Shown here: piece by piece, positions 1 through 64,000 of the stretch
Layout: each line of letters opens with the position of its first letter
How positions within the stretch are numbered: position 1 is the stretch's first letter
IMG/VR virus record: IMGVR_UViG_3300009709_000023
Span: 1 to 64,000 of that record
Direction: 5' to 3' (one strand)
DNA length: 64,000 nucleotides
Source: a virus
Lineage: Duplodnaviria > Caudoviricetes
The notes under the pieces: model-generated
Told to the model about the DNA's origin: nothing
Seen by the model: the letters and a program-made list of their open reading frames with translations, nothing else
Database searches by the model: none
Position numbers and translations under genes: made by a program

Positions 1-120
1 CAAGAAAATTTTTGTTTTTTTGTAAAAAGACCTTTTTTCCTTTATAAATCAAACACTTAGGTCTTACAAAAACGGAAAATCAATTTTGTAAAGAAATTTT
101 ATTTACAGAAAATTTTGTAA
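1..120. repeat. AT-rich non-coding end region with short direct and inverted repeats
   Basis: AATTTTGTAA at 82-91 and 111-120; TTTTTGTAA (17-25) inverted to TTACAAAAA (64-72); AAGACC (27-32) inverted to GGTCTT (60-65); no ORF. Confidence 0.5.
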
Positions 121-300
121 TCAAGTATTGACACCTGCGTCCCTAAGCTTTAGCAAGACATAGCAATGCCGGTTCAAGCTTATTTAAGGGTATTAGGAGC
201 CGCTGGAGAACAGAGGTAGTACCGTATCATACCCCAGTGTCTAAAACCTCTCAAAACGTCTTTAATGACGTTTAATAGGCTTCAATAAATTTTCAAAGGA

Positions 301-309
301 TGGTATAAG
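301..309 (+). promoter_or_regulatory. TGGTATAAG early-type promoter box upstream of the RT locus
   Basis: Exact copy of the motif found upstream of most plus-strand gene islands. Confidence 0.65.
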
Positions 310-315
310 GAATAT

Positions 316-660
316 AGGATCTGAGATAACTTAGGTTGCATGCATTGAACTTGATTTTTCTTAGGTCGATTAGGCTCAGTACTTCATATTACAAACTTAA
401 CCACAGTTCCTTGTGGCACTGAGCTAACAACTACTATTATTCTGTTGAGTACTAAAGATGTTCCGTTTCCTGAAAATTATCAAATGTGTCTATAAGATTC
501 TCACTGCTGTCCACGCATTTATGGGCAGTACAATTCCTGTGCTTGAGGAGATGGCCAGGAGTTTGCCACAAGTGAGTGTAATCGCATAGCACAATCGTGC
601 GGGTTATCAGTAGTCTTCGGATAGCCCGTTAACTTAACTGAGGTAGTAACTACCTTAAGG
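316..660 (+). ncRNA. Candidate structured leader/ncRNA of the RT locus
   Basis: Stems GCTCAGT 374-380/ACTGAGC 418-424 enclosing CCACA/TGTGG; ACTGC 503-507/GCAGT 525-529; GCAC-AATC-GTGC 589-600; CGGGTTATC 600-608/GATAGCCCG 620-628; AGGTAG 641-646/CTACCT 650-655. Confidence 0.45.
458..589 (+). CDS. Possible 43-aa small protein (MFRFLKIIKCVYKILTAVHAF...)
   Basis: ATG-TAG ORF inside the leader, amphipathic N-terminus, no clear Shine-Dalgarno. Confidence 0.25.
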   Translation: MFRFLKIIKCVYKILTAVHAFMGSTIPVLEEMARSLPQVSVIA

Positions 661-669
661 ATGATTCCA

Positions 670-1221
670 ATGTTCGCTAAAGCTCTTCCCCCGTCACCTA
701 CTCCGAAGATCTCTACCGATAATTTCGAACCGATGGGGAATTACTTCATTGTTCGTCAGAACCGGCGGTATCATTACTTTCCGGTGAAGGTTGAAAAACA
801 TCCGCCTAATGCACCGACTCCCATTCTCAGATTTGAGAAGGCACCACCGGTTTTGATGGAAGGATGGGTAGTAACCCAAAAGCGGGTCTATCTTGTTACG
901 GTGCAGGACTTACTCCGTGGCATTATCAGAACAGCTAACGAATATCGATTTGAAAAGGAGAAGAGCAGTGATACCACTGAAACAACCAACTCTACTAGCC
1001 CCAATTCTGCCAACAGGATTGGTCAAAGTAGTGCAGATCCCAGGCCGGGAAAGACAGCGGCCGCAGTTTCAGCCCCTGCCTATGCAACAGACGTTTTCAG
1101 TTTCGTCGAACCAGGAACTCTCGAAGCTATTGGGGTGGAAAGTCACGACGCACTTGACCGGCTTATGTCTGAGCAAGAACAGTCATTACACGACACTGAG
1201 AATTCCCAAGAAGAGTGGTAA
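670..1221 (+). CDS. Hypothetical protein, RT-associated (overlaps RT 5' end)
   Basis: ORF 661-1221; TAAGG SD at 656-660 fits ATG 670; globular-looking N-half, S/T-rich low-complexity C-half. Confidence 0.55.
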   Translation: MFAKALPPSPTPKISTDNFEPMGNYFIVRQNRRYHYFPVKVEKHPPNAPTPILRFEKAPPVLMEGWVVTQKRVYLVTVQDLLRGIIRTANEYRFEKEKSSDTTETTNSTSPNSANRIGQSSADPRPGKTAAAVSAPAYATDVFSFVEPGTLEAIGVESHDALDRLMSEQEQSLHDTENSQEEW

Positions 1222-2035
1222 GATGAGAACCTTGCATAGTCCAGATCCGGCTATGCGGACTGCTCAACTTCTTATTCTTCGGAAGGTTCTTGATAAGGCA
1301 ATCATTCCAGATTATATCTGTTCCTTCGAAAAAGGACGATCAATTCCGGATATGGCTGCCCGTCATGTTGGTAGAGATGTTGTTATCAGTGTGGATCTCG
1401 AAGACTTCTTTACAAGTATTAAGCAACATCACTTGGTAGATGTTTTCGAGAAACTGGGGTTCGTAGAGAAAGCAGGGAGAACACTTTCTGAGCTTTGTAC
1501 CTACGGACCTTTTGTACCACAAGGCGCTTTGACAAGCCCAAAGATCAGTAATCTGGTTAGTGCAATGACCTTTGGACCTATCCTGGACAATTACTGCAAA
1601 CGAAAGAATGCAGTTTTAACCATATACGCAGATGACATTACAGTCTCCTTGAATAACGCAACTCGTGAAGACGTCTCTGAAGTTCTTCGAACAATCACTC
1701 AGACTGTACGTACTTTCGGCTTCGCAGTTAACACGGATAAGACAAAGGTAATGTGGCAATCCAAACGCCAGTATGTCTGCGGTGCCGTAGTCAATGAGAA
1801 ACTCACTCTTCCAAAGAAAGAGCGACTCAAACTACGGGGTATTGTTCATCGGATAAAAATGAATGGAATCGATGTTGAGGCTGAGAAAGCCGAGAAGACT
1901 CCGTCTGAGTTTCAGTCCTGGTTAGTAGGTAGGTTGAATTGGTACCGTCAACTTGACCCACTCCGGGCTGAACCTCTGATTGGTGAATTAAAGATGTACC
2001 GTGAGTTGTATGGAAACTTAGCCGAGGCGGCTTAA
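1082..2035 (+). CDS. Retron-like reverse transcriptase (~317 aa)
   Basis: HYTTLRIPKKSGKMRTLHSP, DLEDFFTSI, PQGALTSP, YADD catalytic motif, MAARH at the retron NAxxH position, VCG at the retron VTG position; first in-frame ATG at 1082. Confidence 0.9.
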   Translation: MQQTFSVSSNQELSKLLGWKVTTHLTGLCLSKNSHYTTLRIPKKSGKMRTLHSPDPAMRTAQLLILRKVLDKAIIPDYICSFEKGRSIPDMAARHVGRDVVISVDLEDFFTSIKQHHLVDVFEKLGFVEKAGRTLSELCTYGPFVPQGALTSPKISNLVSAMTFGPILDNYCKRKNAVLTIYADDITVSLNNATREDVSEVLRTITQTVRTFGFAVNTDKTKVMWQSKRQYVCGAVVNEKLTLPKKERLKLRGIVHRIKMNGIDVEAEKAEKTPSEFQSWLVGRLNWYRQLDPLRAEPLIGELKMYRELYGNLAEAA

Positions 2036-2080
2036 GTACAAATCATCAAGTTTCTTTTTTGGTTTGAATAAGAAGTAAAA

Positions 2081-2200
2081 GTACCGCTAAGGACTTCACT
2101 CTCGATCCGATTGGCCCAGTCTGCGCAGGCTGGAGGGGTGAAGTCTGGTACATCTCAATCTGGTGATGTTTGCCTGACTCCAGGCCGAAAGGCCTTTCTT
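2081..2200 (+). ncRNA. Compact structured RNA downstream of RT, ending in a terminator-like hairpin
   Basis: GTACC 2081-85/GGTAC 2147-51; 11-bp stem 2092-2102/2135-2145; CCAGTCT-GCGC-AGGCTGG 2116-2133; CATC/GATG 2151-2168; AGGCC-GAAA-GGCCT 2182-2195 then T-rich tail; G-U pairs favour the + strand. Confidence 0.6.
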
Positions 2201-3304
2201 TTAGCCTAATTGGACTCCAGACGAAGTGACATTTGCAAAATGCCCCCCAAACGTGTTATACACACCGCTGCTTGTAAGTTGTGTTTCTGCACCGGAACTA
2301 TGAGTCAAAGTAATATTACTACCAGTAATGTTCACAGTTTGTTGATTATTAAAATTTAGATCGATGCTATTAGCATTGACGGTAACAGTTTGTTGATTGT
2401 TGAAATTCAATTCAATGAGATCAGCATTGATTGTCACAACTTGCTTGTTGTTGTAGTTCAAAACGATTTGGCTACCAGTCTGACTAATAGTTGTTGTAAC
2501 GCCCCCAACAGTAATAACCTCTTCTTTATCCCCAACCATATCCAGTGTACGATGGAAAGTTTCTGTTCCCGCATTCAGAACCTGTTCTTTGTAAATGATA
2601 GTATTTGCGGTACCGCCTGATCCAGTAGAACCTGATTTGATAGCCTCTGCCATTACAGTGTCACCGTAATAGAAGTTCATTGAGTAGTTCTCTGTCGTAG
2701 CATCGGTAAAGTCATTGGCATAACCAGTGTAGCGAAATACCCTACCTCCGATGTTGCGCATCACATCTGAGCAGACATCCGAAAAATGTATGAAATTTCG
2801 GCCGACAATTTTAACAAGATCATCCATCTTTGAGATAAAAATTGATGCAAGACTTGAGCTTTTGAAAAGTAAAGAGCCTCCTCTGAGGATGGCAACAATT
2901 CCACCGCCAAAACTTCCAAGCACCCGGTCACCTACAACCATGTCGGTGGGTTTGTTTTGATTTGGAACAGAATTACCCGACTGGGCTGAAGTATAGTTCC
3001 CAGTATCAATGGAAGTACCGGATGCGATAGACGGAGGGTATGCCGATTCTGTGGTTTGCATTTTTGGCAAAGATCCAATAATCATTGGATGTCCTAAGCC
3101 AGAGTCAATAACAACCCTATCCCCCATATGCGGCGTACAAGTATCTGATCCTCGGGTTGATCCCCCCGTTGACATAAGCCAAGGAACGCCAACTAACCGT
3201 TGACCAGTTGTTGTTGTGATATTGGCTACAAGGCGGATAGAATCGACGGAAGTGACAATGCCTTCGTTCATTGTAGCAAGAGGGGTGGCAGGATTAGAAA
3301 ACAT
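2201..3304 (-). CDS. Baseplate hub/central spike (gp5/VgrG-like)
   Basis: N-terminal OB-fold-like GVPW...P..GDRVVI pattern; C-terminal beta-repeat (LNFNNQQTV x2); lies beyond the tail genes. Confidence 0.6.
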   Translation of the reverse strand: MFSNPATPLATMNEGIVTSVDSIRLVANITTTTGQRLVGVPWLMSTGGSTRGSDTCTPHMGDRVVIDSGLGHPMIIGSLPKMQTTESAYPPSIASGTSIDTGNYTSAQSGNSVPNQNKPTDMVVGDRVLGSFGGGIVAILRGGSLLFKSSSLASIFISKMDDLVKIVGRNFIHFSDVCSDVMRNIGGRVFRYTGYANDFTDATTENYSMNFYYGDTVMAEAIKSGSTGSGGTANTIIYKEQVLNAGTETFHRTLDMVGDKEEVITVGGVTTTISQTGSQIVLNYNNKQVVTINADLIELNFNNQQTVTVNANSIDLNFNNQQTVNITGSNITLTHSSGAETQLTSSGVYNTFGGHFANVTSSGVQLG

Positions 3305-3381
3305 TGGTATAAGAAAAATAGGAGATGAATTACTTCGTCTCGTCTGAATTTTACCCTTTTACTTTAGAAAGGTCCTAACAA

Positions 3382-4104
3382 ATGGCTTTGTACGAAATTC
3401 ATTTAACTATTGAGAAGACTGACCAGGTCGAACATTTTCAAAATATTTGCCAGGCTCTTGGATTGAAACCTTTATTGCTTAACCTTCATTTTTATGCCAA
3501 CAAGTTAACAGGCGGTACAAAGAAAGATGTACCTAACATGATGACAAGTTCTGTCTTTTATGGTAAGTATTATGATGATGTTGCGGCATTTTCGGATACA
3601 CTGGCATATAAATTGAATTCATGCGGATTTAGGGTTATTAGAACTAAGATCGAAACTCCCTTTGATAGTTCTCTGGATGAAGATAGACCTATTCCGGTAT
3701 ACTATGAAGCCCATCAGAAGTTAACTCTGGCGGATGACGTTGAAGATACGTTATGGTTCCCTATTAAAAACGGCATTCACGAAAATTTAAAAATATACAA
3801 AGAAAGAGAAGTTCATCCTCAACCATTTAAACTTTACATCCCTCATCTTAGTAGTAACTCTTTAAATTCTGATAATGGTACTAGATCTAGAATGGTAACT
3901 TGGAGAACAGGGTTATCAAATACTGATAAAACTAAAATTGGTTTAAATAAATGGCCTAATAATTTGGAGCTATCTATCGCAGAATTTGCCAAGTTCGTAA
4001 ATTACGCTTTTGGAAATTCCGTCCATATGGGTAAGATAATAAGGGAAAATGTAATTTTTGATAGTAATAAAGCTGTAGAACAAGAATGGGCACCAATTAA
4101 TTAA
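3382..4104 (+). CDS. Hypothetical protein (240 aa)
   Basis: Long ORF after TGGTATAAG box at 3305, with SD-like AAGG. Confidence 0.8.
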   Translation: MALYEIHLTIEKTDQVEHFQNICQALGLKPLLLNLHFYANKLTGGTKKDVPNMMTSSVFYGKYYDDVAAFSDTLAYKLNSCGFRVIRTKIETPFDSSLDEDRPIPVYYEAHQKLTLADDVEDTLWFPIKNGIHENLKIYKEREVHPQPFKLYIPHLSSNSLNSDNGTRSRMVTWRTGLSNTDKTKIGLNKWPNNLELSIAEFAKFVNYAFGNSVHMGKIIRENVIFDSNKAVEQEWAPIN

Positions 4105-4161
4105 GTCTTGTGGATACATGACGTTGTCATGTATAATGTGTTATTAACTATTAATTTATAT

Positions 4162-4725
4162 ATGACAACTGATCCTGAAGCTCCAAAGGAATTCTTTACT
4201 TCCGATACCCATTACGGGCACAAAAATATTATCACCTATTGCCATAGACCTTGGACAACCGTTGATGAAATGGACGAAGGTCTAATTACCAATTATAATG
4301 CAGTTGTACGTCCCATTGATACTTGCTATTTTCTAGGGGATATTTCCTTTTATGAAAGCTTTGAAAAAACTGCGTCTTTAGTTGGTCAGTTGAACGGCAA
4401 TAAAATTTTGGTTTATGGTAATCATGATTGGAGATTCCGAAAGGATTATCCAAAGATTTTTCAGAGTTGCTGGGATTATTATGAATTACGTCGTGGTCGG
4501 CAGCTCTACGTAATGAGTCATTATCCAATGCTGTCTTGGAACAAAGGCCATCATGGAAGTCTTATGCTACATGGACATAGCCATGGCTCAGTCAATGCTG
4601 AAAACGCTGGCACAAATAGATATGATGTCGGCGTAGATAGCAACGATTACAGACCTATTTCATTAGATGAAATCACCGAAAGAATTAATGCTCTTAAAGT
4701 GGTTTCAAAAGAATCAAGTGAATAA
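4162..4725 (+). CDS. Calcineurin-like metallophosphoesterase
   Basis: TSDTHYGH, LGD, GNHD, SHYP, HGHSH motifs; start moved to ATG 4162 because TGTATAAT lies just upstream. Confidence 0.9.
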   Translation: MTTDPEAPKEFFTSDTHYGHKNIITYCHRPWTTVDEMDEGLITNYNAVVRPIDTCYFLGDISFYESFEKTASLVGQLNGNKILVYGNHDWRFRKDYPKIFQSCWDYYELRRGRQLYVMSHYPMLSWNKGHHGSLMLHGHSHGSVNAENAGTNRYDVGVDSNDYRPISLDEITERINALKVVSKESSE

Positions 4726-4731
4726 CGTTCG

Positions 4732-4755
4732 GGCCCTTGAAATACAGGGCCTTTT
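4732..4755 (+). terminator. Intrinsic terminator
   Basis: GGCCCT/AGGGCC stem followed by TTTT. Confidence 0.6.
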
Positions 4756-4764
4756 ATTTAGATT

Positions 4765-5319
4765 ATGGGCATATTCAAACCTTTAGAGCCAGGTTCAACA
4801 CATGGCCGAATCACAATATTATTCAATTATATAAGCAACGCACAACGAAGGCTTAATTCCAGATGTGTATGTGAATGTGGAGTTTTATTTAATTCCCATA
4901 CAAGAAATATACGTAACGGTATTACTCAATCTTGTGGTTGCTTACAAATAGAAAAATCTACTGAAGTATTCAATGAGTACAATAGAAAATACAAAGAAGA
5001 ACGAGGCTTAGACCCGGATATATTATTAAGAGATCAGAATACTCAAGACAGAGTTCTGTTCATGGAAACAGTTGGAAGAAATACAAAAATAAGAGATAAG
5101 TACACATGTCTATTATGTGGACTGCATAGTCGAGAAATGTCTTCCCACCATATTAGTCCTTGGGTATCTGATAAAGAAAATAGATTCAATTATCTGAATA
5201 TAGCGACTCTTTGTAAAGAATGTCATTTACACCGAGTACATAAAGGTAATACGACACAAGAACCAGATTCGGAATTAACCAAGATACTCATTGAAAAGGT
5301 AGCAGAAAAATACAAATAA
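4765..5319 (+). CDS. HNH endonuclease with CxCxCG N-terminal domain
   Basis: CVCECG, SCGC; CLLCG...SHHISPW...NIATLCKECH. Confidence 0.8.
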   Translation: MGIFKPLEPGSTHGRITILFNYISNAQRRLNSRCVCECGVLFNSHTRNIRNGITQSCGCLQIEKSTEVFNEYNRKYKEERGLDPDILLRDQNTQDRVLFMETVGRNTKIRDKYTCLLCGLHSREMSSHHISPWVSDKENRFNYLNIATLCKECHLHRVHKGNTTQEPDSELTKILIEKVAEKYK

Positions 5320-5342
5320 AAAAGCCCGGCTTAATGCCGGGC
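5317..5342 (-). terminator. Terminator of the tail operon (probably bidirectional)
   Basis: GCCCGGC/GCCGGGC stem with an A-run on its left. Confidence 0.7.
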
Positions 5343-5370
5343 AATTATTGTTTTACTTGTTATTTTTAGA

Positions 5371-6048
5371 TTATGAACTGAACGAGACAGGAACCATACG
5401 ATCAAACTGCATGCTAATTCCTTCGCTGATAACAGGTTGAGTTGAAACAATTGAAAACGAATAGTTTTGGAACATGGCGTATTCTACATACACGGCAGCC
5501 AGAACTTTGCCATAACCTGACAATCCTGCGCCCTTGGTTTTTGAAATTACCAGAAGGCCGAATGGAACACCAAAGTATTCTGAATCGAGATTAAGTGAAA
5601 TATTCGTGTTCGGACTGGTAGCAGTTGGAGCTTCTTCTCCTTGGTCAGCTACCGCTGGACGATAAGCATTTGCAGTAAGAGCCATCAAGATGTTTGCCTG
5701 GTCCGCCAAAAGCTTTGTCATAGACATTGCATTAGTCGATTTGCCACGAGTGAAGAAGCTACGGTTTGACCCAATTTCAAATAGACGGGCCAAACCAGCA
5801 TCTGTCTGAACTGAAATATTATCAGCCAGTCCGATAGGAATAAGGCTCGAAGCATTTCCGCTTAATCCGCTGAAACGGGCAGGGCCCGCAAACAGCAGAG
5901 TTGAGTCTGGAGAGGCGCTATACTGAGCAAAACGTTCATACCCGTCTTCAGCCAGGGATGATACATAGTCTCCTTTCCAATCCCACTCTGTAGAAAATCC
6001 ACTCCCGGCAACTGTCGAGAGGGTATCATTTTGTGGTGATGCAGCCAT
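5371..6048 (-). CDS. Probable tail tube protein
   Basis: 225 aa directly downstream of the sheath gene; beta-rich, EIGS motif and terminal ..EGISMQFDRM typical of tube proteins. Confidence 0.6.
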   Translation of the reverse strand: MAASPQNDTLSTVAGSGFSTEWDWKGDYVSSLAEDGYERFAQYSASPDSTLLFAGPARFSGLSGNASSLIPIGLADNISVQTDAGLARLFEIGSNRSFFTRGKSTNAMSMTKLLADQANILMALTANAYRPAVADQGEEAPTATSPNTNISLNLDSEYFGVPFGLLVISKTKGAGLSGYGKVLAAVYVEYAMFQNYSFSIVSTQPVISEGISMQFDRMVPVSFSS

Positions 6049-6073
6049 TTATTATTATTTCCTTATTCTCTAA

Positions 6074-8719
6074 TTAAACCACCAGGTACAGCAGGATATT
6101 ATTCAACGGATTAGCCAGCGTTACTTGAACCTGACAGATCACTTGATCTTCATTTGTCGTACTTTGAGCCAAACTTACAATCGTTGCAGCCAGTAATGGA
6201 GCGCCGATGTTAGCAGCAACCTGGCCAATCAAGAACGATGAACCCGCATTAATCGAAGTACGAAGAGTTTGCAGACTATCAGTAGTAATATTATACTTCC
6301 CGATAAAATCTTTCAATTGTTGAACGTAGAAATACGACAGATAATCCAAGTTCTTAACAAGGCTCAATTCCTTCGTGTTCAACGAAGTCAAGTTCGTACT
6401 AAGTTGATGACGGACATACGGGCTTGATGTTTGGGTAGCTTGAACCAGTAACAGAGTACCGGATCCCGCCATCGTATCAAGCTGACTGCGAGTAAAGTAA
6501 AAATTACTATCGACTAATGAATCGATTCCAGGAACAGTCATATTCGTGAAACCTTGTTGTACAGCGTAAGCCGACGTCATACCTGCCAAGACGCAACCAG
6601 CGTAATAGCCAGGAACTTCAACGTCTACACCATTGACCGGAACCATGATATTATCAGGTTGAACGTGGTAAATACGTTGATCATTAAATGTCGTGCTTTG
6701 TGCAGCTACCGCAGCAGCTTGCTGGGCTTTACTGAGAGTAGAACTGACATAATATGAAACAGCAGTTGCGGTTCCCGCAGCTTGCACAACTAATTGCTGA
6801 TTGCTGAGCACTTCAAGAACAGTCAGAGTACCAACTGGGGTTGGAGTACCAGTACCGGCCGTTACAATCACTGAGTTTCCTGGAACAACACCGTCAGCCA
6901 CAAATGTAGCATTAGATGCTGTCAAGACATAATTTCCGCTAACCAATGTAATGCTATTGTTGCCGTTATTGGAATTAACCAAAGATGAAGACCAGGGTCC
7001 AACATTGACAGTTGTAGGTATTGCGGTATTAACGAAAGCGATACGCCATGCAGCGTAAGTGGCCTGACTCATATTATCAACGTGAGTCTGAACTTCATCC
7101 AAGATAGCGATATCTTGAGTCAGTGGAGCTAACGCATAAACAGTTTGGTTTTCCAGTAATTCTAAAGCATTGGTGTAACCCGGCAAATCGTTAGTAGATA
7201 CTGCCATCGCATTGACACCACCAGTACCAGAAGCAGCGCCCGCCAGAGCCATCAACACGCCAAATCCAAGCGGATTCGACGGAGTAAGATTACCGAGTTG
7301 ACCTTCAGCGTCTGTTTCACTGGCAATACTCAGCATTGAACCAGAGAGATCAGTACGAAGGGCGCTATAGGCGATGTACACTGCTGCACTATAAACCGTA
7401 CCATACACTGTCTGAGGATACGGGTGAATATTGACTTCACCTGAAAGAGTCAGATTGTTTAAGTCATAGTTGACATATGAATTAGCGCCAGTAATCGGCA
7501 GCAGTTGGTTGTTCATCGTCTGGAAGACTTGAACAGTCACAAGAGCTTCACCAGTCAAAGCAGCATTAGTCACCGCTGTGACCACTGGATTAGCAATGGT
7601 CAAAACTCCAGTGTTAATCGCAGTAATTGTAGTTGTCAACGCACCGCCACCAGCACCTGCGCCGGCCAGAATAATCGGTTGGTTAACAAAGAAGCCAGTT
7701 GCCGAAGTCGGAGTAATAGTTGTTGCGGCGGCAGCGGCCGTAGCAACTGTTGTAGCAATAGAAATATTAGCAGGCAGATTATCAACTGTGTTAATCGTGG
7801 TCAGATTACCGGTGAGGTTAGGGACCGAAGCAACAGTTGTACTGAAAGTTTGAGCGCCACCGCCAGGAGCTGTGTATGTCAAAGTTAATGCAGCACCTGC
7901 TTGAACAACAAGACTAGACGTAGCCGAATTAATGTTTGAAATAGCTTGCTTAGTGATTACACCAGCCGTAACAGCAGTAAGGGCAGGGGTTGAAATAGTA
8001 ATCGTGTCTGAACCAATTTGCACTTCAACAACTTCTGCAACCAGAGCTGCTCCGGAAGCACCTGCACCAGCGATGGACACAGTGTCACCGACCGAAATAG
8101 CAGAAACATCAGCCACTGCAGTAACTACTGCTGAGCTAACCGTGGTAGTACCAGTTACAGTCGTTGGGAAATACAAATTAAGAGCCGTTGTACCGCCAAT
8201 GCCCGTAAAGACGGATTGGAGTGTTTCAGTAACGGCGTTGTTCAAATAAACTTGAACAGATGATGAAGTAACTACCTGACCTGGTTTTTGACCAGGAAGA
8301 TAGAAAGGATTCGAAATTGCAGGATCGACGATTACGTCTTGCTTGGTAATTGTGACGTTAGAAACAGTCGTTGAGGCGGAAACGTTAAGGGTGAAATTTA
8401 AACCACTTACAGCCGTTACCACGCCAGTCAGGGTAGCACCAGAAGCACCAGCACCTGGGACATAGAGAGTGTCGTTAACTTCAAAATTGACGGCGTTATT
8501 CAACGTCAGAACTGCAGAGCCAGCGGTCATACCGCCAACTCCAGTCACTGCGGAAGTGGCAGCACTATTCAGAAGAGAGGTGGCAGAACTTGAATCGTAA
8601 GCGATAACGTTATAGGCCGGTCCGATTACACAAGCAGGCAGATTAGGCGTGCTGGTCGTTGTGCCAGCAGCATTTGAGAGCTGCTGATAAACTAGTACGG
8701 AAGGGGCGACATATGCCAT
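6074..8719 (-). CDS. Contractile tail sheath protein with inserted repeat domains
   Basis: N-terminal MAYVAPSVLVYQ; C-terminal sheath core (QGFTN, ELSLVKNLDY, CQVQVTLANPLNNILLYLVV). Confidence 0.85.
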   Translation of the reverse strand: MAYVAPSVLVYQQLSNAAGTTTSTPNLPACVIGPAYNVIAYDSSSATSLLNSAATSAVTGVGGMTAGSAVLTLNNAVNFEVNDTLYVPGAGASGATLTGVVTAVSGLNFTLNVSASTTVSNVTITKQDVIVDPAISNPFYLPGQKPGQVVTSSSVQVYLNNAVTETLQSVFTGIGGTTALNLYFPTTVTGTTTVSSAVVTAVADVSAISVGDTVSIAGAGASGAALVAEVVEVQIGSDTITISTPALTAVTAGVITKQAISNINSATSSLVVQAGAALTLTYTAPGGGAQTFSTTVASVPNLTGNLTTINTVDNLPANISIATTVATAAAAATTITPTSATGFFVNQPIILAGAGAGGGALTTTITAINTGVLTIANPVVTAVTNAALTGEALVTVQVFQTMNNQLLPITGANSYVNYDLNNLTLSGEVNIHPYPQTVYGTVYSAAVYIAYSALRTDLSGSMLSIASETDAEGQLGNLTPSNPLGFGVLMALAGAASGTGGVNAMAVSTNDLPGYTNALELLENQTVYALAPLTQDIAILDEVQTHVDNMSQATYAAWRIAFVNTAIPTTVNVGPWSSSLVNSNNGNNSITLVSGNYVLTASNATFVADGVVPGNSVIVTAGTGTPTPVGTLTVLEVLSNQQLVVQAAGTATAVSYYVSSTLSKAQQAAAVAAQSTTFNDQRIYHVQPDNIMVPVNGVDVEVPGYYAGCVLAGMTSAYAVQQGFTNMTVPGIDSLVDSNFYFTRSQLDTMAGSGTLLLVQATQTSSPYVRHQLSTNLTSLNTKELSLVKNLDYLSYFYVQQLKDFIGKYNITTDSLQTLRTSINAGSSFLIGQVAANIGAPLLAATIVSLAQSTTNEDQVICQVQVTLANPLNNILLYLVV

Positions 8720-8786
8720 GTTTGTTTGGGTCCAGAGTTAAACCCTAGCTAGTGCTAGGGTGAAAGAAAGCTATACTAGAGGTATT

Positions 8787-9413
8787 TTAGCTTGTAGACG
8801 AATTGCTAGTCTCATTTCCATCTAAAAGTTCAAGCAGGAAAGATTTGAACTTAATACCATCCTGGAATACACGCCATACATCTTCTCGGCTATAGGGCAA
8901 ACTTACATTAACTGTAAACATTTCCAGATCTCCTTCTGGGTTTGAAATTTGACAAGGAGAAATAGACATAGGCATTCCAAGTTCTTTAAACCCCATGGAT
9001 GCACACAATAATGGAGACGACCAACCTATAAAGCGCGTTGCTAATTCAGTAATAGTTTCGCAAACACCCTTTTGTCTGGCATCGATAGTAAGCTGAGCAG
9101 CACCTTGAACAAAATACATTGATTCTCTGTCTATTAAGCCCCCGGTAATACCAAAGGTTTTCTGGCTCATCAAACTATTACTTAGCGATGTTTTTTGAAC
9201 CATATAAGAACCACGATCAATAATGATGCGGGGCTTTTCTTGTAGGGCAACTTTATGAAAATCAGATGAAGCATTGATTTCAATTGAGGAAACTTTCGGG
9301 TCTTTATCCCAAATAAGTTTCATTGGCTCAGTTTGACCTGAACTGAAATAGTAGCGAAGTGCTTCCACCAACATAGATTCCAGTGTTAACGGCGAAAATT
9401 GAGGCATTGTCAT
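8787..9413 (-). CDS. Putative tail completion/terminator protein
   Basis: Position between neck and sheath genes; size about 200 aa. Confidence 0.4.
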   Translation of the reverse strand: MTMPQFSPLTLESMLVEALRYYFSSGQTEPMKLIWDKDPKVSSIEINASSDFHKVALQEKPRIIIDRGSYMVQKTSLSNSLMSQKTFGITGGLIDRESMYFVQGAAQLTIDARQKGVCETITELATRFIGWSSPLLCASMGFKELGMPMSISPCQISNPEGDLEMFTVNVSLPYSREDVWRVFQDGIKFKSFLLELLDGNETSNSSTS

Positions 9414-10270
9414 AGTTCGTAATCCGGTAAAGTACTATCGAAGTATTGCTGCGGAAACTCGGGAAGATTACGTCCAATGAGAATGTATTCAATATCCCGC
9501 TTGGCAAGTTGGGTCAGCAAAAGAATCTGTCTCACAGTATTCCCTTGCAATTCTGTTGGAGTAAGTTTATCAACTTTGTAAATATCCCAACTACCAGTTC
9601 TTACAATAACATCTCCCACTCTAATTTCTGGAATAGAAATTGTCCAAGCAGGTAGTTGATTTGGCTCAGCTACACCAAAGTACCCTTTCAACTCAGAATT
9701 TTGGTTAGGATCATACTGTATATACATCGGACTGGCATTATAGTAACCATTCTCAAAACTTGTTCCTGCGCAGTATGGGCAGCGATCATCCATTACCAGT
9801 TCTAATTTAGGATTCCAGCAATACGGACAACGTTTGCCAAAAGTTTTAGCTCTAAAGAGATAACTCTTAATCCCTGCAAATCGAGATAATAACCAATACT
9901 CTCTGCGTTGAATTTCTATAGCCCTAAGCGTAACCCAGCCTCTTTGAGCTGGATCCCAAGATGTCGGCTTTGATCTTATCGCAACATTATTTTTTTGAGT
10001 TAGAATTGCTTCAACAACGTAGAAGCCTCGATTCCATTTACGAAATTCTTCTGTTGTAGTGTCGTCAAAAAATGTTTCTGATAGTGGGGTTGAATTAAGT
10101 TTTTGAAACCCTGAATCTTCCGAGCTGGAAAAATAAACATTATAAACACATGAGCCAAACTGAGCCGGTATAGTCCACGCAACAGTTACCTGTTTGTACC
10201 ATTGTGGGTATACCGTAACCTGAATTGCATAAGAACGCTGGGTCGTCTGCAAAGGCAGACGTTCGTTCAT
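9410..10270 (-). CDS. Putative neck/head-closure protein with CxxC Zn finger
   Basis: FN3-like N-terminus (VTVAWTIP..YNVYFS), CPYC...CPYC; ATG 10270 preferred over the ORF-track start. Confidence 0.45.
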   Translation of the reverse strand: MNERLPLQTTQRSYAIQVTVYPQWYKQVTVAWTIPAQFGSCVYNVYFSSSEDSGFQKLNSTPLSETFFDDTTTEEFRKWNRGFYVVEAILTQKNNVAIRSKPTSWDPAQRGWVTLRAIEIQRREYWLLSRFAGIKSYLFRAKTFGKRCPYCWNPKLELVMDDRCPYCAGTSFENGYYNASPMYIQYDPNQNSELKGYFGVAEPNQLPAWTISIPEIRVGDVIVRTGSWDIYKVDKLTPTELQGNTVRQILLLTQLAKRDIEYILIGRNLPEFPQQYFDSTLPDYEL

Positions 10271-10313
10271 AATTAAAAATTCGGGTTGTATAGAAAAATG
10301 AAAGGCCATGTAA

Positions 10314-10757
10314 TTACCAAATCGGGAAAAATGCTTCGTCCGACTGTACGAAACCCCAACCATTATCCAAGTTCATTTGGATCTTCAAGTTTTTGGAGTT
10401 GGTTAAAAATTGTTCTTGGTATTGACTAGCTTGTTGATTATACAAATTAAATCGTTCTTCAATTGGAATTGATATCCCGCCATCAGAATACTCCATTGTA
10501 TTCCTAGAGAGTTGTTGAGCCATACCACTCAAAAGTTTCCATAACGTGCCATCTAATAGGAGACCTTTAGATGGAAAGTTAGCGAGAGAGACTTTAGATA
10601 ATGGCGTTACCGCATTGAATTCGGAAACAGCAAGCTCCATACATAAAGTAATACGAGCATCCGTGAATTCAACGGAATCCAATAGATAGTTATTCGGCTG
10701 GTAATCTCCGAGAAATTCCCGGACTTCAGCAGTTGTTAGAATTTGTGCAATGGCCAT
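10314..10757 (-). CDS. Putative head-tail adaptor
   Basis: 147 aa, helical, VREFLGD...EFTD pattern; first gene of the neck-tail operon. Confidence 0.45.
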   Translation of the reverse strand: MAIAQILTTAEVREFLGDYQPNNYLLDSVEFTDARITLCMELAVSEFNAVTPLSKVSLANFPSKGLLLDGTLWKLLSGMAQQLSRNTMEYSDGGISIPIEERFNLYNQQASQYQEQFLTNSKNLKIQMNLDNGWGFVQSDEAFFPIW

Positions 10758-10828
10758 ATAAAGAGCAAAGGAGTCGTCCTTGATTTTAGTTTAGGCCAAA
10801 AGGAAACCGGGCTCAAGGCCCGGGTTAA

Positions 10829-11302
10829 TTAAGTGAATGAACCCAGATCTGGGCCTTCAGATGGCGGAGGGGTAGTATCAGTCTTTTTGTTACGTGCCTT
10901 TTGAGATGCAGCTTTAACTTCTTCTGGAGAAATTTCACTGGATGCCAAAGGTTTAGCATGAATTGCTACGGTCTTATCTTCAAGAGGATCTGCTGGTACT
11001 TCATCATCAGCCATTGGTACCTTGGCCAAACGTTCGTTTTGCTTATTAAGCATCTTACTCAAATCTTGGGCGGTCATCGGGCTACTAGGATCAAAGTACT
11101 CAATGATGGCAGGAAGAACTCCATCAGGATTTGATTTAGGTTTGGTCTTACTAATCTTGATCCAGTCACGATCCAGAGCGTAAATAACGTTCGGATCTTC
11201 GGAAATTTCATCCGGTGCTTCCTTCCAGCCAAGGGGAGCAAGAAGGTATTTGCCGCGAAGAATATCGACGTTCACCTTAGTTTTGTTTACAATATAAACC
11301 AT
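10829..11302 (-). CDS. Hypothetical protein
   Basis: 157-aa ORF preceded by TTGACA-18-TATACT (11331-11360, minus) and followed by a hairpin at 10807-10823. Confidence 0.75.
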   Translation of the reverse strand: MVYIVNKTKVNVDILRGKYLLAPLGWKEAPDEISEDPNVIYALDRDWIKISKTKPKSNPDGVLPAIIEYFDPSSPMTAQDLSKMLNKQNERLAKVPMADDEVPADPLEDKTVAIHAKPLASSEISPEEVKAASQKARNKKTDTTPPPSEGPDLGSFT

Positions 11303-11417
11303 TATTGGTTCCTTTCAACGTTGAACTTGTAGTATAACTCAAAATTCTAAAACATGTCAAGTCGAATTGGTATAAGCATAGTGTAGGGAAATTATATTTC
11401 AATTATTGGAGAACAAA

Positions 11418-11594
11418 GTGAGCAATGATATTCCTGTGCCGTTCGTAGTCATCTATAAAGATGTAGACGGCCGTGAAAGGAAATTCTTCACCTGGGCCCA
11501 TACGGGTGAAGATGCGATACAGGTTTGGGAAGAAGAGAAAAAAGAACCGGATGACGTTTTCATCAAGGTTCGCCAATCATTGGTAAATAATTAA
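11418..11594 (+). CDS. Small hypothetical protein
   Basis: GGAGA SD, GTG start, after TGGTATAAG at 11368. Confidence 0.7.
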   Translation: MSNDIPVPFVVIYKDVDGRERKFFTWAHTGEDAIQVWEEEKKEPDDVFIKVRQSLVNN

Positions 11595-11609
11595 TTGTGA
11601 GAGGATGTC

Positions 11610-11822
11610 ATGTCAACACCTAGCATTCTTGTCAATGAAGGTGGAAGCCTAGAGAAAAAACTTACTTCCGTTGCAGAAGTAAGTTTTTGGTACATTCCCG
11701 GCGGGTGTGATTACAGCAATGCTCAAGCAATTGTTGGTTATTTTGATGATCTAGCGTTCGCTAAAGAATTCCAAAGAAAAAATGAAATGCCGCCGGAAAT
11801 GGCATTTCTTACTAAGTACTAG
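11610..11822 (+). CDS. Small hypothetical protein
   Basis: GAGGA SD, ATG start. Confidence 0.7.
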   Translation: MSTPSILVNEGGSLEKKLTSVAEVSFWYIPGGCDYSNAQAIVGYFDDLAFAKEFQRKNEMPPEMAFLTKY

Positions 11823-11913
11823 ATTCGCTAACGTTGGGCGTCGGAATACGGGGAAGGTAGTCACCCCGTATTTTTAGTGTTATAATAAATTTTTACATTT
11901 ATTGTAACACGCC

Positions 11914-12780
11914 ATGAAACAATACCACGATTTACTTAAACAAGTCTTAAAGTACGGTGAAGTAACTAATGATCGTACTGGTGTCGGTACAATCTCTTTG
12001 TTTGGTCCACAAATTGAATTTGACCTTCAAGAAGAATTTCCTGCGGTAACCACAAAGAAGTTGGCATGGAAAGCCGTTGTCAGTGAACTACTTTGGTTCC
12101 TTGAAGGCAGTGATGATGAATTGCGGTTGAGGGAAATTTTGCACGGGGAAGACGAAAGCTATGCGTTGGAGACGCCTACAATATGGACTGCTAATGCTGA
12201 AGCTGATTATTGGAAATCCAAGGCTAAATTCAGAGGAGATGTCGGCCGCATTTACGGAGTTCAGTGGAGACGTTGGAATGACGGAGTTTTTGATGGAGAA
12301 GCCCAGTATGTTGATCAACTCGTTAATCTCATTAACGAAATCAAGACTAATCCAGATAGTCGTCGCTTGATTCTCACTGCATGGAATCCCGGTGAACTTG
12401 ACCAAATGGCACTGCCGCCCTGCCACGTTCTATCTCAGTTCAGGGTCCAAAATGGATTCTTGCATTGCAAGATGTATCAACGTTCAGCAGATCTCTTTCT
12501 TGGTTTACCTTTCAATATTGCTTCATATGCGTTGTTAACTCATATGATTGCTCAGGTCTGTAACTTGATCCCTGGCAGACTTATTATTACTATTGGTGAT
12601 GCCCATATATACATGAACCATGTAGATCAAGTAAAAGAATTGCTTACTCGTAAGCCATACCCATCGCCAACTTTAAATCTTAACAAAAATATCAATTATA
12701 TTGATGGCTTTACGATGAATGACATTTCCTTGATCGGGTATGAAAGCCACGCCGCAATCAAAGCACCTATGGCTGTTTGA
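11914..12780 (+). CDS. thyA: Thymidylate synthase
   Basis: DRTGVGT, PDSRRLI, MALPPCH catalytic Cys, QRSADLFLGLPFN, GDAHIY. Confidence 0.97.
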   Translation: MKQYHDLLKQVLKYGEVTNDRTGVGTISLFGPQIEFDLQEEFPAVTTKKLAWKAVVSELLWFLEGSDDELRLREILHGEDESYALETPTIWTANAEADYWKSKAKFRGDVGRIYGVQWRRWNDGVFDGEAQYVDQLVNLINEIKTNPDSRRLILTAWNPGELDQMALPPCHVLSQFRVQNGFLHCKMYQRSADLFLGLPFNIASYALLTHMIAQVCNLIPGRLIITIGDAHIYMNHVDQVKELLTRKPYPSPTLNLNKNINYIDGFTMNDISLIGYESHAAIKAPMAV

Positions 12781-12878
12781 TTCTATGGTATAAGAAATTT
12801 GAATGGAAGTTAATTTAACAGAAGAATTAATTATCAAACCTAAAGTGAAACAGGAAGAACCCAATTAAGGAGAATATT

Positions 12879-13178
12879 GTGGAAATTGCCGGCGCAAAAA
12901 TTGTGTATTACGTAGCATGGACAGAGTTTGAAAAAGGTTGGGGTAGCCGACCTGATGGGTGTAGTTACGCCATCGACAAAGATAAGCTTGCTGAAGAAGT
13001 TCGCCGACAAGAGTCTCTGGGAGATTATGAATGTTTCTCTAGAGCTACTCAGCCTCTACAAGGTATTGTCACTGATGCTTTGTATGAAGAAATTCGGTCG
13101 AGCAAATCTGGGCACGTTAGTACATTTCGTAATCATCATCCAGGTTTTCTTGGTCAATTTTCACCGGCCAAGGTATGA
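12879..13178 (+). CDS. Hypothetical protein
   Basis: GGAGAA SD, GTG start, after TGGTATAAG at 12786. Confidence 0.75.
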   Translation: MEIAGAKIVYYVAWTEFEKGWGSRPDGCSYAIDKDKLAEEVRRQESLGDYECFSRATQPLQGIVTDALYEEIRSSKSGHVSTFRNHHPGFLGQFSPAKV

Positions 13179-13193
13179 GTATTGGGGAGAGTC

Positions 13194-13222
13194 TTGACGC
13201 ATCTCCCTCTTTTTAGTACAAT
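13194..13222 (+). promoter_or_regulatory. Host sigma70-type promoter
   Basis: TTGACG-17 nt-TACAAT upstream of ATG 13243. Confidence 0.7.
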
Positions 13223-13242
13223 ATAATTTTTAAGGAAACAAC

Positions 13243-14211
13243 ATGGCTATCGCTACGGTTCTGCCGGTTATTCTGCCAGAAGAGTATTTCCAAGTTAACA
13301 AAAAAGTTAAACGCTTTCAGAACGAGAAAGATGCCATTGAATACAGCTCATCCCAAGTATTGAAGGATGAGTTAATAACTCTTATAGATGCTAAGAGTGA
13401 GGAAGCAGGCATATCTTATGTCGTGGATTATAAAACACCAAATGGTATGGTCTTACCAGTTTTCATACCAGAACGAAATATTGCTTTTGATGTAATTAGC
13501 CTCGTTGAAGGCGCTGAAGATAAGGTTGGCAATAAGTTTTTTCGTGAGCGTATGGAAAAAGCTCGATCAGAAGAAATTCAATTCATTCAAATTTTTGAAG
13601 ACGAATGGAAAGCTAAACAAACTATCGTAGATCATCGTATTCAAAATCTTATGGGTGTCTCTCCACGTATTTACGCCCGTAAAACAGAAGTTAAAGAAAT
13701 ACCTTGGGGCTTTGCTAAAAGCTTGCTTAATGCGTCTCATATACAAGGAGCAGGGGCAGGTGCTGCGATGGTTCTAGGCCTGGTAGATGGGAATAGTTTA
13801 GTGGCGATCATGACGTTTGGAGTTTCTCGTTTTGAGAAGACTGGACCTAAGGACTTTGAGTTAATTCGGTATACTTCAGTTGGAACCGTTGTTGGAGGAT
13901 TCTCTAAGCTAATGAAATATTTCATTGATAATTTTGGCCCAGAGAGAATTATTTCTTATTCGGATGCTCGCTGGAGTATCGGAAATGTTTATAGCAGTAA
14001 CGGATTTGAGTTAACCAACTACAGTCCCCCTGGATACTTCTGGACTCGTGATGGAGTTAGACATAACCGAATTAAATTTCAAAAGCATAAGCTTAAAGAT
14101 GTACTAGAAAAGTTCAACCCAATGCTGACTGAGAAGCAAAATTGTGAAGCTAACGGATATAAGCGTATCTTTGATGCTGGAATGCAGAAGTGGGAAATGA
14201 ATATTGATTGA
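13243..14211 (+). CDS. Hef-like putative homing endonuclease
   Basis: IQIFEDEW, RIYARK, VAIMTF, ELIRY, VVGGFSKL, ISYSD.RWS.G pattern recalled for phage Hef-like proteins. Confidence 0.55.
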   Translation: MAIATVLPVILPEEYFQVNKKVKRFQNEKDAIEYSSSQVLKDELITLIDAKSEEAGISYVVDYKTPNGMVLPVFIPERNIAFDVISLVEGAEDKVGNKFFRERMEKARSEEIQFIQIFEDEWKAKQTIVDHRIQNLMGVSPRIYARKTEVKEIPWGFAKSLLNASHIQGAGAGAAMVLGLVDGNSLVAIMTFGVSRFEKTGPKDFELIRYTSVGTVVGGFSKLMKYFIDNFGPERIISYSDARWSIGNVYSSNGFELTNYSPPGYFWTRDGVRHNRIKFQKHKLKDVLEKFNPMLTEKQNCEANGYKRIFDAGMQKWEMNID

Positions 14212-14215
14212 GGCA

Positions 14216-14242
14216 GTCCCGGTTTATAGCCGGGATTTTTTT
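14216..14242 (+). terminator. Intrinsic terminator
   Basis: TCCCGG/CCGGGA stem followed by T7. Confidence 0.75.
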
Positions 14243-14300
14243 AGCTCAATGAATTGGTATAAGAATAGTGTAGGAGAAACTAATTCTTTGGAGATTACAA

Positions 14301-14561
14301 ATGGACGCAGAAGAAGCACGTAGATTGACGGCAGCACATCGTCCCGCTATGGAACGTCGCCTTCGTAATGACATCAACGAAGGAATCGAATCTCAGGCCA
14401 AACAAGGCTTTTCGGAATACGAAGCAAGATTCGACAAAAACGAATATGCTGTCATTGAATCCCTTCGACAAGCTTTTGTCAAAGACGGATTCGACGTGAA
14501 AGTAGTCGATGGAAAAGAACATTTTCGTGCGCTGATGATTTCCTGGTCGAAGGAGTATTAA
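14301..14561 (+). CDS. Small hypothetical protein
   Basis: GGAG SD; after TGGTATAAG at 14255. Confidence 0.75.
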   Translation: MDAEEARRLTAAHRPAMERRLRNDINEGIESQAKQGFSEYEARFDKNEYAVIESLRQAFVKDGFDVKVVDGKEHFRALMISWSKEY

Positions 14562-14572
14562 TCCAAGGAGTA

Positions 14573-14767
14573 GTGATGTACTGCGAATACTGGAACTGGC
14601 TATACAGAGAATACGACGTTCTTGATATGCGAGAAGCTGCTACAAAAAAAGTTGTGGAAAATATGGCAGCAATTGAGCCCAAATATCCTTACGACGCTCC
14701 GGCACTTGGAGTAGATTCCCATACGCGCATGACTCGTGCTCGGGAATTTGAAACGGAGGAATTGTAG
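14573..14767 (+). CDS. Small hypothetical protein
   Basis: AAGGAG SD. Confidence 0.65.
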   Translation: MMYCEYWNWLYREYDVLDMREAATKKVVENMAAIEPKYPYDAPALGVDSHTRMTRAREFETEEL

Positions 14768-14780
14768 GGGTAGGGAAATA

Positions 14781-14808
14781 AATCCGGATAACACTTCCGG
14801 ATTTTTTT
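14781..14808 (+). terminator. Intrinsic terminator
   Basis: AATCCGGA/TCCGGATT stem followed by a T-run. Confidence 0.75.
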
Positions 14809-14898
14809 AGCTCCAGAAATGACAAGAGCCAGGCTTTAGACCTGGCTCAGGAGACTGATCACCCCCTTTCGAAGACAACCTACAGCTTTACAACACCT

Positions 14899-15792
14899 TT
14901 AGAACGTCGCATGAACGATAGCATTAGTATTACCAATACCAACACCAATCGATTCATAAGTCGTGAATTCGATGAAGTCCATTTCTGTCTTCAGGAACAC
15001 GGTTGCATCTTGCAGCATATAGAACTGTCCGAGGTATTCGGGCGGAGCGAACAAGAAAATTTCATTGTCTTGAACAATATCGTTCTTGATCGTCGTGATA
15101 ACCGGATAGCCGTAGAAACCAGCTTGACTTGCTTCACCACGGAACAGATCCGAAGCGGCAGGCGAGCCGATGTCAGTTGCAGGGAACGTAAGCATATCTG
15201 CATACAGCGACTGGGTCATCAAAATACAACCAACAGGCAGTTGGTTTTTAACCAGGTACTTCACAGCTTGCATCATATTCGCTTTCGTGAAACCACCCGA
15301 AATTGCGTGGGTGTTGCCCGAAGCACTGGCGATTGCCGAGATGCTGTTATAGAAGCCCAAGTCTTCAGCCTTCTGCATATCCTTGATCGAGTTTTCTTGC
15401 AGAACAGTGCGGATATCCGTACGATACGTTGCAAGTTCAAACTTGCTCTTACGGAAATCTTGCGAAGCGATCTTTTCAAAGGTCACAGCATAACGAGCAC
15501 CCTTGAAATAACGCAGTTCCGAACGTGCCAGGAAAGGAAGCGACGCAGCGATTGAGTCTGGTTCTTTTTCCACGATCACTGCGGGTTCTTCCGTCAATTG
15601 ACGGTCGAGTTCAGCAGCAGTGATAAACGTCGGGGGGAGAATCTTACGCGTGAAACCATCTTCACGCAGACGTTGACGGACAAACGCCGACATTGCAACG
15701 CCAGCTTCCTTTTCGAGCCCTTGATCGATTTTGTCGAGGAAAGAGCGGTTGATGAAGGAAACATCAACTGTTTCAGTATTATAAGCAGCCAT
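14899..15792 (-). CDS. Major capsid protein (HK97-fold type)
   Basis: 297 aa at the end of the protease-scaffold-decoration operon; strongly biased codons; RKILPP, YGYPVITTIK, YESIGVGIGN patterns. Confidence 0.75.
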   Translation of the reverse strand: MAAYNTETVDVSFINRSFLDKIDQGLEKEAGVAMSAFVRQRLREDGFTRKILPPTFITAAELDRQLTEEPAVIVEKEPDSIAASLPFLARSELRYFKGARYAVTFEKIASQDFRKSKFELATYRTDIRTVLQENSIKDMQKAEDLGFYNSISAIASASGNTHAISGGFTKANMMQAVKYLVKNQLPVGCILMTQSLYADMLTFPATDIGSPAASDLFRGEASQAGFYGYPVITTIKNDIVQDNEIFLFAPPEYLGQFYMLQDATVFLKTEMDFIEFTTYESIGVGIGNTNAIVHATF

Positions 15793-15794
15793 AG

Positions 15795-16229
15795 TTATGC
15801 CACGCTGATAGTGAGATGAGCCGTCACTTGGAACAGGCCTGTAGTAACCGCCGTCACAACGTCAAGAATTTCACCAACAACAGGATCAGTGCTGCCAGCA
15901 AGAGTAATCACACCATTCTTGCAGGTAACAGAATTACCCGGTGCATACGTCTGCGTGTTATCGTAATTAGCGATTTGTGCAATAAAATTGCCCCAGAGAA
16001 CCAGAGCCTTGTTGGTGTTTGCAGCCGAAGCCGAATCACCGTTACCTTCAAAAACGAGACCAACATTGTTTGCAGCCGATGCGCCTGAAAGATTAACAGT
16101 GCCGTCCGATTGCTTTTGGACCCAATTGCCGTTCTGGAGGGTCGCACCAGACGAGATCATTTCAGCGCGGTCACGGGCACCATCATATGGCCAGCCGCGA
16201 ATAATCTCTGCGTTGCGTTCCATTAACAT
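15795..16229 (-). CDS. Putative capsid decoration/cement protein
   Basis: 144 aa, beta-rich, immediately upstream of the MCP gene. Confidence 0.5.
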   Translation of the reverse strand: MLMERNAEIIRGWPYDGARDRAEMISSGATLQNGNWVQKQSDGTVNLSGASAANNVGLVFEGNGDSASAANTNKALVLWGNFIAQIANYDNTQTYAPGNSVTCKNGVITLAGSTDPVVGEILDVVTAVTTGLFQVTAHLTISVA

Positions 16230-16348
16230 AAGTTATTTACCTAAACTTTATAAGAACCCCGGAATTAACCAAGGCCTAGAATATTTCGTGTCACTTAACA
16301 CGACCTTCAAAATGTATTTTAATACCTAATTCTATTATGAGTAGAATT

Positions 16349-16675
16349 TTACAACTTTAATCCCGCAGTCTTTTGATGAATACGTTTTTCAAGATCTGAT
16401 TTTTCGTTATGATGGTGAACTGCTTCCAACGAACTCAAAATTCCTGCTGCAGCACCGAACTTACTACCAGCCGCCCTGCCGCCTAATCTTTTTAAAGCAC
16501 TGGATTCACCATGATGACCAGCATCAGATAAAGCTTCTCCGATTAATCCGCCACCTGCATAACCAAGAGCTCCAGAAACAGCGGCACCAAGAGCCGATCT
16601 ATTTGGGCTAATACGCTCCCTGGGCTCTTGGTTCTTTTCAGCAATTTTTTCTAAATATTTATTAGTCATTATCAA
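16349..16675 (-). CDS. NKYLEKIA-motif protein with Gly/Ala-rich hydrophobic segments
   Basis: MTNKYLEKIA N-terminus; GAAVSGALGYAGGGLIG. Confidence 0.8.
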   Translation of the reverse strand: MIMTNKYLEKIAEKNQEPRERISPNRSALGAAVSGALGYAGGGLIGEALSDAGHHGESSALKRLGGRAAGSKFGAAAGILSSLEAVHHHNEKSDLEKRIHQKTAGLKL

Positions 16676-17310
16676 CCAATGAGGAAATCAAGCAAAGGAT
16701 CGCCCTTCGGAGTAGGAATACCAGAACCAGACCCCATCGACGGCACAGAGTCAGTAATTGATGCAACTTTCTGAAGAACCGTTGGACTAATCAATTTCAG
16801 TTCTGCGAGGTCTTCATTAGTAAAAGCACCGGATTTATTTAACCGATCAATATGTTTTTCGGAAGCTCGTTTTTCAACAAATTTATCTTCCGACATTAAA
16901 GTAACGGCACGTTGTTCAGCAGCAGTTTTTTCAACCGCAAGTTTGTCAGCGCGACCTGATAAGAGTGTAGTTTCAGCTTCAAGAGCTTCAATATATTCAG
17001 CAGCTTTAACTAGCAATTCTGAATCATCTCCATCTTCTTGAGCGAAGGATTTGACATCAAACTTAGTCATTTCACGAATATTAATTCCCGCAGCCTTGAC
17101 AAGTTTGGCAGCTTCATGAACATCAACTCCCTTATCAACTAAAGCACGGGCGGCTTCTTTTTCCATCGTTTCTTGTGCAACAAGGTACTTAGCTTCAGTT
17201 TCATCGAAACCGGCTTGCTTAAGCATACCGACGGCGATGGTTTCCGGAGAGGTAGCTTTGAATTCTTCAGCTTTCTTGCGAAGGATGTCAGCGATTTGAG
17301 ACATGTTCAA
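16672..17310 (-). CDS. Putative scaffold/head-assembly protein
   Basis: Coiled-coil-like, many K-x-A sites, terminal PLLDFLIG. Confidence 0.5.
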   Translation of the reverse strand: MNMSQIADILRKKAEEFKATSPETIAVGMLKQAGFDETEAKYLVAQETMEKEAARALVDKGVDVHEAAKLVKAAGINIREMTKFDVKSFAQEDGDDSELLVKAAEYIEALEAETTLLSGRADKLAVEKTAAEQRAVTLMSEDKFVEKRASEKHIDRLNKSGAFTNEDLAELKLISPTVLQKVASITDSVPSMGSGSGIPTPKGDPLLDFLIG

Positions 17311-17562
17311 TTAATCCTTTTTCTTGTTAGGAATTACGCCGATGTCTTTTAGAGCACGGCTTTGCTGATGCTTATGCATCATATAACCAGTAGCAGCCAT
17401 TCCAACAGGGCCTAAAAGAGGGGCTCCTGCAACGGCTGCAAGGCCCGTTTTTACACCGGCCCAATTTTTAGAACGAGCCTTTTTATAAGCTTCGTGTTGT
17501 TCATCAGTTAAATCATAATCGCCAACTTGCTCAGCGATTTTTTCAAGATATTTATTTGTCAT
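17311..17562 (-). CDS. NKYLEKIA-motif small protein
   Basis: MTNKYLEKIAE; hydrophobic Gly/Ala segment. Confidence 0.8.
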   Translation of the reverse strand: MTNKYLEKIAEQVGDYDLTDEQHEAYKKARSKNWAGVKTGLAAVAGAPLLGPVGMAATGYMMHKHQQSRALKDIGVIPNKKKD

Positions 17563-17566
17563 ACCA

Positions 17567-17737
17567 TTAGTGCTTATGAGTTAAATATTCATCTGCAGCC
17601 ATACTGAGAGGGCCAACGATAGGAGAATTTGCAACTTCTTTAAGTCTATGTTTTGCCCCGGACTTATTTTTTGAATGAGTCTTTTTGCGATGCTTATCTT
17701 TGCTATGCTTCGCAATTTTTTCGAGGTATTTGTTCAT
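17567..17737 (-). CDS. NKYLEKIA-motif small basic protein
   Basis: ATG 17737 in a TAATG overlap; K/H-rich. Confidence 0.75.
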   Translation of the reverse strand: MNKYLEKIAKHSKDKHRKKTHSKNKSGAKHRLKEVANSPIVGPLSMAADEYLTHKH

Positions 17738-18273
17738 TACTTGTGATTCCATTTCTTCGCATTTTCAGCAAAGACAACTTCACGTTCAAGCTTTACATTT
17801 CCAGAAGCTTTAGCTCTGGATTTAGCGGAAGCTAAAGAACCTGAGCCGATCTTCTTATTTTGGGAAATGCCGAGTTTCTTATGGAGTAAGCCTTTGTTCT
17901 GCGGCTTGATATGGATACTAGACTTATTGTTTTTCTTGGCTTCTTTTTGCATGTTGCCATGAATCATGTTATTGATTTTCACAGCGCCGTAATCCAATGC
18001 GGTTCCCACGCCCATGCCAATACCAAGTAACTTACCATTTCGGCCAGTTACATGATCCATAAGTTTTCCACCAAATGTACGAGGAGCTTGTAATGCAGAT
18101 TTTTCAGCGGCGTGGATAAGACCTAGCTTTTGACCAATTCTGTCTGTAGCTAAAGTACCTAATCCACCAGCCCCTGCTGTGACAGCAGTTTGGGTTAGTT
18201 CTTGTTTTGTACTAGGGCCGCTATCATCAGGGATGATGCCAGCCGCAGCAATTTTTTCAAGGTACTTGTTCAT
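17737..18273 (-). CDS. NKYLEKIA-motif protein with a basic C-terminal domain
   Basis: MNKYLEKIAA; Gly-rich hydrophobic helices; basic tail after QKEA. Confidence 0.8.
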   Translation of the reverse strand: MNKYLEKIAAAGIIPDDSGPSTKQELTQTAVTAGAGGLGTLATDRIGQKLGLIHAAEKSALQAPRTFGGKLMDHVTGRNGKLLGIGMGVGTALDYGAVKINNMIHGNMQKEAKKNNKSSIHIKPQNKGLLHKKLGISQNKKIGSGSLASAKSRAKASGNVKLEREVVFAENAKKWNHK

Positions 18274-18292
18274 TCATGAATCCATTTAAAAA

Positions 18293-18312
18293 GGCCCCGA
18301 CTAGCGGGGCCC
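18293..18312 (-). terminator. Intrinsic terminator/hairpin after the scaffold gene
   Basis: GGCCCC(G)/(C)GGGGCC stem with an A-run on its left. Confidence 0.6.
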
Positions 18313-18331
18313 AAACCCATCCCGAGTTTAA

Positions 18332-19435
18332 TTACATACCGTAGAGTTCTTGCGACTTTTGATTGACGAGAGCAGCAGCAGTTGCGAAGTCAACACCTTG
18401 AGCGGTCAAGGCATTGAAAGCAGCCTTCTTCTCTTGGCCAACACGAGCAGCCATTGCACCAGCGGCAGCACCACCTGCAGCGGCAGCGCCCATACGAGCA
18501 GCAGGCTTAGAGGCGAGTGCCTTAGCACCTTGAGCAACAGTATTGCCAACCATGCCACCAACGCTCTTACCCATCAAGCCGAGATTAGCTTGCTTAACAA
18601 GAGTGACGGCTGAGTCAAAATCGACACCAGCAGCGATCAAATTATCAAGAGCAGCTTGTTTAATCTGGGAGACTTCTTCGCGTTGAATTTCTTCAGCGGC
18701 TGACTTAACCATGCTAACAGCATCGTCAAAACTGAAACCTTCTGAAACCAGGCTGTGGACAGCAGCAACCTTTTCAGCTTCGTCTTCGTTTTCGCTATAG
18801 GCCGATTGGGTGTTAACCTGATTCGGGGTAGCATGTTCTTCGCCGTTACCTTCATGAGCAGCCATGCCAGGAGCGCCCATACCTTGGTCAACGCTTGCTG
18901 CACCTTGCGACAATGTATCGGCAACGATACCGTCAAAAATTTGATTCAATGAACCACCACCGTTACCGATAGCGTTCTTAGTAGGCAAAGGTTTAATCTT
19001 TGCGTCATCTTCAGCGACCAGTTGGGCGCTGCCGACTTGTGCCTTGTTAGGCACTTGGCCTGCTACAATACCATTTTCGGTATTGCCATCACCGGCGTTA
19101 GCGATCTTTTGCAGGATCGCATCAGCGATTGCTGCACCAGCAGCGGCGGCTTGCTTATTCATAGAAGTTTCCTTGGTTTGCGTTTGGGCAGCAAAGCGTG
19201 CTGCAATTTCTTTAGCGAGGGCAGCACCCTTTTCGTGTGCTTCTTCGCATTCTTCGTCATCTTTTTCTTCTTTTTCGTTTTCGCCTTCAGCTTTCTTTAC
19301 TTCTTTTTCGCCTTTGCCGAAAAACGATTCAGCTTTTTCTTCATCCTTCTTCTCTTCCTTTTCAGTCTCTTCGCTTGCTTGCTTATTCAGACCTGCCGAG
19401 GCAGAGAGGGTATTGATGATGTCATCGAGGTTCAT
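18332..19435 (-). CDS. Probable prohead scaffold protein
   Basis: Acidic and Ala-rich, directly downstream of the protease, repeated K-x-A sites; ATG 19435 (MNLDDII) preferred. Confidence 0.6.
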   Translation of the reverse strand: MNLDDIINTLSASAGLNKQASEETEKEEKKDEEKAESFFGKGEKEVKKAEGENEKEEKDDEECEEAHEKGAALAKEIAARFAAQTQTKETSMNKQAAAAGAAIADAILQKIANAGDGNTENGIVAGQVPNKAQVGSAQLVAEDDAKIKPLPTKNAIGNGGGSLNQIFDGIVADTLSQGAASVDQGMGAPGMAAHEGNGEEHATPNQVNTQSAYSENEDEAEKVAAVHSLVSEGFSFDDAVSMVKSAAEEIQREEVSQIKQAALDNLIAAGVDFDSAVTLVKQANLGLMGKSVGGMVGNTVAQGAKALASKPAARMGAAAAGGAAAGAMAARVGQEKKAAFNALTAQGVDFATAAALVNQKSQELYGM

Positions 19436-19485
19436 CTTTAATCCTATATAAATGTTACTTAATCTTTGAAGAGCCAACCTTCAAA

Positions 19486-20976
19486 TCACCGGACATATTT
19501 ATTAATAGTGCGGATCGTATCGGCGGTCGAAAGACAGTAGGTAGAACGATAGTCAGACGACTTCTTCACTAAAACGATTTTAACCTCTCCATCAGGAGCA
19601 TTTTGCTCCTCTTGGATTTTTTCTTTGATAAGGGAGGTTATATACCACTTAGCTGCAAGCGCAGCAGCTCCTAAAGCAATAAGTCTAGAGAACAGGTTTG
19701 GCTTTTCAGTTTCGCCTTCTTCTTTCATTTTTCTTGCTAAAGCAGCTTCAAATTTTTCTGTTACAGTTGGCTCGATCTTAGGACCATTCCCGGAATAGCC
19801 AACGTTCGTACCTGGCATCCACATAACTGAAGACCGTTTTTCAACATATTCAGGAAGCATTGAAGATGCATGCACACTAGGAGCCAAGGCTACAGCAACT
19901 TCACGAAGTGGCCGGCCTTCCTGGTGTGAAAGTTCACTCGGAATATGTGAATGGACGTCCATTCCTTTTTCACCTAGAATACGTTCCACCTCTTTTCCAA
20001 TGCCTTTTAATTCATGCCCAAAATGTTTACGACCAATAATTTCAGCAAGAAAACCGACTGAAGGTGAAATACCCATAGACGCCATTGTTGTGAAAATGTC
20101 CTGAGGACTATGTACAAGAATGTCATCGATAGCGCGTTCTTCTGGGTCACGAACTTTATTTAGAATATCATCGAGTTGCCCGGATGTATCAACAACATGA
20201 CCGGCCTCGGCAATTTCTTTAACGAGTTCTGAAACTTTTTTATGGCCAGCAGTTTTTTCTTTAAGACCTTCTTGTTCCGCTCTTTCAGCCGAACCTATTG
20301 GGCACTCTTCAGAAGTAGACGCTAATTTTTGGAGGAACGAAGAAGTTGGATCAGCACCTTTATAAACGTAGCTGATATCATGGAAGCTTAAGGGCTTCTC
20401 ATTAATTGCGTAGACACGGCGGCCATCTGGATAAATATGACCTAGCTCTTGGCGGAGATGTTTACAATATTGGGCACGAGTTGAAGCAATATTGCCACAG
20501 ATACTACAAGTATCAGAAGCAACCTTACAAGCCATGGAAGTCGACGGGTACTCACCACGCTCAATTCTAGAAACTATATCACCGGCTCGTTTACGATCAA
20601 TCTCAACAACGAGTTCAACACGATGCATACGTTCATTGTAAATAGCAAAGATGACTTTACCCATTGCAATGGTTTTGTCTTTGTTTACATGATGCTTGAA
20701 AAAGTGTGCCGGGTTAGTTTCAAAAGTTTTATAACTACGAAGCAAATTTTCTTCAGGAAAATAATCGCAGTTTAAGTTGCATCCATAATATTCTGAAGCG
20801 CCCATAGCTAGAATATGGGCGTAAATTTTATCAGAAGATTGTTGTAGTTTTGATGCGTACTCAGAAATACGTAAATCTGCGGCTTGCTTAACAAGACCTT
20901 TTACGTTTTCTCTATCTATGATCCTGATGGAAGGTTCATCATAGAAATTATTCTGAATATCAAAAATTTTTAACAT
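19486..20976 (-). CDS. Prohead maturation protease
   Basis: FFKHHVNK, GKVIFA, VELVVEID, STSMACKV..DTCSICGN, FHDISYV..GADP: His/Ser arrangement of caudoviral prohead proteases; position upstream of scaffold and MCP. Confidence 0.7.
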   Translation of the reverse strand: MLKIFDIQNNFYDEPSIRIIDRENVKGLVKQAADLRISEYASKLQQSSDKIYAHILAMGASEYYGCNLNCDYFPEENLLRSYKTFETNPAHFFKHHVNKDKTIAMGKVIFAIYNERMHRVELVVEIDRKRAGDIVSRIERGEYPSTSMACKVASDTCSICGNIASTRAQYCKHLRQELGHIYPDGRRVYAINEKPLSFHDISYVYKGADPTSSFLQKLASTSEECPIGSAERAEQEGLKEKTAGHKKVSELVKEIAEAGHVVDTSGQLDDILNKVRDPEERAIDDILVHSPQDIFTTMASMGISPSVGFLAEIIGRKHFGHELKGIGKEVERILGEKGMDVHSHIPSELSHQEGRPLREVAVALAPSVHASSMLPEYVEKRSSVMWMPGTNVGYSGNGPKIEPTVTEKFEAALARKMKEEGETEKPNLFSRLIALGAAALAAKWYITSLIKEKIQEEQNAPDGEVKIVLVKKSSDYRSTYCLSTADTIRTINKYVR

Positions 20977-20982
20977 TACGAT

Positions 20983-21225
20983 TTAACTTTGATTTTCAAG
21001 GGTTTTGTGAATACCCTTTAAGGTTGACAAAGATTGTTCTTCCATACTAACTTTCTTCTCTTCTCGGCCTTCCCTGTGAAGACTCATACCGAGATTAGAA
21101 GCTCCCATGGCCAATCCGGTTCCGGACATACCAAAACCAAGCTGTTCAAGAGGAGTCATATTTTTAAACCCCTCTCTAAGTCCGGTCTTCCACCCAGCAA
21201 TTTTTTCGAGATAGCGATTAGCCAT
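20983..21225 (-). CDS. NRYLEKIA-motif small protein
   Basis: MANRYLEKIAG; Gly-rich hydrophobic segment. Confidence 0.75.
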   Translation of the reverse strand: MANRYLEKIAGWKTGLREGFKNMTPLEQLGFGMSGTGLAMGASNLGMSLHREGREEKKVSMEEQSLSTLKGIHKTLENQS

Positions 21226-21233
21226 GGCTTACC

Positions 21234-21728
21234 TTACATAAACATTTTAGGGCTGAATGCATTATTCTGCTGGTAACGACTTTCCAGTTCCGTCAGCATT
21301 TTGATAGTATCTGGAAATATACCATTGAAGTGAATCGCATTGCTTAAAACAGCACCAAGGACATTTGGATCGGCAGCAACCGAAGGGCTGAATTTAAAAA
21401 TAGTTTCGCCGTACTGAGCAAGCTTAGCTTTATCAGCATCATGGAGAACAGGATTTGATTTGATAGCAGCATCTAAAGCTGCTTGAAATCGAGCATGACT
21501 AGAATGGGCTTTAGAATCCATTAATCCTTTCCCAGCAAGGGCTACTCCTCCGCCAACCACTAAGGCACCTAAGCCTTTTCCAAGACCCCCAGCAAATTGT
21601 TTTGCCAGTTCATTAGATAACCGTCCCCAATCGGCAGCCTCTTTATAAAAACCTTCCACGAAAGCGGCGGCTTTCTTTTCATCCCCATCAAACTCTTTAA
21701 GTGCGTGAGCCGCAATTTTATCTAACAT
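21234..21728 (-). CDS. Putative virion protein
   Basis: MLDKIAA, YKEAA; Gly-rich hydrophobic helix. Confidence 0.7.
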   Translation of the reverse strand: MLDKIAAHALKEFDGDEKKAAAFVEGFYKEAADWGRLSNELAKQFAGGLGKGLGALVVGGGVALAGKGLMDSKAHSSHARFQAALDAAIKSNPVLHDADKAKLAQYGETIFKFSPSVAADPNVLGAVLSNAIHFNGIFPDTIKMLTELESRYQQNNAFSPKMFM

Positions 21729-21743
21729 GTTATTATCCGTAAA

Positions 21744-22766
21744 TTAGTGCAATGCTGACCAAACATCATTTGAAAGACCTGTTGTAGAATTAACACCCGG
21801 GTCGTAAGCCACAGCATCCAAAAGAGGTCCTGTTGCAAGGCCTCCAAGAGCTTTTGCATTTTTAGCTGCTGTAAGAGGTGCTTTGGCAACAGTCTTTACT
21901 ACCTTACCAATTCCTTTACCAATCACTGATCCAGCTTGTTGTCCAACATTTACAGGCTTGACTTGTGGAATCGTAGGACTTGGAGTTGAAGAACCAATTC
22001 CCATAAACGCTGCTTTCTTAACCAAGGGTTCCAGACGAGCATGATTGTTTTTACGTTCTTTCAACTCTTCAACAACGTTGCAAGCCTCTTTATGGAGAGA
22101 GGCAAGTGCTTTTACTTCACGAAGACTGGCTTCTTTAAACATATCGTAACTACCGAGATTACGATAGGTTTTAACATCGCCAGTAACGAGATATGAAAGT
22201 TGTGAGAATTGATTTTCGTCTGTTATAGAAGCTAGCTTATCCATAGCTACCGGATCCGCATTAACAAGTTTGGCTTGCTTGATCAACTTCTCAGCAAGAA
22301 TAGAACTATATCCGCTTAAATGTTCGAGATGTTTACGATTGGATTCATACTCAGTTTCCAATAGCTTGAACTGGGCTTCCTTAGATAAGCCAAGGATGTA
22401 TTCTGTTTCTGCAGCTTTCTTATCCATTGCCGTCTTCTCAAGATTCGGAGCCGAGGCTTGCACCTCTTTCTGGGCATCTGGTGTAGATGTTTTGGGAAGG
22501 CCATCTGGCAAAACCATATGGGCCAAAACTTCTTTGTAATTAGCGACTGGAAATTCAAAAGTTCTATCTTCTGCTTCACTCAACATCTTTAAATATGTGA
22601 TGTTATTTGTCGCTTCAATTGTTCGTTTAATTTGCTCAGAATTAAATCCATGAGCCGATGCTTCCTTGGCGATACCAACGCTCAAAGGAATTTTATCGTT
22701 AAGGAAACCTTCAACTGTTTTTACAGAGAGATTTCTAATGAGTTCGGAGTTAAAGTCAGGTACCAT
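21744..22766 (-). CDS. Putative virion/head protein
   Basis: 340 aa, many K-x-A sites, CTAAAATAC box 5 nt upstream of the ATG. Confidence 0.7.
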   Translation of the reverse strand: MVPDFNSELIRNLSVKTVEGFLNDKIPLSVGIAKEASAHGFNSEQIKRTIEATNNITYLKMLSEAEDRTFEFPVANYKEVLAHMVLPDGLPKTSTPDAQKEVQASAPNLEKTAMDKKAAETEYILGLSKEAQFKLLETEYESNRKHLEHLSGYSSILAEKLIKQAKLVNADPVAMDKLASITDENQFSQLSYLVTGDVKTYRNLGSYDMFKEASLREVKALASLHKEACNVVEELKERKNNHARLEPLVKKAAFMGIGSSTPSPTIPQVKPVNVGQQAGSVIGKGIGKVVKTVAKAPLTAAKNAKALGGLATGPLLDAVAYDPGVNSTTGLSNDVWSALH

Positions 22767-22788
22767 GTTGTGTATTTTAGTCTACAGG

Positions 22789-23493
22789 TTAGTCTGAACT
22801 AATCCCTGAAATAGGAGTTAGTTTCACCTCAGAAGTAAGAAGTTCTAGGTCGATTCCGAGATCTTCCTTAATCGTATCGAGTCCATCAAATTTAGGACGA
22901 ATATCCTCAAGAGCCAATTCAATGTCCCTACGAGCAGAATCTCCATCAAGCACCCATGCTTTAATAAGTCTAGCAAGGTCCGCTGATGTTTTAACCCACT
23001 TCACCGCTTCTTTGCTTGCGTCTGTTGAGTTAGCAGAGAATAGAGCTTCTTTAGATTTGTAGGTGGCAATTGTGAAAAGGTCATTTAGACCTTCAACGGG
23101 ATCAATACTCACAGCCCCGCCAATTCGCCATGTAATGAAGTCTAGGCCTTGAGATAGGGCCCAAGTTTTGAGCATTGATTCTTCTCGGTCTGTACTTTCT
23201 AAAAGCTCAAGACGGTCGAGATTATCCATCCCTTCTATGTCGTAGAAAATCTTTTGGTAGATTTCCAGGACAAAAGCAGGGATACCGAGAATATTGGAGA
23301 TTTTTGGAATATCAGTAGAAGCAAGAAAACACGCCTCAATATAGCGCTTTTTGACTATCTTATGACGCAAATCACAAGCCTTGTTAAAAGCCTGTTTTTC
23401 CGGGGAATCAGACTCGGACAGTATTTTGTCAACAAGTTCATCAACCCCGGTTTTCCTATCTCTGATTAAGACATACCGGTCACAAACTGCCAT
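22789..23493 (-). CDS. Hypothetical protein
   Basis: ATG 23493 just after the upstream stop codon. Confidence 0.7.
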   Translation of the reverse strand: MAVCDRYVLIRDRKTGVDELVDKILSESDSPEKQAFNKACDLRHKIVKKRYIEACFLASTDIPKISNILGIPAFVLEIYQKIFYDIEGMDNLDRLELLESTDREESMLKTWALSQGLDFITWRIGGAVSIDPVEGLNDLFTIATYKSKEALFSANSTDASKEAVKWVKTSADLARLIKAWVLDGDSARRDIELALEDIRPKFDGLDTIKEDLGIDLELLTSEVKLTPISGISSD

Positions 23494-23500
23494 ACTGGTA

Positions 23501-25444
23501 TCATTCTCCTGCGGCTCCGACGGTTTCATCCAGAGCCTGATGAACATTAACCATGTTCTTTAACTTCATCAGATTCTGACCGAGCGTGATATACGCCGTC
23601 TTAAGAGAAGCGAGGAAAGAAAAAATTGAATCGGCGTCGTTTGCGTCTGCAAGTCTATCAATGTGAACACGAGACATAAACAAAATACGACCAAGCTTAT
23701 CTACAGCTTCTTCGATGTCTGGCAAATATTCACCAATTTCGATAATGACATCTGGTACTTGAAGCAACTCTGAAATAATCGTTGCTTCTGTAGTTTGCGC
23801 ATCACCAAGCTCAGCGGAGTTAGCAACGCGTGGCAAGAATGCACCATTCATACCTACGTCTTTGCTACTATCGTCTGGGACCTGACCATACTGAGGGACA
23901 TTAGCATAGTTCTCATCAGTGGAGAACGCTTGCTTAGTCATATAAATTTTAGCGAACTTGGATAGCTTGGCTTCCTTAACAAAGCTCTTAGCAACATCAG
24001 GATCGATGCCTTCCTTGATAACGAGGCGTTCCATCAAGTCTGGCTCAGAACCAACTGGAGAGCCATTAACAGCAAATTCAACTCCGTCATAGCCGATATT
24101 TAATTCATCGCTCAGAAGTTTTAATTGGTTAGCTTCACGCTTTTTCCATGCGGCATTTGTAGAGCATTCAAGCTCAAGGCTTACATCTGAGCCAAGTTTA
24201 ATTACAATTGCTGTAAAAGGAATATAAATGTCGTAGCTAACACGATCATATTGACCCTGGAAATTACGGTAAGCATAAAGATGTTCAACCTTACCAGTGG
24301 CAAGATTATAAACCTTGGCTTCAATACCCAAGCTACTGAGAACTACATTGGCAGCCTGGTAAGGACCGAGGAATGTACCATCTCCTAACATAATAGTGAA
24401 CGTGTCATTCATGTACAAATCTTTGAGCATAACCGGAGGGTTCATATCAAAGAGTACTTTGAGAACTTCACGACGATCTAATTCTTGGCCAACGGCGATG
24501 AAAGATTTTCCAAGGGCGTAATCACCATTAGTAAAAATAGCCATTGGAATATGATTTGATCCGTTTGCATTCATCTTAGGAATAAAAGCTTCACGAGAAG
24601 TACCATTGGCGAAAGCAACGTCATAATCCTTTCCGCCATCCAAATCAGTTACTGCTTTAAAAACACCATCAACATCATAGTTCTGAGCAGAGACGGCGAC
24701 ACGGTAAGTAGGTTGTTTACCGATGAAATGGTATCCGTCATCCAAAATACTATTAATCTGGACTTCTCCCAGGCCAGCAGCTTGGTTATCTGCAGTGGCG
24801 ATGGAAATGGGAACCTGGTTAGTTGCTTGGGGGAGCGCTGCCATTGACGGTGCTTTGAGCACGTCGAAGATGGCCTTGAGTCCGAATTGCTCATCAAGGT
24901 TGTCGTAGACAGATTTTTCAGCCGAGAGTTTTTCAAAGACTTCATCCTTGACTTCATATGGAAGTTGGGCTAGGAATTCCACGAGCCGACTCCGAGACGC
25001 ATACACGAATTTGCCCGTCCTGGGCGGATTCAGTAGCCAATACGTTGAAGGATTCGTGTTTACAGTCTCGGGAATTGTCTTCGATTTTCCTAAAGCCGAA
25101 GTATCCGTAGCGCTCATTGCTAAAATGAACTGAACTGTCTTCTTCGACAATGGGAAGAATTTTTGCTGCGAGTCAATAAAAATTGAGTCAATTGGATAAA
25201 CGTTATCCGAGCGTGCTACAACTGGAACATAAAGTAATTCCGCACCTGGTCGAAGAATAAATAATCCAACTCGGACACTTGGGTCTTCTCCCATTTCATC
25301 CGAACAGTCTTTAAAGGTCAAAATGAAAGGACCCAATTCAGGAAATGACTGAAGAAATTTTGCTAAACAAATATCAGCAAATTGATCTTGTAAATCTTGA
25401 TTTTGGTCACCTGGGCTCATGCCCTGATTCATACCTGGATTCAT
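23501..25444 (-). CDS. Large hypothetical protein of the head region
   Basis: 647-aa ORF in the late operon. Confidence 0.8.
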   Translation of the reverse strand: MNPGMNQGMSPGDQNQDLQDQFADICLAKFLQSFPELGPFILTFKDCSDEMGEDPSVRVGLFILRPGAELLYVPVVARSDNVYPIDSIFIDSQQKFFPLSKKTVQFILAMSATDTSALGKSKTIPETVNTNPSTYWLLNPPRTGKFVYASRSRLVEFLAQLPYEVKDEVFEKLSAEKSVYDNLDEQFGLKAIFDVLKAPSMAALPQATNQVPISIATADNQAAGLGEVQINSILDDGYHFIGKQPTYRVAVSAQNYDVDGVFKAVTDLDGGKDYDVAFANGTSREAFIPKMNANGSNHIPMAIFTNGDYALGKSFIAVGQELDRREVLKVLFDMNPPVMLKDLYMNDTFTIMLGDGTFLGPYQAANVVLSSLGIEAKVYNLATGKVEHLYAYRNFQGQYDRVSYDIYIPFTAIVIKLGSDVSLELECSTNAAWKKREANQLKLLSDELNIGYDGVEFAVNGSPVGSEPDLMERLVIKEGIDPDVAKSFVKEAKLSKFAKIYMTKQAFSTDENYANVPQYGQVPDDSSKDVGMNGAFLPRVANSAELGDAQTTEATIISELLQVPDVIIEIGEYLPDIEEAVDKLGRILFMSRVHIDRLADANDADSIFSFLASLKTAYITLGQNLMKLKNMVNVHQALDETVGAAGE

Positions 25445-25493
25445 AGTTTAAATAGCTCGAAGCGACTTAGGGCCGCTAATAGTCCTTCTGATT

Positions 25494-26210
25494 TTAGCTT
25501 TCTTTTATTGTAACACATTCACAAGGCCAGCCTTGGCACTCAATACACCAATAATGACGCTTTGCTCTGTTTTTTGTACGCGTTAAAACTTGTAAATTAA
25601 ATTCATTGTGTAAGCCACAAACTAACCCATCTTTGTGTTGCAAAGGAATAATATGATCCACTTCATGTGGCTCCCCTGTTTTTTCTAAAAGTGCTTTAGA
25701 TTCTTTGTAGAATTCTTCTATTACTTCTTCATCCGCCCAGTCAACAAAAGCGTTTAATTCTACCGCCCGCCTCTTAGAATCTGCAAGAAGAAACCTCTCG
25801 GGGCACTCCTTCTTCATTCGTTCATAACTTTGTTTTTTTCTTATTCTAGCTTTTTCTTTGAAATCGGGATCATCTTTGTGTTCTTCATGGTACGCCCTGG
25901 ATCTCTCTGCTGCTCTAGCCCTGTATTCCGGGTCTAATCCATATTTATTATGAAATCGAGCTAATTTCTTAGCATTAATATTTGCCCTGTACATTTCATC
26001 TGTACATAATTTTTCAAGGTGTTTTTCGTACGCTATCTGGGCTTTACGTTTGTATTCTTCAGTATCTTTATGGGTTTCGTAATGACGCTGAGAAGCAGCT
26101 TTTTTTCTAGCTCGATAAGAAGGATCATCTTTTAATCTCTCATAACGTTTATGATCTTTTTCTTTTTGTTTAGCTTTACGTTCTTCTTCGGTTAAAACTT
26201 TACGTGGCAT
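25494..26210 (-). CDS. HNH homing endonuclease
   Basis: HEVDHIIPL..GLVCGLHNEFNLQVLT..KN; TTGACG-18-TATAAT upstream (26239-26268, minus). Confidence 0.85.
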   Translation of the reverse strand: MPRKVLTEEERKAKQKEKDHKRYERLKDDPSYRARKKAASQRHYETHKDTEEYKRKAQIAYEKHLEKLCTDEMYRANINAKKLARFHNKYGLDPEYRARAAERSRAYHEEHKDDPDFKEKARIRKKQSYERMKKECPERFLLADSKRRAVELNAFVDWADEEVIEEFYKESKALLEKTGEPHEVDHIIPLQHKDGLVCGLHNEFNLQVLTRTKNRAKRHYWCIECQGWPCECVTIKES

Positions 26211-26264
26211 ACATCAATCTAATGAAAATAAAGGATTGATTATACAATAAGAAGGAAACCTACG

Positions 26265-27062
26265 TCAACAACCCGGTGGAACCTGGTTATTCCCACTCGC
26301 AATATTCACAACTTGGCCAGAACTAGTAGTAGCAACGCTTGTTGCATTGCCAGAAACACCACCAGCCGCCGAACCATTAGCAAGCACATACATTTTTCCA
26401 TACAAAATATTACTGACGTATTGGTTTGGCGTCATACCGGTAGCTCTGTCATATCCCCCCAAGCCTAGATAAGCGCCAATTGAGGCTGCTATTTTGGAGC
26501 TAAAGTATTGACTAGAGTTACCATAGTGCCATCCACTTGAAGTTTGACTAATATGTTTGTATTTACTTTCAAGAATAGTCAGGCCCGCCAAAATTTGGTT
26601 AGAAGCGGTAGCCTGCCCTTGATACAAAGTAGTTAAGTCTGTTCCAGGTGGAACACAAAGAATACTGGCAATATCAGGTCTAGAGATTTGAATTTCAGTT
26701 TGGCCATTTTTTTTAGATGCCCCCTGAATAAAATTCCATCCCATACACTGCAAAAGTCCATAGGCTTGGAGGCCCTGAGCAACCAACGATTTTTGTGTGG
26801 GAGTGCCCGTTGCCAAAAGATTTTGAATCGGTTGACTATTCCAGTAATCCTTAGCCCCAGACGAAACAGACGTAGAAATAACAGGGCCAATAGCATTGTA
26901 GCTAAAAGAACTTTCCTGTTGGACCATAGCCATGACAATGTTAGCAATATTGCTTTCATTGTTTAAAGTAGAAGTGAAATATTGACCAAGCAGATTTGTT
27001 ATAATTGTCTTAACATTCTGCTTGGTAGTGGTCGTAGTACTTGATCCGGCAACCGACGCCAT
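26265..27062 (-). CDS. Lytic transglycosylase (SLT-like), probably virion-associated
   Basis: AMVQQESSF catalytic Glu, YGLLQ, IGAYLG. Confidence 0.75.
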   Translation of the reverse strand: MASVAGSSTTTTTKQNVKTIITNLLGQYFTSTLNNESNIANIVMAMVQQESSFSYNAIGPVISTSVSSGAKDYWNSQPIQNLLATGTPTQKSLVAQGLQAYGLLQCMGWNFIQGASKKNGQTEIQISRPDIASILCVPPGTDLTTLYQGQATASNQILAGLTILESKYKHISQTSSGWHYGNSSQYFSSKIAASIGAYLGLGGYDRATGMTPNQYVSNILYGKMYVLANGSAAGGVSGNATSVATTSSGQVVNIASGNNQVPPGC

Positions 27063-28888
27063 TAGTAAGCCCCGTCTTCACCTTCACCGAATTCTCGTCC
27101 CAGAATGTACGATGGAATTGGATCAGTGCTATGAATGTCGGACGAATCACCGACTGCGGCAGAATCTGTAATTGTGTCTTTAAGTCGGGTGAAAGCAAGG
27201 CGTGAAACCCAGTTTGAATCATAATTCTTCGCTGACTCCAGGCCGGGAACGATCGGAGTAACTTTGAGACCAGAGCCAGTCACTTTCACTGTCTTGACAC
27301 CTTTCTCTTCCAAGTCTTCAATGTGGTTAGCATCCAGCAAAGTACCGGGCGTTAATTCGTGGACACCTTTAGCTAAAACAGTACCTTCAGCATGGCTAAC
27401 AGGAATTTCTTTAGTGCCAGTACGAAGAAATTTCTCGGCTTCTCCAACACTTACAACTTGGCCTGGCATAAAACCAGTTTGTCCTGGATCTTCGACTTGA
27501 ACATATTTCAGCAGATTCTTGGCAACGATTTCAAAGTGACGGGGATCCAAGCCGCCACCATAAATTTCACGAAGTTCGTTAGCCATATAACGACGGCCAG
27601 CCCCTAAACCCCTGAGCTGAACAAGCTTACGGGGGTTAATAACGCCTGATGACAAAGCTTGTCCTGTTTTAACTTCATCTCCAACGTCAACATTTAAAGT
27701 CTGAGCTTGAGGGACAAAGTGAGAAGTATCTTTCACATAAACATTATGGTCACCCAGCGCTGTTGTAGAGATATGAGTAATCTTCCCATTATGTTGAGCA
27801 AGCGTTGCCTCATCCTGGAAGTTTTCAGTCGGGTTACGCATCAAGTTAGAAGCTTGTTCGTATGCATTGCCTTTACGTTCACCCACTGACGCTTTGTGCT
27901 TTGTTGACAGAATGCTCTGTGTCAAAACTTCCGAAATAGATTGGGCCGCAATGACCCCGACGTTTTCACCAATCTCAGGAGGGAGACCGTTTCCCATCAA
28001 ACCGAAACATTTAACACAAACGCCATCATGAGCTTCACAAGTCATAGCGCTCCGGCATTTGATAAATTTGCGTCCGGATTGAGCACATTCTTTATAGTAC
28101 TGATCAGTGATGAGCCTGTTAGTTTCAGCTTCATAACGACCAATGATTGATTTCTTATCTGAAACGGGGAGATTGATACCATTTTTGGTCCCGCAATCAA
28201 CAATGGTTACAACTTCATGATACACAGTGGGGCCAAGTCGTTTAAACAGTGCTCCTGGCTTTGACGTAGCAAGCTGTGTCAATACGCTATTGCCACGGCC
28301 CATATAGGAAAGTGCCGTTTGCTCTGCAGGGGTCATACCCTCTGCGAATGAATGTTTAATAACAACAGGAACAATCTCACCGCTCAAATTATTTGAAATT
28401 AAAGGGGTAGCAGTACCTGCAGCCAATTGCTTTGGATTACCCCGTGCTCCAGTTTGAGCCATCTTTGCAGCAACAGAGCCTTTACCAACGAGATAAGCAA
28501 GGTTCTGCTTTTGTACTTTGGATTCGTATTCGGTGATGAGAGACAACAGTTCTTTATCTTTGTCGACTTGAGATTTGTTAGTATTTAGAATTTTTTGAGC
28601 TTTGAAATCAAATTCGTCGATCAGTGTAGTACGTTCTTCAGAATCATTGATATAATCAGATAAAGGCGTAGTTGCACCAATATCTGTAGCAACGTTAAAA
28701 AATTGTTTCGCTAAATCGTTAATGGTTTCGCCTGCGCCTGGCCCACCGTGTTTCAAAATCATATTGACAAGGCTAGATACCCCACCTTTGTCTAGAGATT
28801 TATAGGGATCAAAGTGTGCCTTAGCGGCTTCAGTTGGAAGGGAATGCTTAATGAGCAAAGACCCAGCAGTAGTGTATTTTTGTGCCAT
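27062..28888 (-). CDS. rpoC: RNA polymerase beta' subunit, C-terminal piece
   Basis: MAQTGARG, SFAEG, DCGT, C..C...C..C Zn site, GENVGVIAAQSISEVLTQSILSTKH trigger loop, RHFEIV. Confidence 0.9.
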   Translation of the reverse strand: MAQKYTTAGSLLIKHSLPTEAAKAHFDPYKSLDKGGVSSLVNMILKHGGPGAGETINDLAKQFFNVATDIGATTPLSDYINDSEERTTLIDEFDFKAQKILNTNKSQVDKDKELLSLITEYESKVQKQNLAYLVGKGSVAAKMAQTGARGNPKQLAAGTATPLISNNLSGEIVPVVIKHSFAEGMTPAEQTALSYMGRGNSVLTQLATSKPGALFKRLGPTVYHEVVTIVDCGTKNGINLPVSDKKSIIGRYEAETNRLITDQYYKECAQSGRKFIKCRSAMTCEAHDGVCVKCFGLMGNGLPPEIGENVGVIAAQSISEVLTQSILSTKHKASVGERKGNAYEQASNLMRNPTENFQDEATLAQHNGKITHISTTALGDHNVYVKDTSHFVPQAQTLNVDVGDEVKTGQALSSGVINPRKLVQLRGLGAGRRYMANELREIYGGGLDPRHFEIVAKNLLKYVQVEDPGQTGFMPGQVVSVGEAEKFLRTGTKEIPVSHAEGTVLAKGVHELTPGTLLDANHIEDLEEKGVKTVKVTGSGLKVTPIVPGLESAKNYDSNWVSRLAFTRLKDTITDSAAVGDSSDIHSTDPIPSYILGREFGEGEDGAY

Positions 28889-28958
28889 GCAAGTATTTTA
28901 GATCGGCATAGTTTTGGTATAAGTAAAGTAGAGAAGAACCCTATTTTAGGAGAATCCT

Positions 28959-29255
28959 ATGTTCTGTGCATTTCGTTGCCAATGGTTTGAAAAATCAGAC
29001 GGAGTAGAACAAGCAGATGGTTTTTCCTATGCATTTCGAAGGGATGATTTGGAGCTTTGGATTAAAACCCAAAGTAATCCAACATTCTCAGATGTGCTAC
29101 AATACAGGGCTAGCAAAGTTGAGCTTGTTCGTATAACTTCTGAACTTGCTGAAAATATCTTTAGGCATCGAGTTTTTAATTGCGGTCTTGAAAATGGGGA
29201 AGCCCCTGATCTTGGACTGTTATCAGAATATAAGGCTTCCCTTGGCATCAACTAA
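28959..29255 (+). CDS. Hypothetical protein
   Basis: AGGAG SD; after TGGTATAAG at 28915. Confidence 0.75.
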   Translation: MFCAFRCQWFEKSDGVEQADGFSYAFRRDDLELWIKTQSNPTFSDVLQYRASKVELVRITSELAENIFRHRVFNCGLENGEAPDLGLLSEYKASLGIN

Positions 29256-29382
29256 CTTCATCCCCGACATAATCACTAATCCTCTCACCAATTCCTCCGC
29301 CCCAACCCACCATTATACTTGGACTCGTGGGACCGGGTGGGGCGTTATTCCTGTAAACCCTTTTGATACAGAGAGAACTACC

Positions 29383-30837
29383 ATGGCGCAATCTACGTCT
29401 GCATCTGTCACCCCCGTTACTCCAGACCCGAATCGTCCGTATCGCCCGCCGTTGGTTGGAACTCCTGACGTTACTATTCAGTACATCTCGGGTCAAATCC
29501 AACGAACCAGGGCATCTTCGGGTCAAGAAATTATAGTGCTTTTGACTCGCTTCCTTGAATTCGCAACGGCTAGGCCAACAGGCAGTATGACTTACTCCAT
29601 GCTTGAACCTCCTCGTTGGCAGAATGCTGAAGAAGGATACCCTTTCGAATTGGTAATTTATGGTAATAATCTACCGGCGGATTTAGCAAGCACTCAACAG
29701 GCACTTCGCCTCCTGATCAGCGGCTGTCCGGATATGATCTTTTCCAACACCATGGAAGGTCCGTCTGGAGAAAGCTCAATACCGAATATTTTCTTTACAC
29801 CCGGTAGAGTCAAGTTCCTTCAAAACTTGGAGATTTTTGATACTCCATGTGGATTCGGTCTGAAGGGAAATTTCATGCTTAGGCGGTCGGCTACCAGGTA
29901 TTACGCCTACCCTTTCAAGGTTCATATTGTTAAGTTATCAGACCAATCTTTGCAATTGTTTCACAGTCATATTGCGTTTAGTGGAGATCTGGAGAAGCTC
30001 ATAGACAAAATGCTGGAGTACTGGGACCTAAAACTTGACAGAAGCATGATGGGGGCCGATTATTCGTCTCTTTCTATGAACTATGATGGAGAAGATGTTT
30101 TTCTTACCCGTGGAAATTCTGTAATGAATTTTCTGCCCAACATTACTACTTCTATGTTTAGCGGCCTTTCGACAGAAGCGATTGTTAATTGTCTCAAAAC
30201 CCTGAGGTTTTGCACGTCCGAGTCTTTGATTTACGCCCTGGGAAAGTTAGAACCAAACAACCAACTACGTAAAGCAATTAGCACTCAGGTCAGTGGAAAT
30301 ACTGTACGTGGTGCTGACTATCACTATCCGTCCCCCCTAGATGAAGAAGCCAGACGAGAGGGGTTTAAAACATGGCTCGTTAGTTTGCTTCAGCAACGTT
30401 CCTTAGGCCCTCGTAATTTGCACGAGGATCCTGCCATGAAATGGGGCCTGGGGTATATCTCTGAATTGGAAAGGAGCAAGCAAACGGTCGGTGTCGTTGA
30501 AAACCGAATCAGTAACGCCGTCGGTAAAGAGGTATATAATAAGTTGGTAACACCGAAGTCCAAATTGGCGGTATTGGACGAGTACATCGCCCGTATCGAA
30601 GCTCAAGGTCTGGATTTCATGCACATCTCTGAAGGCCGGCTCGAACTTGATTTCATCGAGTTTGCTCAAGAAAAAGGCTTACCACTTCCTGATGAAGTCA
30701 TAAACAAGGAAGAATTGGTTAGCAAACCTGAAGAGAAAGCTTCGATGCTACTCGTTGAAGCTGGAAGTAGCACTAAGTGTGATGTTAAGGATAACCCGGC
30801 TCCAATATGGGGTAAGGTTAAGGTAAGCGCCATTTAG
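29383..30837 (+). CDS. Hypothetical protein (~484 aa)
   Basis: Long ORF; ATG 29383 with GAGAG upstream preferred over the overlapping TTG start. Confidence 0.75.
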   Translation: MAQSTSASVTPVTPDPNRPYRPPLVGTPDVTIQYISGQIQRTRASSGQEIIVLLTRFLEFATARPTGSMTYSMLEPPRWQNAEEGYPFELVIYGNNLPADLASTQQALRLLISGCPDMIFSNTMEGPSGESSIPNIFFTPGRVKFLQNLEIFDTPCGFGLKGNFMLRRSATRYYAYPFKVHIVKLSDQSLQLFHSHIAFSGDLEKLIDKMLEYWDLKLDRSMMGADYSSLSMNYDGEDVFLTRGNSVMNFLPNITTSMFSGLSTEAIVNCLKTLRFCTSESLIYALGKLEPNNQLRKAISTQVSGNTVRGADYHYPSPLDEEARREGFKTWLVSLLQQRSLGPRNLHEDPAMKWGLGYISELERSKQTVGVVENRISNAVGKEVYNKLVTPKSKLAVLDEYIARIEAQGLDFMHISEGRLELDFIEFAQEKGLPLPDEVINKEELVSKPEEKASMLLVEAGSSTKCDVKDNPAPIWGKVKVSAI

Positions 30838-30862
30838 GAAGAGCTGTCTGAAGTAAAATAAG

Positions 30863-30898
30863 AGCTAGGCCTGATGTATTTACGGCCTAGCTTTTTTT
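30863..30898 (+). terminator. Intrinsic terminator
   Basis: AGCTAGGCC/GGCCTAGCT stem followed by a T-run. Confidence 0.75.
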
Positions 30899-30915
30899 AG
30901 TTTTTCTCACTCACG

Positions 30916-32826
30916 ATGCCCTACGAAACTGCCCATCCGGTTGAACATGAACATCAGCTCAAACCTGGGACTGAAATTCTGTTTACCCGTCAACGCCATG
31001 AAGCTGAGCGTATGGGCTTACATTGGGATTACCGACTGGTAGTTGGGAATTTAGCTTACAGTTGGGCTACTAAAAAACCAATGCCAGAGCCAGGTAAAAG
31101 CATCGTTCTCTTTGAGCAACCGATTCATGACAAAGACTATGCCCTGAGTCCAAAAGTTGTTATCCCTACTGGTAGTTATGGTGCTGGTGTTACTTACCTT
31201 GACTTTGTACGCAAAGCAAAGATCGGGGACAGTAGCACACAAAAACAAATGACAATCGTCACCCATGACGGTGAGAAGTATTTGCTAAAGCATATTCCTG
31301 ATACTCAATGGGGAGAGAAAGCTTGGTTGTTCCGTAATCTTGGGACAACAGGTAATAAGTATTTGGAAAAGGCTGCTAAGCAAACACAGACTCAAAAACA
31401 AACTCCTCTTCAACCGCATCAAATTCGTGCGCTTGAAAAGTTGGAAGATGAGGGTGGTCTTGTAATGAATCACAGCACGGGCTCAGGGAAAACCCGAGTT
31501 ATGCTTGAGGCTATTCGCCGCGCCCAACAAAAAGATAAAAACGCAAGAGTATTTATGGCTACGCCAGCTTCATTACTACATAACGTAGATAAAGAAATTA
31601 AAAAGCATGGCATCCCCATTGATAAAAAGCGACTCGACTTATATTCATTCCAGAAAGCGACTAGAAATGCAGATCAGCTTCGTAAAAATAAATACGCATT
31701 AGCAGTCGTGGACGAAGCCCATGGTCTCCGCAATGAAAGCACAAAGCGAACCCAAGAACTTCGAGACATTATAGAAGGATCTGATCAACGTCTTTTAGCT
31801 ACTGCAACGTCTAACTACAATGCTATTAGCGATATGTCAACTTTGGTTAACATTGCCGCTGCTGATAAAGTGTTGCCTGAATCTAAGCGAGATATGTATG
31901 ATAAATATGTGGAGACCTACAAAAAGCCTCGGGGACTCATCAGCACCATTTTACGTCATCAAGCCGACGAAGGCCAGCGGTTGAGAAACAAAAAGAAACT
32001 TCAGAGTGTCCTGGGTAAATACGTTGATTATTATGATACTAAGGACTCCGCTAATGGCCGTAGCCATTTCCCTAAAAAGACAGAGGAAACAATTGAAACG
32101 GAAATGTCTCCTGAACAAATGAAGTATTACAAATACGTTGAAGGAGACTTGCCTCTTTTACTTAAATTTAAAATTCGTCACAATCTTCCATTGGATAAAA
32201 AGGAAAAGGCAAGCTTAAATAGTTTCTCCACAGGGGTGCGCCAAGCCTCCAATTCGTATAGGCATTTGCATCAGCATGGGGAAGATCTGCCGTACACACC
32301 AAAAATTGAAGCCGCTACTAAAAAACTTCAAGAAGCGATTAAGGCTAACCCACGCCATAAAGCCTTGGTGTATTCTAATTATCTTGACGCCGGTTTGAAC
32401 GAATACTCCAACAAGCTTAATAAACTTGGGATTAAGCACGGTAAATACACAGGGGAACTTTCCAAGGAAGAGAAGCATAAACTAGTCGAAGATTACAACA
32501 AAGGTAAGCTTCCAGTGATGCTCATTTCTTCAAGTGGTTCTGAAGGTCTTGACACGAAAGGTACAAGGCAAATTCAAATTCTTGAACCGCATTTTAACAA
32601 GAGCAAAATTAAGCAGGTAATTGGTCGTGGAGTTCGTTACAATTCCCATGAGCATTTACCAGAAAAAGAAAGAGAGGTTCATGTTGAACATTATCTTTCA
32701 ACATATCCTAAGAGTCATTTCGGTAAAACGCCTTATAGTATTGATAAATATTTGAGTGAAAATGCTGAAGACAAAGACGAACTATTTAACGAAGTAAACG
32801 GACTAATGCGTGAGAACAATGAATAA
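30916..32826 (+). CDS. LigD-type 3'-phosphoesterase domain fused to a SNF2-family helicase
   Basis: QRH...LHWDYRL...SWA...H..DY...IP.GSYGAG (LigD PE); HSTGSGKT, DEAH, TAT, SEGLD, QVIGRGVR (SF2); internal NKYLEKAA at the junction. Confidence 0.85.
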   Translation: MPYETAHPVEHEHQLKPGTEILFTRQRHEAERMGLHWDYRLVVGNLAYSWATKKPMPEPGKSIVLFEQPIHDKDYALSPKVVIPTGSYGAGVTYLDFVRKAKIGDSSTQKQMTIVTHDGEKYLLKHIPDTQWGEKAWLFRNLGTTGNKYLEKAAKQTQTQKQTPLQPHQIRALEKLEDEGGLVMNHSTGSGKTRVMLEAIRRAQQKDKNARVFMATPASLLHNVDKEIKKHGIPIDKKRLDLYSFQKATRNADQLRKNKYALAVVDEAHGLRNESTKRTQELRDIIEGSDQRLLATATSNYNAISDMSTLVNIAAADKVLPESKRDMYDKYVETYKKPRGLISTILRHQADEGQRLRNKKKLQSVLGKYVDYYDTKDSANGRSHFPKKTEETIETEMSPEQMKYYKYVEGDLPLLLKFKIRHNLPLDKKEKASLNSFSTGVRQASNSYRHLHQHGEDLPYTPKIEAATKKLQEAIKANPRHKALVYSNYLDAGLNEYSNKLNKLGIKHGKYTGELSKEEKHKLVEDYNKGKLPVMLISSSGSEGLDTKGTRQIQILEPHFNKSKIKQVIGRGVRYNSHEHLPEKEREVHVEHYLSTYPKSHFGKTPYSIDKYLSENAEDKDELFNEVNGLMRENNE

Positions 32827-33802
32827 GTATTTAGAAAAAATTGCAGAAGATGATGAAGAAAAAAAGCCGGTGAATGCCTTTGGAAAACTTGGGATAGGTT
32901 ACTTAGGGGCTTCTCTTGGACTCGGTGCGAGTGTCGTTACAAATAAACCTTTGACAAGGGATATCATACATCAAAGTAACAACGAGCATGGTATTTCTGA
33001 CCATGGTACTGTCAAGAAATTTATGCGAGATAATAACTTTAATAAGCATAATATGACGTTGAATCATCGTATGCATATTACGAAAAAACTTCCTGAGAGT
33101 TTCCAGTATCTTCATCAAAATCACCATAGTCCCGCAGAGCTTACTGATCCCCATACAGGCAGACATATTCTGTTAGGTATGAGGGATAAAAAAACCGGAA
33201 AACTTCGTAATTTAGATGTTGCAATGCATGAACTTGGTCATGCTAAAGATTTCCGCACGCATACTGAACTAAAGCATAAAGCACAGATTATTGGAAATAC
33301 TAAAGGTAATCATGCAGCTATGTTGGGAGTCGCTGCAATGTCCAACGAAGACACTAGACACTACGCTCCTCTTGTCGCTGCCGTTCCGGGTGCTATTGTC
33401 CTTCGTTCGGAAGCTGCGGCAAATTATCATGCTTATCATGGTATTAAAGCTCACAAAGGAGCTAAGGCGGCAAATAAATTTTTAACTCGTATGGTTCCTA
33501 AACAAATGGCAGGGTATGTTGCAGGAACTCTCGGCCCTGCGGCTGGTTTATATGGTGCCAATAAACTTATTGACTATGTTCATAAAAAGCGTGGTATTGA
33601 TAAGCAAGCTGAAATGTCCGACATGGAAGCCGCTCGTGAATTTCATCATGCTGAAGAAGATGATGTCAAGAAATACGAAGAGGCTAAAAAGACGGCAAAA
33701 AATCCTAAGCTATTAAAGGCTATTAACTATGCCCTTCCAGAAGAAAAGATCCATGCTCGTTTGTTTGGTGAAGCATTGAAAGACGAAGAAAAAAGTGAAT
33801 AA
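32819..33802 (+). CDS. NKYLEKIA-motif protein with an HExxH zincin motif and a ferritin-like C-terminal module
   Basis: MNKYLEKIAE; AMHELGH...SEAAAN; after DKQA: EFHHAEEDD..KY...EEKIH. Confidence 0.75.
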   Translation: MNKYLEKIAEDDEEKKPVNAFGKLGIGYLGASLGLGASVVTNKPLTRDIIHQSNNEHGISDHGTVKKFMRDNNFNKHNMTLNHRMHITKKLPESFQYLHQNHHSPAELTDPHTGRHILLGMRDKKTGKLRNLDVAMHELGHAKDFRTHTELKHKAQIIGNTKGNHAAMLGVAAMSNEDTRHYAPLVAAVPGAIVLRSEAAANYHAYHGIKAHKGAKAANKFLTRMVPKQMAGYVAGTLGPAAGLYGANKLIDYVHKKRGIDKQAEMSDMEAAREFHHAEEDDVKKYEEAKKTAKNPKLLKAINYALPEEKIHARLFGEALKDEEKSE

Positions 33803-33959
33803 GTATCTTGAAAAGCTTGCAGTAAGACTCCATTTATACGTTCATTCTCAAGATGAAACTAAGAAGAGGTGGGTGGAGGAAGGAAAGTCTGTTCCAGAAG
33901 GATATGTAAAGGCTGGTCCTACTTTCTATCGCCGCAAAGGTCAAGGTAAAAAGAAATGA
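33795..33959 (+). CDS. 54-aa NKYLEKLA-motif basic protein (not in ORF track)
   Basis: GTG start, MNKYLEKLAV...RRKGQGKKK, coupled at both ends. Confidence 0.7.
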   Translation: MNKYLEKLAVRLHLYVHSQDETKKRWVEEGKSVPEGYVKAGPTFYRRKGQGKKK

Positions 33960-34873
33960 ATTTGATTTCCAGAAAAGAAGCTAAAGCGCAAGGATTAAAA
34001 TTTTATTTCACTGGTAAACCATGCAAGCACCGGCATGTTTGTCCTAGACGCGTTTCTAGCAAGTGCTGTACAGGCTGTGAAAAACAGTTTTATGATAAAA
34101 ACAAAACTGAAATACTAAAGTCACGAGTTGAATATTCTAAACGCAATAAAAATAAAATTTCTGAATACCAAAAGAAATATCGAGAAAACAACAAAAATAG
34201 AACTTCCGAATATCTAACTGACTATTTTCAAAAAAATAAAGAAGAAATTTACCTTCAGCGTCGTCAATATATAGAAAGAAATAAAGCCTATTTTTTTAAC
34301 TGGCATTCTGAATATAGAGAAAAACATAGAGACATATTCAATGTTCGTTCATCGATAAGAAGGGCTATTAAATTACAGGCAATACCTACTTGGGCAAATA
34401 AAACAGAAATACATGAATTTTATAAAGATGCAGTTCGTATAAGTTATGAAACTGGTGTTAAATACAATGTTGATCATATTGTCCCATTACAATCAGATTT
34501 TGTTTGTGGATTACACTGGGAAGGAAATTTGCAAATTCTAACAAAAACTGAAAATCTCTCAAAAAGCAATAGACATTGGCCTGACATGCCAGATACTTCT
34601 GACCCAGAAATTAAACACTTAGTAAAACAATTTAAAAAAATGAATAAATATTTATCAAAAATAGCAGAAGCATATGATGTTGTAGAAGGTAATAACGGGG
34701 CGTCTATTGGTCGAAAAGGCGGCTCTACTCTAGATGGTAAAGACCAAAAAACAACTCCTGCCTCTGTACGTAACAGAATGCTCGAAGCTGGGAGGGCCAG
34801 TGATCCGGACCAACCTGTAAATATGGGTTCAGTGACTGGTGGCTATAGCGATCCAGGCATTCTGGGCTCCTAA
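33956..34873 (+). CDS. HNH homing endonuclease, in-frame with a downstream motif protein
   Basis: YFTGKPCKHRH, NVDHIVPL..DFVCGLHWEGNLQILT..EN. Confidence 0.8.
   Translation: MNLISRKEAKAQGLKFYFTGKPCKHRHVCPRRVSSKCCTGCEKQFYDKNKTEILKSRVEYSKRNKNKISEYQKKYRENNKNRTSEYLTDYFQKNKEEIYLQRRQYIERNKAYFFNWHSEYREKHRDIFNVRSSIRRAIKLQAIPTWANKTEIHEFYKDAVRISYETGVKYNVDHIVPLQSDFVCGLHWEGNLQILTKTENLSKSNRHWPDMPDTSDPEIKHLVKQFKKMNKYLSKIAEAYDVVEGNNGASIGRKGGSTLDGKDQKTTPASVRNRMLEAGRASDPDQPVNMGSVTGGYSDPGILGS
34640..34873 (+). CDS. 77-aa NKYLSKIA-motif protein nested in the HNH 3' end
   Basis: In-frame ATG 34640 begins MNKYLSKIAE. Confidence 0.6.
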   Translation: MNKYLSKIAEAYDVVEGNNGASIGRKGGSTLDGKDQKTTPASVRNRMLEAGRASDPDQPVNMGSVTGGYSDPGILGS

Positions 34874-34883
34874 AAATAAGATC

Positions 34884-35831
34884 ATGAACAAATACTTGAC
34901 CAAATTGGCTAGTGACGGAATTATCAAAACCGAACATGGTGAAAAAATTCCTTATGAGCGCCACAAATATGTGGAGAAAGATTGGTCACATCTAGAAAAT
35001 CCTGTCGGGTCTAATAAATTCGATGGGGCTCATTTCTTTTTAGTTGTTCAACCAGACGGAACATTTAAGTATTATTCCCGTAGAGAGAGCGTTAAGGGGC
35101 ATCATCCTGAACGTTCTGCTCAAATTCCTCATCTCAACGCCAAGCCTTTGCCTGAATACGCTGGTGATGTGCTCTCTACAGAGTTGATCCATACTGGCTT
35201 TTATAAGAACAAGAAAGAATCCCACCCAAAAGTATCAGGGATTCTGAATTCTCTCAAGGACCGGGCTATTGCAACTCAAAAAGAAACTGGTCCCGTCCGT
35301 GCCGTCCTCCTAGATGTCAAGGATCATAACCTTCCAACTTTCGGATCGAAGATTGATTACCTAAAAAAGTTTGAACAAGCATATGGTAATTCAGACGTCC
35401 TTTACACCCCTAAATTTGTTGAGGGCAAAGAAAACATCAACAAGTACCTTCAGCAAGTTTCGTCTAAAGGCAGCGAAGGTATCATCGTAACAGATAAGAA
35501 TATTCCTGAATCAGAGAACGTTCGTTACAAAGTTAAAAACTACAATACTTATAACTTGAAGGTTATCGGGTTTCAACAAGAAGTAGACATTCATGGTAAT
35601 CTTAAAAAGTCCATGGGTGCCCTCCTCCTGGCCGACGCGACTGGACGGTTCGTTGGCAAAGTCGGAACAGGATTTGATCGTAAGACACGGATAGAATCCT
35701 GGAATAATCAACCCCTTTGGATTGGTCGGCAAATCCAAGTTAAAGCATATCCACCTAGTAAACATATGGGTCATATCCGTTTTCCTATTTATAACGGTGA
35801 ACCTGATGGTCAACTTGACACAATAATTTAG
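34884..35831 (+). CDS. ATP-dependent DNA ligase with an NKYLTKLA N-terminus
   Basis: KFDG adenylation motif, SEGIIV, YKVK, OB-fold VGKVGTGF. Confidence 0.9.
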   Translation: MNKYLTKLASDGIIKTEHGEKIPYERHKYVEKDWSHLENPVGSNKFDGAHFFLVVQPDGTFKYYSRRESVKGHHPERSAQIPHLNAKPLPEYAGDVLSTELIHTGFYKNKKESHPKVSGILNSLKDRAIATQKETGPVRAVLLDVKDHNLPTFGSKIDYLKKFEQAYGNSDVLYTPKFVEGKENINKYLQQVSSKGSEGIIVTDKNIPESENVRYKVKNYNTYNLKVIGFQQEVDIHGNLKKSMGALLLADATGRFVGKVGTGFDRKTRIESWNNQPLWIGRQIQVKAYPPSKHMGHIRFPIYNGEPDGQLDTII

Positions 35832-35913
35832 TCCACCGTTGTTCAATTTGGTATAAGAAAAGTATAGAGAGAGGATCTATTCTCTACTAACCCTTAATCA
35901 ACCAGGAGCAATA

Positions 35914-36057
35914 ATGGAATCCAAGACGTTTAACAAAGTAGCTACTGGAGTCGTCGTTGCAATGACGGCTGCATTGTCGGCTGCATGGTTTTTGGTGTTG
36001 GCTAATGCTGTCGCAGTTGGCTACACCGTCGGACTCAAGGACAAGAGCGATGTTTAA
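35914..36057 (+). CDS. 47-aa membrane protein (not in ORF track)
   Basis: AGGAG SD; hydrophobic stretch; after TGGTATAAG at 35849. Confidence 0.7.
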   Translation: MESKTFNKVATGVVVAMTAALSAAWFLVLANAVAVGYTVGLKDKSDV

Positions 36058-36208
36058 TAACATCAAAACCTCACCCGCTGTTTCACAAGCTCTCGGCATT
36101 GGATTAGGTGCATTGAGTTTTGCACTTATGGTCGGGTTCGGTTGGGCTGCCGCAACGGTCATCGGGGTCTCCATGCAAGCGGGCCTGGATGGCAAATTTA
36201 CCAAGTAA
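36050..36208 (+). CDS. 52-aa membrane protein
   Basis: Overlapping ATG; hydrophobic stretch. Confidence 0.65.
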   Translation: MFNNIKTSPAVSQALGIGLGALSFALMVGFGWAAATVIGVSMQAGLDGKFTK

Positions 36209-36218
36209 GGAGCAAACC

Positions 36219-36404
36219 ATGCTGGATGGAAACAAGATCATCATCACTCCCATCGAAGGCGGTGGATTTGAGGTAAGCGAAGAAGCAGAACCGATTACCG
36301 TGGAAGATATTGCAGCCGGCATTGGTTCAGTTGTTGTAACGTGCGTTATGGTCCTAGCCGTGTGCTGGATGATGGATCGGGTTATTAGTTCGGTTACCCG
36401 TTAA
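36219..36404 (+). CDS. 61-aa membrane protein
   Basis: AAGGAG SD; C-terminal transmembrane segment. Confidence 0.7.
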   Translation: MLDGNKIIITPIEGGGFEVSEEAEPITVEDIAAGIGSVVVTCVMVLAVCWMMDRVISSVTR

Positions 36405-36466
36405 GAGTATGGACGGGCCGTGGGTAGCGGCCCTTACTAAATCCCAAATAATGGAGTTTTATAACC

Positions 36467-37066
36467 ATGGGCAAGCTGAGCAATACGACGTCTGCAGTAT
36501 TCGAATTTATTCACGATCAAACCGTTGAACATGCCAACGGGAATCGCCTGCATGAGTTCGATATCGTGAAACGGTTTACACCGATAATCGGTCACGCAAA
36601 TACTATACACGTTTTGGAACGACTCGCAAAGAAGCATCATGTCTTGAAGTCGACTTCCACTCAGAAAACGGCACGAGGCCGGGCGACGCATTATTATCGT
36701 GCTAATCCGGAAAATTTGTATTATGACACCGGAGTTGGACGAAAGCCGGCGCAGGAAGTATTGAAAAAGTTGGAAAAACTCCGGGATGTTCCCCTCGGTA
36801 GGGATAAGGTAGCAGTCGAGGAAGAACAAGATTCTCAAATTCCGGATGTTTCAGAATCTCCAGCCAATACCGTACAGACCAGCGGTATTGTGGAGTCCTT
36901 GGATCAGGCAAAAGTTTTGAGCTTGGTTCAAGGTATCAGTGAGCAGAATGGCAGAGATTCTGTCTCACTGGCGTTAGACCTCGGTAACACCCGTACCGAG
37001 ATAGTAGACGTTGATACGGCATACAAGCTGTACCTCGGTCTAAAAGCCGTCTTCGGACCTAAGTAA
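36467..37066 (+). CDS. Hypothetical protein, possible winged-helix N-terminus
   Basis: GGAG SD; basic ARGRATHYYR wing-like segment. Confidence 0.7.
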   Translation: MGKLSNTTSAVFEFIHDQTVEHANGNRLHEFDIVKRFTPIIGHANTIHVLERLAKKHHVLKSTSTQKTARGRATHYYRANPENLYYDTGVGRKPAQEVLKKLEKLRDVPLGRDKVAVEEEQDSQIPDVSESPANTVQTSGIVESLDQAKVLSLVQGISEQNGRDSVSLALDLGNTRTEIVDVDTAYKLYLGLKAVFGPK

Positions 37067-37420
37067 CACGGTCTGTCGGCTAGACCCCCCTTCGCCTCAA
37101 TCCGGAGATTGGTTGAGGAACCAAAGGACAAGTTGAAAAGGTCTCTCAATAAGTCAGAAGGGTTGTAGTTGACATTCTTAAAGGCGTGGTAAGCACTGCT
37201 TAAACCCTCCGGGGGCCGGAAGGAGGCAGTGCTGCCAATGCTACCTAAAACATTAAGCATGGGATGCTTAACTACTTCGGGTTCGTTGAAAAATGAATAC
37301 AGTAACAAATACTGGTGTTCAAACAACAAGTGCTTCGGTGACGAAGCTAGAAGTATCAACCAAGGTTAAGTAAGGACCAACCCTCACTTAATAAACCCGC
37401 CGCAAGGCGGGGATTGTTTA
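37067..37420 (+). ncRNA. Candidate ~350-nt multi-stem structured RNA
   Basis: At least seven stems, including GNRA-capped ones (see findings). Confidence 0.55.
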
Positions 37421-37427
37421 TATTGAA

Positions 37428-38579
37428 TTAAAGCTTTGCGTGTTCTTCAATAATCAAAGGAGTGTTTTCTTTGATGTGACCATTCTTTAGAGCTTTGAGT
37501 GCATCAAGCTCAGTTTTGAAAGTAACAGGTTTTTGTTCAGAATCTGGTTCAGTCAAATATGAACTGCCCACAATTGCTTCGTGGCCCGGAGCCATCATTG
37601 AAATACCGATACCTTTACGATAATCATACGCATGAGCTTCTGGCAATAACTTTTCACGAGCTTCATTAATTGCCTCGGGAGTCATAGGCGTGTGAATAGA
37701 CAAAGCGTCACCATCAAAGTCACCGGAATATAAAGCAAGGTGAAGAGGATTAATACCTAAAGTTTTGCCTTCGACAGGAACTGGGTAGTGAGCAGTAACG
37801 TTTGTACGCATTAATGTAGGCGCACGATTCAGAATTACTGGAATCTGCTTAATTAATTTATTAAAAGAATTAACTGCAGCAGGTCCACGACTCTCAATTT
37901 CTTTTTTAGCTCGAATCAGATCGAAACCTTGCTGAACTAAATCACGCATAATGTGGTACTCGTACAGAGTCCACAACATGTCTTTGGGAACAGCTACTTC
38001 ATTGAAACCAAGATTAGCTTCCGCTCGAATCGTCGCACGGCCTGAGAAGTCTTGTTTACGACTCAGAAGTTTGGATTGGAAGTAACCGCCTTTTGGGCCG
38101 TACTTACCAGCGATTTGAGCAATGAAACCATTTAAATCTTTACCACGAGCGTATCCACTGATTGCATCGCCGAGCCCAAAAATAGCTTTGGCACCATCGT
38201 ATAGCGCTTTGCGTTCTGGAACAAGAGCGTGGGGTTCCAAGGTGTGCCCTAGCTCTTTCAGATTATTATTCACCGACATATGATCTCGGTAGAGATAGTT
38301 TACATCGGCAAATTCGATACGGTTACCCCCTGTTTGAACCGGAGGCCGGACAATCGGAGGAACAACTGGCATGTGCCTAAGAATGAATGCATGCTCGGGT
38401 TTAATACCAAGCTTGCGTAACCCCGCCAGGTATTTCAGACGTTTAACAATGCCATCTTTTTTCGATTTGGATTTAGTGGATTGGTATTCTTTTTGAAGGT
38501 CTTTAATTTGCTTTTCGACATCGATGTCCCCAAGCATAGATTCAAAAGCTAATCCACCAACTTTAACTTCGTCTGTCAT
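37428..38579 (-). CDS. rpoC: RNA polymerase beta' subunit, middle (catalytic) piece
   Basis: VVPPIVRP, SRKQDFSGRATI, ILNRAPTL, YSGDFDGD catalytic motif. Confidence 0.92.
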   Translation of the reverse strand: MTDEVKVGGLAFESMLGDIDVEKQIKDLQKEYQSTKSKSKKDGIVKRLKYLAGLRKLGIKPEHAFILRHMPVVPPIVRPPVQTGGNRIEFADVNYLYRDHMSVNNNLKELGHTLEPHALVPERKALYDGAKAIFGLGDAISGYARGKDLNGFIAQIAGKYGPKGGYFQSKLLSRKQDFSGRATIRAEANLGFNEVAVPKDMLWTLYEYHIMRDLVQQGFDLIRAKKEIESRGPAAVNSFNKLIKQIPVILNRAPTLMRTNVTAHYPVPVEGKTLGINPLHLALYSGDFDGDALSIHTPMTPEAINEAREKLLPEAHAYDYRKGIGISMMAPGHEAIVGSSYLTEPDSEQKPVTFKTELDALKALKNGHIKENTPLIIEEHAKL

Positions 38580-38815
38580 TAACTATAAACCTCATCAGAC
38601 AAGTTAGGAGTTGTGTTAGCAGGATTCATGCTATCCGTAATAAACCTTGTCGAACATGTAATAGGATGACGGACCGGAATCATTGGTTGTTGAGTGTAGA
38701 ATGTGTGAACTCCTGGCAAATCGATTGTTGCCATCATATTTACTCTCATCACTCCACTGATATCATCAGTATGCATAACAAAGCGATTGGGGTTAAAAAG
38801 TGGGCTAGAGATCAT
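38579..38815 (-). CDS. 78-aa hypothetical protein between RNAP pieces
   Basis: Abuts both RNAP ORFs (2-nt gap and 1-nt overlap). Confidence 0.55.
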   Translation of the reverse strand: MISSPLFNPNRFVMHTDDISGVMRVNMMATIDLPGVHTFYTQQPMIPVRHPITCSTRFITDSMNPANTTPNLSDEVYS

Positions 38816-38817
38816 AG

Positions 38818-41800
38818 TTATTCCAAGTGACTGACGTCCAGAGATTCTTCTCCGCCCATCAGATGATTATCTTCTTCTTCATCCGGCTCATCTTCAATTT
38901 CTGTAGAAGCAGCAAGATTAAGAGTTTTAACTAGTTTACCTGATTTAGTATCGACTAGATGGTATGTACTACCTTTGGCTTTTTTTACGCCCATCGCGCC
39001 CGATGTAATCCCATTGAACTCATTCTTGTTTAAACCAAGAAGAGTACGGATTGGCCGTTCGAAACTAGGATTGGCGATTGGTTCATATAAGGTATAATGA
39101 GACCAACGTTGGCCACGAACACCGCCAGTAATAGAGTTATCAAACATACCACCTTTAGATGGTTCAAGGCCACGTGGAGTTAACATCGTAGAGTCTTTGA
39201 TTTCACCATTACTCATGCCAACAACTTCATCATCAGTTAAAGGGGCAGCAGTAATTTTACCATCTTGCATTTTAGCGTTAATGCCGGAACCCTTCAGGTA
39301 GTCAAAGAACTTCTGCGTTGCAAAAGTCATCTTAGGTTTAGGCAGAGGCTGCCCCATGCGGAATTTTGCCCAGTAATCGGAATTCTCTTCTGATTTAAGC
39401 GTTGCAATTTCCCGAAGATTCTTACGGGCGTTAGAACCAAGTAAGCCAAGTACTTCCATGTAGCCAACAGCTTTCGAGCCCTCTTCACCACCTTTTGTCG
39501 GTTGGAGAACATTATCGTATGAACCTGTATTACGGGCTGACCAGTTTTGATCGGTTGTTTTATATAGTTTCAAAAAGTACTGCGGACCAGTCAAGATTTT
39601 GCCAAGATTCTTATTTGTAGTTGGATCAACCATTTCTTCAGAATCTTCCAAGCCATGAGCCGCAAGTTCATTTTTCATATCCTGAATATTATTTTTTTTA
39701 CTGAAGTTATGCAGATAATACGGTTTCCCAGTTTTCTGAGCAATCTTTGCTGCTGCAGTCTCCATAAGCTGCCCCAGGTTAATACGAGAAGTAACTGAGG
39801 CTGGATTCAAAAGAATATCAGCAGGCTTACCAGACGCTACATTGTAAGGCATCTTATCGTCAGGGAGAATCAAGGATACAATACCTTTGTTACCATGAAG
39901 ACCAGTCAGTTTATCACCTACTTCAAGCGGTTTAACAGAGCGAAGAATAATACGGTAGTCTTTACCTTCGGTGTGAGTATCAACAACCTCTCCGTTCTCA
40001 TCATGAGTCCAATATTCGACTACACACCGGTAAGGGGAAACCAATGTTTTGTGTAAACGACCGAGGATCAAATCTTCAGCACTTGGTTCACGTTTTTCAA
40101 GAACAACATAAACAGGATCCCCATGATGCAAAATAGCACCGACTTTGGCAAAACCTTTATCATCCAGGTTATCAAGCTGTGCCCGAGAAAATCGGTTAGG
40201 GAATAGAGATCTAACTTGAGCTTTCTTCATGATTACACCGTCTTGGACAGCGTAGTCAACCTTGTATGCGTGATGACTTTTAAGACCATCAGCACAAGAT
40301 TGAGAAATAACTAAACCGTCCTCATGGTTATAGCCCCGATATGGCATATAAGCAACATTAAGGTTTTTACCAAGAGAGAGAACGCCATTTTTCGTGTAGT
40401 TGGAATCCAAAAGATCTTGTCCTGCCTTAACTGTATCCCCTTCTTTCACTAGAGGTTCAGCAAGATCCAGGAAGCCTTTAGCATTGAACGGTAAGTTACG
40501 AACAACTTCATGTTTGTGGACTTTGCCATTCTCATCTTTGATATGAATTTGATTTGGGGTAACTTTGGTTACCGTACCATTAGTAGGAGACAAAGGAGTA
40601 ATAATTTTCCCAACCCAACGTACATAAGGAAGTCCGGCCTTGTTTACAGTCTGAACAAGAGGCTGTTCACGATCAACTAAGGACAGTGCTTGGGTCAGTG
40701 CCTTTGACGCCATGGAGAGGCGGCCAGGGTGATTACTATTGATGAAGGGAACCATATTCGTCGTAATTGTATACAACGAAGTTGCATCATTTAACCAATA
40801 ATCGACATCTTGTCGTGGGACCATTTTGAAATGACCTTTGACTTGAGCATGGACTATTTTGTCGTTTTCCTGATTTGGAAATCCGATGGTGTGAGACATC
40901 ATTTCACCAACGCTTAACCACATACCTTTACCGGTTTTATCAACGACACGAGCGTAGAGATTACCTTCTTTATCACGACCTGACGATAAAGTAAAACGTT
41001 GATCAATACCAGCACTTCCGGATTCAGGAGTACGGTTAGGGTCGATAATACCCAGGTGAGAAGGGTCAATGTCACGAGCAGTAAGTGGCACACCTTCAGG
41101 CGATGCAATACCACCTTCATCAGGACCCATGACCGTGACCTTACCAACAGACTCAATACTTTCCAGAGGGTTAGTTTCCGAAAGCGTTGAAACGAGCGTA
41201 GATTGAAGCAAATAATTAGAAAGGAATTTATTGTAAGGCTTTGGAGCGATGACCGAACGAAGCTTTGGCTTTTCCTTATCCATTTTCTCCAATTGATAAG
41301 CAAGTTTAGAATTCAACTGCTTGACCATTTGGTGCTTCTCAAAACGTGTGTTGAGATAGTCCGGGAGACTCTGAACCTTTTTGAACTGGAGAGAATCTCG
41401 GTTATCCTCTGGACGTTTACCAGAGTGTGTATCAGCTAGATTCTTCATAGCTAATAACAAAGTTTCGCCTGTGACATGGGTGAAATCTTTACCCAATGTA
41501 ATATTGGTTGTTTGGGGAGCCAATGTAGAATTCTGCAATGCTTGTTTGAGTTCTACAATCACTTCCTCCGGGGAAGGGTTTGGCTTTTGCAATGACCTAT
41601 TAACAAGTCGAGTATACAAAGACTGAAGAATTTTATCTTCCTTGCCTTTCGTTGCCGCTACGTTCGCTTCCCAAAGAGCGGGAGAAAAATACTTTTCGGC
41701 TTCTTTGGGCCCAATGCCAAATACTTTGGTCAGAAGGGGGGCAACTGGGACATAAGACGACTTGATATTGAGGTTGAATAACAACTTCTCGGGATCAAGA

Positions 41801-42264
41801 GTAATGTAAAAACTTTGGCCTTTAGCCGTGTTGAAGTGAGATTCGAGTACGCCAGTTGGACGTCGACGTGTGTAAACGCCCGGCCGGAGCTGAAGCATGT
41901 TTGAAACGTTATAGTTATTGCCTTTATACACAAGGGTATGTTTGCCGGTATACGAAAAAGAATCCATTAATGCGAAGTTTTTTTCCTCATCTACCAATTT
42001 GCCGGTAGCTTTATCGTAAAGTCTCAAGTCACCTCGAATAGGGTACGTCAAACTCTTTGAACGAAGAATAGCGTCTTTTTCATCAAGCTGACTGAAATGC
42101 TTCTCGTCAGGGTGAACATTGGTAAGTTCAAGCCGATAGTTTTTGGTTTCAATCGGGAATTGTTTCTGAAGGCCTTCGACAAGGGCCTCATCCTTTTTCG
42201 CATTCAGAGAATCCGGAGATGTAAAAATAGGAGTAACATCCAGAGAATTTAACGGCTGTGGCAT
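38818..42264 (-). CDS. rpoB: RNA polymerase beta subunit fused to the beta' N-terminal segment
   Basis: RDIDPSHLG.IDP..TPES, YRGYNHEDG, GDKLTGLHGNKGIVS, LNPASVTSRINLGQ, GYMEV; tail MSNGEIK...GGMFD..ITG..RWSHYTLYEP matches the beta' N-terminus. Confidence 0.92.
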   Translation of the reverse strand: MPQPLNSLDVTPIFTSPDSLNAKKDEALVEGLQKQFPIETKNYRLELTNVHPDEKHFSQLDEKDAILRSKSLTYPIRGDLRLYDKATGKLVDEEKNFALMDSFSYTGKHTLVYKGNNYNVSNMLQLRPGVYTRRRPTGVLESHFNTAKGQSFYITLDPEKLLFNLNIKSSYVPVAPLLTKVFGIGPKEAEKYFSPALWEANVAATKGKEDKILQSLYTRLVNRSLQKPNPSPEEVIVELKQALQNSTLAPQTTNITLGKDFTHVTGETLLLAMKNLADTHSGKRPEDNRDSLQFKKVQSLPDYLNTRFEKHQMVKQLNSKLAYQLEKMDKEKPKLRSVIAPKPYNKFLSNYLLQSTLVSTLSETNPLESIESVGKVTVMGPDEGGIASPEGVPLTARDIDPSHLGIIDPNRTPESGSAGIDQRFTLSSGRDKEGNLYARVVDKTGKGMWLSVGEMMSHTIGFPNQENDKIVHAQVKGHFKMVPRQDVDYWLNDATSLYTITTNMVPFINSNHPGRLSMASKALTQALSLVDREQPLVQTVNKAGLPYVRWVGKIITPLSPTNGTVTKVTPNQIHIKDENGKVHKHEVVRNLPFNAKGFLDLAEPLVKEGDTVKAGQDLLDSNYTKNGVLSLGKNLNVAYMPYRGYNHEDGLVISQSCADGLKSHHAYKVDYAVQDGVIMKKAQVRSLFPNRFSRAQLDNLDDKGFAKVGAILHHGDPVYVVLEKREPSAEDLILGRLHKTLVSPYRCVVEYWTHDENGEVVDTHTEGKDYRIILRSVKPLEVGDKLTGLHGNKGIVSLILPDDKMPYNVASGKPADILLNPASVTSRINLGQLMETAAAKIAQKTGKPYYLHNFSKKNNIQDMKNELAAHGLEDSEEMVDPTTNKNLGKILTGPQYFLKLYKTTDQNWSARNTGSYDNVLQPTKGGEEGSKAVGYMEVLGLLGSNARKNLREIATLKSEENSDYWAKFRMGQPLPKPKMTFATQKFFDYLKGSGINAKMQDGKITAAPLTDDEVVGMSNGEIKDSTMLTPRGLEPSKGGMFDNSITGGVRGQRWSHYTLYEPIANPSFERPIRTLLGLNKNEFNGITSGAMGVKKAKGSTYHLVDTKSGKLVKTLNLAASTEIEDEPDEEEDNHLMGGEESLDVSHLE

Positions 42265-42536
42265 TACCGGCTGACCTTTTCCATATACTTTATTACAACA
42301 AAATACTGATCCATGAATATATACTTATCCGTAGATAGGAGTACGATGCCATCATTACGTATACCTCTTGTTTCTAAATCCGAAAGATCTGCTCGTTCAA
42401 TATCGTCAGCTAGATTTGCTTTGAAATAACGTATGGCATATTTATTGACATCAAAATCTTCAGCAGTAGAAAAACTACCTACCGAAGGCATCATTGGAAG
42501 TTCTACTGCTTGGCTAAAAGGGTCTCGTGCGTTCAT
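42264..42536 (-). CDS. Hypothetical protein
   Basis: CTAAAATAC box 4 nt upstream of the ATG; coupled to rpoB. Confidence 0.75.
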   Translation of the reverse strand: MNARDPFSQAVELPMMPSVGSFSTAEDFDVNKYAIRYFKANLADDIERADLSDLETRGIRNDGIVLLSTDKYIFMDQYFVVIKYMEKVSR

Positions 42537-42545
42537 CTTTGTATT

Positions 42546-43262
42546 TTAGGCTAGGTTAATCTCATCCCAAAAACTAGTATAGTCTTCATGCCTATACCTA
42601 TCAGGGTCAAACTTATTGCTCTTTGTCAAATTTTCTGATGCCGTCACTATTCTCAGATTAAAGTGATTGTGTAACCCACACACCAAAGGATGTTTAAGTG
42701 GCAAAATATGGTCTGCATGGTATGTAGTTTTTGATTCTTTGTTGAGTAATTTAATTTTTTTAAAAATTTGTCTGAGAATCTTCTTATCTGCCCACCTGCA
42801 CTGAGTGGTGCGTTTAAGAGCTTCTCTACATGCATTATGTACTGTAAATGCAAGAGGATTTTCTTTGTACTTCTCTTTGTACCTTAGTCTAACTTCTTCT
42901 GAAGAATAGTATTCTTTCCTATATTCTCTAAGCTTTGTATAATTTTTTTCATTATACTCACGAAAATACTCCTTTACTTTTTCTTTGTTAAATTGACGCC
43001 ATTCTAGTTTGGCTTTAGAAAGGACCTCTTTATTTTCGGTACGATACTTTTTTTGATATTCTTTATAAGAAGTCCTTTCTTGGTACTCTTTCATATATTC
43101 CGCTCGTTCATTTTTATGAGATTTAGCCCAAGCTTTGCTACAATCCACACATGTAGTAGAACTTGCGTACCTCTCTGAAAAATGACCATTTTTGCAAGGC
43201 TTGCCAGTATAATAAACTTTTAAGCCCTGCTCTTTAGCGTCTTTTCTACTAATGACTTCCAT
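42546..43262 (-). CDS. HNH homing endonuclease
   Basis: YYTGKPCKNGH, HADHILPL..PLVCGLHNHFNLRIVT..EN. Confidence 0.85.
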   Translation of the reverse strand: MEVISRKDAKEQGLKVYYTGKPCKNGHFSERYASSTTCVDCSKAWAKSHKNERAEYMKEYQERTSYKEYQKKYRTENKEVLSKAKLEWRQFNKEKVKEYFREYNEKNYTKLREYRKEYYSSEEVRLRYKEKYKENPLAFTVHNACREALKRTTQCRWADKKILRQIFKKIKLLNKESKTTYHADHILPLKHPLVCGLHNHFNLRIVTASENLTKSNKFDPDRYRHEDYTSFWDEINLA

Positions 43263-43280
43263 ACAACACCAAGCTAAAAA

Positions 43281-45149
43281 TTAAACAACAGGACCAGTCA
43301 TACCGCCAGAACCTCCTGGAGGTACGCCACCCTGATCGGGATTAGAGTTATCAGACTCCATTGTACCAGCATCCCCCCCGTCTTGTCCACCTTGTTGTGC
43401 ATTGGGATCGCTAGGATCCTGGCCTGGTTGGGCACCGGCTGCTTGCTGCATAGCCATCTCCGCTGAACGAGCTTCGCTTTCTTCTTGCAATAATTTAGCA
43501 ACCAGGAGATACATAGCATAGTCTTGAATCTTAAGTTGATTAAGAACTTGACGTTTAGTACTTTCATCAGCGCTAAACAACTCTTCAGCAATCTGTTGAG
43601 CCTTTTGCAGTGCAGTCTTATAATCGTTATTCTTGTCAAAATTATCAGCGAGTTTTTTGGCAGCTAAGAAGCTTGCTTGTTCAACCTTAAGCTGAGTTTC
43701 AATCTGAGTTGTTGATGTGTCCACTGCTTCTTGACTGATCTTATCAAGCTCATCCCTGTAGTCTTCTCCAAAACTTTCAAACAATGTTGTGTAAGAAGCC
43801 TTACCTTGCGTAACAGCCGCCATAAGCATTTGTTGAAAATTAGTGTCGTCGCTAAGGCGGAATGGTGCTAAAGTCACCTGGATATCCTCCCAACCCATAT
43901 AACCAGAAATCTTACTTACAATCCATTGGATGAAGCCTTCAATTTGCCCTGTGTAGCATTGGAGAGTGTTTTCAAGCAAACGAAGACCAACTGTGGAACT
44001 TGTCCAGTTTGTTTGGCCAGAAAGCAGTTCTTCAGAAACACCAAGACTTAGGAGAATGCTACGGTCAGCCGCTTCAATCTCTGCTGAAACAAGAAGCGTT
44101 TTACCTTCCCCGGAAATAGTTTGATAGCCAATAGGAATTGGGGCTACAACAACGTGATTTCTATCTTGTTTATGGCGAACGACGTTTTGCTGCATGTGAG
44201 CAACAAAACTTTTTAGACTCATTTGGACGCTAGGATCTGAATTACCTGTTTGTGCCTGAGGGAAAATAACACGCATCGGACTCATAAAGTCTGTAGCAAT
44301 GCTTTCATTAGCCCGACGTAGTGTTGCTTGGTAGAAAACTAAATTGAACAGAGAAATCAGCGGAGGAACAGCAATGCCATTAATAACTTGACCGGTCGAG
44401 ATGTTGCGTAAATGATAGATCGCATCTTTTGCAAATTCAAAATCTTGCTGATTCTGAATACACTCTATAAATTCCCAAGGAACAGAATCAACGAACAAAC
44501 GGTCTCCCATCTGAACTCGACGTTTTACGTCATTCGGAATTTTATAGTAGTACTTGAACTCACCAGTGATGGGATTGTTATTCACTACAATGTTCAATGG
44601 ATCCCATTTGATAATATTCATATCAGCGACATTCATTGATTTACGATCATGGCGTTCAAAAACCCCACTCCAATGACATTGAGGACATTCTCCAGTAAAA
44701 CTAAATTTTGAAAATTTTAGAAAATGGGCGGTCTTAGCTTGATATCTTCCCTGACAATTCCTACATACCAGTTCTCGATGGATTGGAGTGTATAGGGATA
44801 AGAATACATTTCCAATAGAATGATATTCAAATCCAATATCATGAAGCACACTTTTCATCTTCATAGTTTCGAAAAGATTCGAATAAAGATTTTTAGAAGC
44901 TTCATTATCTGTTTCGTAGACAAAATCGGTGATTGGATACGTTGAGTACTTTCTCAGTACCTCCGTCGTAACCGGTGACTGCATGGTAATGTACCGTGCC
45001 CAACGAATAACGTCGTGAAGGTTCCGTGGAAGAAACTGATTGGCAATGGTAAAGAACGGAGACGAAGTCGGAGCATAGTTTCCGCTCAATGGAATACCCG
45101 GCATTCCAGGTACTAAAGGCGGTTGCAAAGACATCTGAGAAGGATTCAT
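43281..45149 (-). CDS. Probable portal protein with a CxxC...CxxC insertion
   Basis: 622 aa, helical; VIRWARY..YSTYPITD N-terminus, IYHLRN..G..PPL..LF clip region, Gln/Gly-rich tail. Confidence 0.6.
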   Translation of the reverse strand: MNPSQMSLQPPLVPGMPGIPLSGNYAPTSSPFFTIANQFLPRNLHDVIRWARYITMQSPVTTEVLRKYSTYPITDFVYETDNEASKNLYSNLFETMKMKSVLHDIGFEYHSIGNVFLSLYTPIHRELVCRNCQGRYQAKTAHFLKFSKFSFTGECPQCHWSGVFERHDRKSMNVADMNIIKWDPLNIVVNNNPITGEFKYYYKIPNDVKRRVQMGDRLFVDSVPWEFIECIQNQQDFEFAKDAIYHLRNISTGQVINGIAVPPLISLFNLVFYQATLRRANESIATDFMSPMRVIFPQAQTGNSDPSVQMSLKSFVAHMQQNVVRHKQDRNHVVVAPIPIGYQTISGEGKTLLVSAEIEAADRSILLSLGVSEELLSGQTNWTSSTVGLRLLENTLQCYTGQIEGFIQWIVSKISGYMGWEDIQVTLAPFRLSDDTNFQQMLMAAVTQGKASYTTLFESFGEDYRDELDKISQEAVDTSTTQIETQLKVEQASFLAAKKLADNFDKNNDYKTALQKAQQIAEELFSADESTKRQVLNQLKIQDYAMYLLVAKLLQEESEARSAEMAMQQAAGAQPGQDPSDPNAQQGGQDGGDAGTMESDNSNPDQGGVPPGGSGGMTGPVV

Positions 45150-45292
45150 AGTATTTTACTAAAGGTTAGCATTGTAATTTTAGCAGAGCGATCCTTATAA
45201 GTCAATGTTAAGGCAGTGTAAATTGGTATAAGTATTATGGAAATAGACAAGGGGAATTTCCATCAACCAGACTATTTCAGGAGAATTACTAT

Positions 45293-45742
45293 ATGCCTAA
45301 AATGGCCCCCCAGCTTTCAAGGTTTAAAAATAAAGAAGTACGAGCCAGAAAGAATTCAGAAGCAACGGATTCTGGCCGTAAAAAATCCGCTTTCGTGCAA
45401 TCAGGAAAGCCAGTCAATTTTGGACCAGGATGGGAGAAAAAAGAACAAGAACAGCGGGAACGAAAATGGAAGAACAATAGGACAAGAACTCCTCGAAGTC
45501 CTTTTATGACCCAACGCGGCGCTAAAAATCTCGACTTGCGACGCGAGGCATCTTTGGCAAGAGCTGAAGAGCAACTGCGCGCCCAGACAGATTCTGTAGT
45601 AGAAGTTGATGTAGAAGTACCAACGGTGCCAGTTATCGAAGCGCAAAAATCAGCGCTTTCTAAATTGGCGGATATGGCTGAATCATCCCTAGGGTTAGTT
45701 GCGGCGGGGATTACCGGTCGGTTTTTGCGTAAGAAACGTTAG
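45293..45742 (+). CDS. Basic hypothetical protein
   Basis: AGGAG SD; after TGGTATAAG at 45224. Confidence 0.75.
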   Translation: MPKMAPQLSRFKNKEVRARKNSEATDSGRKKSAFVQSGKPVNFGPGWEKKEQEQRERKWKNNRTRTPRSPFMTQRGAKNLDLRREASLARAEEQLRAQTDSVVEVDVEVPTVPVIEAQKSALSKLADMAESSLGLVAAGITGRFLRKKR

Positions 45743-45750
45743 GAGGGTAT

Positions 45751-45966
45751 ATGGGGTACTACGCTCGTCGAGATAAGCGAAAAGAAACCTTGAAAAGACG
45801 GCTTGCGATGTTGTCTGAACAAGTGGCAGCCGAGCAAGACCCGCTAGTGAAATTCACCAACAATGCCAAGGATATCATTGTCTTGACATTGACGGTCGCG
45901 GCTGCGCTGATTGCGGTTAGTGCTCTCCAACGTGCTTTTTGGGTGGGGTTTCGAACAGACACCTAG
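45751..45966 (+). CDS. Small membrane protein
   Basis: GGAGG SD; C-terminal hydrophobic helix. Confidence 0.7.
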   Translation: MGYYARRDKRKETLKRRLAMLSEQVAAEQDPLVKFTNNAKDIIVLTLTVAAALIAVSALQRAFWVGFRTDT

Positions 45967-45975
45967 GGATCCATC

Positions 45976-46209
45976 GTGAAAAAGAAAAAACTGTACGATG
46001 TTACCGACGTTGAATTCGAAGAGCTACATCGATATCGGCCAGACTCTAGAGCCAGAACTCTTTCCCCTGTTGAAATAAAACCTAGTCTGAAAAACTTCAT
46101 TAAGTTTACAGGCCGGGTTTTATACTACGGTGTAGTAGGGATAGGCCTGGTTATAAAGTTTGGCCGAGTTGGAAAATCAGTTAGAGGTAGCTCCAGAAAT
46201 AAGCGTTAG
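45976..46209 (+). CDS. Small membrane-associated protein
   Basis: GTG start; hydrophobic segment. Confidence 0.6.
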   Translation: MKKKKLYDVTDVEFEELHRYRPDSRARTLSPVEIKPSLKNFIKFTGRVLYYGVVGIGLVIKFGRVGKSVRGSSRNKR

Positions 46210-46312
46210 TAAATCAAGACTTGAAATTGGTATAAGTAAAGTAAGCGGAGAAAATAGATTTATCTAGAGTATTCCGTGTTTATTAATTCATTCCTGATAA
46301 AGGGGAAGTTCC

Positions 46313-46615
46313 ATGGAAAACGCAGCAAACGATCAACCTTTGAGCGCAGCAGAAGCAGGAAACCAATCGGCGGCAGCGGCGATCCAAGCGGCCGAAGCCC
46401 AAAAAGTACTGCGCAACGAAAAGATCAAGGAAACCCTGATTTCGACGGCGAAGGTGGCAGGACAGGCGGCTCTCACTATCGTCTCGGCAGCGGTGTTCGG
46501 TTACGTCCTGGGTGCTACTCTCCGCAGCGCAACCAACGCCGGCGAAAAGCGTACGGCGGAAGAAGTTTCGGACGACCCGACAACGGTCATCGAAGCCGAT
46601 GTTGTGACGATGTAA
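46313..46615 (+). CDS. Ala-rich membrane protein
   Basis: GGGGAAG SD; after TGGTATAAG at 46228. Confidence 0.75.
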   Translation: MENAANDQPLSAAEAGNQSAAAAIQAAEAQKVLRNEKIKETLISTAKVAGQAALTIVSAAVFGYVLGATLRSATNAGEKRTAEEVSDDPTTVIEADVVTM

Positions 46616-46682
46616 CCTTACAGGGGGCTCAGGACTGGAAGATCCTCGGCCCCCGCGTTCACCATGCCGGGGGTACCTTTTA

Positions 46683-47105
46683 ATGTCAGAACTTCAAACT
46701 CACGAACCAGGTTTCGAATCAGATATTGCTTTGAAACTTGGAAAAGTTCGTCCTCAGATTAAAGTAGTGGCAGACGCAACACGACAGAATACAGATATTA
46801 CCGAGGACACGCTGCCCCAGCCCGAGCGGACTGGACGCAGGGAGGAGCGTGAGCAGAGGGAAGTAAGGGAGCCTGTAGTACGGATAACGGAAAACGAAAA
46901 AGGTGATTTGACGATCTCAGTTCCTCCATCCATGGATGAGGCAAAGAAGATCGCAGCAGAAGTTCCTAGGGCTCAGAGGGCCGCGACGAGACAGAAATAC
47001 ACGAGCATGGTTGCTGATGTTGCTATTACGACATTAATGGTGGCATCAAGTATCGTGCTACTTGCATTCGCAGCAAAAGGTTTATCTTCTACCCGGGAAG
47101 ACTAA
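46683..47105 (+). CDS. Hypothetical protein with a C-terminal transmembrane segment
   Basis: GGGGG SD; VAITTLMVASSIVLLAFAA. Confidence 0.75.
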   Translation: MSELQTHEPGFESDIALKLGKVRPQIKVVADATRQNTDITEDTLPQPERTGRREEREQREVREPVVRITENEKGDLTISVPPSMDEAKKIAAEVPRAQRAATRQKYTSMVADVAITTLMVASSIVLLAFAAKGLSSTRED

Positions 47106-47160
47106 ACTAGGGATCGAGAGGCTTTACTGGCTTCTCGATTTTTTTAGCCATGGAACATCA

Positions 47161-47499
47161 ATGTCTCTCATAGATCTCAGCTTCAACAACATTAGCATCG
47201 CTAATTATTTTAATGGCGACAACTCTTATGTACCAATCTCTGAATTGATGTATATTCATACTCATCCATTGATTCGTCCTAATTTTTTAACGAACATAGA
47301 AACACTTATAAATCAGGTTGCAACTAAAATTGCAGCGAAGCCGATTAATGGAGTTCCGGCAACCGATTTGGCTAATTACGCAGTAAAGTTAGCTACGGAA
47401 TTACAAGATCTTACAGAAGAAAATGCCCCAGTCGTGCTGGGGCTGTTGAGAGTTATTTACACATATTGTAACAATGTGCTAAAGACTATTGATCAATAA
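47161..47499 (+). CDS. Hypothetical protein
   Basis: ATG 47161 after a terminator hairpin. Confidence 0.65.
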   Translation: MSLIDLSFNNISIANYFNGDNSYVPISELMYIHTHPLIRPNFLTNIETLINQVATKIAAKPINGVPATDLANYAVKLATELQDLTEENAPVVLGLLRVIYTYCNNVLKTIDQ

Positions 47500-48680
47500 G
47501 TATTTTGACTAAGAAGAACCTTATGCAGATACAAGTTACCTGAATTTGTATCGTTTGATGCTCCAGCCACGCGCTGTAAAGTTAGTGCTAAGAAACCGGC
47601 GTTAACCGACCAGACACCCGCATTAAATCCTGAGAACGCTGTATTTGGAACAACAGCCGCACTTGTTTGATAAGTATTGATGGAGTTAGCAGAGACACTA
47701 AGATTCATTGTTTCTACTGCGGTACCTGTTAATCCAGCAGTTGTACTTCCACCGACTGCGATAAACCCATATGAAGCTTGAATACCGAAGCTGCCTCCAG
47801 CCGTATCTGACGAAAATATAAGTTTAAAGGTCAGTGGCGAGTAGGGGTCCAGCTTATTCAAGTCTACAGGAATCGCAACGGTTTCAGTACCCGACTTCTG
47901 AAATTGCAGAGTAGGCAAACCAGCAACAGTTGCAATGGCGGGGCCGCCTGATGCTGGAACAACTGGGGTAACTACAACATCTCCCCCACGAAAAACTGGA
48001 GCGCCAGAAGCCAGAGCAACAGTTGGATTAGCAACTCCATAGGTAGAAGTAATAACATACAAGGGTGACTGGCCGGTGGTTGGGCTAGGCGTCGTTTGAC
48101 TACCGGTCGCCGATGCAGTTCCAGCGACAACTGAAACAATCAATTCCTTATTCATTAACAAGCAAGGCAAGAAAGTATTAGTTGGATCTACATACGGAAG
48201 CGCCGAAGTAGCCATGTTCGTTTGACTAAGGTCATTAATGTGGTATTGAACCAGGTAATTAATGGATTGACCTGTTGTCGTTGGTGCTGGAACATTGATG
48301 TTAAATGGCGTTAGCAACAACGCTTGCTTGATAATCGGAGTCGATAAACTTGCATTAACAGGTTCAAGTTCATATACCGAGCCTTGTCCAATTGATACAA
48401 CTCCAGAGGAAACCTGGCTTACGACCAGGCCGGATGCCATATTTTGTGTTTCTGTTACAGCTTTAAAAAGCTCTGACCAAGCTTGATTATTAGCGAGAGT
48501 ATCGAGCAGAACAGCTCGGCGAGAGGAATCTCCGCTACCAGAGCCAATAGCAAGTAAGTTTGAATCGAGATCCGTAAGAGGACGATTATCTACACTGTAG
48601 TAGTAAGGGTCCAATGCGGTATAATATCTAACGGTTGCTAAGGTAGACCCATCTTGGGGAACAAAAACTGGCGTTGTCAT
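47493..48680 (-). CDS. Putative tail fibre/baseplate structural protein
   Basis: S/T/G-rich beta protein; YSVDNRPLTDLDSN N-terminal pattern. Confidence 0.5.
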   Translation of the reverse strand: MTTPVFVPQDGSTLATVRYYTALDPYYYSVDNRPLTDLDSNLLAIGSGSGDSSRRAVLLDTLANNQAWSELFKAVTETQNMASGLVVSQVSSGVVSIGQGSVYELEPVNASLSTPIIKQALLLTPFNINVPAPTTTGQSINYLVQYHINDLSQTNMATSALPYVDPTNTFLPCLLMNKELIVSVVAGTASATGSQTTPSPTTGQSPLYVITSTYGVANPTVALASGAPVFRGGDVVVTPVVPASGGPAIATVAGLPTLQFQKSGTETVAIPVDLNKLDPYSPLTFKLIFSSDTAGGSFGIQASYGFIAVGGSTTAGLTGTAVETMNLSVSANSINTYQTSAAVVPNTAFSGFNAGVWSVNAGFLALTLQRVAGASNDTNSGNLYLHKVLLSQNTY

Positions 48681-48700
48681 CTTTAATTAGTTGTGGTATA

Positions 48701-49219
48701 ATGAAGATACTGATATATTTTAACGATTCAGATCTTACGAGTAACTCTATGTTAGCACTTTCCAAGCATGGTGTCAATATCCCCTACGGCGGCGACACAT
48801 TAATTTTTAGATGGAAAAAAATAGATAATCAACGTTGGTGGAGTGAAAATTTTCTGCGTGGATTTTCTAGCTTAAGAGAGTATTGGCGTTACGTTGGTGC
48901 ATCAGAAAGAGATTTAACATACCCCGGCACTCGGTTCCAGGGATACTCTTATATTGAAATGTTGACTCAATGGGTCAATTACACCTATGGTAAGTTGAAC
49001 ATTGTCATACTCAAAGATATAAATCCACAAGCTAAAGGCATTTCATTCTGGGCACGATTGCCGAAAGAGAAAGCATCAGAATTTCTCAACGATTTAGTAG
49101 TTTTACACTGTAGTGATAAATCTGAAGTGAATAGAATTGTAGATTCTATAGGTTCTGATTTTGCGGATGCTTATGGCTTTTCTGACGGAAGGCTTATTAA
49201 CTTTACGGAATATGAATGA
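48701..49219 (+). CDS. Hypothetical protein
   Basis: ORF coupled to 49216; start uncertain. Confidence 0.65.
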   Translation: MKILIYFNDSDLTSNSMLALSKHGVNIPYGGDTLIFRWKKIDNQRWWSENFLRGFSSLREYWRYVGASERDLTYPGTRFQGYSYIEMLTQWVNYTYGKLNIVILKDINPQAKGISFWARLPKEKASEFLNDLVVLHCSDKSEVNRIVDSIGSDFADAYGFSDGRLINFTEYE

Positions 49220-49470
49220 AAGGTTACATATACTACGATTTTGACAGAAATTTTGTGTACAAAACAAGACAATATATAGACACAGAAAATCCTGGATTTT
49301 GGGATCAAAACAGTTTGTTAATTCAAAGAGTTTGGAGGGTTGATACTGATCAACCGGCCACATTAAAACAATGCTTTGTTCAAGCTCAAGCCTTGGGTGT
49401 TACTACATCCCAAGTCAAAGATATGTGCCAAGCTCTGAATTTTGATTTAAGTCTGATCGTGAAAAAGTAG
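49216..49470 (+). CDS. Hypothetical protein
   Basis: ATGA overlap. Confidence 0.7.
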   Translation: MKGYIYYDFDRNFVYKTRQYIDTENPGFWDQNSLLIQRVWRVDTDQPATLKQCFVQAQALGVTTSQVKDMCQALNFDLSLIVKK

Positions 49471-49471
49471 T

Positions 49472-50245
49472 ATGGACTTAGAATTCCAAAAAACGTTACC
49501 GAAAATTGCTGGCGTTTATCTTATTACAAATACAATCAACCAGAAAGTATACGTTGGAAGCACGATAGATTTACACAGTAGATATCGTACACATTTTTAC
49601 ATGCTCTTTACACAGAGGCACAGTAATGAGTACCTTCAACGATCTTACAATTTGCATGGATTCAATGCTTTTAAATTTGAAATACTGGAATTAGTAGAAG
49701 ACATAAACACCCTATTGAGTAGAGAGCAGTTTTATCTGGATTCGTATGAAGAGGATACTAAGTACAATATGCTTAAAACAGCGGGATCTACCCTAGGTGC
49801 AGTATTCACAGAAGAACACAAATTGAAACTAGCTTTAAGCAATAAAACTAAGTACCCGGAATTACCGATGAATGTGCTGTATGACAAAACGTCTGATGTG
49901 TATTTAGCTAGAGCTAGGCATTTAGGTAAACGGATTACTTTGGGTAAATTTAAAACTGTAAAAGAATGTTTGGAAGCTATTGAAGAATTCAAAAAAGACC
50001 CGGAAATTTTTTTGTCAGAATTAGAAATTAGAAAACTTAAACGAAAACTCCTCATAGATACAAAACCTCTGGGTGTTTTTTACAATAAATCCTTAGGCTT
50101 GTATGTAGCAAGAATTGAAAAAGTTATTGATGGTAAAAAAGAAATTCTTCTTAATAAGTATTCTAAAAATAAAGACGAACTTATAGAAGCTAGAACGAAA
50201 TTTGTAGAAAATTGGAATAAAGAACATGATCCTGAGCTTCGATAG
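49472..50245 (+). CDS. GIY-YIG homing endonuclease
   Basis: AGVYLITN...VYVGST, R, EILE, REQ..LD, YNM. Confidence 0.85.
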   Translation: MDLEFQKTLPKIAGVYLITNTINQKVYVGSTIDLHSRYRTHFYMLFTQRHSNEYLQRSYNLHGFNAFKFEILELVEDINTLLSREQFYLDSYEEDTKYNMLKTAGSTLGAVFTEEHKLKLALSNKTKYPELPMNVLYDKTSDVYLARARHLGKRITLGKFKTVKECLEAIEEFKKDPEIFLSELEIRKLKRKLLIDTKPLGVFYNKSLGLYVARIEKVIDGKKEILLNKYSKNKDELIEARTKFVENWNKEHDPELR

Positions 50246-51998
50246 AGATAAAACTTCCGTCTTATTTATGCACGAAGATGGTAAAGAATATAGATTCTTA
50301 CATGATTTTCCGGCGCTTCTAAAAGGCGCTTTATATTACTATGCTCCGCTAAAACCTGGAGTAGTTCATAATATCCTAGGTCGTATTCGTCTTCATTATA
50401 AAGGCAAAATCAAAATTAATGAAGATGTTCATGCCTGGATGAATACTCCTAATAAACTTCTAACTATTCCGGAAGACTTCAAATATCACACTCAACCTCA
50501 CCCCGCACAAGAAGTCGCACTTCGTTTCATGTATACGTTTGGGAGCGGGGGTTTGTTACTCGATCCGGGCATGGGAAAGAGCAAGACCGTCCTTGATTAT
50601 GTATGGCTTAAGCAATTCAAAAAAACAGTAGTTATATGCCCTTTACCTCTTTGTTTTGTCTGGGAAGATGAAATTGAAAAACATAGACCAGAGCTGAGTT
50701 ATTATGTAGTTAAAACCACAGATTGGGAAAAAGAACAACCTAATATGGAGGTTGATATACTAATTATTAACTACAATAAAGCCGTTTTATTTGAAAAGCA
50801 ACTCAAGAAATTTGGATTTGATTTTGTGTATTTAGATGAAGCATTAATTAAAGATCCTACTTCATTACGTACACAATCACTAACGAATATTGCTAAAGAT
50901 ATTCCTTATAAGTCACTTGGGAGCGGGACATTAATCAATAATAGTATTATGGATACGTTTTGTCCTAGCCGATTTATTGAACCTGCTCTGGTTGGGTATT
51001 CATATAAGAACTTCTTAGATCACCACGCAGTCAGATATAACAATAAAGCATCTGATGCAATTCCCCGTATTGTAGGTTTTAAATACGCAAATGAAGCCAG
51101 ATCTATTCTTCAAACATGTTGTATTGTAATGACTAAAGAAGAATGGCTTAAAGATTTACCGGGGAAAGAGTTCGAAGATATTTATGTACAACCATCAGAT
51201 TTCCAACGCAAGTTATACAAAGACTTGTCATCAAATTATATTGCTCAAGTTGAAGATAAATGGATAGAAGTGGATAACCCTTTAGTCATGATGGCTAAAC
51301 TGTATCAGATTTCTCAAGGGTTTATACATAACAACCACGACGAAACTGACATGGATGACCTTTTGGGTGTAGCAAAACTACTCAAAACTAAAAAGAAAAA
51401 AACCCGTAGCACAATTAGGTTTGAAGATCAACCTAAACTTGACGCGTTGGAAAAAATCATTACAACAAAAATAAAAGGAAAACGCGCTATTATTTGGTTC
51501 AATTTGACGGAAGAATATCAACTTATCAAAGAACGCCTTGAACAAATGGGAATAAAGTTTCTTGTAATTCGAGGTGGTGAAAAAGATACAGGTGGTAAAG
51601 TCAGGTTGTTTAATAAAGATAACTCCTATCAATTTCTTTTAGCTCAAGCAAAATCAGTGAATTATGGCATCACTGTGCTAGGCCATTCCAAAGAATCTGA
51701 CGTCGAAGATGAAGATGACGATTTGGCTGGTATGTACGCGCCGGCCCTTGATTCGGAAGTCTTTACCGAGATTTTCTATAGCGTTTCTTTTAGTTCTGAG
51801 GTATACTCTCAACAACAGGATCGTATTCATAGATTTGGCCAAAAACATACATGTAAGTACTATCGTATTTTTTGTAATACTCCTATTGAACACAAGATAC
51901 GCGTAGCATTAGAAGATAAGTTGATTCTACGTAAAGAAATGCTAGTAGATATTGCTCAATCATTGAAAGACGAAGTCGAAGTAGAAGGTGTTGAGTGA
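50226..51998 (+). CDS. SNF2-family helicase
   Basis: DPGMGKS, DEA, SGTL, KLYQISQG, QQQDRIHRFGQ. Confidence 0.85.
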   Translation: MILSFDRDKTSVLFMHEDGKEYRFLHDFPALLKGALYYYAPLKPGVVHNILGRIRLHYKGKIKINEDVHAWMNTPNKLLTIPEDFKYHTQPHPAQEVALRFMYTFGSGGLLLDPGMGKSKTVLDYVWLKQFKKTVVICPLPLCFVWEDEIEKHRPELSYYVVKTTDWEKEQPNMEVDILIINYNKAVLFEKQLKKFGFDFVYLDEALIKDPTSLRTQSLTNIAKDIPYKSLGSGTLINNSIMDTFCPSRFIEPALVGYSYKNFLDHHAVRYNNKASDAIPRIVGFKYANEARSILQTCCIVMTKEEWLKDLPGKEFEDIYVQPSDFQRKLYKDLSSNYIAQVEDKWIEVDNPLVMMAKLYQISQGFIHNNHDETDMDDLLGVAKLLKTKKKKTRSTIRFEDQPKLDALEKIITTKIKGKRAIIWFNLTEEYQLIKERLEQMGIKFLVIRGGEKDTGGKVRLFNKDNSYQFLLAQAKSVNYGITVLGHSKESDVEDEDDDLAGMYAPALDSEVFTEIFYSVSFSSEVYSQQQDRIHRFGQKHTCKYYRIFCNTPIEHKIRVALEDKLILRKEMLVDIAQSLKDEVEVEGVE

Positions 51999-52104
51999 CC
52001 AAACTGCGGTTCATTTGGTATAAGTATAGTGTAAGAGAAATTAGATTCGTTTAACAACGCCTCAGACCTAGCCATTCTGAGGCTTTTTAAGGAGGTGTCC
52101 TACT

Positions 52105-52848
52105 ATGGACGCAGAACGGCAAAAGAAATTCCAGCCCTTTATCGATGCAGCGGGGGTGACAGTAGGTGAGCTGAAACTGGCCGGCGATCAAGAGAAAATC
52201 CTGATCGACAGTCTGATTCTGGCCGTCGTCGGCTTCGACACGAAGTACACCGAAGCAACCGAAGCAGAGGCGAGCGCATTCATTGAAAGGATTCTGAACA
52301 ATTTGCTGGCGACTCACAAACGCAAGCAAGCCCAGCTTTCCGACAAGCACTCGGCCCCGTCCCGTGCCATTCGCAAAAACCAGATCGATGCGATCTCGGC
52401 GGAACACGGCATCAAATTCTCCTACCTCCGGGAAGAATTCCGTTTCGTATGGCCGTCGGTGCCGGTCGACGAATCCGAAGCGGATGTGCCGGGGCAGCTT
52501 CCGGACCCGGAAAAGACCGAAATCGAGTACGGCAACAAGATCGGCGTGATCGCGTTCAAGTATCACCTGAGCCACAAAGGCCAGATCAATGTCGAACTGG
52601 CCATGTCTTTCTGTAGCCCGAAGGATACGTTCGACAACCTCGACGGCAAGGAAGAAGCACTGAAGCATTTCATGGAAGGCAAGACGCTGATGTTGGAAGC
52701 CTCTCATGGTGCTCTGTTCGGCAGTCTGTTGGGTAAGCCTTACCCGATTGCTGTCGAATACGCAGAAAACGTGCTGAGGGCAAACGGTGTTGTTCGTCGT
52801 CTGGAAGAAAATCACTTTCTGACTTCGGTCATGATCGGTCGTCACTAA
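52105..52848 (+). CDS. Hypothetical protein, visibly GC-rich codons
   Basis: AAGGAGG SD; after TGGTATAAG at 52016. Confidence 0.85.
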   Translation: MDAERQKKFQPFIDAAGVTVGELKLAGDQEKILIDSLILAVVGFDTKYTEATEAEASAFIERILNNLLATHKRKQAQLSDKHSAPSRAIRKNQIDAISAEHGIKFSYLREEFRFVWPSVPVDESEADVPGQLPDPEKTEIEYGNKIGVIAFKYHLSHKGQINVELAMSFCSPKDTFDNLDGKEEALKHFMEGKTLMLEASHGALFGSLLGKPYPIAVEYAENVLRANGVVRRLEENHFLTSVMIGRH

Positions 52849-52954
52849 TTAATCGTGTTGGCCCCGCTCGGAGGTCGAGCGGGATTTAACGGGGGATGTA
52901 GTCCTTTGTCCGAGACGGAAATAAATAGTCTCAACTCAATAACTAGGAGCAGAA

Positions 52955-53488
52955 ATGGAAACCATTAACATTGTTAAGTTCGTGTCGATCAACGATGCTC
53001 TAACCACAAACCCGGATGGCTCATTCAGCGATGCTAAGGACAAAACCTTAGTCGTTGATACGAGAAAACCTTCTGAGCGTTTCCCCCAGGGTATTTCTCT
53101 ACTTGGTGACTTTTACTCGCCGGAAATCCTCGATCATATCGATGAAGATCGGTTTTGGACAGGACTGCCGAATCTCGGCCCTGACCAAGATTTTCGAATC
53201 GAACGTATCAAAGAGTTGTTTCCGGTGACCGGTTACTGCCCTGACCCCCGTGTGAATCGGCGGAAGTTATACACCAAGATTCTCTGGCTTCGGACGGAAA
53301 GTACCATTGGTTGGGAATTCGACAAAAAGAAAAGTCGATTCTCCGAAGCCCACGTCCCGGTTTCTCTCGTGCTTCATAACAGCCGTCTCAATCATGCTCT
53401 TGACCTACTCCAAGCAAGATCCGGAGAACCGGCTCATGTACGACTTATTACAACGACCAATCAGCCCATCAAAACTTTCGGTCGTTAA
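52955..53488 (+). CDS. Hypothetical protein
   Basis: AGGAG SD. Confidence 0.8.
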   Translation: METINIVKFVSINDALTTNPDGSFSDAKDKTLVVDTRKPSERFPQGISLLGDFYSPEILDHIDEDRFWTGLPNLGPDQDFRIERIKELFPVTGYCPDPRVNRRKLYTKILWLRTESTIGWEFDKKKSRFSEAHVPVSLVLHNSRLNHALDLLQARSGEPAHVRLITTTNQPIKTFGR

Positions 53489-53528
53489 TCTCTGCTCTCT
53501 CGATGATCTCGCCCATCATCGAGTTTTC

Positions 53529-53560
53529 AGGGGCTGAGAAGTCTTCAGCCCTCTTTTTTT
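53529..53560 (+). terminator. Intrinsic terminator, preceded by a perfect 9-bp hairpin (53499-53523)
   Basis: GGGCTGA/TCAGCCC stem followed by a T-run. Confidence 0.75.
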
Positions 53561-53615
53561 CGCTGTCTAAGTTAAGATTAAAATTTGGCCCTTTACATAT
53601 GGAGGCATATACGTT

Positions 53616-54173
53616 TTGCTATTTACTAAACCAATGCGACGATGGGGAGTATCCACGCTCTTAGCAGTTGCACTTCTTCAAAACCCTTCACCCTCTCTTT
53701 CTCAAACAACTTCTTATTCAGACACCACCGACTCTAGAGCAGTCAGTGCCGTTGTTCTGAACTACGACCAAGACCCCGCTTTCGTACAGCGTCTGGTTAG
53801 CATTGCGGAAAAATACGCCTATAGCGATTTTCCTAAGAAGGAGGACATTCTTGCAATTATTGCAGTTGAGTCCAGGTTCAAACCTGATGCTAAAACTCAA
53901 ACTTCCAAAGGATTGATGCAAATCAATCTGGACGCAAATCGCAAGAGAATCCAAGGGAGCTTGTTCAATCCGGATGAGAATATACGGGTTGGCGTTGAAA
54001 TTCTAAGGGGTTATTATGAACTACTCGGCAGCAATCGTAGCGCCGCTATCATGGCCTACAATATCGGTCCTGGCTCATACCTCAAAGGTCGCAGGTCTCG
54101 CGTCTATCTTTCCAAAGTTGAAAAGAACGCGAAGTTGATTTACCCAGTAAGGCAGGAAAGCTCGGTGGAGTAA
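53616..54173 (+). CDS. Soluble lytic transglycosylase with an N-terminal signal-like segment
   Basis: AIIAVESRF, GLMQIN, NIRVG, AYNIGPG; GGAGG SD before TTG. Confidence 0.85.
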   Translation: MLFTKPMRRWGVSTLLAVALLQNPSPSLSQTTSYSDTTDSRAVSAVVLNYDQDPAFVQRLVSIAEKYAYSDFPKKEDILAIIAVESRFKPDAKTQTSKGLMQINLDANRKRIQGSLFNPDENIRVGVEILRGYYELLGSNRSAAIMAYNIGPGSYLKGRRSRVYLSKVEKNAKLIYPVRQESSVE

Positions 54174-54247
54174 GACCTCTTTTGTGGTATAAGTTAGATA
54201 GAAGAGAGTAAACTAGTATTTTCAACTAACTTATAAGGGTTTCTACC

Positions 54248-54355
54248 ATGTCGGCCAAGGCTGCTTCACTCCTCTATTTTGGTTCTGTTCTGCTTGCCGT
54301 AGCCTTGGCTATTTCGTGTTGCATCCTGGTCGGAGGAAACCAGCCGTTACCATGA
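54248..54355 (+). CDS. 35-aa membrane protein (not in ORF track)
   Basis: MSAKAASLLYFGSVLLAVALAISCCILVGG; after TGGTATAAG at 54185. Confidence 0.6.
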   Translation: MSAKAASLLYFGSVLLAVALAISCCILVGGNQPLP

Positions 54356-54363
54356 GGTGAATT

Positions 54364-54525
54364 ATGTTAACGATGATGGCTATCGTGGGGTCATTGTGTG
54401 GAGGATTTGTTCTCTTCCTCATAATCCTAGCGTCTATTTTGGCGTCAATCGTGGAAACGCTAAGGGACGCAAAAGATGTTCTGTTGGATCGAGAATGGTG
54501 GAACCAATGGTTACCTTCATTCTGA
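54364..54525 (+). CDS. 53-aa membrane protein (not in ORF track)
   Basis: GAGGTGA SD; long hydrophobic N-terminus. Confidence 0.6.
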   Translation: MLTMMAIVGSLCGGFVLFLIILASILASIVETLRDAKDVLLDREWWNQWLPSF

Positions 54526-54617
54526 TTCTATTCTTAATACCTTTTGTAATCGTCGCTATTATTCTAGGGCTTATCCGTTTACTATTCGGATGGGTTTTGC
54601 CTAAGAAGAAACGCTGA
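54507..54617 (+). CDS. 36-aa membrane protein
   Basis: MVTFILILFLIPFVIVAIILGLIRLLFGWVLPKKKR. Confidence 0.6.
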   Translation: MVTFILILFLIPFVIVAIILGLIRLLFGWVLPKKKR

Positions 54618-54645
54618 CGGGCACTCGGGACTAGTTCCCGAGTTT

Positions 54646-54993
54646 TTAGCTAGTTAACCAGGAAATGAGCTGGGGATTATCTTTGAACACTGCCAGAAGC
54701 CCGGCAGCTAAAGCGAAGACTTGTTTTTCTTTCATACCTAAGCTAAGAGATTCATCGACTGCATGAATAGTCTCATGTAGCATTGTGTCCTGGACTTGTT
54801 CTTTGGCTTCGAGCAGACGAACCCAAATCTGTTGTTTATCAAGCTTCATCCAACCATTTACTTCTTCATCTTGACCAGGTGCCAAGACCATTACACTGAA
54901 GGATTTGCCTAAAATTTTAAGTTTATCTGGCATGTCCATTATCCAACTTAAATCGGGTTGAGGAATTTCCTGTTTTTCGGATCCTGAATCCAT
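54646..54993 (-). CDS. HExxH-motif putative metallopeptidase
   Basis: TMLHETIHAV...E. Confidence 0.6.
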   Translation of the reverse strand: MDSGSEKQEIPQPDLSWIMDMPDKLKILGKSFSVMVLAPGQDEEVNGWMKLDKQQIWVRLLEAKEQVQDTMLHETIHAVDESLSLGMKEKQVFALAAGLLAVFKDNPQLISWLTS

Positions 54994-55101
54994 TTTGGCA
55001 CCTATGTTTGACCTTATAATTTTAGTCTTAGTAGTCCTAGCAGTTGCGCCCAGTATGTGCCATATGGTATAATCATTACCTAAATTTTATGAGATAAAGT
55101 C

Positions 55102-55665
55102 ATGCTCCCCGAAGATCTTGCTGAACCTTACATTGATGACGACCAAATTCTTGAAATGGAATCCTATATGGATGATTTGGTTTCTCATATGCTTTCGGAG
55201 ACAGAGGATGGCCAGGAACCGGTTACGTTCTATCGATCCAGAATGGTCGATGCTATTATGTCTGTAGGCGAATTACTGGATTTGATCCCCCAATTGACAG
55301 GGAAAGAATCCAAAGCGGAAGCTAAAAGAATGTCCAAAATTCTACTTTCGATGTGCGATCTTCTAGATTTCACTTTATTGATGGCTCATGCATTCGAGAC
55401 AGGTGTTCCAGATGCAGAAATTCTCGAAGCAGAGACTAATAGTGGCATTATTGAAATTCAAACTAACGCTACAATTTGTGCCATGTCGTTACTCGATGCA
55501 GTTAACGCACTTGGTTTCAATTTCTTCGTAGAAAGAAACTCTGAAAATATAGATGGAGAAATTGTTTCTTCAGAGATTCTTGGTATGTTGGCGGGTTTGT
55601 GTAAACTCTGCGAACATTTACAAGTAGATCTCTACGATGTAATGTATTCCCGGATTACTAAATGA
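55102..55665 (+). CDS. Acidic hypothetical protein, weak MazG-like pattern
   Basis: SVGELLD..., CDLLDF.LL.A, L..L...L.VDL; catalytic glutamates not evident. Confidence 0.55.
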   Translation: MLPEDLAEPYIDDDQILEMESYMDDLVSHMLSETEDGQEPVTFYRSRMVDAIMSVGELLDLIPQLTGKESKAEAKRMSKILLSMCDLLDFTLLMAHAFETGVPDAEILEAETNSGIIEIQTNATICAMSLLDAVNALGFNFFVERNSENIDGEIVSSEILGMLAGLCKLCEHLQVDLYDVMYSRITK

Positions 55666-57284
55666 TTGAAAATCCACTACAATTTTTCCCTCTCGAAAAA
55701 GCTCGAGGGTTACAAGCTACCGTTATAGATGAAATAGACAAAGTATTTAAAAGTGGAAAGAATATTGTAATCTTAGAGGCTCCCGTAGGGTCTGGCAAAT
55801 CAGCAGTTGCCCTTACCCTTGGGAGGGCGGCTAAAGATTGTCATATTTTGACGCCGCGTAAGTCTTTACAAGACCAATATTTCGATGATTTCAAAGAACA
55901 TATTGTTCTGATGAAAGGCCGTAATTCGTATCCATGTACATTTGATTCAACACCAAATGAATACAGAAAAGTCATTAATAAGATCAAGGGCGGACAAATA
56001 ACTGCCCCTCTAATTAGTGAAGAAACATGCGCCACTGGACCTTGTCGAGACTCCAAACCAATGTTTGATAAGTGTGTCGGTCTTAATGGTCCTTGTCCTT
56101 ACAAAGTAGCAATGGAGGTTGCACAAAATAATGACATTGTTGTACACAACTTACACTCGTTCATTTTCCAGACTAACTTCACAGAAGCGTTCGTCCCTAG
56201 GGAATTGCTTATTGTTGATGAAGCCCATGAAATTGAGGGGATTATGCGAGACTTCATCTCGAAGCGCTTTACGTCGCATAAACCTGTGTGGACTAGCAGG
56301 GTACCGGAAAGCTCAGACCCTGAGGACTGGAGGGAGATCTTATTTTCAGATGATTTCGTACCTATCGAAACCGCCTCAGACAGGGCTAAAAAACAGCAAG
56401 ATCCTGACTTTACATCGGAACGCGATAACTACCTTCTTAAGGTAAAAGTGTTTCTGGATCAGTTGGAATCAACAGGCCATAAGTATACAGTTAAATTCCA
56501 CGAGAATAATCATGGTAAAACTGGAGCGCACATCAATTCTACTGTCGAATTCGTTCCTCATAAAATTGGTAATTCTGCTCAAAATTCGTTGTTTAAGTAT
56601 GGTAGTAAAGTTCTGTTGATGTCGGCTACAATTTACGATAAAGATGTATTTTGTCGTAATATTGGGCTCAATCCAGAAGATGCCTATTTTATTAAAGCCC
56701 CTTCAGCTTTTCCGTTGAAAAATAGGCCGGTCTATTTGAAGTCCGAGTATCAAGTCGATACTTCATTTCAAAATTGGGATAGTAATTTTGACGAAATGAT
56801 TGGTATTGTACAGAAGGTAATGGGCACATTCCACGATACTAAAGGATTAATACACGCGCCTTCTTACACAGCAGCAGAACAAATTGCAAATGCACTTAAC
56901 GATCCTAGAGTCGTCATTCACCGCCCTGAGACTTTCCAGACAAAACTGATTGAGTTCTATGGGTCGAAAGAACCCAAAGTGTTTATCTCCCCTGTCTGTC
57001 AACAAGGCGTTGACTTTAAAGGGGATAGGGCGAGATTTCAAATTGTATTGCGAGTCCCATACCCAAGTACCCAAGACAAATTTGTATCTGAAAAAGTTGA
57101 AACAGACTTTCCGTGGTACAACTATCAGGCTTTAATTACATTCGGCCAACAGTTGGGGCGTATTAATCGTTCTGAAACTGATTTCGGTGTAACGTTTCTA
57201 CTTGACTCTAGATTTAATAAGTTTGTTTCTCGTAACAACAGCAAGTTGCCAAAATGGCAACGTGATGCTTTCATTTGGAAATAA
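55662..57284 (+). CDS. DinG/Rad3-like helicase
   Basis: EAPVGSGKS, VDEAH, MSATI, QGVDF, QQLGRINR; Cys cluster. Confidence 0.85.
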   Translation: MIENPLQFFPLEKARGLQATVIDEIDKVFKSGKNIVILEAPVGSGKSAVALTLGRAAKDCHILTPRKSLQDQYFDDFKEHIVLMKGRNSYPCTFDSTPNEYRKVINKIKGGQITAPLISEETCATGPCRDSKPMFDKCVGLNGPCPYKVAMEVAQNNDIVVHNLHSFIFQTNFTEAFVPRELLIVDEAHEIEGIMRDFISKRFTSHKPVWTSRVPESSDPEDWREILFSDDFVPIETASDRAKKQQDPDFTSERDNYLLKVKVFLDQLESTGHKYTVKFHENNHGKTGAHINSTVEFVPHKIGNSAQNSLFKYGSKVLLMSATIYDKDVFCRNIGLNPEDAYFIKAPSAFPLKNRPVYLKSEYQVDTSFQNWDSNFDEMIGIVQKVMGTFHDTKGLIHAPSYTAAEQIANALNDPRVVIHRPETFQTKLIEFYGSKEPKVFISPVCQQGVDFKGDRARFQIVLRVPYPSTQDKFVSEKVETDFPWYNYQALITFGQQLGRINRSETDFGVTFLLDSRFNKFVSRNNSKLPKWQRDAFIWK

Positions 57285-57285
57285 T

Positions 57286-57513
57286 ATGGCATTCTTTCGT
57301 CAAGCAGAAGCCGGTGATACTGGTGCGACAAAACCCAAAGTAGATAGCTTCATTATGTCGGATGGAGTTTTCTGTATTAATGACTCAAATTTGGTAAAAG
57401 TAATAGGTAACGAGAAAATTATTCCCGAACATGAAAATGAATTCAGAGACCATATTTCTGAGTTTGTAGACCATGCCGCCGCACAATTTTTTACTCAAAA
57501 CCCAGATCTATGA
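57286..57513 (+). CDS. Hypothetical protein
   Basis: ATG 1 nt after the helicase stop. Confidence 0.65.
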   Translation: MAFFRQAEAGDTGATKPKVDSFIMSDGVFCINDSNLVKVIGNEKIIPEHENEFRDHISEFVDHAAAQFFTQNPDL

Positions 57514-57740
57514 AACTGCCTAATTATTGTTCACCTGAAGAATTTGCTACTTGGCTTTCAAAACAAGTGGCAACTAATGGTGGAAAACTCCCCACGGAAA
57601 CTGAATGGGAAGAAATTAAAAAGCGTCTTGAAAACGCTATTGAATGGGTTCACCCTTGGTATTTGAAACCGAGTGGTGATGATGGAGACGGCGGGGGGGG
57701 GAGAAGATCTTATCCCTCCTTACAACACAACAGACTCTAG
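57510..57740 (+). CDS. Hypothetical protein
   Basis: ATGA overlap. Confidence 0.6.
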   Translation: MKLPNYCSPEEFATWLSKQVATNGGKLPTETEWEEIKKRLENAIEWVHPWYLKPSGDDGDGGGGRRSYPSLQHNRL

Positions 57741-57778
57741 CAAATGGCCATTCCCAACTCCTAATAGGATACACTGAA

Positions 57779-58327
57779 ATGATGAGAAAATTACTTTTCT
57801 GGGTCAGCGGATATCTTCCGACGAAGCTGATTAGCGAAGCTGCGACCGAGAGCACACCGGAGAGGCCGTACCTAGAGAGGTACTTTCTCCTCGAAACGGA
57901 AGAACACGTTGCTTATCTGCACAGGTTTGTAGATAGTGATCCCGATAGGGCAAAGCACAGTCACCCTTGGAAATGGGCATTATCTATAATTCTTGCTGGA
58001 TGGTATGTTGACGCGAATACCTATGGTCAAAAGGTAGTACGTTGGATAAATTTCCTAACTGGCGATACTTTCCATCGTGTTATTCTACCCGGCAGTATGG
58101 ACAGCAAACACAGAGATGTTTGGACATTGTTCATTCATCCCAAGACAAAATCCAAGTCCTGGGGATTTGCTGAACGTTTCCCATGGATGGATGCTCAGGG
58201 CGCTCCTGAAGATGCCTACATTTATATTCCCCACAAAAGTTCTCCAGAAGAGAGCTGGTGGAAAGACGCTCCAAAAGGGCGAGACTCTAGGAGGTTAAAT
58301 GAAAATCTACAAGCATTTAAAACTTAA
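57779..58327 (+). CDS. Cupin-like hypothetical protein
   Basis: YLHRF..SDPDR..HSHPW....S.IL.G.Y...FHRV...WTLF: His-rich cupin pattern. Confidence 0.6.
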   Translation: MMRKLLFWVSGYLPTKLISEAATESTPERPYLERYFLLETEEHVAYLHRFVDSDPDRAKHSHPWKWALSIILAGWYVDANTYGQKVVRWINFLTGDTFHRVILPGSMDSKHRDVWTLFIHPKTKSKSWGFAERFPWMDAQGAPEDAYIYIPHKSSPEESWWKDAPKGRDSRRLNENLQAFKT

Positions 58328-58451
58328 CAACCACGTTCCTGACACCCGTCGCATCTCAAAGCCCGCCGAGAAACAGCAAGACTCGGCGGTTGTCAAACGA
58401 GCCGTGAAGCAGAAAATTCGCAACCTGGCTAAAAGGAAATTTGGGAAATGA
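58299..58451 (+). CDS. 50-aa basic protein (not in ORF track)
   Basis: AGGAGG SD; MKIYKHLKLNN...AKRKFGK. Confidence 0.65.
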   Translation: MKIYKHLKLNNHVPDTRRISKPAEKQQDSAVVKRAVKQKIRNLAKRKFGK

Positions 58452-58452
58452 T

Positions 58453-58959
58453 ATGGACATTATTCCACATAAATATCGGATTAATCACTTGGTGGACGGT
58501 CGTCTTCCGGATTTTAGGTCTATGGTAAACGCCTTACATGGTCAAGCAAAAAATTTTGGCCATGAAGATGAATTATACAAGAAGTTTTTTGTAGCGACTA
58601 AAAAAATCAAAGTTTTCAAATTGGCTACGGATACTAGTGGTTGTTATCGGTATATCATTAACTTAATCATACCTAAAGGAACTAAATTCCACATAGGTTG
58701 TACGATGGGAGGCGGAGAATGCTGCCGCTATAAATGTCGTGCAGAAAAAGTTTTTGTACATAGTATCGTCGATAAATGGACGGGTAAAGAAGTCAAAATA
58801 GCATATAGCTTTATGAAATCAAGACGTACTGATAAACATCTGAAATATGAGGTGGGTAAACTGATTGATTTGACTAAAGAATTTAGCCATGAGTACGCTA
58901 TTTGTGCCGAGGGAATACATTTCTTTCTAGATATCAAATCAGCATACTACTATCGTTAA
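58453..58959 (+). CDS. DUF5758-like hypothetical protein
   Basis: KCRAEKV.V, AYS...YEVGK, CAEGIHFFL. Confidence 0.6.
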   Translation: MDIIPHKYRINHLVDGRLPDFRSMVNALHGQAKNFGHEDELYKKFFVATKKIKVFKLATDTSGCYRYIINLIIPKGTKFHIGCTMGGGECCRYKCRAEKVFVHSIVDKWTGKEVKIAYSFMKSRRTDKHLKYEVGKLIDLTKEFSHEYAICAEGIHFFLDIKSAYYYR

Positions 58960-59016
58960 TAACGTATTAACCAAGGAGACATGCCTCATGCGTTATTAAC
59001 CAACACGGAGTAAACC

Positions 59017-59301
59017 GTGAAAACCCCGATTGACACCTCAAAAATTTCTAACCCTAACTCCCCTACGAGGTATTACCGAGCAGCAGAGGCACAGGCGAAA
59101 AAATTAAAGAACGTTGAATTGACTTACCAAGATAAAGTTGTAATAGAAAACCAACGACAAATGATGTTCCAAAGGGATCTCGTCGACCGAAGTAGGAACG
59201 CTTTAGACGAAGATTCTCAACTTTGTCAGGAATTCTATGTAACGGCAGGGTCTGGGAGGGGCCTGCCGTTTGATGTAGATGCTCTGATGGATTTGCTGTA
59301 A
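59017..59301 (+). CDS. Hypothetical protein
   Basis: GGAG SD, GTG start. Confidence 0.7.
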   Translation: MKTPIDTSKISNPNSPTRYYRAAEAQAKKLKNVELTYQDKVVIENQRQMMFQRDLVDRSRNALDEDSQLCQEFYVTAGSGRGLPFDVDALMDLL

Positions 59302-59430
59302 AGGGTCGATACGGCTGACCCGTTGGATACCTGGAATTGGCCTGACCAGCCAGGTACGGGGGATAACCTCCCTGAATACAATTTGATGTAGTATTGTTGA
59401 AAGCGGGTCTGGTTTATACTAGACCCGTCA
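59302..59430 (+). ncRNA. Candidate ~125-nt structured RNA overlapping the sigma gene 3' end in antisense
   Basis: Five consecutive stems (see findings). Confidence 0.45.
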
Positions 59431-60193
59431 GTCGATCTTTTAATATTCCAAGGCCCTCCGCCTTGTATTCTCTCACTTGATCTTTGCTTATTTTTAGCTT
59501 TGTAGAGATTTCTGCGTGGGTCATTTCGTCATGTTCCCCAATGCCAAAAGACATTGAGATAATTTCTTTGTGTGGACTAGGAAGAGTATCGACCATTTTT
59601 TGAATTCGTTCCCGGTCTAGGCGGGTTTCGACTTCTTCTCCGATTGGGTCGATTTCAAAGTTAGGATCATCGGCGTCCATGTCTTCAAGGTAGAACGTCA
59701 GATATTTTGTAGAGTACATCTCTCGAATATCTTTTTCTGCCACGTCAGGAAGGGCTTTCCTAAGATCTTCTATTGTAACGTTCTCGTTTTGATCAATTAT
59801 TTTTTGTATTTTTGATGCGAGTTGCTGTTTCCAAATTGGCAATGCAGTGATTCTAACCTTGCTCATTTCCTTCAGTATTCGCTGCAAAACCCACGACCCA
59901 GCATAAGTAAGGAACCGATATCCTTTCTTATAGTCAAATTTGTTAAGTCCTACAAGTAAACCTTCGTTGCCAGCGGAGATTAGTTCGGAAAACTGCTCAG
60001 GGTCATTCTTGGAATATTTTTTGGCCTGCTTAAAAACAAAACGTAGATTTGCCGTAATTATTCTATCTCGTATCTTGTCTCGTTCTTTTTGAGGCAATCC
60101 TGCATCTTCAAGTAATAGAAACAATTCAAATTCTTCATCTTTAGTGAGAATTGGTTCCTCACATATTTTGTCGTAATAATTGGCAAGGTCCAT
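59414..60193 (-). CDS. Phage-encoded sigma70-family factor (regions 1.2, 2, 4)
   Basis: Y..KI...PILTKDEE, ANLRFV...AKKY, LISAGNEGL...KFD..KGYRFLTYA..W; region-4 HTH. Confidence 0.9.
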   Translation of the reverse strand: MDLANYYDKICEEPILTKDEEFELFLLLEDAGLPQKERDKIRDRIITANLRFVFKQAKKYSKNDPEQFSELISAGNEGLLVGLNKFDYKKGYRFLTYAGSWVLQRILKEMSKVRITALPIWKQQLASKIQKIIDQNENVTIEDLRKALPDVAEKDIREMYSTKYLTFYLEDMDADDPNFEIDPIGEEVETRLDRERIQKMVDTLPSPHKEIISMSFGIGEHDEMTHAEISTKLKISKDQVREYKAEGLGILKDRLTGLV

Positions 60194-60214
60194 GTTGTAA
60201 TCCTTTATAAAGGC

Positions 60215-60243
60215 ATTGTATGTTAAGTTTTTATAAAAGTCAA
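60215..60243 (-). promoter_or_regulatory. Host sigma70-type promoter for the phage sigma gene
   Basis: TTGACT-17 nt-TACAAT on the minus strand, 22 nt upstream of the ATG. Confidence 0.7.
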
Positions 60244-60309
60244 GTATGAAATATTGACAAATTCATTTCTTTCATGATAATATTTGTCTTTATGATGAAA
60301 GAAATGACA

Positions 60310-61032
60310 ATGGAAATTATATCGAAAAAAGAAGCTAAAAAATTAGGCCTTAAAAATTACTTTACCGGCAAACCTTGTTCCAAAGGGCATCTTGCTGAAA
60401 GAAAAGTTTCTTGTGGTAATTGTATACTCTGCCAAAGAGAAAATAACAAAACCTACAGAGAGCAACATAAAGAAAAAATTCAAGCCTACAACAAAGAATA
60501 CTTGAAAAAGTACTATGCTGAAAATAAGGAAAAATTACTTGCCAATCAGCGAGAATACTGGGAGAAAAATAAACATAGATTTAGTGAACGCCAAGCAGAA
60601 TATAGAGAAAAAAACAGAGAACAAAAAAGACTGTCAGACAGAGAATATCGCGTTGTTCACAAAGAAAAATTTAATCTGTCAACTGCTAATTCGAAGAAGA
60701 AAAAACCCGCAAAATACATTGCTCTCATTTTGAGACGGAGAGCAAAACAACGGCAATCCATACCGATATGGTACGACGAATCCGCTGTAGATCTAATTAT
60801 TCAGCAAAGAGATGAACTCACCGAATCCACCAAAATAATTCACAATATAGATCATATAGTGCCCGTGATTAGCGATTTTGTTTGTGGCCTACATTGGCAT
60901 GGAAATATGCAAATACTTACGAAATCTGAAAATAGCGCTAAAAGCAATCTTATTTGGCCTGACATGCCTGACACGTCCGATCCAGAACTCAAAGCCCTTG
61001 TCAAAACCTTTAAAGAATCTTGCCAAGACTAA
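60310..61032 (+). CDS. HNH homing endonuclease
   Basis: YFTGKPCSKGH, NIDHIVPV.SDFVCGLHWHGNMQILT..EN. Confidence 0.85.
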   Translation: MEIISKKEAKKLGLKNYFTGKPCSKGHLAERKVSCGNCILCQRENNKTYREQHKEKIQAYNKEYLKKYYAENKEKLLANQREYWEKNKHRFSERQAEYREKNREQKRLSDREYRVVHKEKFNLSTANSKKKKPAKYIALILRRRAKQRQSIPIWYDESAVDLIIQQRDELTESTKIIHNIDHIVPVISDFVCGLHWHGNMQILTKSENSAKSNLIWPDMPDTSDPELKALVKTFKESCQD

Positions 61033-61076
61033 CCAATTCGTGTTACAATCCAACATCTTTTCAATAAGAGATTTAA

Positions 61077-61820
61077 ATGACTGCTGTTAAACAACTCAAG
61101 TTGCCTTTGAAGGTAGCTAAAAAAGATCTGCCTAAAGCAGTGATCAGTCTAACTGGCCCGACAGCATCGGGTAAGGACACTATTCTTAAGTATCTCGAAA
61201 CTAATTATCCGATCAAGCGTTTAATTAGTGACGTTACTCGTACAAAGAGAGACGGGGAAACTGATGGTGTTGACTACAATTTTGTTACCCGTGAGAAGTT
61301 CGAAGAAAATCTCAAGAATGGTGAGTACTTTCAACATGTTGAGTTTAAAGGTAACTGCTACGGCACTAACTCTAAAGAAGTCAAAAAGACTTTGGAGTCT
61401 GGTAAAATCCCAGTGCTGATTCTTGAGCCCAGTGGAGTACCCCACTTGGATATTCTTGAGGACGAGTACAAACTTAAACCTTGTAAAGTTTTCGTTTCTG
61501 CCCCTCTAGAAGATTTGTTAACTCGATATTTCAAACGTACATCTAAAGAAGAATTCCTTAAAAATCCTGAGTATGGATATGAACGTCTTAAGGGCATGGT
61601 TGTTGAACATGAATTTTGGGAGCGTACTCATAAATGGGACCTAAGAATTCAAAATGATTCCTACGTAGATTTCGCAATTGAAGAAGGTGCTTTCCGAATT
61701 GCAAATAAGCTTGGTTTACTAAGCGATTATAAAGTCCCTGGAAAAATGTGGACTGAACATCAATTTTTTAAAGAGGTTTTTTGGTATGGCTACGAAGATA
61801 GAACTACAAAGTCGGAATGA
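61077..61820 (+). CDS. gmk: Guanylate kinase-like nucleotide kinase
   Basis: GPTASGKDT P-loop, SDVTRTKRDGETDGVDYNFV, YGT. Confidence 0.8.
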   Translation: MTAVKQLKLPLKVAKKDLPKAVISLTGPTASGKDTILKYLETNYPIKRLISDVTRTKRDGETDGVDYNFVTREKFEENLKNGEYFQHVEFKGNCYGTNSKEVKKTLESGKIPVLILEPSGVPHLDILEDEYKLKPCKVFVSAPLEDLLTRYFKRTSKEEFLKNPEYGYERLKGMVVEHEFWERTHKWDLRIQNDSYVDFAIEEGAFRIANKLGLLSDYKVPGKMWTEHQFFKEVFWYGYEDRTTKSE

Positions 61821-61986
61821 AAATGGGAAAGAGATTATTGCTCTTGCCTTTGAATGTACGAAAGCGGAAGAACATGAAATTATCGATGCCGTCCGCGTCG
61901 CAATTTTTGAGAATAACCCAAAACGAGGAGGCTATGTTAATAGCAATCGCCTTGTCATCGAATTTAGCCTTGAAGATGACTCTTGA
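61786..61986 (+). CDS. Small hypothetical protein
   Basis: GAGG upstream; overlaps the end of the kinase gene. Confidence 0.65.
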   Translation: MATKIELQSRNENGKEIIALAFECTKAEEHEIIDAVRVAIFENNPKRGGYVNSNRLVIEFSLEDDS

Positions 61987-62070
61987 TATGGTATAAGTAA
62001 GTTGATACACAACGACCACTGTACTCGCCCTCGCCGACCGCGAGGGCTTTTCATTTGAGGAGCAACTTTT

Positions 62071-62415
62071 ATGGTTTCCCGGACAAACGTTTTTGCCCTT
62101 ATCCAAACAGGTCTTCAGGATGCATTTAACAATGAATCCCAATTGGAGCTTGACCGTGTAAAAAAATTCATTGGAGATGTGAGCTTCATTAGTGAAAAGT
62201 TAGGGCATGCTTACCTGCCAACTGTCTTAGACAGTATCAGTTGGAATCTCAATGTTTCATATCTTTCGGAAGAGGATAAGAAAATTTTGGTTCCAAATAA
62301 GTGGGAACTCATCCAAAGAGATGGTAATAAAACCATTGCCACGTATGGCTGGCGAGATTATCGTTGGAATTTAGAAGGACGTAACGGTGATATCGTCGCT
62401 TGGAAACTGATCTAA
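62071..62415 (+). CDS. Paralog-array protein 1
   Basis: GAGGAG SD; C-terminal W...DI.AW.. motif. Confidence 0.75.
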   Translation: MVSRTNVFALIQTGLQDAFNNESQLELDRVKKFIGDVSFISEKLGHAYLPTVLDSISWNLNVSYLSEEDKKILVPNKWELIQRDGNKTIATYGWRDYRWNLEGRNGDIVAWKLI

Positions 62416-62425
62416 GGAGCTAAAA

Positions 62426-62857
62426 ATGATAGATTCACCTTCTTTATGGATCGATGTGAACGCTGGTAGAAGGGTGGCACGTCGGATGCTTGAAGATTTC
62501 AACCAAGAAAATTTTGTTGGATACGATAAAAAACTCAGGGAACTTATCGGGCTGCTGTCATACGGGGGCAGATCTGCAGAAGTTTTGAATAGTTTCACCC
62601 ATGCATTCGATTCTGGCAACCTAGCCGAGCTTGAAAAGACTATTGAAAAATATAATCTCAATCCTTCTCAACGCCGAGTTGGACCTTGGATAGCCAACAA
62701 TGGACATATGCCCCGGCCGGTAAAAGATAGCAAAGTTGAATTCCAAGTTCGTAGTCTTGAAACCGGAACTAGCAGAATTTCTCAGCTTAATTGGACTATC
62801 CCCTCTCCGACAACGGCTTACGATATCATACGTTATAGGGTAATCGAAAATGAGTAA
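62426..62857 (+). CDS. Paralog-array protein 2
   Basis: AAGGAG SD; WIANNG..P...LNW...YDIIRYRV. Confidence 0.75.
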   Translation: MIDSPSLWIDVNAGRRVARRMLEDFNQENFVGYDKKLRELIGLLSYGGRSAEVLNSFTHAFDSGNLAELEKTIEKYNLNPSQRRVGPWIANNGHMPRPVKDSKVEFQVRSLETGTSRISQLNWTIPSPTTAYDIIRYRVIENE

Positions 62858-63443
62858 ACTCGATTTGTTAGATAAATCTGTAACTAGTTTAAACATAACC
62901 GAATGTGTTGAGTATTTGGAATACTTATTCGAATCAGAATTTTTCGAAAAACATATTCCAGCACTCAATCATTTTTGTGATATCGTAGATTACCTTTTGA
63001 GAACTTATCCTTCCCAAAGAAACAAGTTATCAGTACGTGGGGAATTGACTCACAAGGTTTTCGGATATCATAATAAATATCTTATTAACCAAAACGTGCC
63101 TGAAACTTATAAGGTAGGCGTGTTGGAGGGAGACTCTAACAAAATACAACTCTCATGTGGTTATCTGAGAAGTATTGTAAACCTACTTCATCCTGTACTT
63201 CGAAATACTGGAGGGAGTGGGTTCATAAAGCGAGTATCTGATCCGAGCATAAGACCAAAATTTAGTATTGAATTTGAGGATTCAACGCCCTTGGAAGTCA
63301 TATGGGGAGTAGATGGTGGGCCTACTAGCATATCCCACGCCCCTATCAGAGATTTAAATTGGATTCAAGTGCAGGGCAGACCACAGATTTTGTCGTGGAG
63401 AGCATCCGAAGATATTTTTTGGGAAGATAAAGAACATGAATGA
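62850..63443 (+). CDS. Paralog-array protein 3
   Basis: Coupled; IRDLNW...QILSWR. Confidence 0.7.
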   Translation: MSKLDLLDKSVTSLNITECVEYLEYLFESEFFEKHIPALNHFCDIVDYLLRTYPSQRNKLSVRGELTHKVFGYHNKYLINQNVPETYKVGVLEGDSNKIQLSCGYLRSIVNLLHPVLRNTGGSGFIKRVSDPSIRPKFSIEFEDSTPLEVIWGVDGGPTSISHAPIRDLNWIQVQGRPQILSWRASEDIFWEDKEHE

Positions 63444-63735
63444 ATTGTCAATCAGTAATAAATTGCGAAAAGCTTTTCGGGAAGAAGATGAAACTGGATT
63501 TGAAAATATTGTCAAAACTCTGGAGGGCACTGGTGCTGGCAACTGCATACCTTTACCCCGAGGTTGGGTAATAAACAACGGATTGTCAGGAAACTGTCCG
63601 ATTGGCGTTAATTTGCAAACTACCGTTAGAGTTTTAACTCGTAACCTTGTTATGGAAAACGGGCGAGTTAGAGACTATAGTTGGATACTGTCTAACGGTC
63701 CTATGGACATCCTTGCTTATATGGTGCGGCATTAG
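63436..63735 (+). CDS. Paralog-array protein 4
   Basis: WVINNG...CP.G...VRVLTR..VRDYSW...DILAYMV. Confidence 0.75.
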   Translation: MNELSISNKLRKAFREEDETGFENIVKTLEGTGAGNCIPLPRGWVINNGLSGNCPIGVNLQTTVRVLTRNLVMENGRVRDYSWILSNGPMDILAYMVRH

Positions 63736-63746
63736 GAGAATAGCAG

Positions 63747-64000
63747 ATGGATAAACCTTTGAGCATTTCAGAAGCATTACTTCGGGCTTTTGAAAATGAA
63801 GACCTGGCAGAATTTGAAGCAATTCTCAAAAAAATCCAAGGCACTTTTCCGAAGTTCCTGGTAGTTCCTGACAACTGGATAATTCATACTGGGGAACTCG
63901 ATTCTGACGGGTTTCCGATTGGTATTGACCGAGAGTTAGTTGTTAGAGTTTTAACGAGGGGTATGGAAACTATTTACGATAGCGTCAAGTATTTCCGTTG
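63747..64000 (+). CDS. Paralog-array protein 5 (truncated by the window end)
   Basis: AGGAG SD; MDKPLSISEALLRAF...WIIHTG...PIG...VRVLTR, clearly similar to 63436-63735. Confidence 0.7.
   Translation, partial: MDKPLSISEALLRAFENEDLAEFEAILKKIQGTFPKFLVVPDNWIIHTGELDSDGFPIGIDRELVVRVLTRGMETIYDSVKYFR

Follow-up and report, generated by a model that had tools for sequence, protein, structure and literature searches.

The stretch of DNA analyzed here (the window; 64,000 nucleotides) is the first 64 kb of an 82.9-kb virus record that is ~47% complete. Near the start of the window, on the + strand, lies an operon that consists, in this order, of a promoter-like box (TGGTATAAG), a structured leader, a 43-codon ORF, a short hairpin, a 186-codon partner ORF and the gene of a retron-type reverse transcriptase (RT). 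The next gene after the operon is convergent, so that the folded region that is the subject of this work fills the entire gap of 165 nt from the RT stop to position 2201. The genes and the box are the following.

301–309, + strand: promoter-like box of the RT operon, an exact copy of the 9-mer TGGTATAAG; the same box is found 5' of every related operon
458–589, + strand: small ORF of 43 amino acids, amphipathic, the first gene of the operon, taken from the ORF list; a similar ORF occupies the same place in relatives
661–1221, + strand: partner ORF of 186 amino acids, conserved in 24 related loci
1082–2035, + strand: retron-type RT of 317 amino acids from the ATG at 1082, with the YADD motif present; Pfam RVT_1 and PADLOC retron models
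2201–3304, − strand: convergent gene

Homologues of the RT align from the ATG at 1082, and the gene is therefore placed at 1082–2035, overlapping the partner ORF by 140 nt in a different frame. The best match among the PADLOC retron RT models is type III-A (7e-59), the type XIII and Ec107-like models are matched as well, and the scores improve with the N-terminal extension; all best matches among solved structures (PDB) are retron RTs, with Ec86 at 3e-30. By these sequence matches, the RT belongs to the retron clade; its score stays below the curated NCBIfam cut-off of every named retron family (143.5 bits versus a cut-off of 235). Among its motifs, VCG stands in place of the usual retron VTG, and MAARH in place of NAxxH; YADD is kept. 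In cultured phages, the closest RT is only 29% identical, and a blastn search against phage records produced no match.

The partner protein has no match in Pfam, and its structural model predicts a small beta-barrel, a disordered linker and a C-terminal helix; comparison of this model with the PDB using Foldseek gave no match at E ≤ 0.001, and the best VIA-align Z score was 4.7. The small ORF is predicted as a 43-amino acid gene in two more distant relatives (L144/L145) as well. Exact copies of TGGTATAAG number 12 in the window, compared with ~0.5 expected, and all 12 are on the + strand (positions 301, 3305, 11368, 12786, 14255, 28915, 35849, 45224, 46228, 52016, 54185 and 61989). The genes of the − strand must rely on another signal. 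The copies are usually followed by nAAAGTA, and the motif is phage-specific and promoter-like, with the look of an extended −10 element.

The convergent gene has one distant homologue with a Pfam baseplate-V domain, and the search for its homologues yielded no additional close contigs. A few genes past the RT operon, 4108–4725 encodes a calcineurin-like phosphoesterase and 4765–5319 an HNH endonuclease. Positions 1–116 of the window are repeated, inverted and 100% identical, at the far end of the record (G000, 82739–82854, − strand), and many related contigs stop 400–1400 nt upstream of the RT operon, beside repeated TTGGACA(C) motifs; the inverted repeat and the contig ends may be an assembly artefact or a genuine feature of genome ends.

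The gap between the RT and the convergent gene contains a Y-shaped RNA element that starts 46 nt downstream of the RT stop, flanked by less conserved sequence and followed by a terminator.

2036–2080, + strand: U-rich spacer with a conserved T-run (2051–2060) and a non-conserved pseudo-box TTGAATAAGAAGT (2064–2076); mean pairwise identity in alignments 0.51
2081–2151, + strand: Y-shaped RNA element (Y element), 71 nt, from the minimum-energy fold, the RNAalifold consensus and covariation
2081–2085/2147–2151, + strand: closing helix of the Y element, 5 bp, GTACC/GGTAC, from the sequence and fold
2086–2090, + strand: bulge of 5 nt, from the fold
2091–2102/2135–2146, + strand: 12-bp helix, from the fold
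2103–2115, + strand: internal loop of 13 nt, CGAUCCGAUUGGC, invariant, from the fold and alignment
2116–2122/2127–2133 (2116–2133), + strand: apical hairpin, 7 bp with a GCGC loop, from the fold
2151–2168, + strand: small hairpin, CATC (2151–2154) with GATG (2165–2168) and a 10-nt loop, from the sequence; variable, identity 0.27
2182–2205, + strand: intrinsic terminator of the RT operon, with hairpin AGGCC-GAAA-GGCCT (2182–2195) followed by TTCTTTTAGC; the only terminator-like site predicted in the region

When the + strand of 2076–2156 is folded alone, the minimum-energy structure is exactly the Y element (−31.2 kcal/mol, z-score −2.99), and none of 200 shuffled sequences equals it; for the − strand of the same segment, the z-score of the fold is −0.70. 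The structure is retained when 2036–2205 is folded and lost with 2036–2215 (z-score −1.37), in which the loop pairs instead with 2205–2214, beyond the terminator; relatives do not conserve this pairing. An earlier note on this DNA had listed a series of stems in the gap, and all of them are found, namely, GTACC/GGTAC, an 11-bp stem 2092–2102/2135–2145, which lengthens to 12 bp via G2091·U2146, the tetraloop hairpin, CATC/GATG and the GAAA hairpin with its T-tail. The four G·U pairs that the note considered compatible with the + strand alone are real as well (G2091·U2146, U2100·G2137, U2102·G2135 and U2120·G2129) and become A·C mismatches on the − strand. The small hairpin at 2151–2168 is replaced by a different hairpin in L070 and L071, two of the close relatives described below, and by none in a third, L069.

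Several other candidate features of the gap were rejected. A 23-codon frame from GTG 2138 is non-coding, given that the region is 27% identical among the relatives, with indels. A pseudoknot between the loop (2109–2114) and the loop of the next hairpin (2155–2160) is kept in L070 and absent in L071 and L069. A duplex between the small ORF and the flank (548–568 with 2136–2157, −23.8 kcal/mol), with a core of 6–8 nt (GAGGAGAUGG/AUCUC), is partial in L071 and absent in L069. The 9-nt complement between 1992–2000 and 2147–2155 is not conserved, and the 11-nt complement between 1267–1277 and 2066–2076 is of a length that occurs at chance frequency.

The wider family of this operon includes ~35 loci from IMG/VR and JGI contigs, with RTs 41–54% identical to that of the window, and closer loci come from a large protein collection (RT identity of 84% for L070, 83% for L143, 82% for L069, 81% for L071, 62% for L072/L073 and 61% for L144/L145). 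In all four closest relatives (RT identity 81–84%), the same element occupies the same place, directly 3' of the RT, so the position assigned to it in the earlier note holds beyond the window. The covariation set consists of five sequences only, the window and these four loci (L070, L143, L069 and L071; RTs 81–100% identical). Across the five loci, 97.4% of the pair cells are paired, compared with 39–48% in slid controls, and six pairs are changed on both sides, a number reached by one of 500 shuffles, with 0–1 such pairs in the slid controls; the covariation backs the fold described in the note. One locus, L143, has an extra G-C pair inserted on both strands of a helix, in L069 the bulged closing helix is replaced by a continuous 18-bp helix, and two U·G pairs never vary. 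The same consensus fold is independently predicted by RNAalifold.

The constraint on the element extends to the sequence. Positions 2099–2119 (21 nt) are invariant in the five loci; for comparison, in the RT gene of the same loci, 17% of the third positions are invariant, and the longest invariant run is 8 nt. Broken down by part, identity is 100% in the internal loop, 77–83% in the helices, 27–51% in the spacers and 61% in the terminator. By this alignment, the Y element is more strongly constrained in sequence than the RT gene. Taken together, the fold, the covariation and the constraint in relatives indicate that the element is a selected + strand RNA and not a chance fold. The claim that the gap encodes a discrete + strand RNA far exceeding the needs of a terminator accordingly stands, on the strength of the z-scores of the two strands, the separation of the domain and the covariation.

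The terminator itself overlaps the stop of the convergent gene. The combination of a hairpin, a T-run and AGC(C) recurs at the terminators at 14238, 14804, 47141 and 54643 (+ strand) of the window, and the T-run with the AGC tail also follows nearly all related RT operons, even in front of a + strand gene; 2182–2205 is therefore simply the operon terminator. A reading in which this genuine terminator is all there is in the gap, possibly bidirectional and shared by the RT and the convergent gene, with the upstream stems being due to chance or aiding termination, is barely tenable. On the − strand, a short U-run does come after the large helix (GGUAC followed by UUUUACUU), but it is not conserved in L070, L143 and L069, and given that the wobble pairs are mismatched on that strand as well, a terminator role for the convergent gene is unlikely. 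Furthermore, the terminator hairpin is a structure apart from the Y element and less well conserved (identity of 0.61 versus 0.77–1.00), and the invariant U·G pairs turn into A·C on the − strand, where the z-score of the fold is only −0.70. Thus, the covariation and the strand asymmetry already contradict the reduction of the gap to a terminator.

At greater distances, the plan of the element persists with other letters. In L072 and L144 (RT identity 61–62%), there is a closing helix, a conserved loop on the 5' side containing AACUAUAAUAAU and an inner hairpin, the stem of which covaries (CGACGA/UCGUCG versus GCAGAA/UUCUGC); in L144, the local closing helix is still AAGUACC/GGUACUU. The loop sequence, accordingly, switches together with the RT lineage. 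The conservation of the loop within a lineage, along with the covariation of the helices, implies that the unpaired loop is the lineage-specific part of the element and the helices are the scaffolding. In keeping with this narrow distribution, a covariance model (R1) run over the window and 38 loci found only its five source loci, with one copy in each, and the GTDB genomes contained no match in a 21-mer scan. A 15-mer scan of IMG/VR gave 69 matches, none in the context of the element; the few that passed the context filter sit in GC-rich, coding-looking sequence and are thus chance matches. Neither a second copy nor a complement of the invariant loop is present in the 82.9-kb, ~47%-complete record. 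The Rfam search suggested by the earlier note came back empty: cmscan of positions 1–3500 of the window at E ≤ 1 produced nothing but an irrelevant snoRNA match elsewhere; ARAGORN detected no tRNA or tmRNA. The Y element is a new RNA motif, specific to its lineage, in a retron-like RT operon of a phage.

The Y element is located 30 nt upstream of the terminator, and no U-run follows it on the + strand. The earlier note regarded it as separately transcribed or processed and pointed to a loose likeness of 2064–2076 to the box. The likeness exists inasmuch as TTGAATAAG (2064–2072) matches TGGTATAAG at 7/9 positions; it does not extend to a match with ≤1 mismatch, and it is not conserved, the letters in L070, L143 and L069 being unrelated. 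Furthermore, no promoter, either of the phage's own type or of the sigma-70 type, is predicted in 2036–2080, and the proposal of separate transcription loses its footing with the pseudo-box. Because the pseudo-box is not conserved and no promoter is predicted, the simplest reading, and a probable one, makes the element the 3' UTR of the mRNA for the small ORF, the partner and the RT. The same two observations weigh against a small RNA that would be transcribed independently, from a promoter of its own, and would act in trans on phage or host transcripts. Small RNAs usually have such a shape, compact and ending in a terminator hairpin with a U-tail, and a U-rich stretch lies just upstream, but no target complementary to the invariant loop is found in the 82.9-kb record (only 47% complete). 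This explanation is very improbable.

A location in the 3' UTR just before the terminator fits an element of mRNA 3'-end stability or processing that would be independent of the RT and would either block 3' exonucleases or be cut by a double-strand RNase, leaving a protective hairpin. The stacked helices of the Y element (12+5 bp and 7 bp, with an asymmetric loop between them) may resemble phage processing hairpins, e.g. the T7 RNase III sites; no retron-style branch G is conserved; and some relatives manage without any element. The difficulty is that, in such elements, shape suffices, yet sequence is kept here too: a stretch of 21 nt that contains the unpaired loop never varies, against 17% invariant third positions in the RT. 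Moreover, the other terminators of this phage are devoid of any such extra domain, and the loop sequence changes with the RT lineage. This explanation is the main rival to the one favored below; it accounts for the shape and the position but not for the 21 invariant bases and, on balance, seems possible but rather unlikely.

The sister lineages differ in the pairing of the RT 3' flank. There, in at least nine other subclades, a perfect complement of 11–14 nt links this flank to the 5' leader, ~1.6–1.9 kb away, with the leader arm located 16–35 nt past the promoter box; complements of this length are reached by 0–2 of 60 shuffles. The sequence of this operon-spanning helix differs by subclade (e.g. 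CTCGAAGAAGCAG/CTGCTTCTTCGAG, CTCCGGAAGCAG/CTGCTTCCGGAG, CTCGTAAAGCAG/CTGCTTTACGAG, TCTCAGACCAGA/TCTGGTCTGAGA and TTGTTTATGTACC/GGTACATAAACAA). The helices resembling the a1/a2 pairing of retrons are the following.

L001, 185–197 with 1855–1867: a1/a2-like operon-spanning helix
L003, 2407–2418 with 4085–4096: a1/a2-like operon-spanning helix
L014, 342–353 with 2058–2069: a1/a2-like operon-spanning helix
L020, 228–239 with 1940–1951: a1/a2-like operon-spanning helix
L033, 1895–1907 with 3732–3744: a1/a2-like operon-spanning helix
L038, 1890–1900 with 3589–3599: a1/a2-like operon-spanning helix
L042, 1602–1612 with 3232–3242: a1/a2-like operon-spanning helix

Given the complement in at least nine subclades, the region 3' of the RT functions as an RNA partner in this RT family. 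In the window, L069, L071, L072 and L144, the longest complement between the leader and the flank is 7–9 nt, which is the chance level (reached by 9 to 54 of 60 shuffles); in the window itself, it is 8 nt (16 of 60 shuffles), and the best duplex, at −19.6 kcal/mol, is within the range of the shuffles. In the RT tree, the loci with a locally closed element, including the window, form one clade (support 96/93); the backbone of the tree is unresolved, so that the direction of change cannot be read from it. Six loci (L026, L030, L035, L040, L041 and L044) have an ORF or a bare terminator after the RT, without an RNA element, and hence a 3' element is not universally required.

A subset of the sister loci, denoted group A, has an RT 3' element of 300 nt in which two covarying helices interleave (CACUU/AAGUG and GCAGU/ACUGC, or variants of these) and, judging from the pairing pattern, look like an H-type pseudoknot; the element also has an SD-like GGGAGAG, with a short variable frame after it.

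L001, 1747–2060: group A RT 3' element
L003, 3976–4290: group A RT 3' element
L014, 2019–2200: group A RT 3' element

In L004 (1338–2441), an extra base near the end of the RT carries the RT frame ~80 nt into the 3' RNA element, either through a sequencing error or as a natural frameshift.

The 5' part of the operon is structured as well. The leader at 318–425 contains a first hairpin, the 3' strand of which, CUUAGGU, is repeated ~40 nt downstream (UUUUUCUUAGGUCG), and a Y-shaped domain closed by GCUCAGU/ACUGAGC, with a topology similar to that of the 3' element; the closing helix covaries (GGCAUUGC/GCAAUGCC in L069, UCUCCG/CGGAGA in L071). No RNA feature of the operon is more widely conserved than a hairpin at 641–655 (AGGUAG-UAA-CUACCU), which directly precedes the ribosome site of the partner ORF; nearly all family members have it, with covarying stems and a loop of the GUAAC/GUUAC type.

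These observations bear on the proposal of the earlier note that the element is a template and primer of the RT. In its explicit form, the Y element would be a self-contained minimal retron-like RNA, separately transcribed or processed, in which GUACC/GGUAC serves as a1/a2, the bulge G primes, and the 3' strand of the 12-bp helix is copied. The RT is of the retron type, the base after the closing helix is a G in the window, L143 and L071, the sister lineages have an a1/a2-like helix that uses the 3' flank, and the monophyly of the locally closed clade fits a priming helix that has moved. However, L070 has a U at the place of the priming G and L069 lacks the bulge; the element has only ~70 nt, without separate msr hairpins; and there is neither a conserved promoter nor an Rfam retron match. 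Given that no branch G is conserved, the template/primer role is unproven, and the structured 5' leader, which is in the canonical retron position, is an equally good candidate for the template. Such a role for the Y element is unlikely, and so is, to the same extent, the corresponding evolutionary scenario, in which the retron priming helix, operon-spanning in the sisters, has moved in the window lineage to a local position and created a ~70-nt primer-template RNA 3' of the RT.

The explanation that we favor, tentatively and short of even confidence, is that the Y element is a lineage-specific RNA recognized by the RT of the operon, by the partner protein or by both. It would share a transcript with the RT, running from the TGGTATAAG promoter at 301 to 2182–2205, and would provide a docking site for one or both proteins, with the helices holding out the invariant 13-nt loop CGAUCCGAUUGGC and the adjacent invariant CUGGAGGGGU for recognition. 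In evolutionary terms, the element would be this lineage's version of the RNA arm that lies 3' of the RT; in the sister lineages, the partner of this arm is the 5' leader of its own mRNA, and here a local helix closes it. Retron RTs require a cognate structured RNA, and an invariant loop presented on covarying helices at a fixed place, the switch of the loop together with the RT lineage and the use of the flank in the sister lineages make the element look like a specific protein-binding site. Against this, no G beside the closing helix is conserved, six family members lack an RNA element after the RT, and processing or stability elements look like a helix-loop-helix of such size. The true RNA partner of the RT may instead be the 5' leader, which is structured and covarying, or the widely conserved hairpin at 641–655, and the covariation of the Y element rests on five sequences.

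Retron-type RTs are known as bacterial defense enzymes with an upstream template RNA. Hundreds of contigs of uncultured large phages carry a retron-type RT in a three-gene operon of its own, and in the lineage of the window, the RNA that is most tightly conserved with the RT stands after the gene. With its 71 nt and an invariant 13-nt loop, the Y element offers a short experimental handle on what a phage retron-like RT binds and copies, and it raises the question of why the sister lineages join both ends of the operon mRNA and the window lineage does not. If the element were a template, it would be a very compact scaffold for DNA production in cells. If the priming helix has truly moved, this would be, to our knowledge, the smallest retron-like ncRNA and the first one located 3' of the RT, serving a large phage of the lytic type and not a bacterial defense system.

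Among the known systems, the msr-msd RNA of retrons (Retron-Ec86/Eco1) is similar to the Y element in being a structured RNA beside a retron-type RT, with a terminal closing helix, and in keeping its fold despite fast sequence change between lineages. The counterpart of the a1/a2 feature, namely, the closing helix, exists and covaries, the next base being G in three loci. The differences are that the Y element is downstream of the RT, with a different structured leader holding the upstream place, and that it comprises ~70 nt, compared with 150–250 nt, without separate msr hairpins, a conserved branch G or an Rfam match. Furthermore, its operon is carried by a phage and not by a bacterial defense island, and the neighboring proteins are no known effectors.

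The RNase III sites of T7, such as R1.1, presumably share with the Y element the stacked helices, the asymmetric internal loop and the location at the 3' end of a phage mRNA, before or at the end of the transcript. Sites of this type are defined by shape; in the Y element, in contrast, no base varies over a stretch of 21 nt made up of the unpaired loop and its flanks. A Rho-independent terminator is matched by the last hairpin (2182–2195) and its U-tail, from which the Y element is separate and independently conserved.

In the Type VI retron Retron-Vpa2, the inverted repeats of a hybrid RNA (hyRNA) enclose both the template and the coding sequence of a small toxic protein (bioRxiv 10.1101/2025.10.22.683967). 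The operon described here is similar to that of Type VI in the succession of a small hydrophobic protein, a middle protein and a retron-type RT, and the sister lineages share with the hyRNA the inverted repeats, of 11–14 nt, that enclose coding sequence. The window clade, in contrast, has no enclosing repeat (7–9 nt, the chance level). The partner is modeled as a beta-barrel plus a helix and may differ from the helix-turn-helix partner of Type VI, the RT scores higher with the type III-A/XIII models than with type VI, and the Y element comes after the RT.

Follow-up and report, generated by a model that had tools for sequence, protein, structure and literature searches.

A shared octapeptide on diverse proteins of an uncultured tailed phage, probably a capsid-address and protease-processing tag

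An octapeptide of the form N-[KR]-Y-L-x-K-[ILA]-A is shared by proteins of very different kinds in an uncultured tailed phage (Duplodnaviria; Caudoviricetes). The last five residues of this tag fit the pattern [LM]-x-K-x-A, and a point new to this study is that this end of the tag matches the most over-represented short motif of the phage's head-module proteins. From these sequence patterns we consider it probable that the tag combines N-K-Y with a prohead-protease site and is a functional analogue of the capsid targeting sequence (CTS) of phage T4. The window analyzed is 64,000 nucleotides long (positions 1 to 64,000 of IMG/VR record IMGVR_UViG_3300009709_000023) and belongs to an 82.9-kb contig.

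Distribution of the octapeptide and the proteins that carry it

When all six frames of the 82,861-bp contig were scanned over its full length with the pattern [NS][KR]Y[LIM]xK[ILAVM]A, exactly ten matches were obtained, while each of 100 shuffled controls gave none. All ten are in real coding frames of the region from 16.3 to 35 kb, and every tag site listed in the original prediction is among them. At 21728 the original prediction had also noted a partial form, MLDKIA. The final Ala of this peptide varies in orthologues, and for this reason it should not be counted. Eight of the ten copies stand one or two codons past an ATG or GTG, five of them on the minus strand (16669, 17562, 17737, 18273 and 21225) and three on the plus strand (32819, 33795 and 34884). 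One further copy is at an in-frame ATG (34640), and the copy at 31354 is truly internal, being preceded by a Gly codon and located between a LigD_N phosphoesterase domain and an SNF2 helicase. The description of the tag as an N-terminal peptide is thus right for most copies but too narrow, as the peptide can also link two domains internally or, in relatives, stand at a C-terminus.

Codon usage differs from copy to copy (AAT/AAC, AAA/AAG/CGC, TTA/TTG/CTT/CTC, ATT/ATC/ATA and GCT/GCA/GCG), and the DNA upstream of the copies is not conserved. Selection therefore acts on the peptide and not on the DNA, and the same two observations rule out a repeat at the DNA or RNA level such as a promoter or translation enhancer. 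A Sec, Tat or lipoprotein signal peptide was also considered and rejected, as the tag consists of eight mostly polar residues and lacks the hydrophobic stretch of some 7-15 residues that follows the basic N-region in such signals. Nucleotide searches against GenBank phages gave no match, and a literature search on the peptide found no paper.

The tagged genes are as follows.

16349..16669, minus strand: small Gly-rich tagged protein of 106 aa with a Gly-rich uncharged segment; tag codons at 16640-16663
17311..17562, minus strand: small tagged protein of 83 aa, paralogue of the product of 17567..17737
17567..17737, minus strand: strongly basic tagged peptide of 56 aa, net charge +0.17 per residue
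17737..18273, minus strand: Gly-rich and basic tagged protein of 178 aa, in the largest tagged family (20 members)
20983..21225, minus strand: tagged protein of 80 aa with the variant NRYLEKIA, directly upstream of the protease gene
30916..32826, plus strand: LigD_N 3'-phosphoesterase (about aa 1-146), internal tag (31354-31377) and SNF2 helicase (Pfam, PHROG)
32819..33802, plus strand: tagged HELGH (zincin-motif) protein with a Gly-rich segment; HELGH conserved in homologues
33795..33959, plus strand: basic tagged peptide of 54 aa, GTG start
34640..34873, plus strand: tagged product of 77 aa with its own ATG, in frame inside an HNH homing-endonuclease ORF (33956-34873)
34884..35831, plus strand: tagged ATP-dependent DNA ligase (phrog_114, E 1.6e-21) with a conserved KxDG

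The cargo identities given in the original prediction were borne out for the SNF2 helicase, the ligase, the HELGH protein and the Gly-rich or basic small proteins. Its claim that the cargo is unrelated holds for a diverse set of proteins, with the exception of the products of 17311 and 17567, which are paralogues of each other. Searches of the small tagged proteins against Pfam, NCBIfam and PDB sequences returned nothing. Orthologues of the 20983..21225 product retain the tag despite only 32-45% overall identity, and the 452-aa homologues of the ligase keep both the tag and KxDG. The HNH paralogue at 25494-26210 ends without a tagged tail of the type found in 33956-34873.

Half of the tagged genes lie within the head module. 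The block with the tagged enzymes is on the plus strand and is preceded by the following element.

28915..28923, plus strand: promoter-like TGGTATAAG site

Fifteen such sites are present in the contig, all intergenic and all on the plus strand. They are common to the tagged enzymes, thymidylate synthase, replication helicases and a reverse transcriptase, while the head genes are on the minus strand and have no site of this kind. Given the opposite strand and the replication-type promoter, co-expression of the helicase-zincin-ligase block with the head genes cannot be assumed, and from their sequence context the two groups may be expressed at different times.

The head-module motif and the prohead protease

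The features of the head module that are relevant here are listed below.

14899..15792, minus strand: major capsid protein (phrog_2522) with a conserved G-[LMH]-x-K-E-A at aa 25-30
16672..17310, minus strand: head-module protein with six [LM]xKxA sites, the one at aa 179 conserved in 15 of 15 homologues
18332..19477, minus strand: acidic, Ala-rich scaffold-like protein with five [LM]xKxA sites
19486..20976, minus strand: prohead protease (phrog_18299), gp21-fold domain at about aa 14-207
21744..22766, minus strand: head-module protein with eight [LM]xKxA sites

The motif [LM]xKxA was seen 30 times in 14 head genes, where 4.0 occurrences were expected and the maximum in 300 shuffles was 10. The enzyme block had 5 occurrences against 1.25 expected, and the other 88 genes had 8 against 9.5 expected. 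When the tags were removed, L.K.A (17 observed, 2.5 expected, p 2e-9) and M.K.A still took the first two places among the roughly 48,000 patterns of three residues scored in the head proteins, and no E-based pattern was found among the top enriched patterns of these proteins. In 13 related loci, which are kin and not independent samples, the head side had 440 occurrences against 50 expected and the tail side 23 against 15. Vibrio phage D69 and Arash show the head enrichment as well, and the sites are positionally conserved across the clade, Arash included. The Arash sites include G-L-V-K-E-A near residue 30 of capsid protein gp226 and V-L-E-K-V-A in protease gp222, with others in gp220, gp223 and gp225, and LxKxA is found early in the sequences of D69 VPHD69_0279 and Arash gp95c. 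Ser or Ala dominates after the internal sites of head proteins, while the residue after the tag is less uniform, and N-K-Y is absent from these internal sites. The conserved site at aa 25-30 of the capsid protein could possibly mark the boundary of an N-terminal propeptide. A match at aa 105 of the same protein is probably not a site, as it falls within the conserved fold and its Ala varies.

The protease was identified only by PHROG and a fold search; Pfam, NCBIfam and PDB sequence searches with it gave nothing. Its domain aligns with the T4 gp21 fold (5jbl) with Z 11.4 and an rmsd of 3.0 A over 142 of 166 residues, and herpesvirus assemblins come next with Z 6-8. H54, H96 and S147, candidate catalytic residues, are invariant in an alignment of 14 homologues. 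Putative self-cleavage sites are located at aa 28-32 and aa 215-219, and near aa 470 there is a third, degenerate candidate; in the structure model all of them fall in low-confidence linkers (pLDDT<50) around the domain. The gene itself is among scaffold and capsid genes in an order conserved with Arash gp218-gp226.

The tag among cultured and uncultured relatives

Among 25 loci found via the capsid protein (54-71% identity), 20 carry the tag on the same strand as the head genes. A pattern scan of IMG/VR found 142 exact in-frame copies in 94 loci, 88% of them within three codons of a start. The same scan of prokaryotes found 68 copies in 115 loci, only 16% near a start and never two per locus. 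These prokaryotic matches are scattered, single, mostly internal and from unrelated taxa, so that they act as a negative control; no clue to the host was found among them.

Conservation in homologues was also apparent from the 183 distinct tagged ORFs of uncultured relatives, which form at least 77 sequence clusters with an invariant tag and unrelated tails. Within the tag, N-K-Y is conserved as strongly as L-x-K-x-A. The residue that follows may be S, E, A, G, K or L, with Glu in 28 of the 183 tags (about 15%). Strongly basic proteins make up 29 of the 77 tagged clusters compared with 5 of 83 background genes, and Gly-zipper proteins, which contain Gly-rich uncharged segments, make up 49 of 77 compared with 10 of 83. 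Some of these Gly-rich families match Pfam Gly-zipper entries.

The position of the tag changes among relatives. The helicase of relatives carries the tag truly N-terminally, and fusions that place the phosphoesterase domain before a tag or site recur in several arrangements and with varying partners. In two loci (L052 and L068) the tag is C-terminal, following the phosphoesterase domain, and only three residues lie beyond it. Homologues of the zincin protein are within the head module, adjoining the protease gene, in L066, L083, L087 and L101.

The NKY tag is absent from the cultured relatives Arash and D69, and k-mer counting found no other repeated N-terminal peptide in Arash. Arash gp217, the orthologue of the tagged SNF2 helicase, carries no NKY tag, and like the phage RNA polymerase it ranks with the most abundant proteins of the virion (PMC10585845). 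The polymerase subunits of the phage studied here have no tag either. Since Arash packages an untagged helicase and the polymerase subunits here are untagged, the tag is not the sole route into the head.

Proposed function, comparison with known systems and alternatives

In our proposal the octapeptide acts as a short linear tag, used for both address and processing, on proteins destined for the interior of the phage head. N-K-Y would most likely bind a component of the prohead core, either scaffold or protease, leading to uptake during prohead assembly, and the L-E-K-I-A end would be recognized by the T4-gp21-type prohead protease that the phage itself encodes. Cuts by this protease would follow the Ala of [LM]-x-K-x-A, and they would be made in scaffold-like proteins, in the protease's own linkers and in the N-terminal region of the capsid protein; the tag would be clipped after assembly. 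When the tag joins two modules, as in phosphoesterase-tag-helicase, the cut would separate them, and the fusions of phosphoesterase and tag with varying partners make sense if the junction is cut. The cargo, including small basic peptides, Gly-zipper proteins, the zincin-like protein, phosphoesterase, SNF2 helicase and DNA ligase, would then remain in the head and exit with the DNA. In this scheme we infer the cleavage and its exact bond, the targeting role and the ejection. The T4-like tag of the original prediction agrees with the gp21-fold protease, the head-enriched [LM]xKxA, the head-module genes and the presence of the helicase orthologue in Arash virions. The zincin genes adjoining the protease gene in relatives and the excess of basic and Gly-zipper cargo also speak for the scheme. 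It has to be modified in that the tag is composite and not strictly N-terminal and that the enzyme block belongs to another strand and promoter class.

The CTS of T4 is carried by IPI, IPII, IPIII and Alt and is removed by gp21, according to Mullaney and Black 1996 as cited in PMC7411985 and PMC3012670. Both peptides are about ten residues long and common to otherwise unrelated proteins, and both kinds of cargo include small basic proteins and enzymes that are diverse and fast-changing behind a constant tag. The tag studied here likewise ends in the presumed cut motif of a phage protease, one that has the gp21 fold. Set against the published description of the T4 tag, ours shows no similarity in sequence, and the apparent cut rule is [LM]-x-K-x-A here and hydrophobic-x-Glu in T4. 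Unlike the T4 CTS, our candidate tag is also found internally or C-terminally, and it has helicase, ligase and phosphoesterase among its cargo. The phage belongs to an Arash-like clade, not to the T4-like phages, and this clade has far more cargo families (at least 77) than T4.

In phiKZ-like giant phages such as SPN3US, a gp21-related protease (gp245) cuts head and ejection propeptides after A-x-E, processes many head-internal proteins and removes its own C-terminal part, and these propeptides were proposed to target proteins into the prohead (PMC7411985). Our clade resembles them in having a virion-packaged multisubunit RNA polymerase (Arash), but their propeptides are about 110-130 residues long, protein-specific and without a shared octapeptide, and their cut motif is different. 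In phage P1 an N-terminal signal of DarB suffices to bring this large enzyme, or a reporter, into the capsid, from which it is delivered along with the DNA, and the authors found no consensus among the Dar proteins (PMC9024508). The DarB signal differs from our tag in being 30 residues long, with no tie to a protease site and a single known cargo.

Short conserved terminal peptides also load unrelated cargo into the HK97-fold shell of encapsulins, and they can be used at either end or in fusions. Unlike the proposed tag, these peptides bind the shell directly and stay uncleaved, and no protease or DNA packaging is involved. Herpesvirus assemblins, whose maturation and release sites consist of (V/L/I)-x-A followed by Ser, share the protease fold superfamily (Z 6-8) and a small Ala at the presumed P1, often then Ser. 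They differ in that our motif has Lys fixed at the second position ahead of the Ala and Leu or Met at the fourth, and in that assemblins have few sites, which are not known to serve as a portable tag.

One simpler possibility, which we regard as unlikely, is that the tag is a processing site only, a short propeptide or linker removed by the head protease with no address function, and that entry into the prohead depends on Gly-rich or basic protein bodies or on binding to the polymerase or DNA. The match of the tag's last five residues to the head-protein motif would be expected in this case, as would the packaging of an orthologous helicase with no NKY tag in Arash, and polyprotein-like fusions require just a cut site. 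The conservation of N-K-Y at the level of L-x-K-x-A, together with its absence from internal head sites, points instead to a second constraint; moreover, the removal of nine residues has no obvious purpose by itself, and in L052 and L068 the C-terminal tag has just three residues behind it.

It is also conceivable, though decidedly improbable, that the tag stays uncut and serves for docking, forming a short amphipathic helix that attaches tagged proteins to a common partner such as the inner surface of the capsid (as in encapsulin cargo), the portal or a non-capsid hub, for example the phage polymerase, and that its likeness to the head motif is secondary. This would suit its independence of position, the variable residue that follows it and the difference in expression class between the tagged enzymes and the head genes. 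Yet the exact overlap with the most enriched head motif in a phage with a gp21-type protease would then be a coincidence, and the fusion of unrelated modules at the tag is harder to explain without cutting. Least probable, to the point that we give it very little weight, is a tag unrelated to the capsid, either a leader of membrane or secretion type or a leftover of paralogue ancestry or recombination. The Gly-rich uncharged segments and Pfam Gly-zipper matches among the tagged families and the paralogy of the 17311 and 17567 products are in line with such an origin, but the tag has no hydrophobic core and heads soluble helicase, ligase and phosphoesterase, it is invariant across the many unrelated tail clusters even where capsid proteins have diverged to 54-71% identity, and tagged genes are located in the head module.

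Returning to a capsid address joined to a protease site, a wider and more tentative proposal, which could well fail as a whole, is that Arash-like phages independently evolved a portable, position-independent capsid-address peptide and, coupled to it, a prohead protease with a Lys/Ala-based specificity, for loading and co-injecting a large cargo that is exchanged rapidly. As part of the same proposal, this cargo would comprise a complete set for DNA end repair (3'-phosphoesterase, SNF2 helicase and ATP-dependent ligase), membrane-active Gly-zipper proteins and cleavable polyproteins, and the tag would reliably mark injected proteins in uncultured phages and offer a handle by which proteins could be delivered.

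If the address-and-processing function is correct, a simple sequence rule would mark proteins that travel in the capsid and enter the host across a clade of uncultured large phages, covering at least 77 protein families, most of which are otherwise without annotation. The address-plus-clip principle of T4 would have arisen again with another peptide and another protease specificity, which would help to define what such a tag requires. Phosphoesterase, helicase and ligase would be delivered with the virion RNA polymerase, and this would bear on phage survival against host nucleases during the first minutes of infection. With only eight residues and an apparent tolerance of N-terminal, internal and C-terminal placement, the tag would also be attractive for loading proteins into phage heads.

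The phage contig and its tagged genes

The contig (82,861 bp, G+C 42%, no terminal repeat), whose first 64 kb make up the window, comes from a phage. By capsid protein it is closest, among cultured phages, to Salmonella phage Arash (53% identity, 181 kb) and to Vibrio phages D69, D181 and D148 (48%), and the order of its head-module genes agrees with Arash gp216-gp226. Since genomes of relatives reach 130-190 kb, the contig is probably a partial genome.

Gene layout
14.9-28.9 kb, minus: major capsid protein (phrog_2522, PHROG)
19486-20976, within 14.9-28.9 kb, minus: head maturation protease (phrog_18299, PHROG)
14.9-28.9 kb, minus: scaffold-like proteins
14.9-28.9 kb, minus: RNA polymerase beta' subunit, C-terminal part
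37-45 kb, minus: further polymerase pieces and a portal-like gene
plus strand: thymidylate synthase, replication helicases, homing endonucleases, reverse transcriptase

Between the beta' piece and the head genes sits a 265-aa protein (26265-27062, minus) with a weak lytic-transglycosylase (SLT) match (E 0.07); the protein is kept at this place in three related IMG/VR loci (L094, L095, L101), and in Arash the helicase gene occupies this spot.

A six-frame scan of the whole contig for [NS][KR]Y[LIM]xK[ILAVM]A returned ten copies against none in 100 shuffles, confirming that the originally noticed peptide repeat (the NKY tag, N-[KR]-Y-L-x-K-[ILA]-A) is real and highly non-random. Its description as a shared N-terminal peptide holds for the eight copies that start one or two codons past a start codon (ATG or GTG). 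At 31354 the tag lies inside an ORF, where it joins a LigD-type 3'-phosphoesterase domain to an SNF2 helicase, and the copy at 34640 follows an ATG in a frame continuous with an upstream HNH homing-endonuclease ORF. The sequences behind the tag are mutually unrelated, as first noted, except for the paralogous pair 17311 and 17567. Codons vary among copies at nearly all synonymous positions, Arg replaces Lys in one copy, and the DNA 5' of the copies is dissimilar; it is the peptide that is constrained. HNH paralogues lie at 33956-34873 (plus), 25494-26210 (minus) and 13243-14211 (plus); they have the pentapeptides VCGLH and TGKPC in common (4-5 occurrences each in the contig), and one without its own stop runs in frame into the next tagged gene.

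The proposed genome-wide scan and homologue comparison also bore the observation out: among 25 IMG/VR loci fetched via the capsid protein (54-71% identity), 20 carry 2-8 tagged ORFs, every time on the capsid-gene strand. The back-translated pattern matched 95 stretches in IMG/VR. All loci pooled gave 183 distinct tagged ORFs in at least 77 clusters (BLAST E<1e-4), and when 44 representatives were forced into one alignment, conservation was confined to the tag columns. A start lies close by in 125 of 142 viral copies, whereas the same pattern, run as a control on 596 Gb of prokaryote genomes, yielded 115 single matches in unrelated taxa, with a start at most three codons away in 11 of 68 in-frame copies and no locus holding two. 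This makes the tag a feature of this phage clade. A literature search turned up no paper that mentions the peptide.

The head protease and a putative cut motif

AlphaFold modelling of the protease from 14 homologues gave a confident N-terminal domain, and model residues 14-207 match T4 gp21 (Z 11.4, rmsd 3.0 Å, 142 residues), followed by herpesvirus assemblins (Z 6-8). In T4 and SPN3US a single short motif is where the gp21-type protease cuts scaffold, capsid and internal proteins as well as itself, and the T4 targeting sequence terminates in that motif (PMC7411985, PMC3012670). This phage shows the same pattern, with a different, putative cut motif. Cys150, Cys157, Cys160, Cys171 and His173 of the protease are invariant in the 14 homologues, and residues 150-173, with a weak zinc-ribbon match (Pfam E 0.07), may form a zinc-binding insert within the gp21-fold domain.

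Looser tag-like sequences occur within the protease, the scaffold-like protein (18332..19477, minus) and two further head proteins, and the last five tag residues, [LM]-x-K-x-A, are concentrated in the head module.

Occurrences of [LM]-x-K-x-A, observed and expected by shuffling
14 head-module genes: 30 observed, 4.0 expected (maximum 10, 300 shuffles)
tagged enzyme block: 5 observed, 1.25 expected
remaining 88 genes: 8 observed, 9.5 expected

With the tags deleted beforehand, an unbiased scan of about 48,000 three-residue gapped patterns in head proteins ranked L.K.A top (17 vs 2.5 expected, p 2e-9) and M.K.A second. Across 13 related loci, 440 sites fall on the head side (50 expected) and 23 on the tail side (15 expected). 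The scaffold-like protein of D69 has eight sites and its tail proteins none, while 10 of 27 matches in Arash fall within 8.5 kb of head module. A site immediately behind the protease domain is kept in 16 of 16 homologues, Arash included; further positionally conserved sites lie near protease residue 30, more weakly near residue 470, at capsid residues 25-30, and in scaffold-like and neighbouring proteins. Three candidate self-cleavage sites occupy stretches of the protease model with pLDDT <50 that border folded parts.

Cargo and fusions

Of the 77 tagged clusters, 41 are no longer than 100 residues. Strongly basic proteins make up 29 clusters (5 of 83 background genes), and a Gly-rich uncharged segment is present in 49 (10 of 83). 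Pfam matches include Gly-zipper domains, SNF2 helicases, a DnaJ domain and a weak PARP-like match. A 434-aa tagged protein of the related locus L087 (6690-7991, minus), of the same family as window 20983-21225, matches the PARP/ADP-ribosyltransferase catalytic domain weakly (E 3e-4, below the Pfam cut-off); should the match be genuine, the protein would be a counterpart of T4 Alt, an ADP-ribosyltransferase targeted to the capsid.

The tag recurs in many relatives on the helicase, the ligase (KxDG conserved) and the zincin-motif HELGH protein. In relatives the helicase has it at the true N-terminus, and the HELGH protein adjoins the protease gene inside the head module in L066, L083, L087 and L101. 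Helicase residues 165-627 are 41% identical to Arash gp217. With 38 unique peptides and 1148 spectra, gp217 is one of the most abundant proteins in purified Arash virions, alongside RNA polymerase subunits (PMC10585845). Some carry-over is likely because 116 virion proteins were reported (PMC10585845); gp217 nonetheless ranks near the top.

The phosphoesterase domain never has the tag at its N-terminus, and in relatives it almost always has a tag or site behind it.

Arrangements behind the phosphoesterase domain
C-terminal tag, three residues after: L052, L068
tag, basic peptide: L095, L073
variant tag, Gly-zipper protein: L043, L094, L053
tag, helicase: this phage, L072

In several relatives one ORF holds two or three tags, and a Met precedes each of them. 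If tag junctions between unrelated modules were cut after assembly, such fusions would be easy to understand, and they suggest that the tag of one module can also bring in the module upstream of it.

Address tag or processing site

We consider it reasonably probable that the tag is a capsid address ending in the cut site inferred for the head protease. It would work like the T4 capsid targeting sequence, to which it is not homologous and from which its inferred cut rule differs. The nearest rival, that the head protease processes the tag and the tag has no address function, appears rather unlikely; either way, the tagged proteins would lie inside the head. The N, K/R and Y positions of the tag match the L-x-K-x-A part in conservation, and internal head-protein sites have no N-K/R-Y preference upstream; the NKY extension would likely be the binding determinant. 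Against an address function, the NKY tag is absent from Arash and D69, and the Arash helicase enters without it, as polymerase subunits here would too. In the more distantly related locus L020 (54% capsid identity; 16746-18035, plus) a shorter variant, M-[NS]-x-L-L-K-[IL]-A, replaces the NKY tag at the start of three consecutive small Gly-rich proteins, and one D69 protein has an early L-L-E-K-I-A; judging from these sequences, the bare N-terminal site seems to have come first, with the NKY extension added and fixed later. An LxKxA site also lies within the first 13 residues of Arash gp95c (OQ632216 54867-55253), detected in virions, and of D69 VPHD69_0279 (OZ195729 161560-162015), both candidate leaders.

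Two further points weigh against the address-and-cleavage reading. The residue that follows is not constant across the 183 tags (S 39, E 28, A 24, G 17, K 17, L 15), and the five tagged genes (30.9-35.8 kb, plus) lie on the strand opposite to the head genes, behind a TGGTATAAG site. All 15 TGGTATAAG sites of the contig are intergenic, on the plus strand and ahead of early-type genes, with none at the head genes; expression timing may thus differ, although tagged proteins made early could still be present when proheads assemble. With 15 copies, all intergenic, against about 0.6 expected by chance, the promoter-like motif TGGTATAA[GC] is frequently followed by purine-rich A/G sequence and precedes non-structural operons (thymidylate synthase, helicases, reverse transcriptase). 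No copy in the contig lies ahead of minus-strand virion genes, and strand and promoter-like class therefore split the two gene sets.

Copies of TGGTATAA[GC]
window, plus: 301, 3305, 11368, 12786, 14255, 28915, 35849, 45224, 46228, 52016, 54185, 61989
contig, plus: 64688, 66566, 74485

Particular to this case are a clade other than that of T4, a Lys/Ala-based motif, a tag that can sit at different positions in a protein, and DNA-repair enzymes in the cargo.
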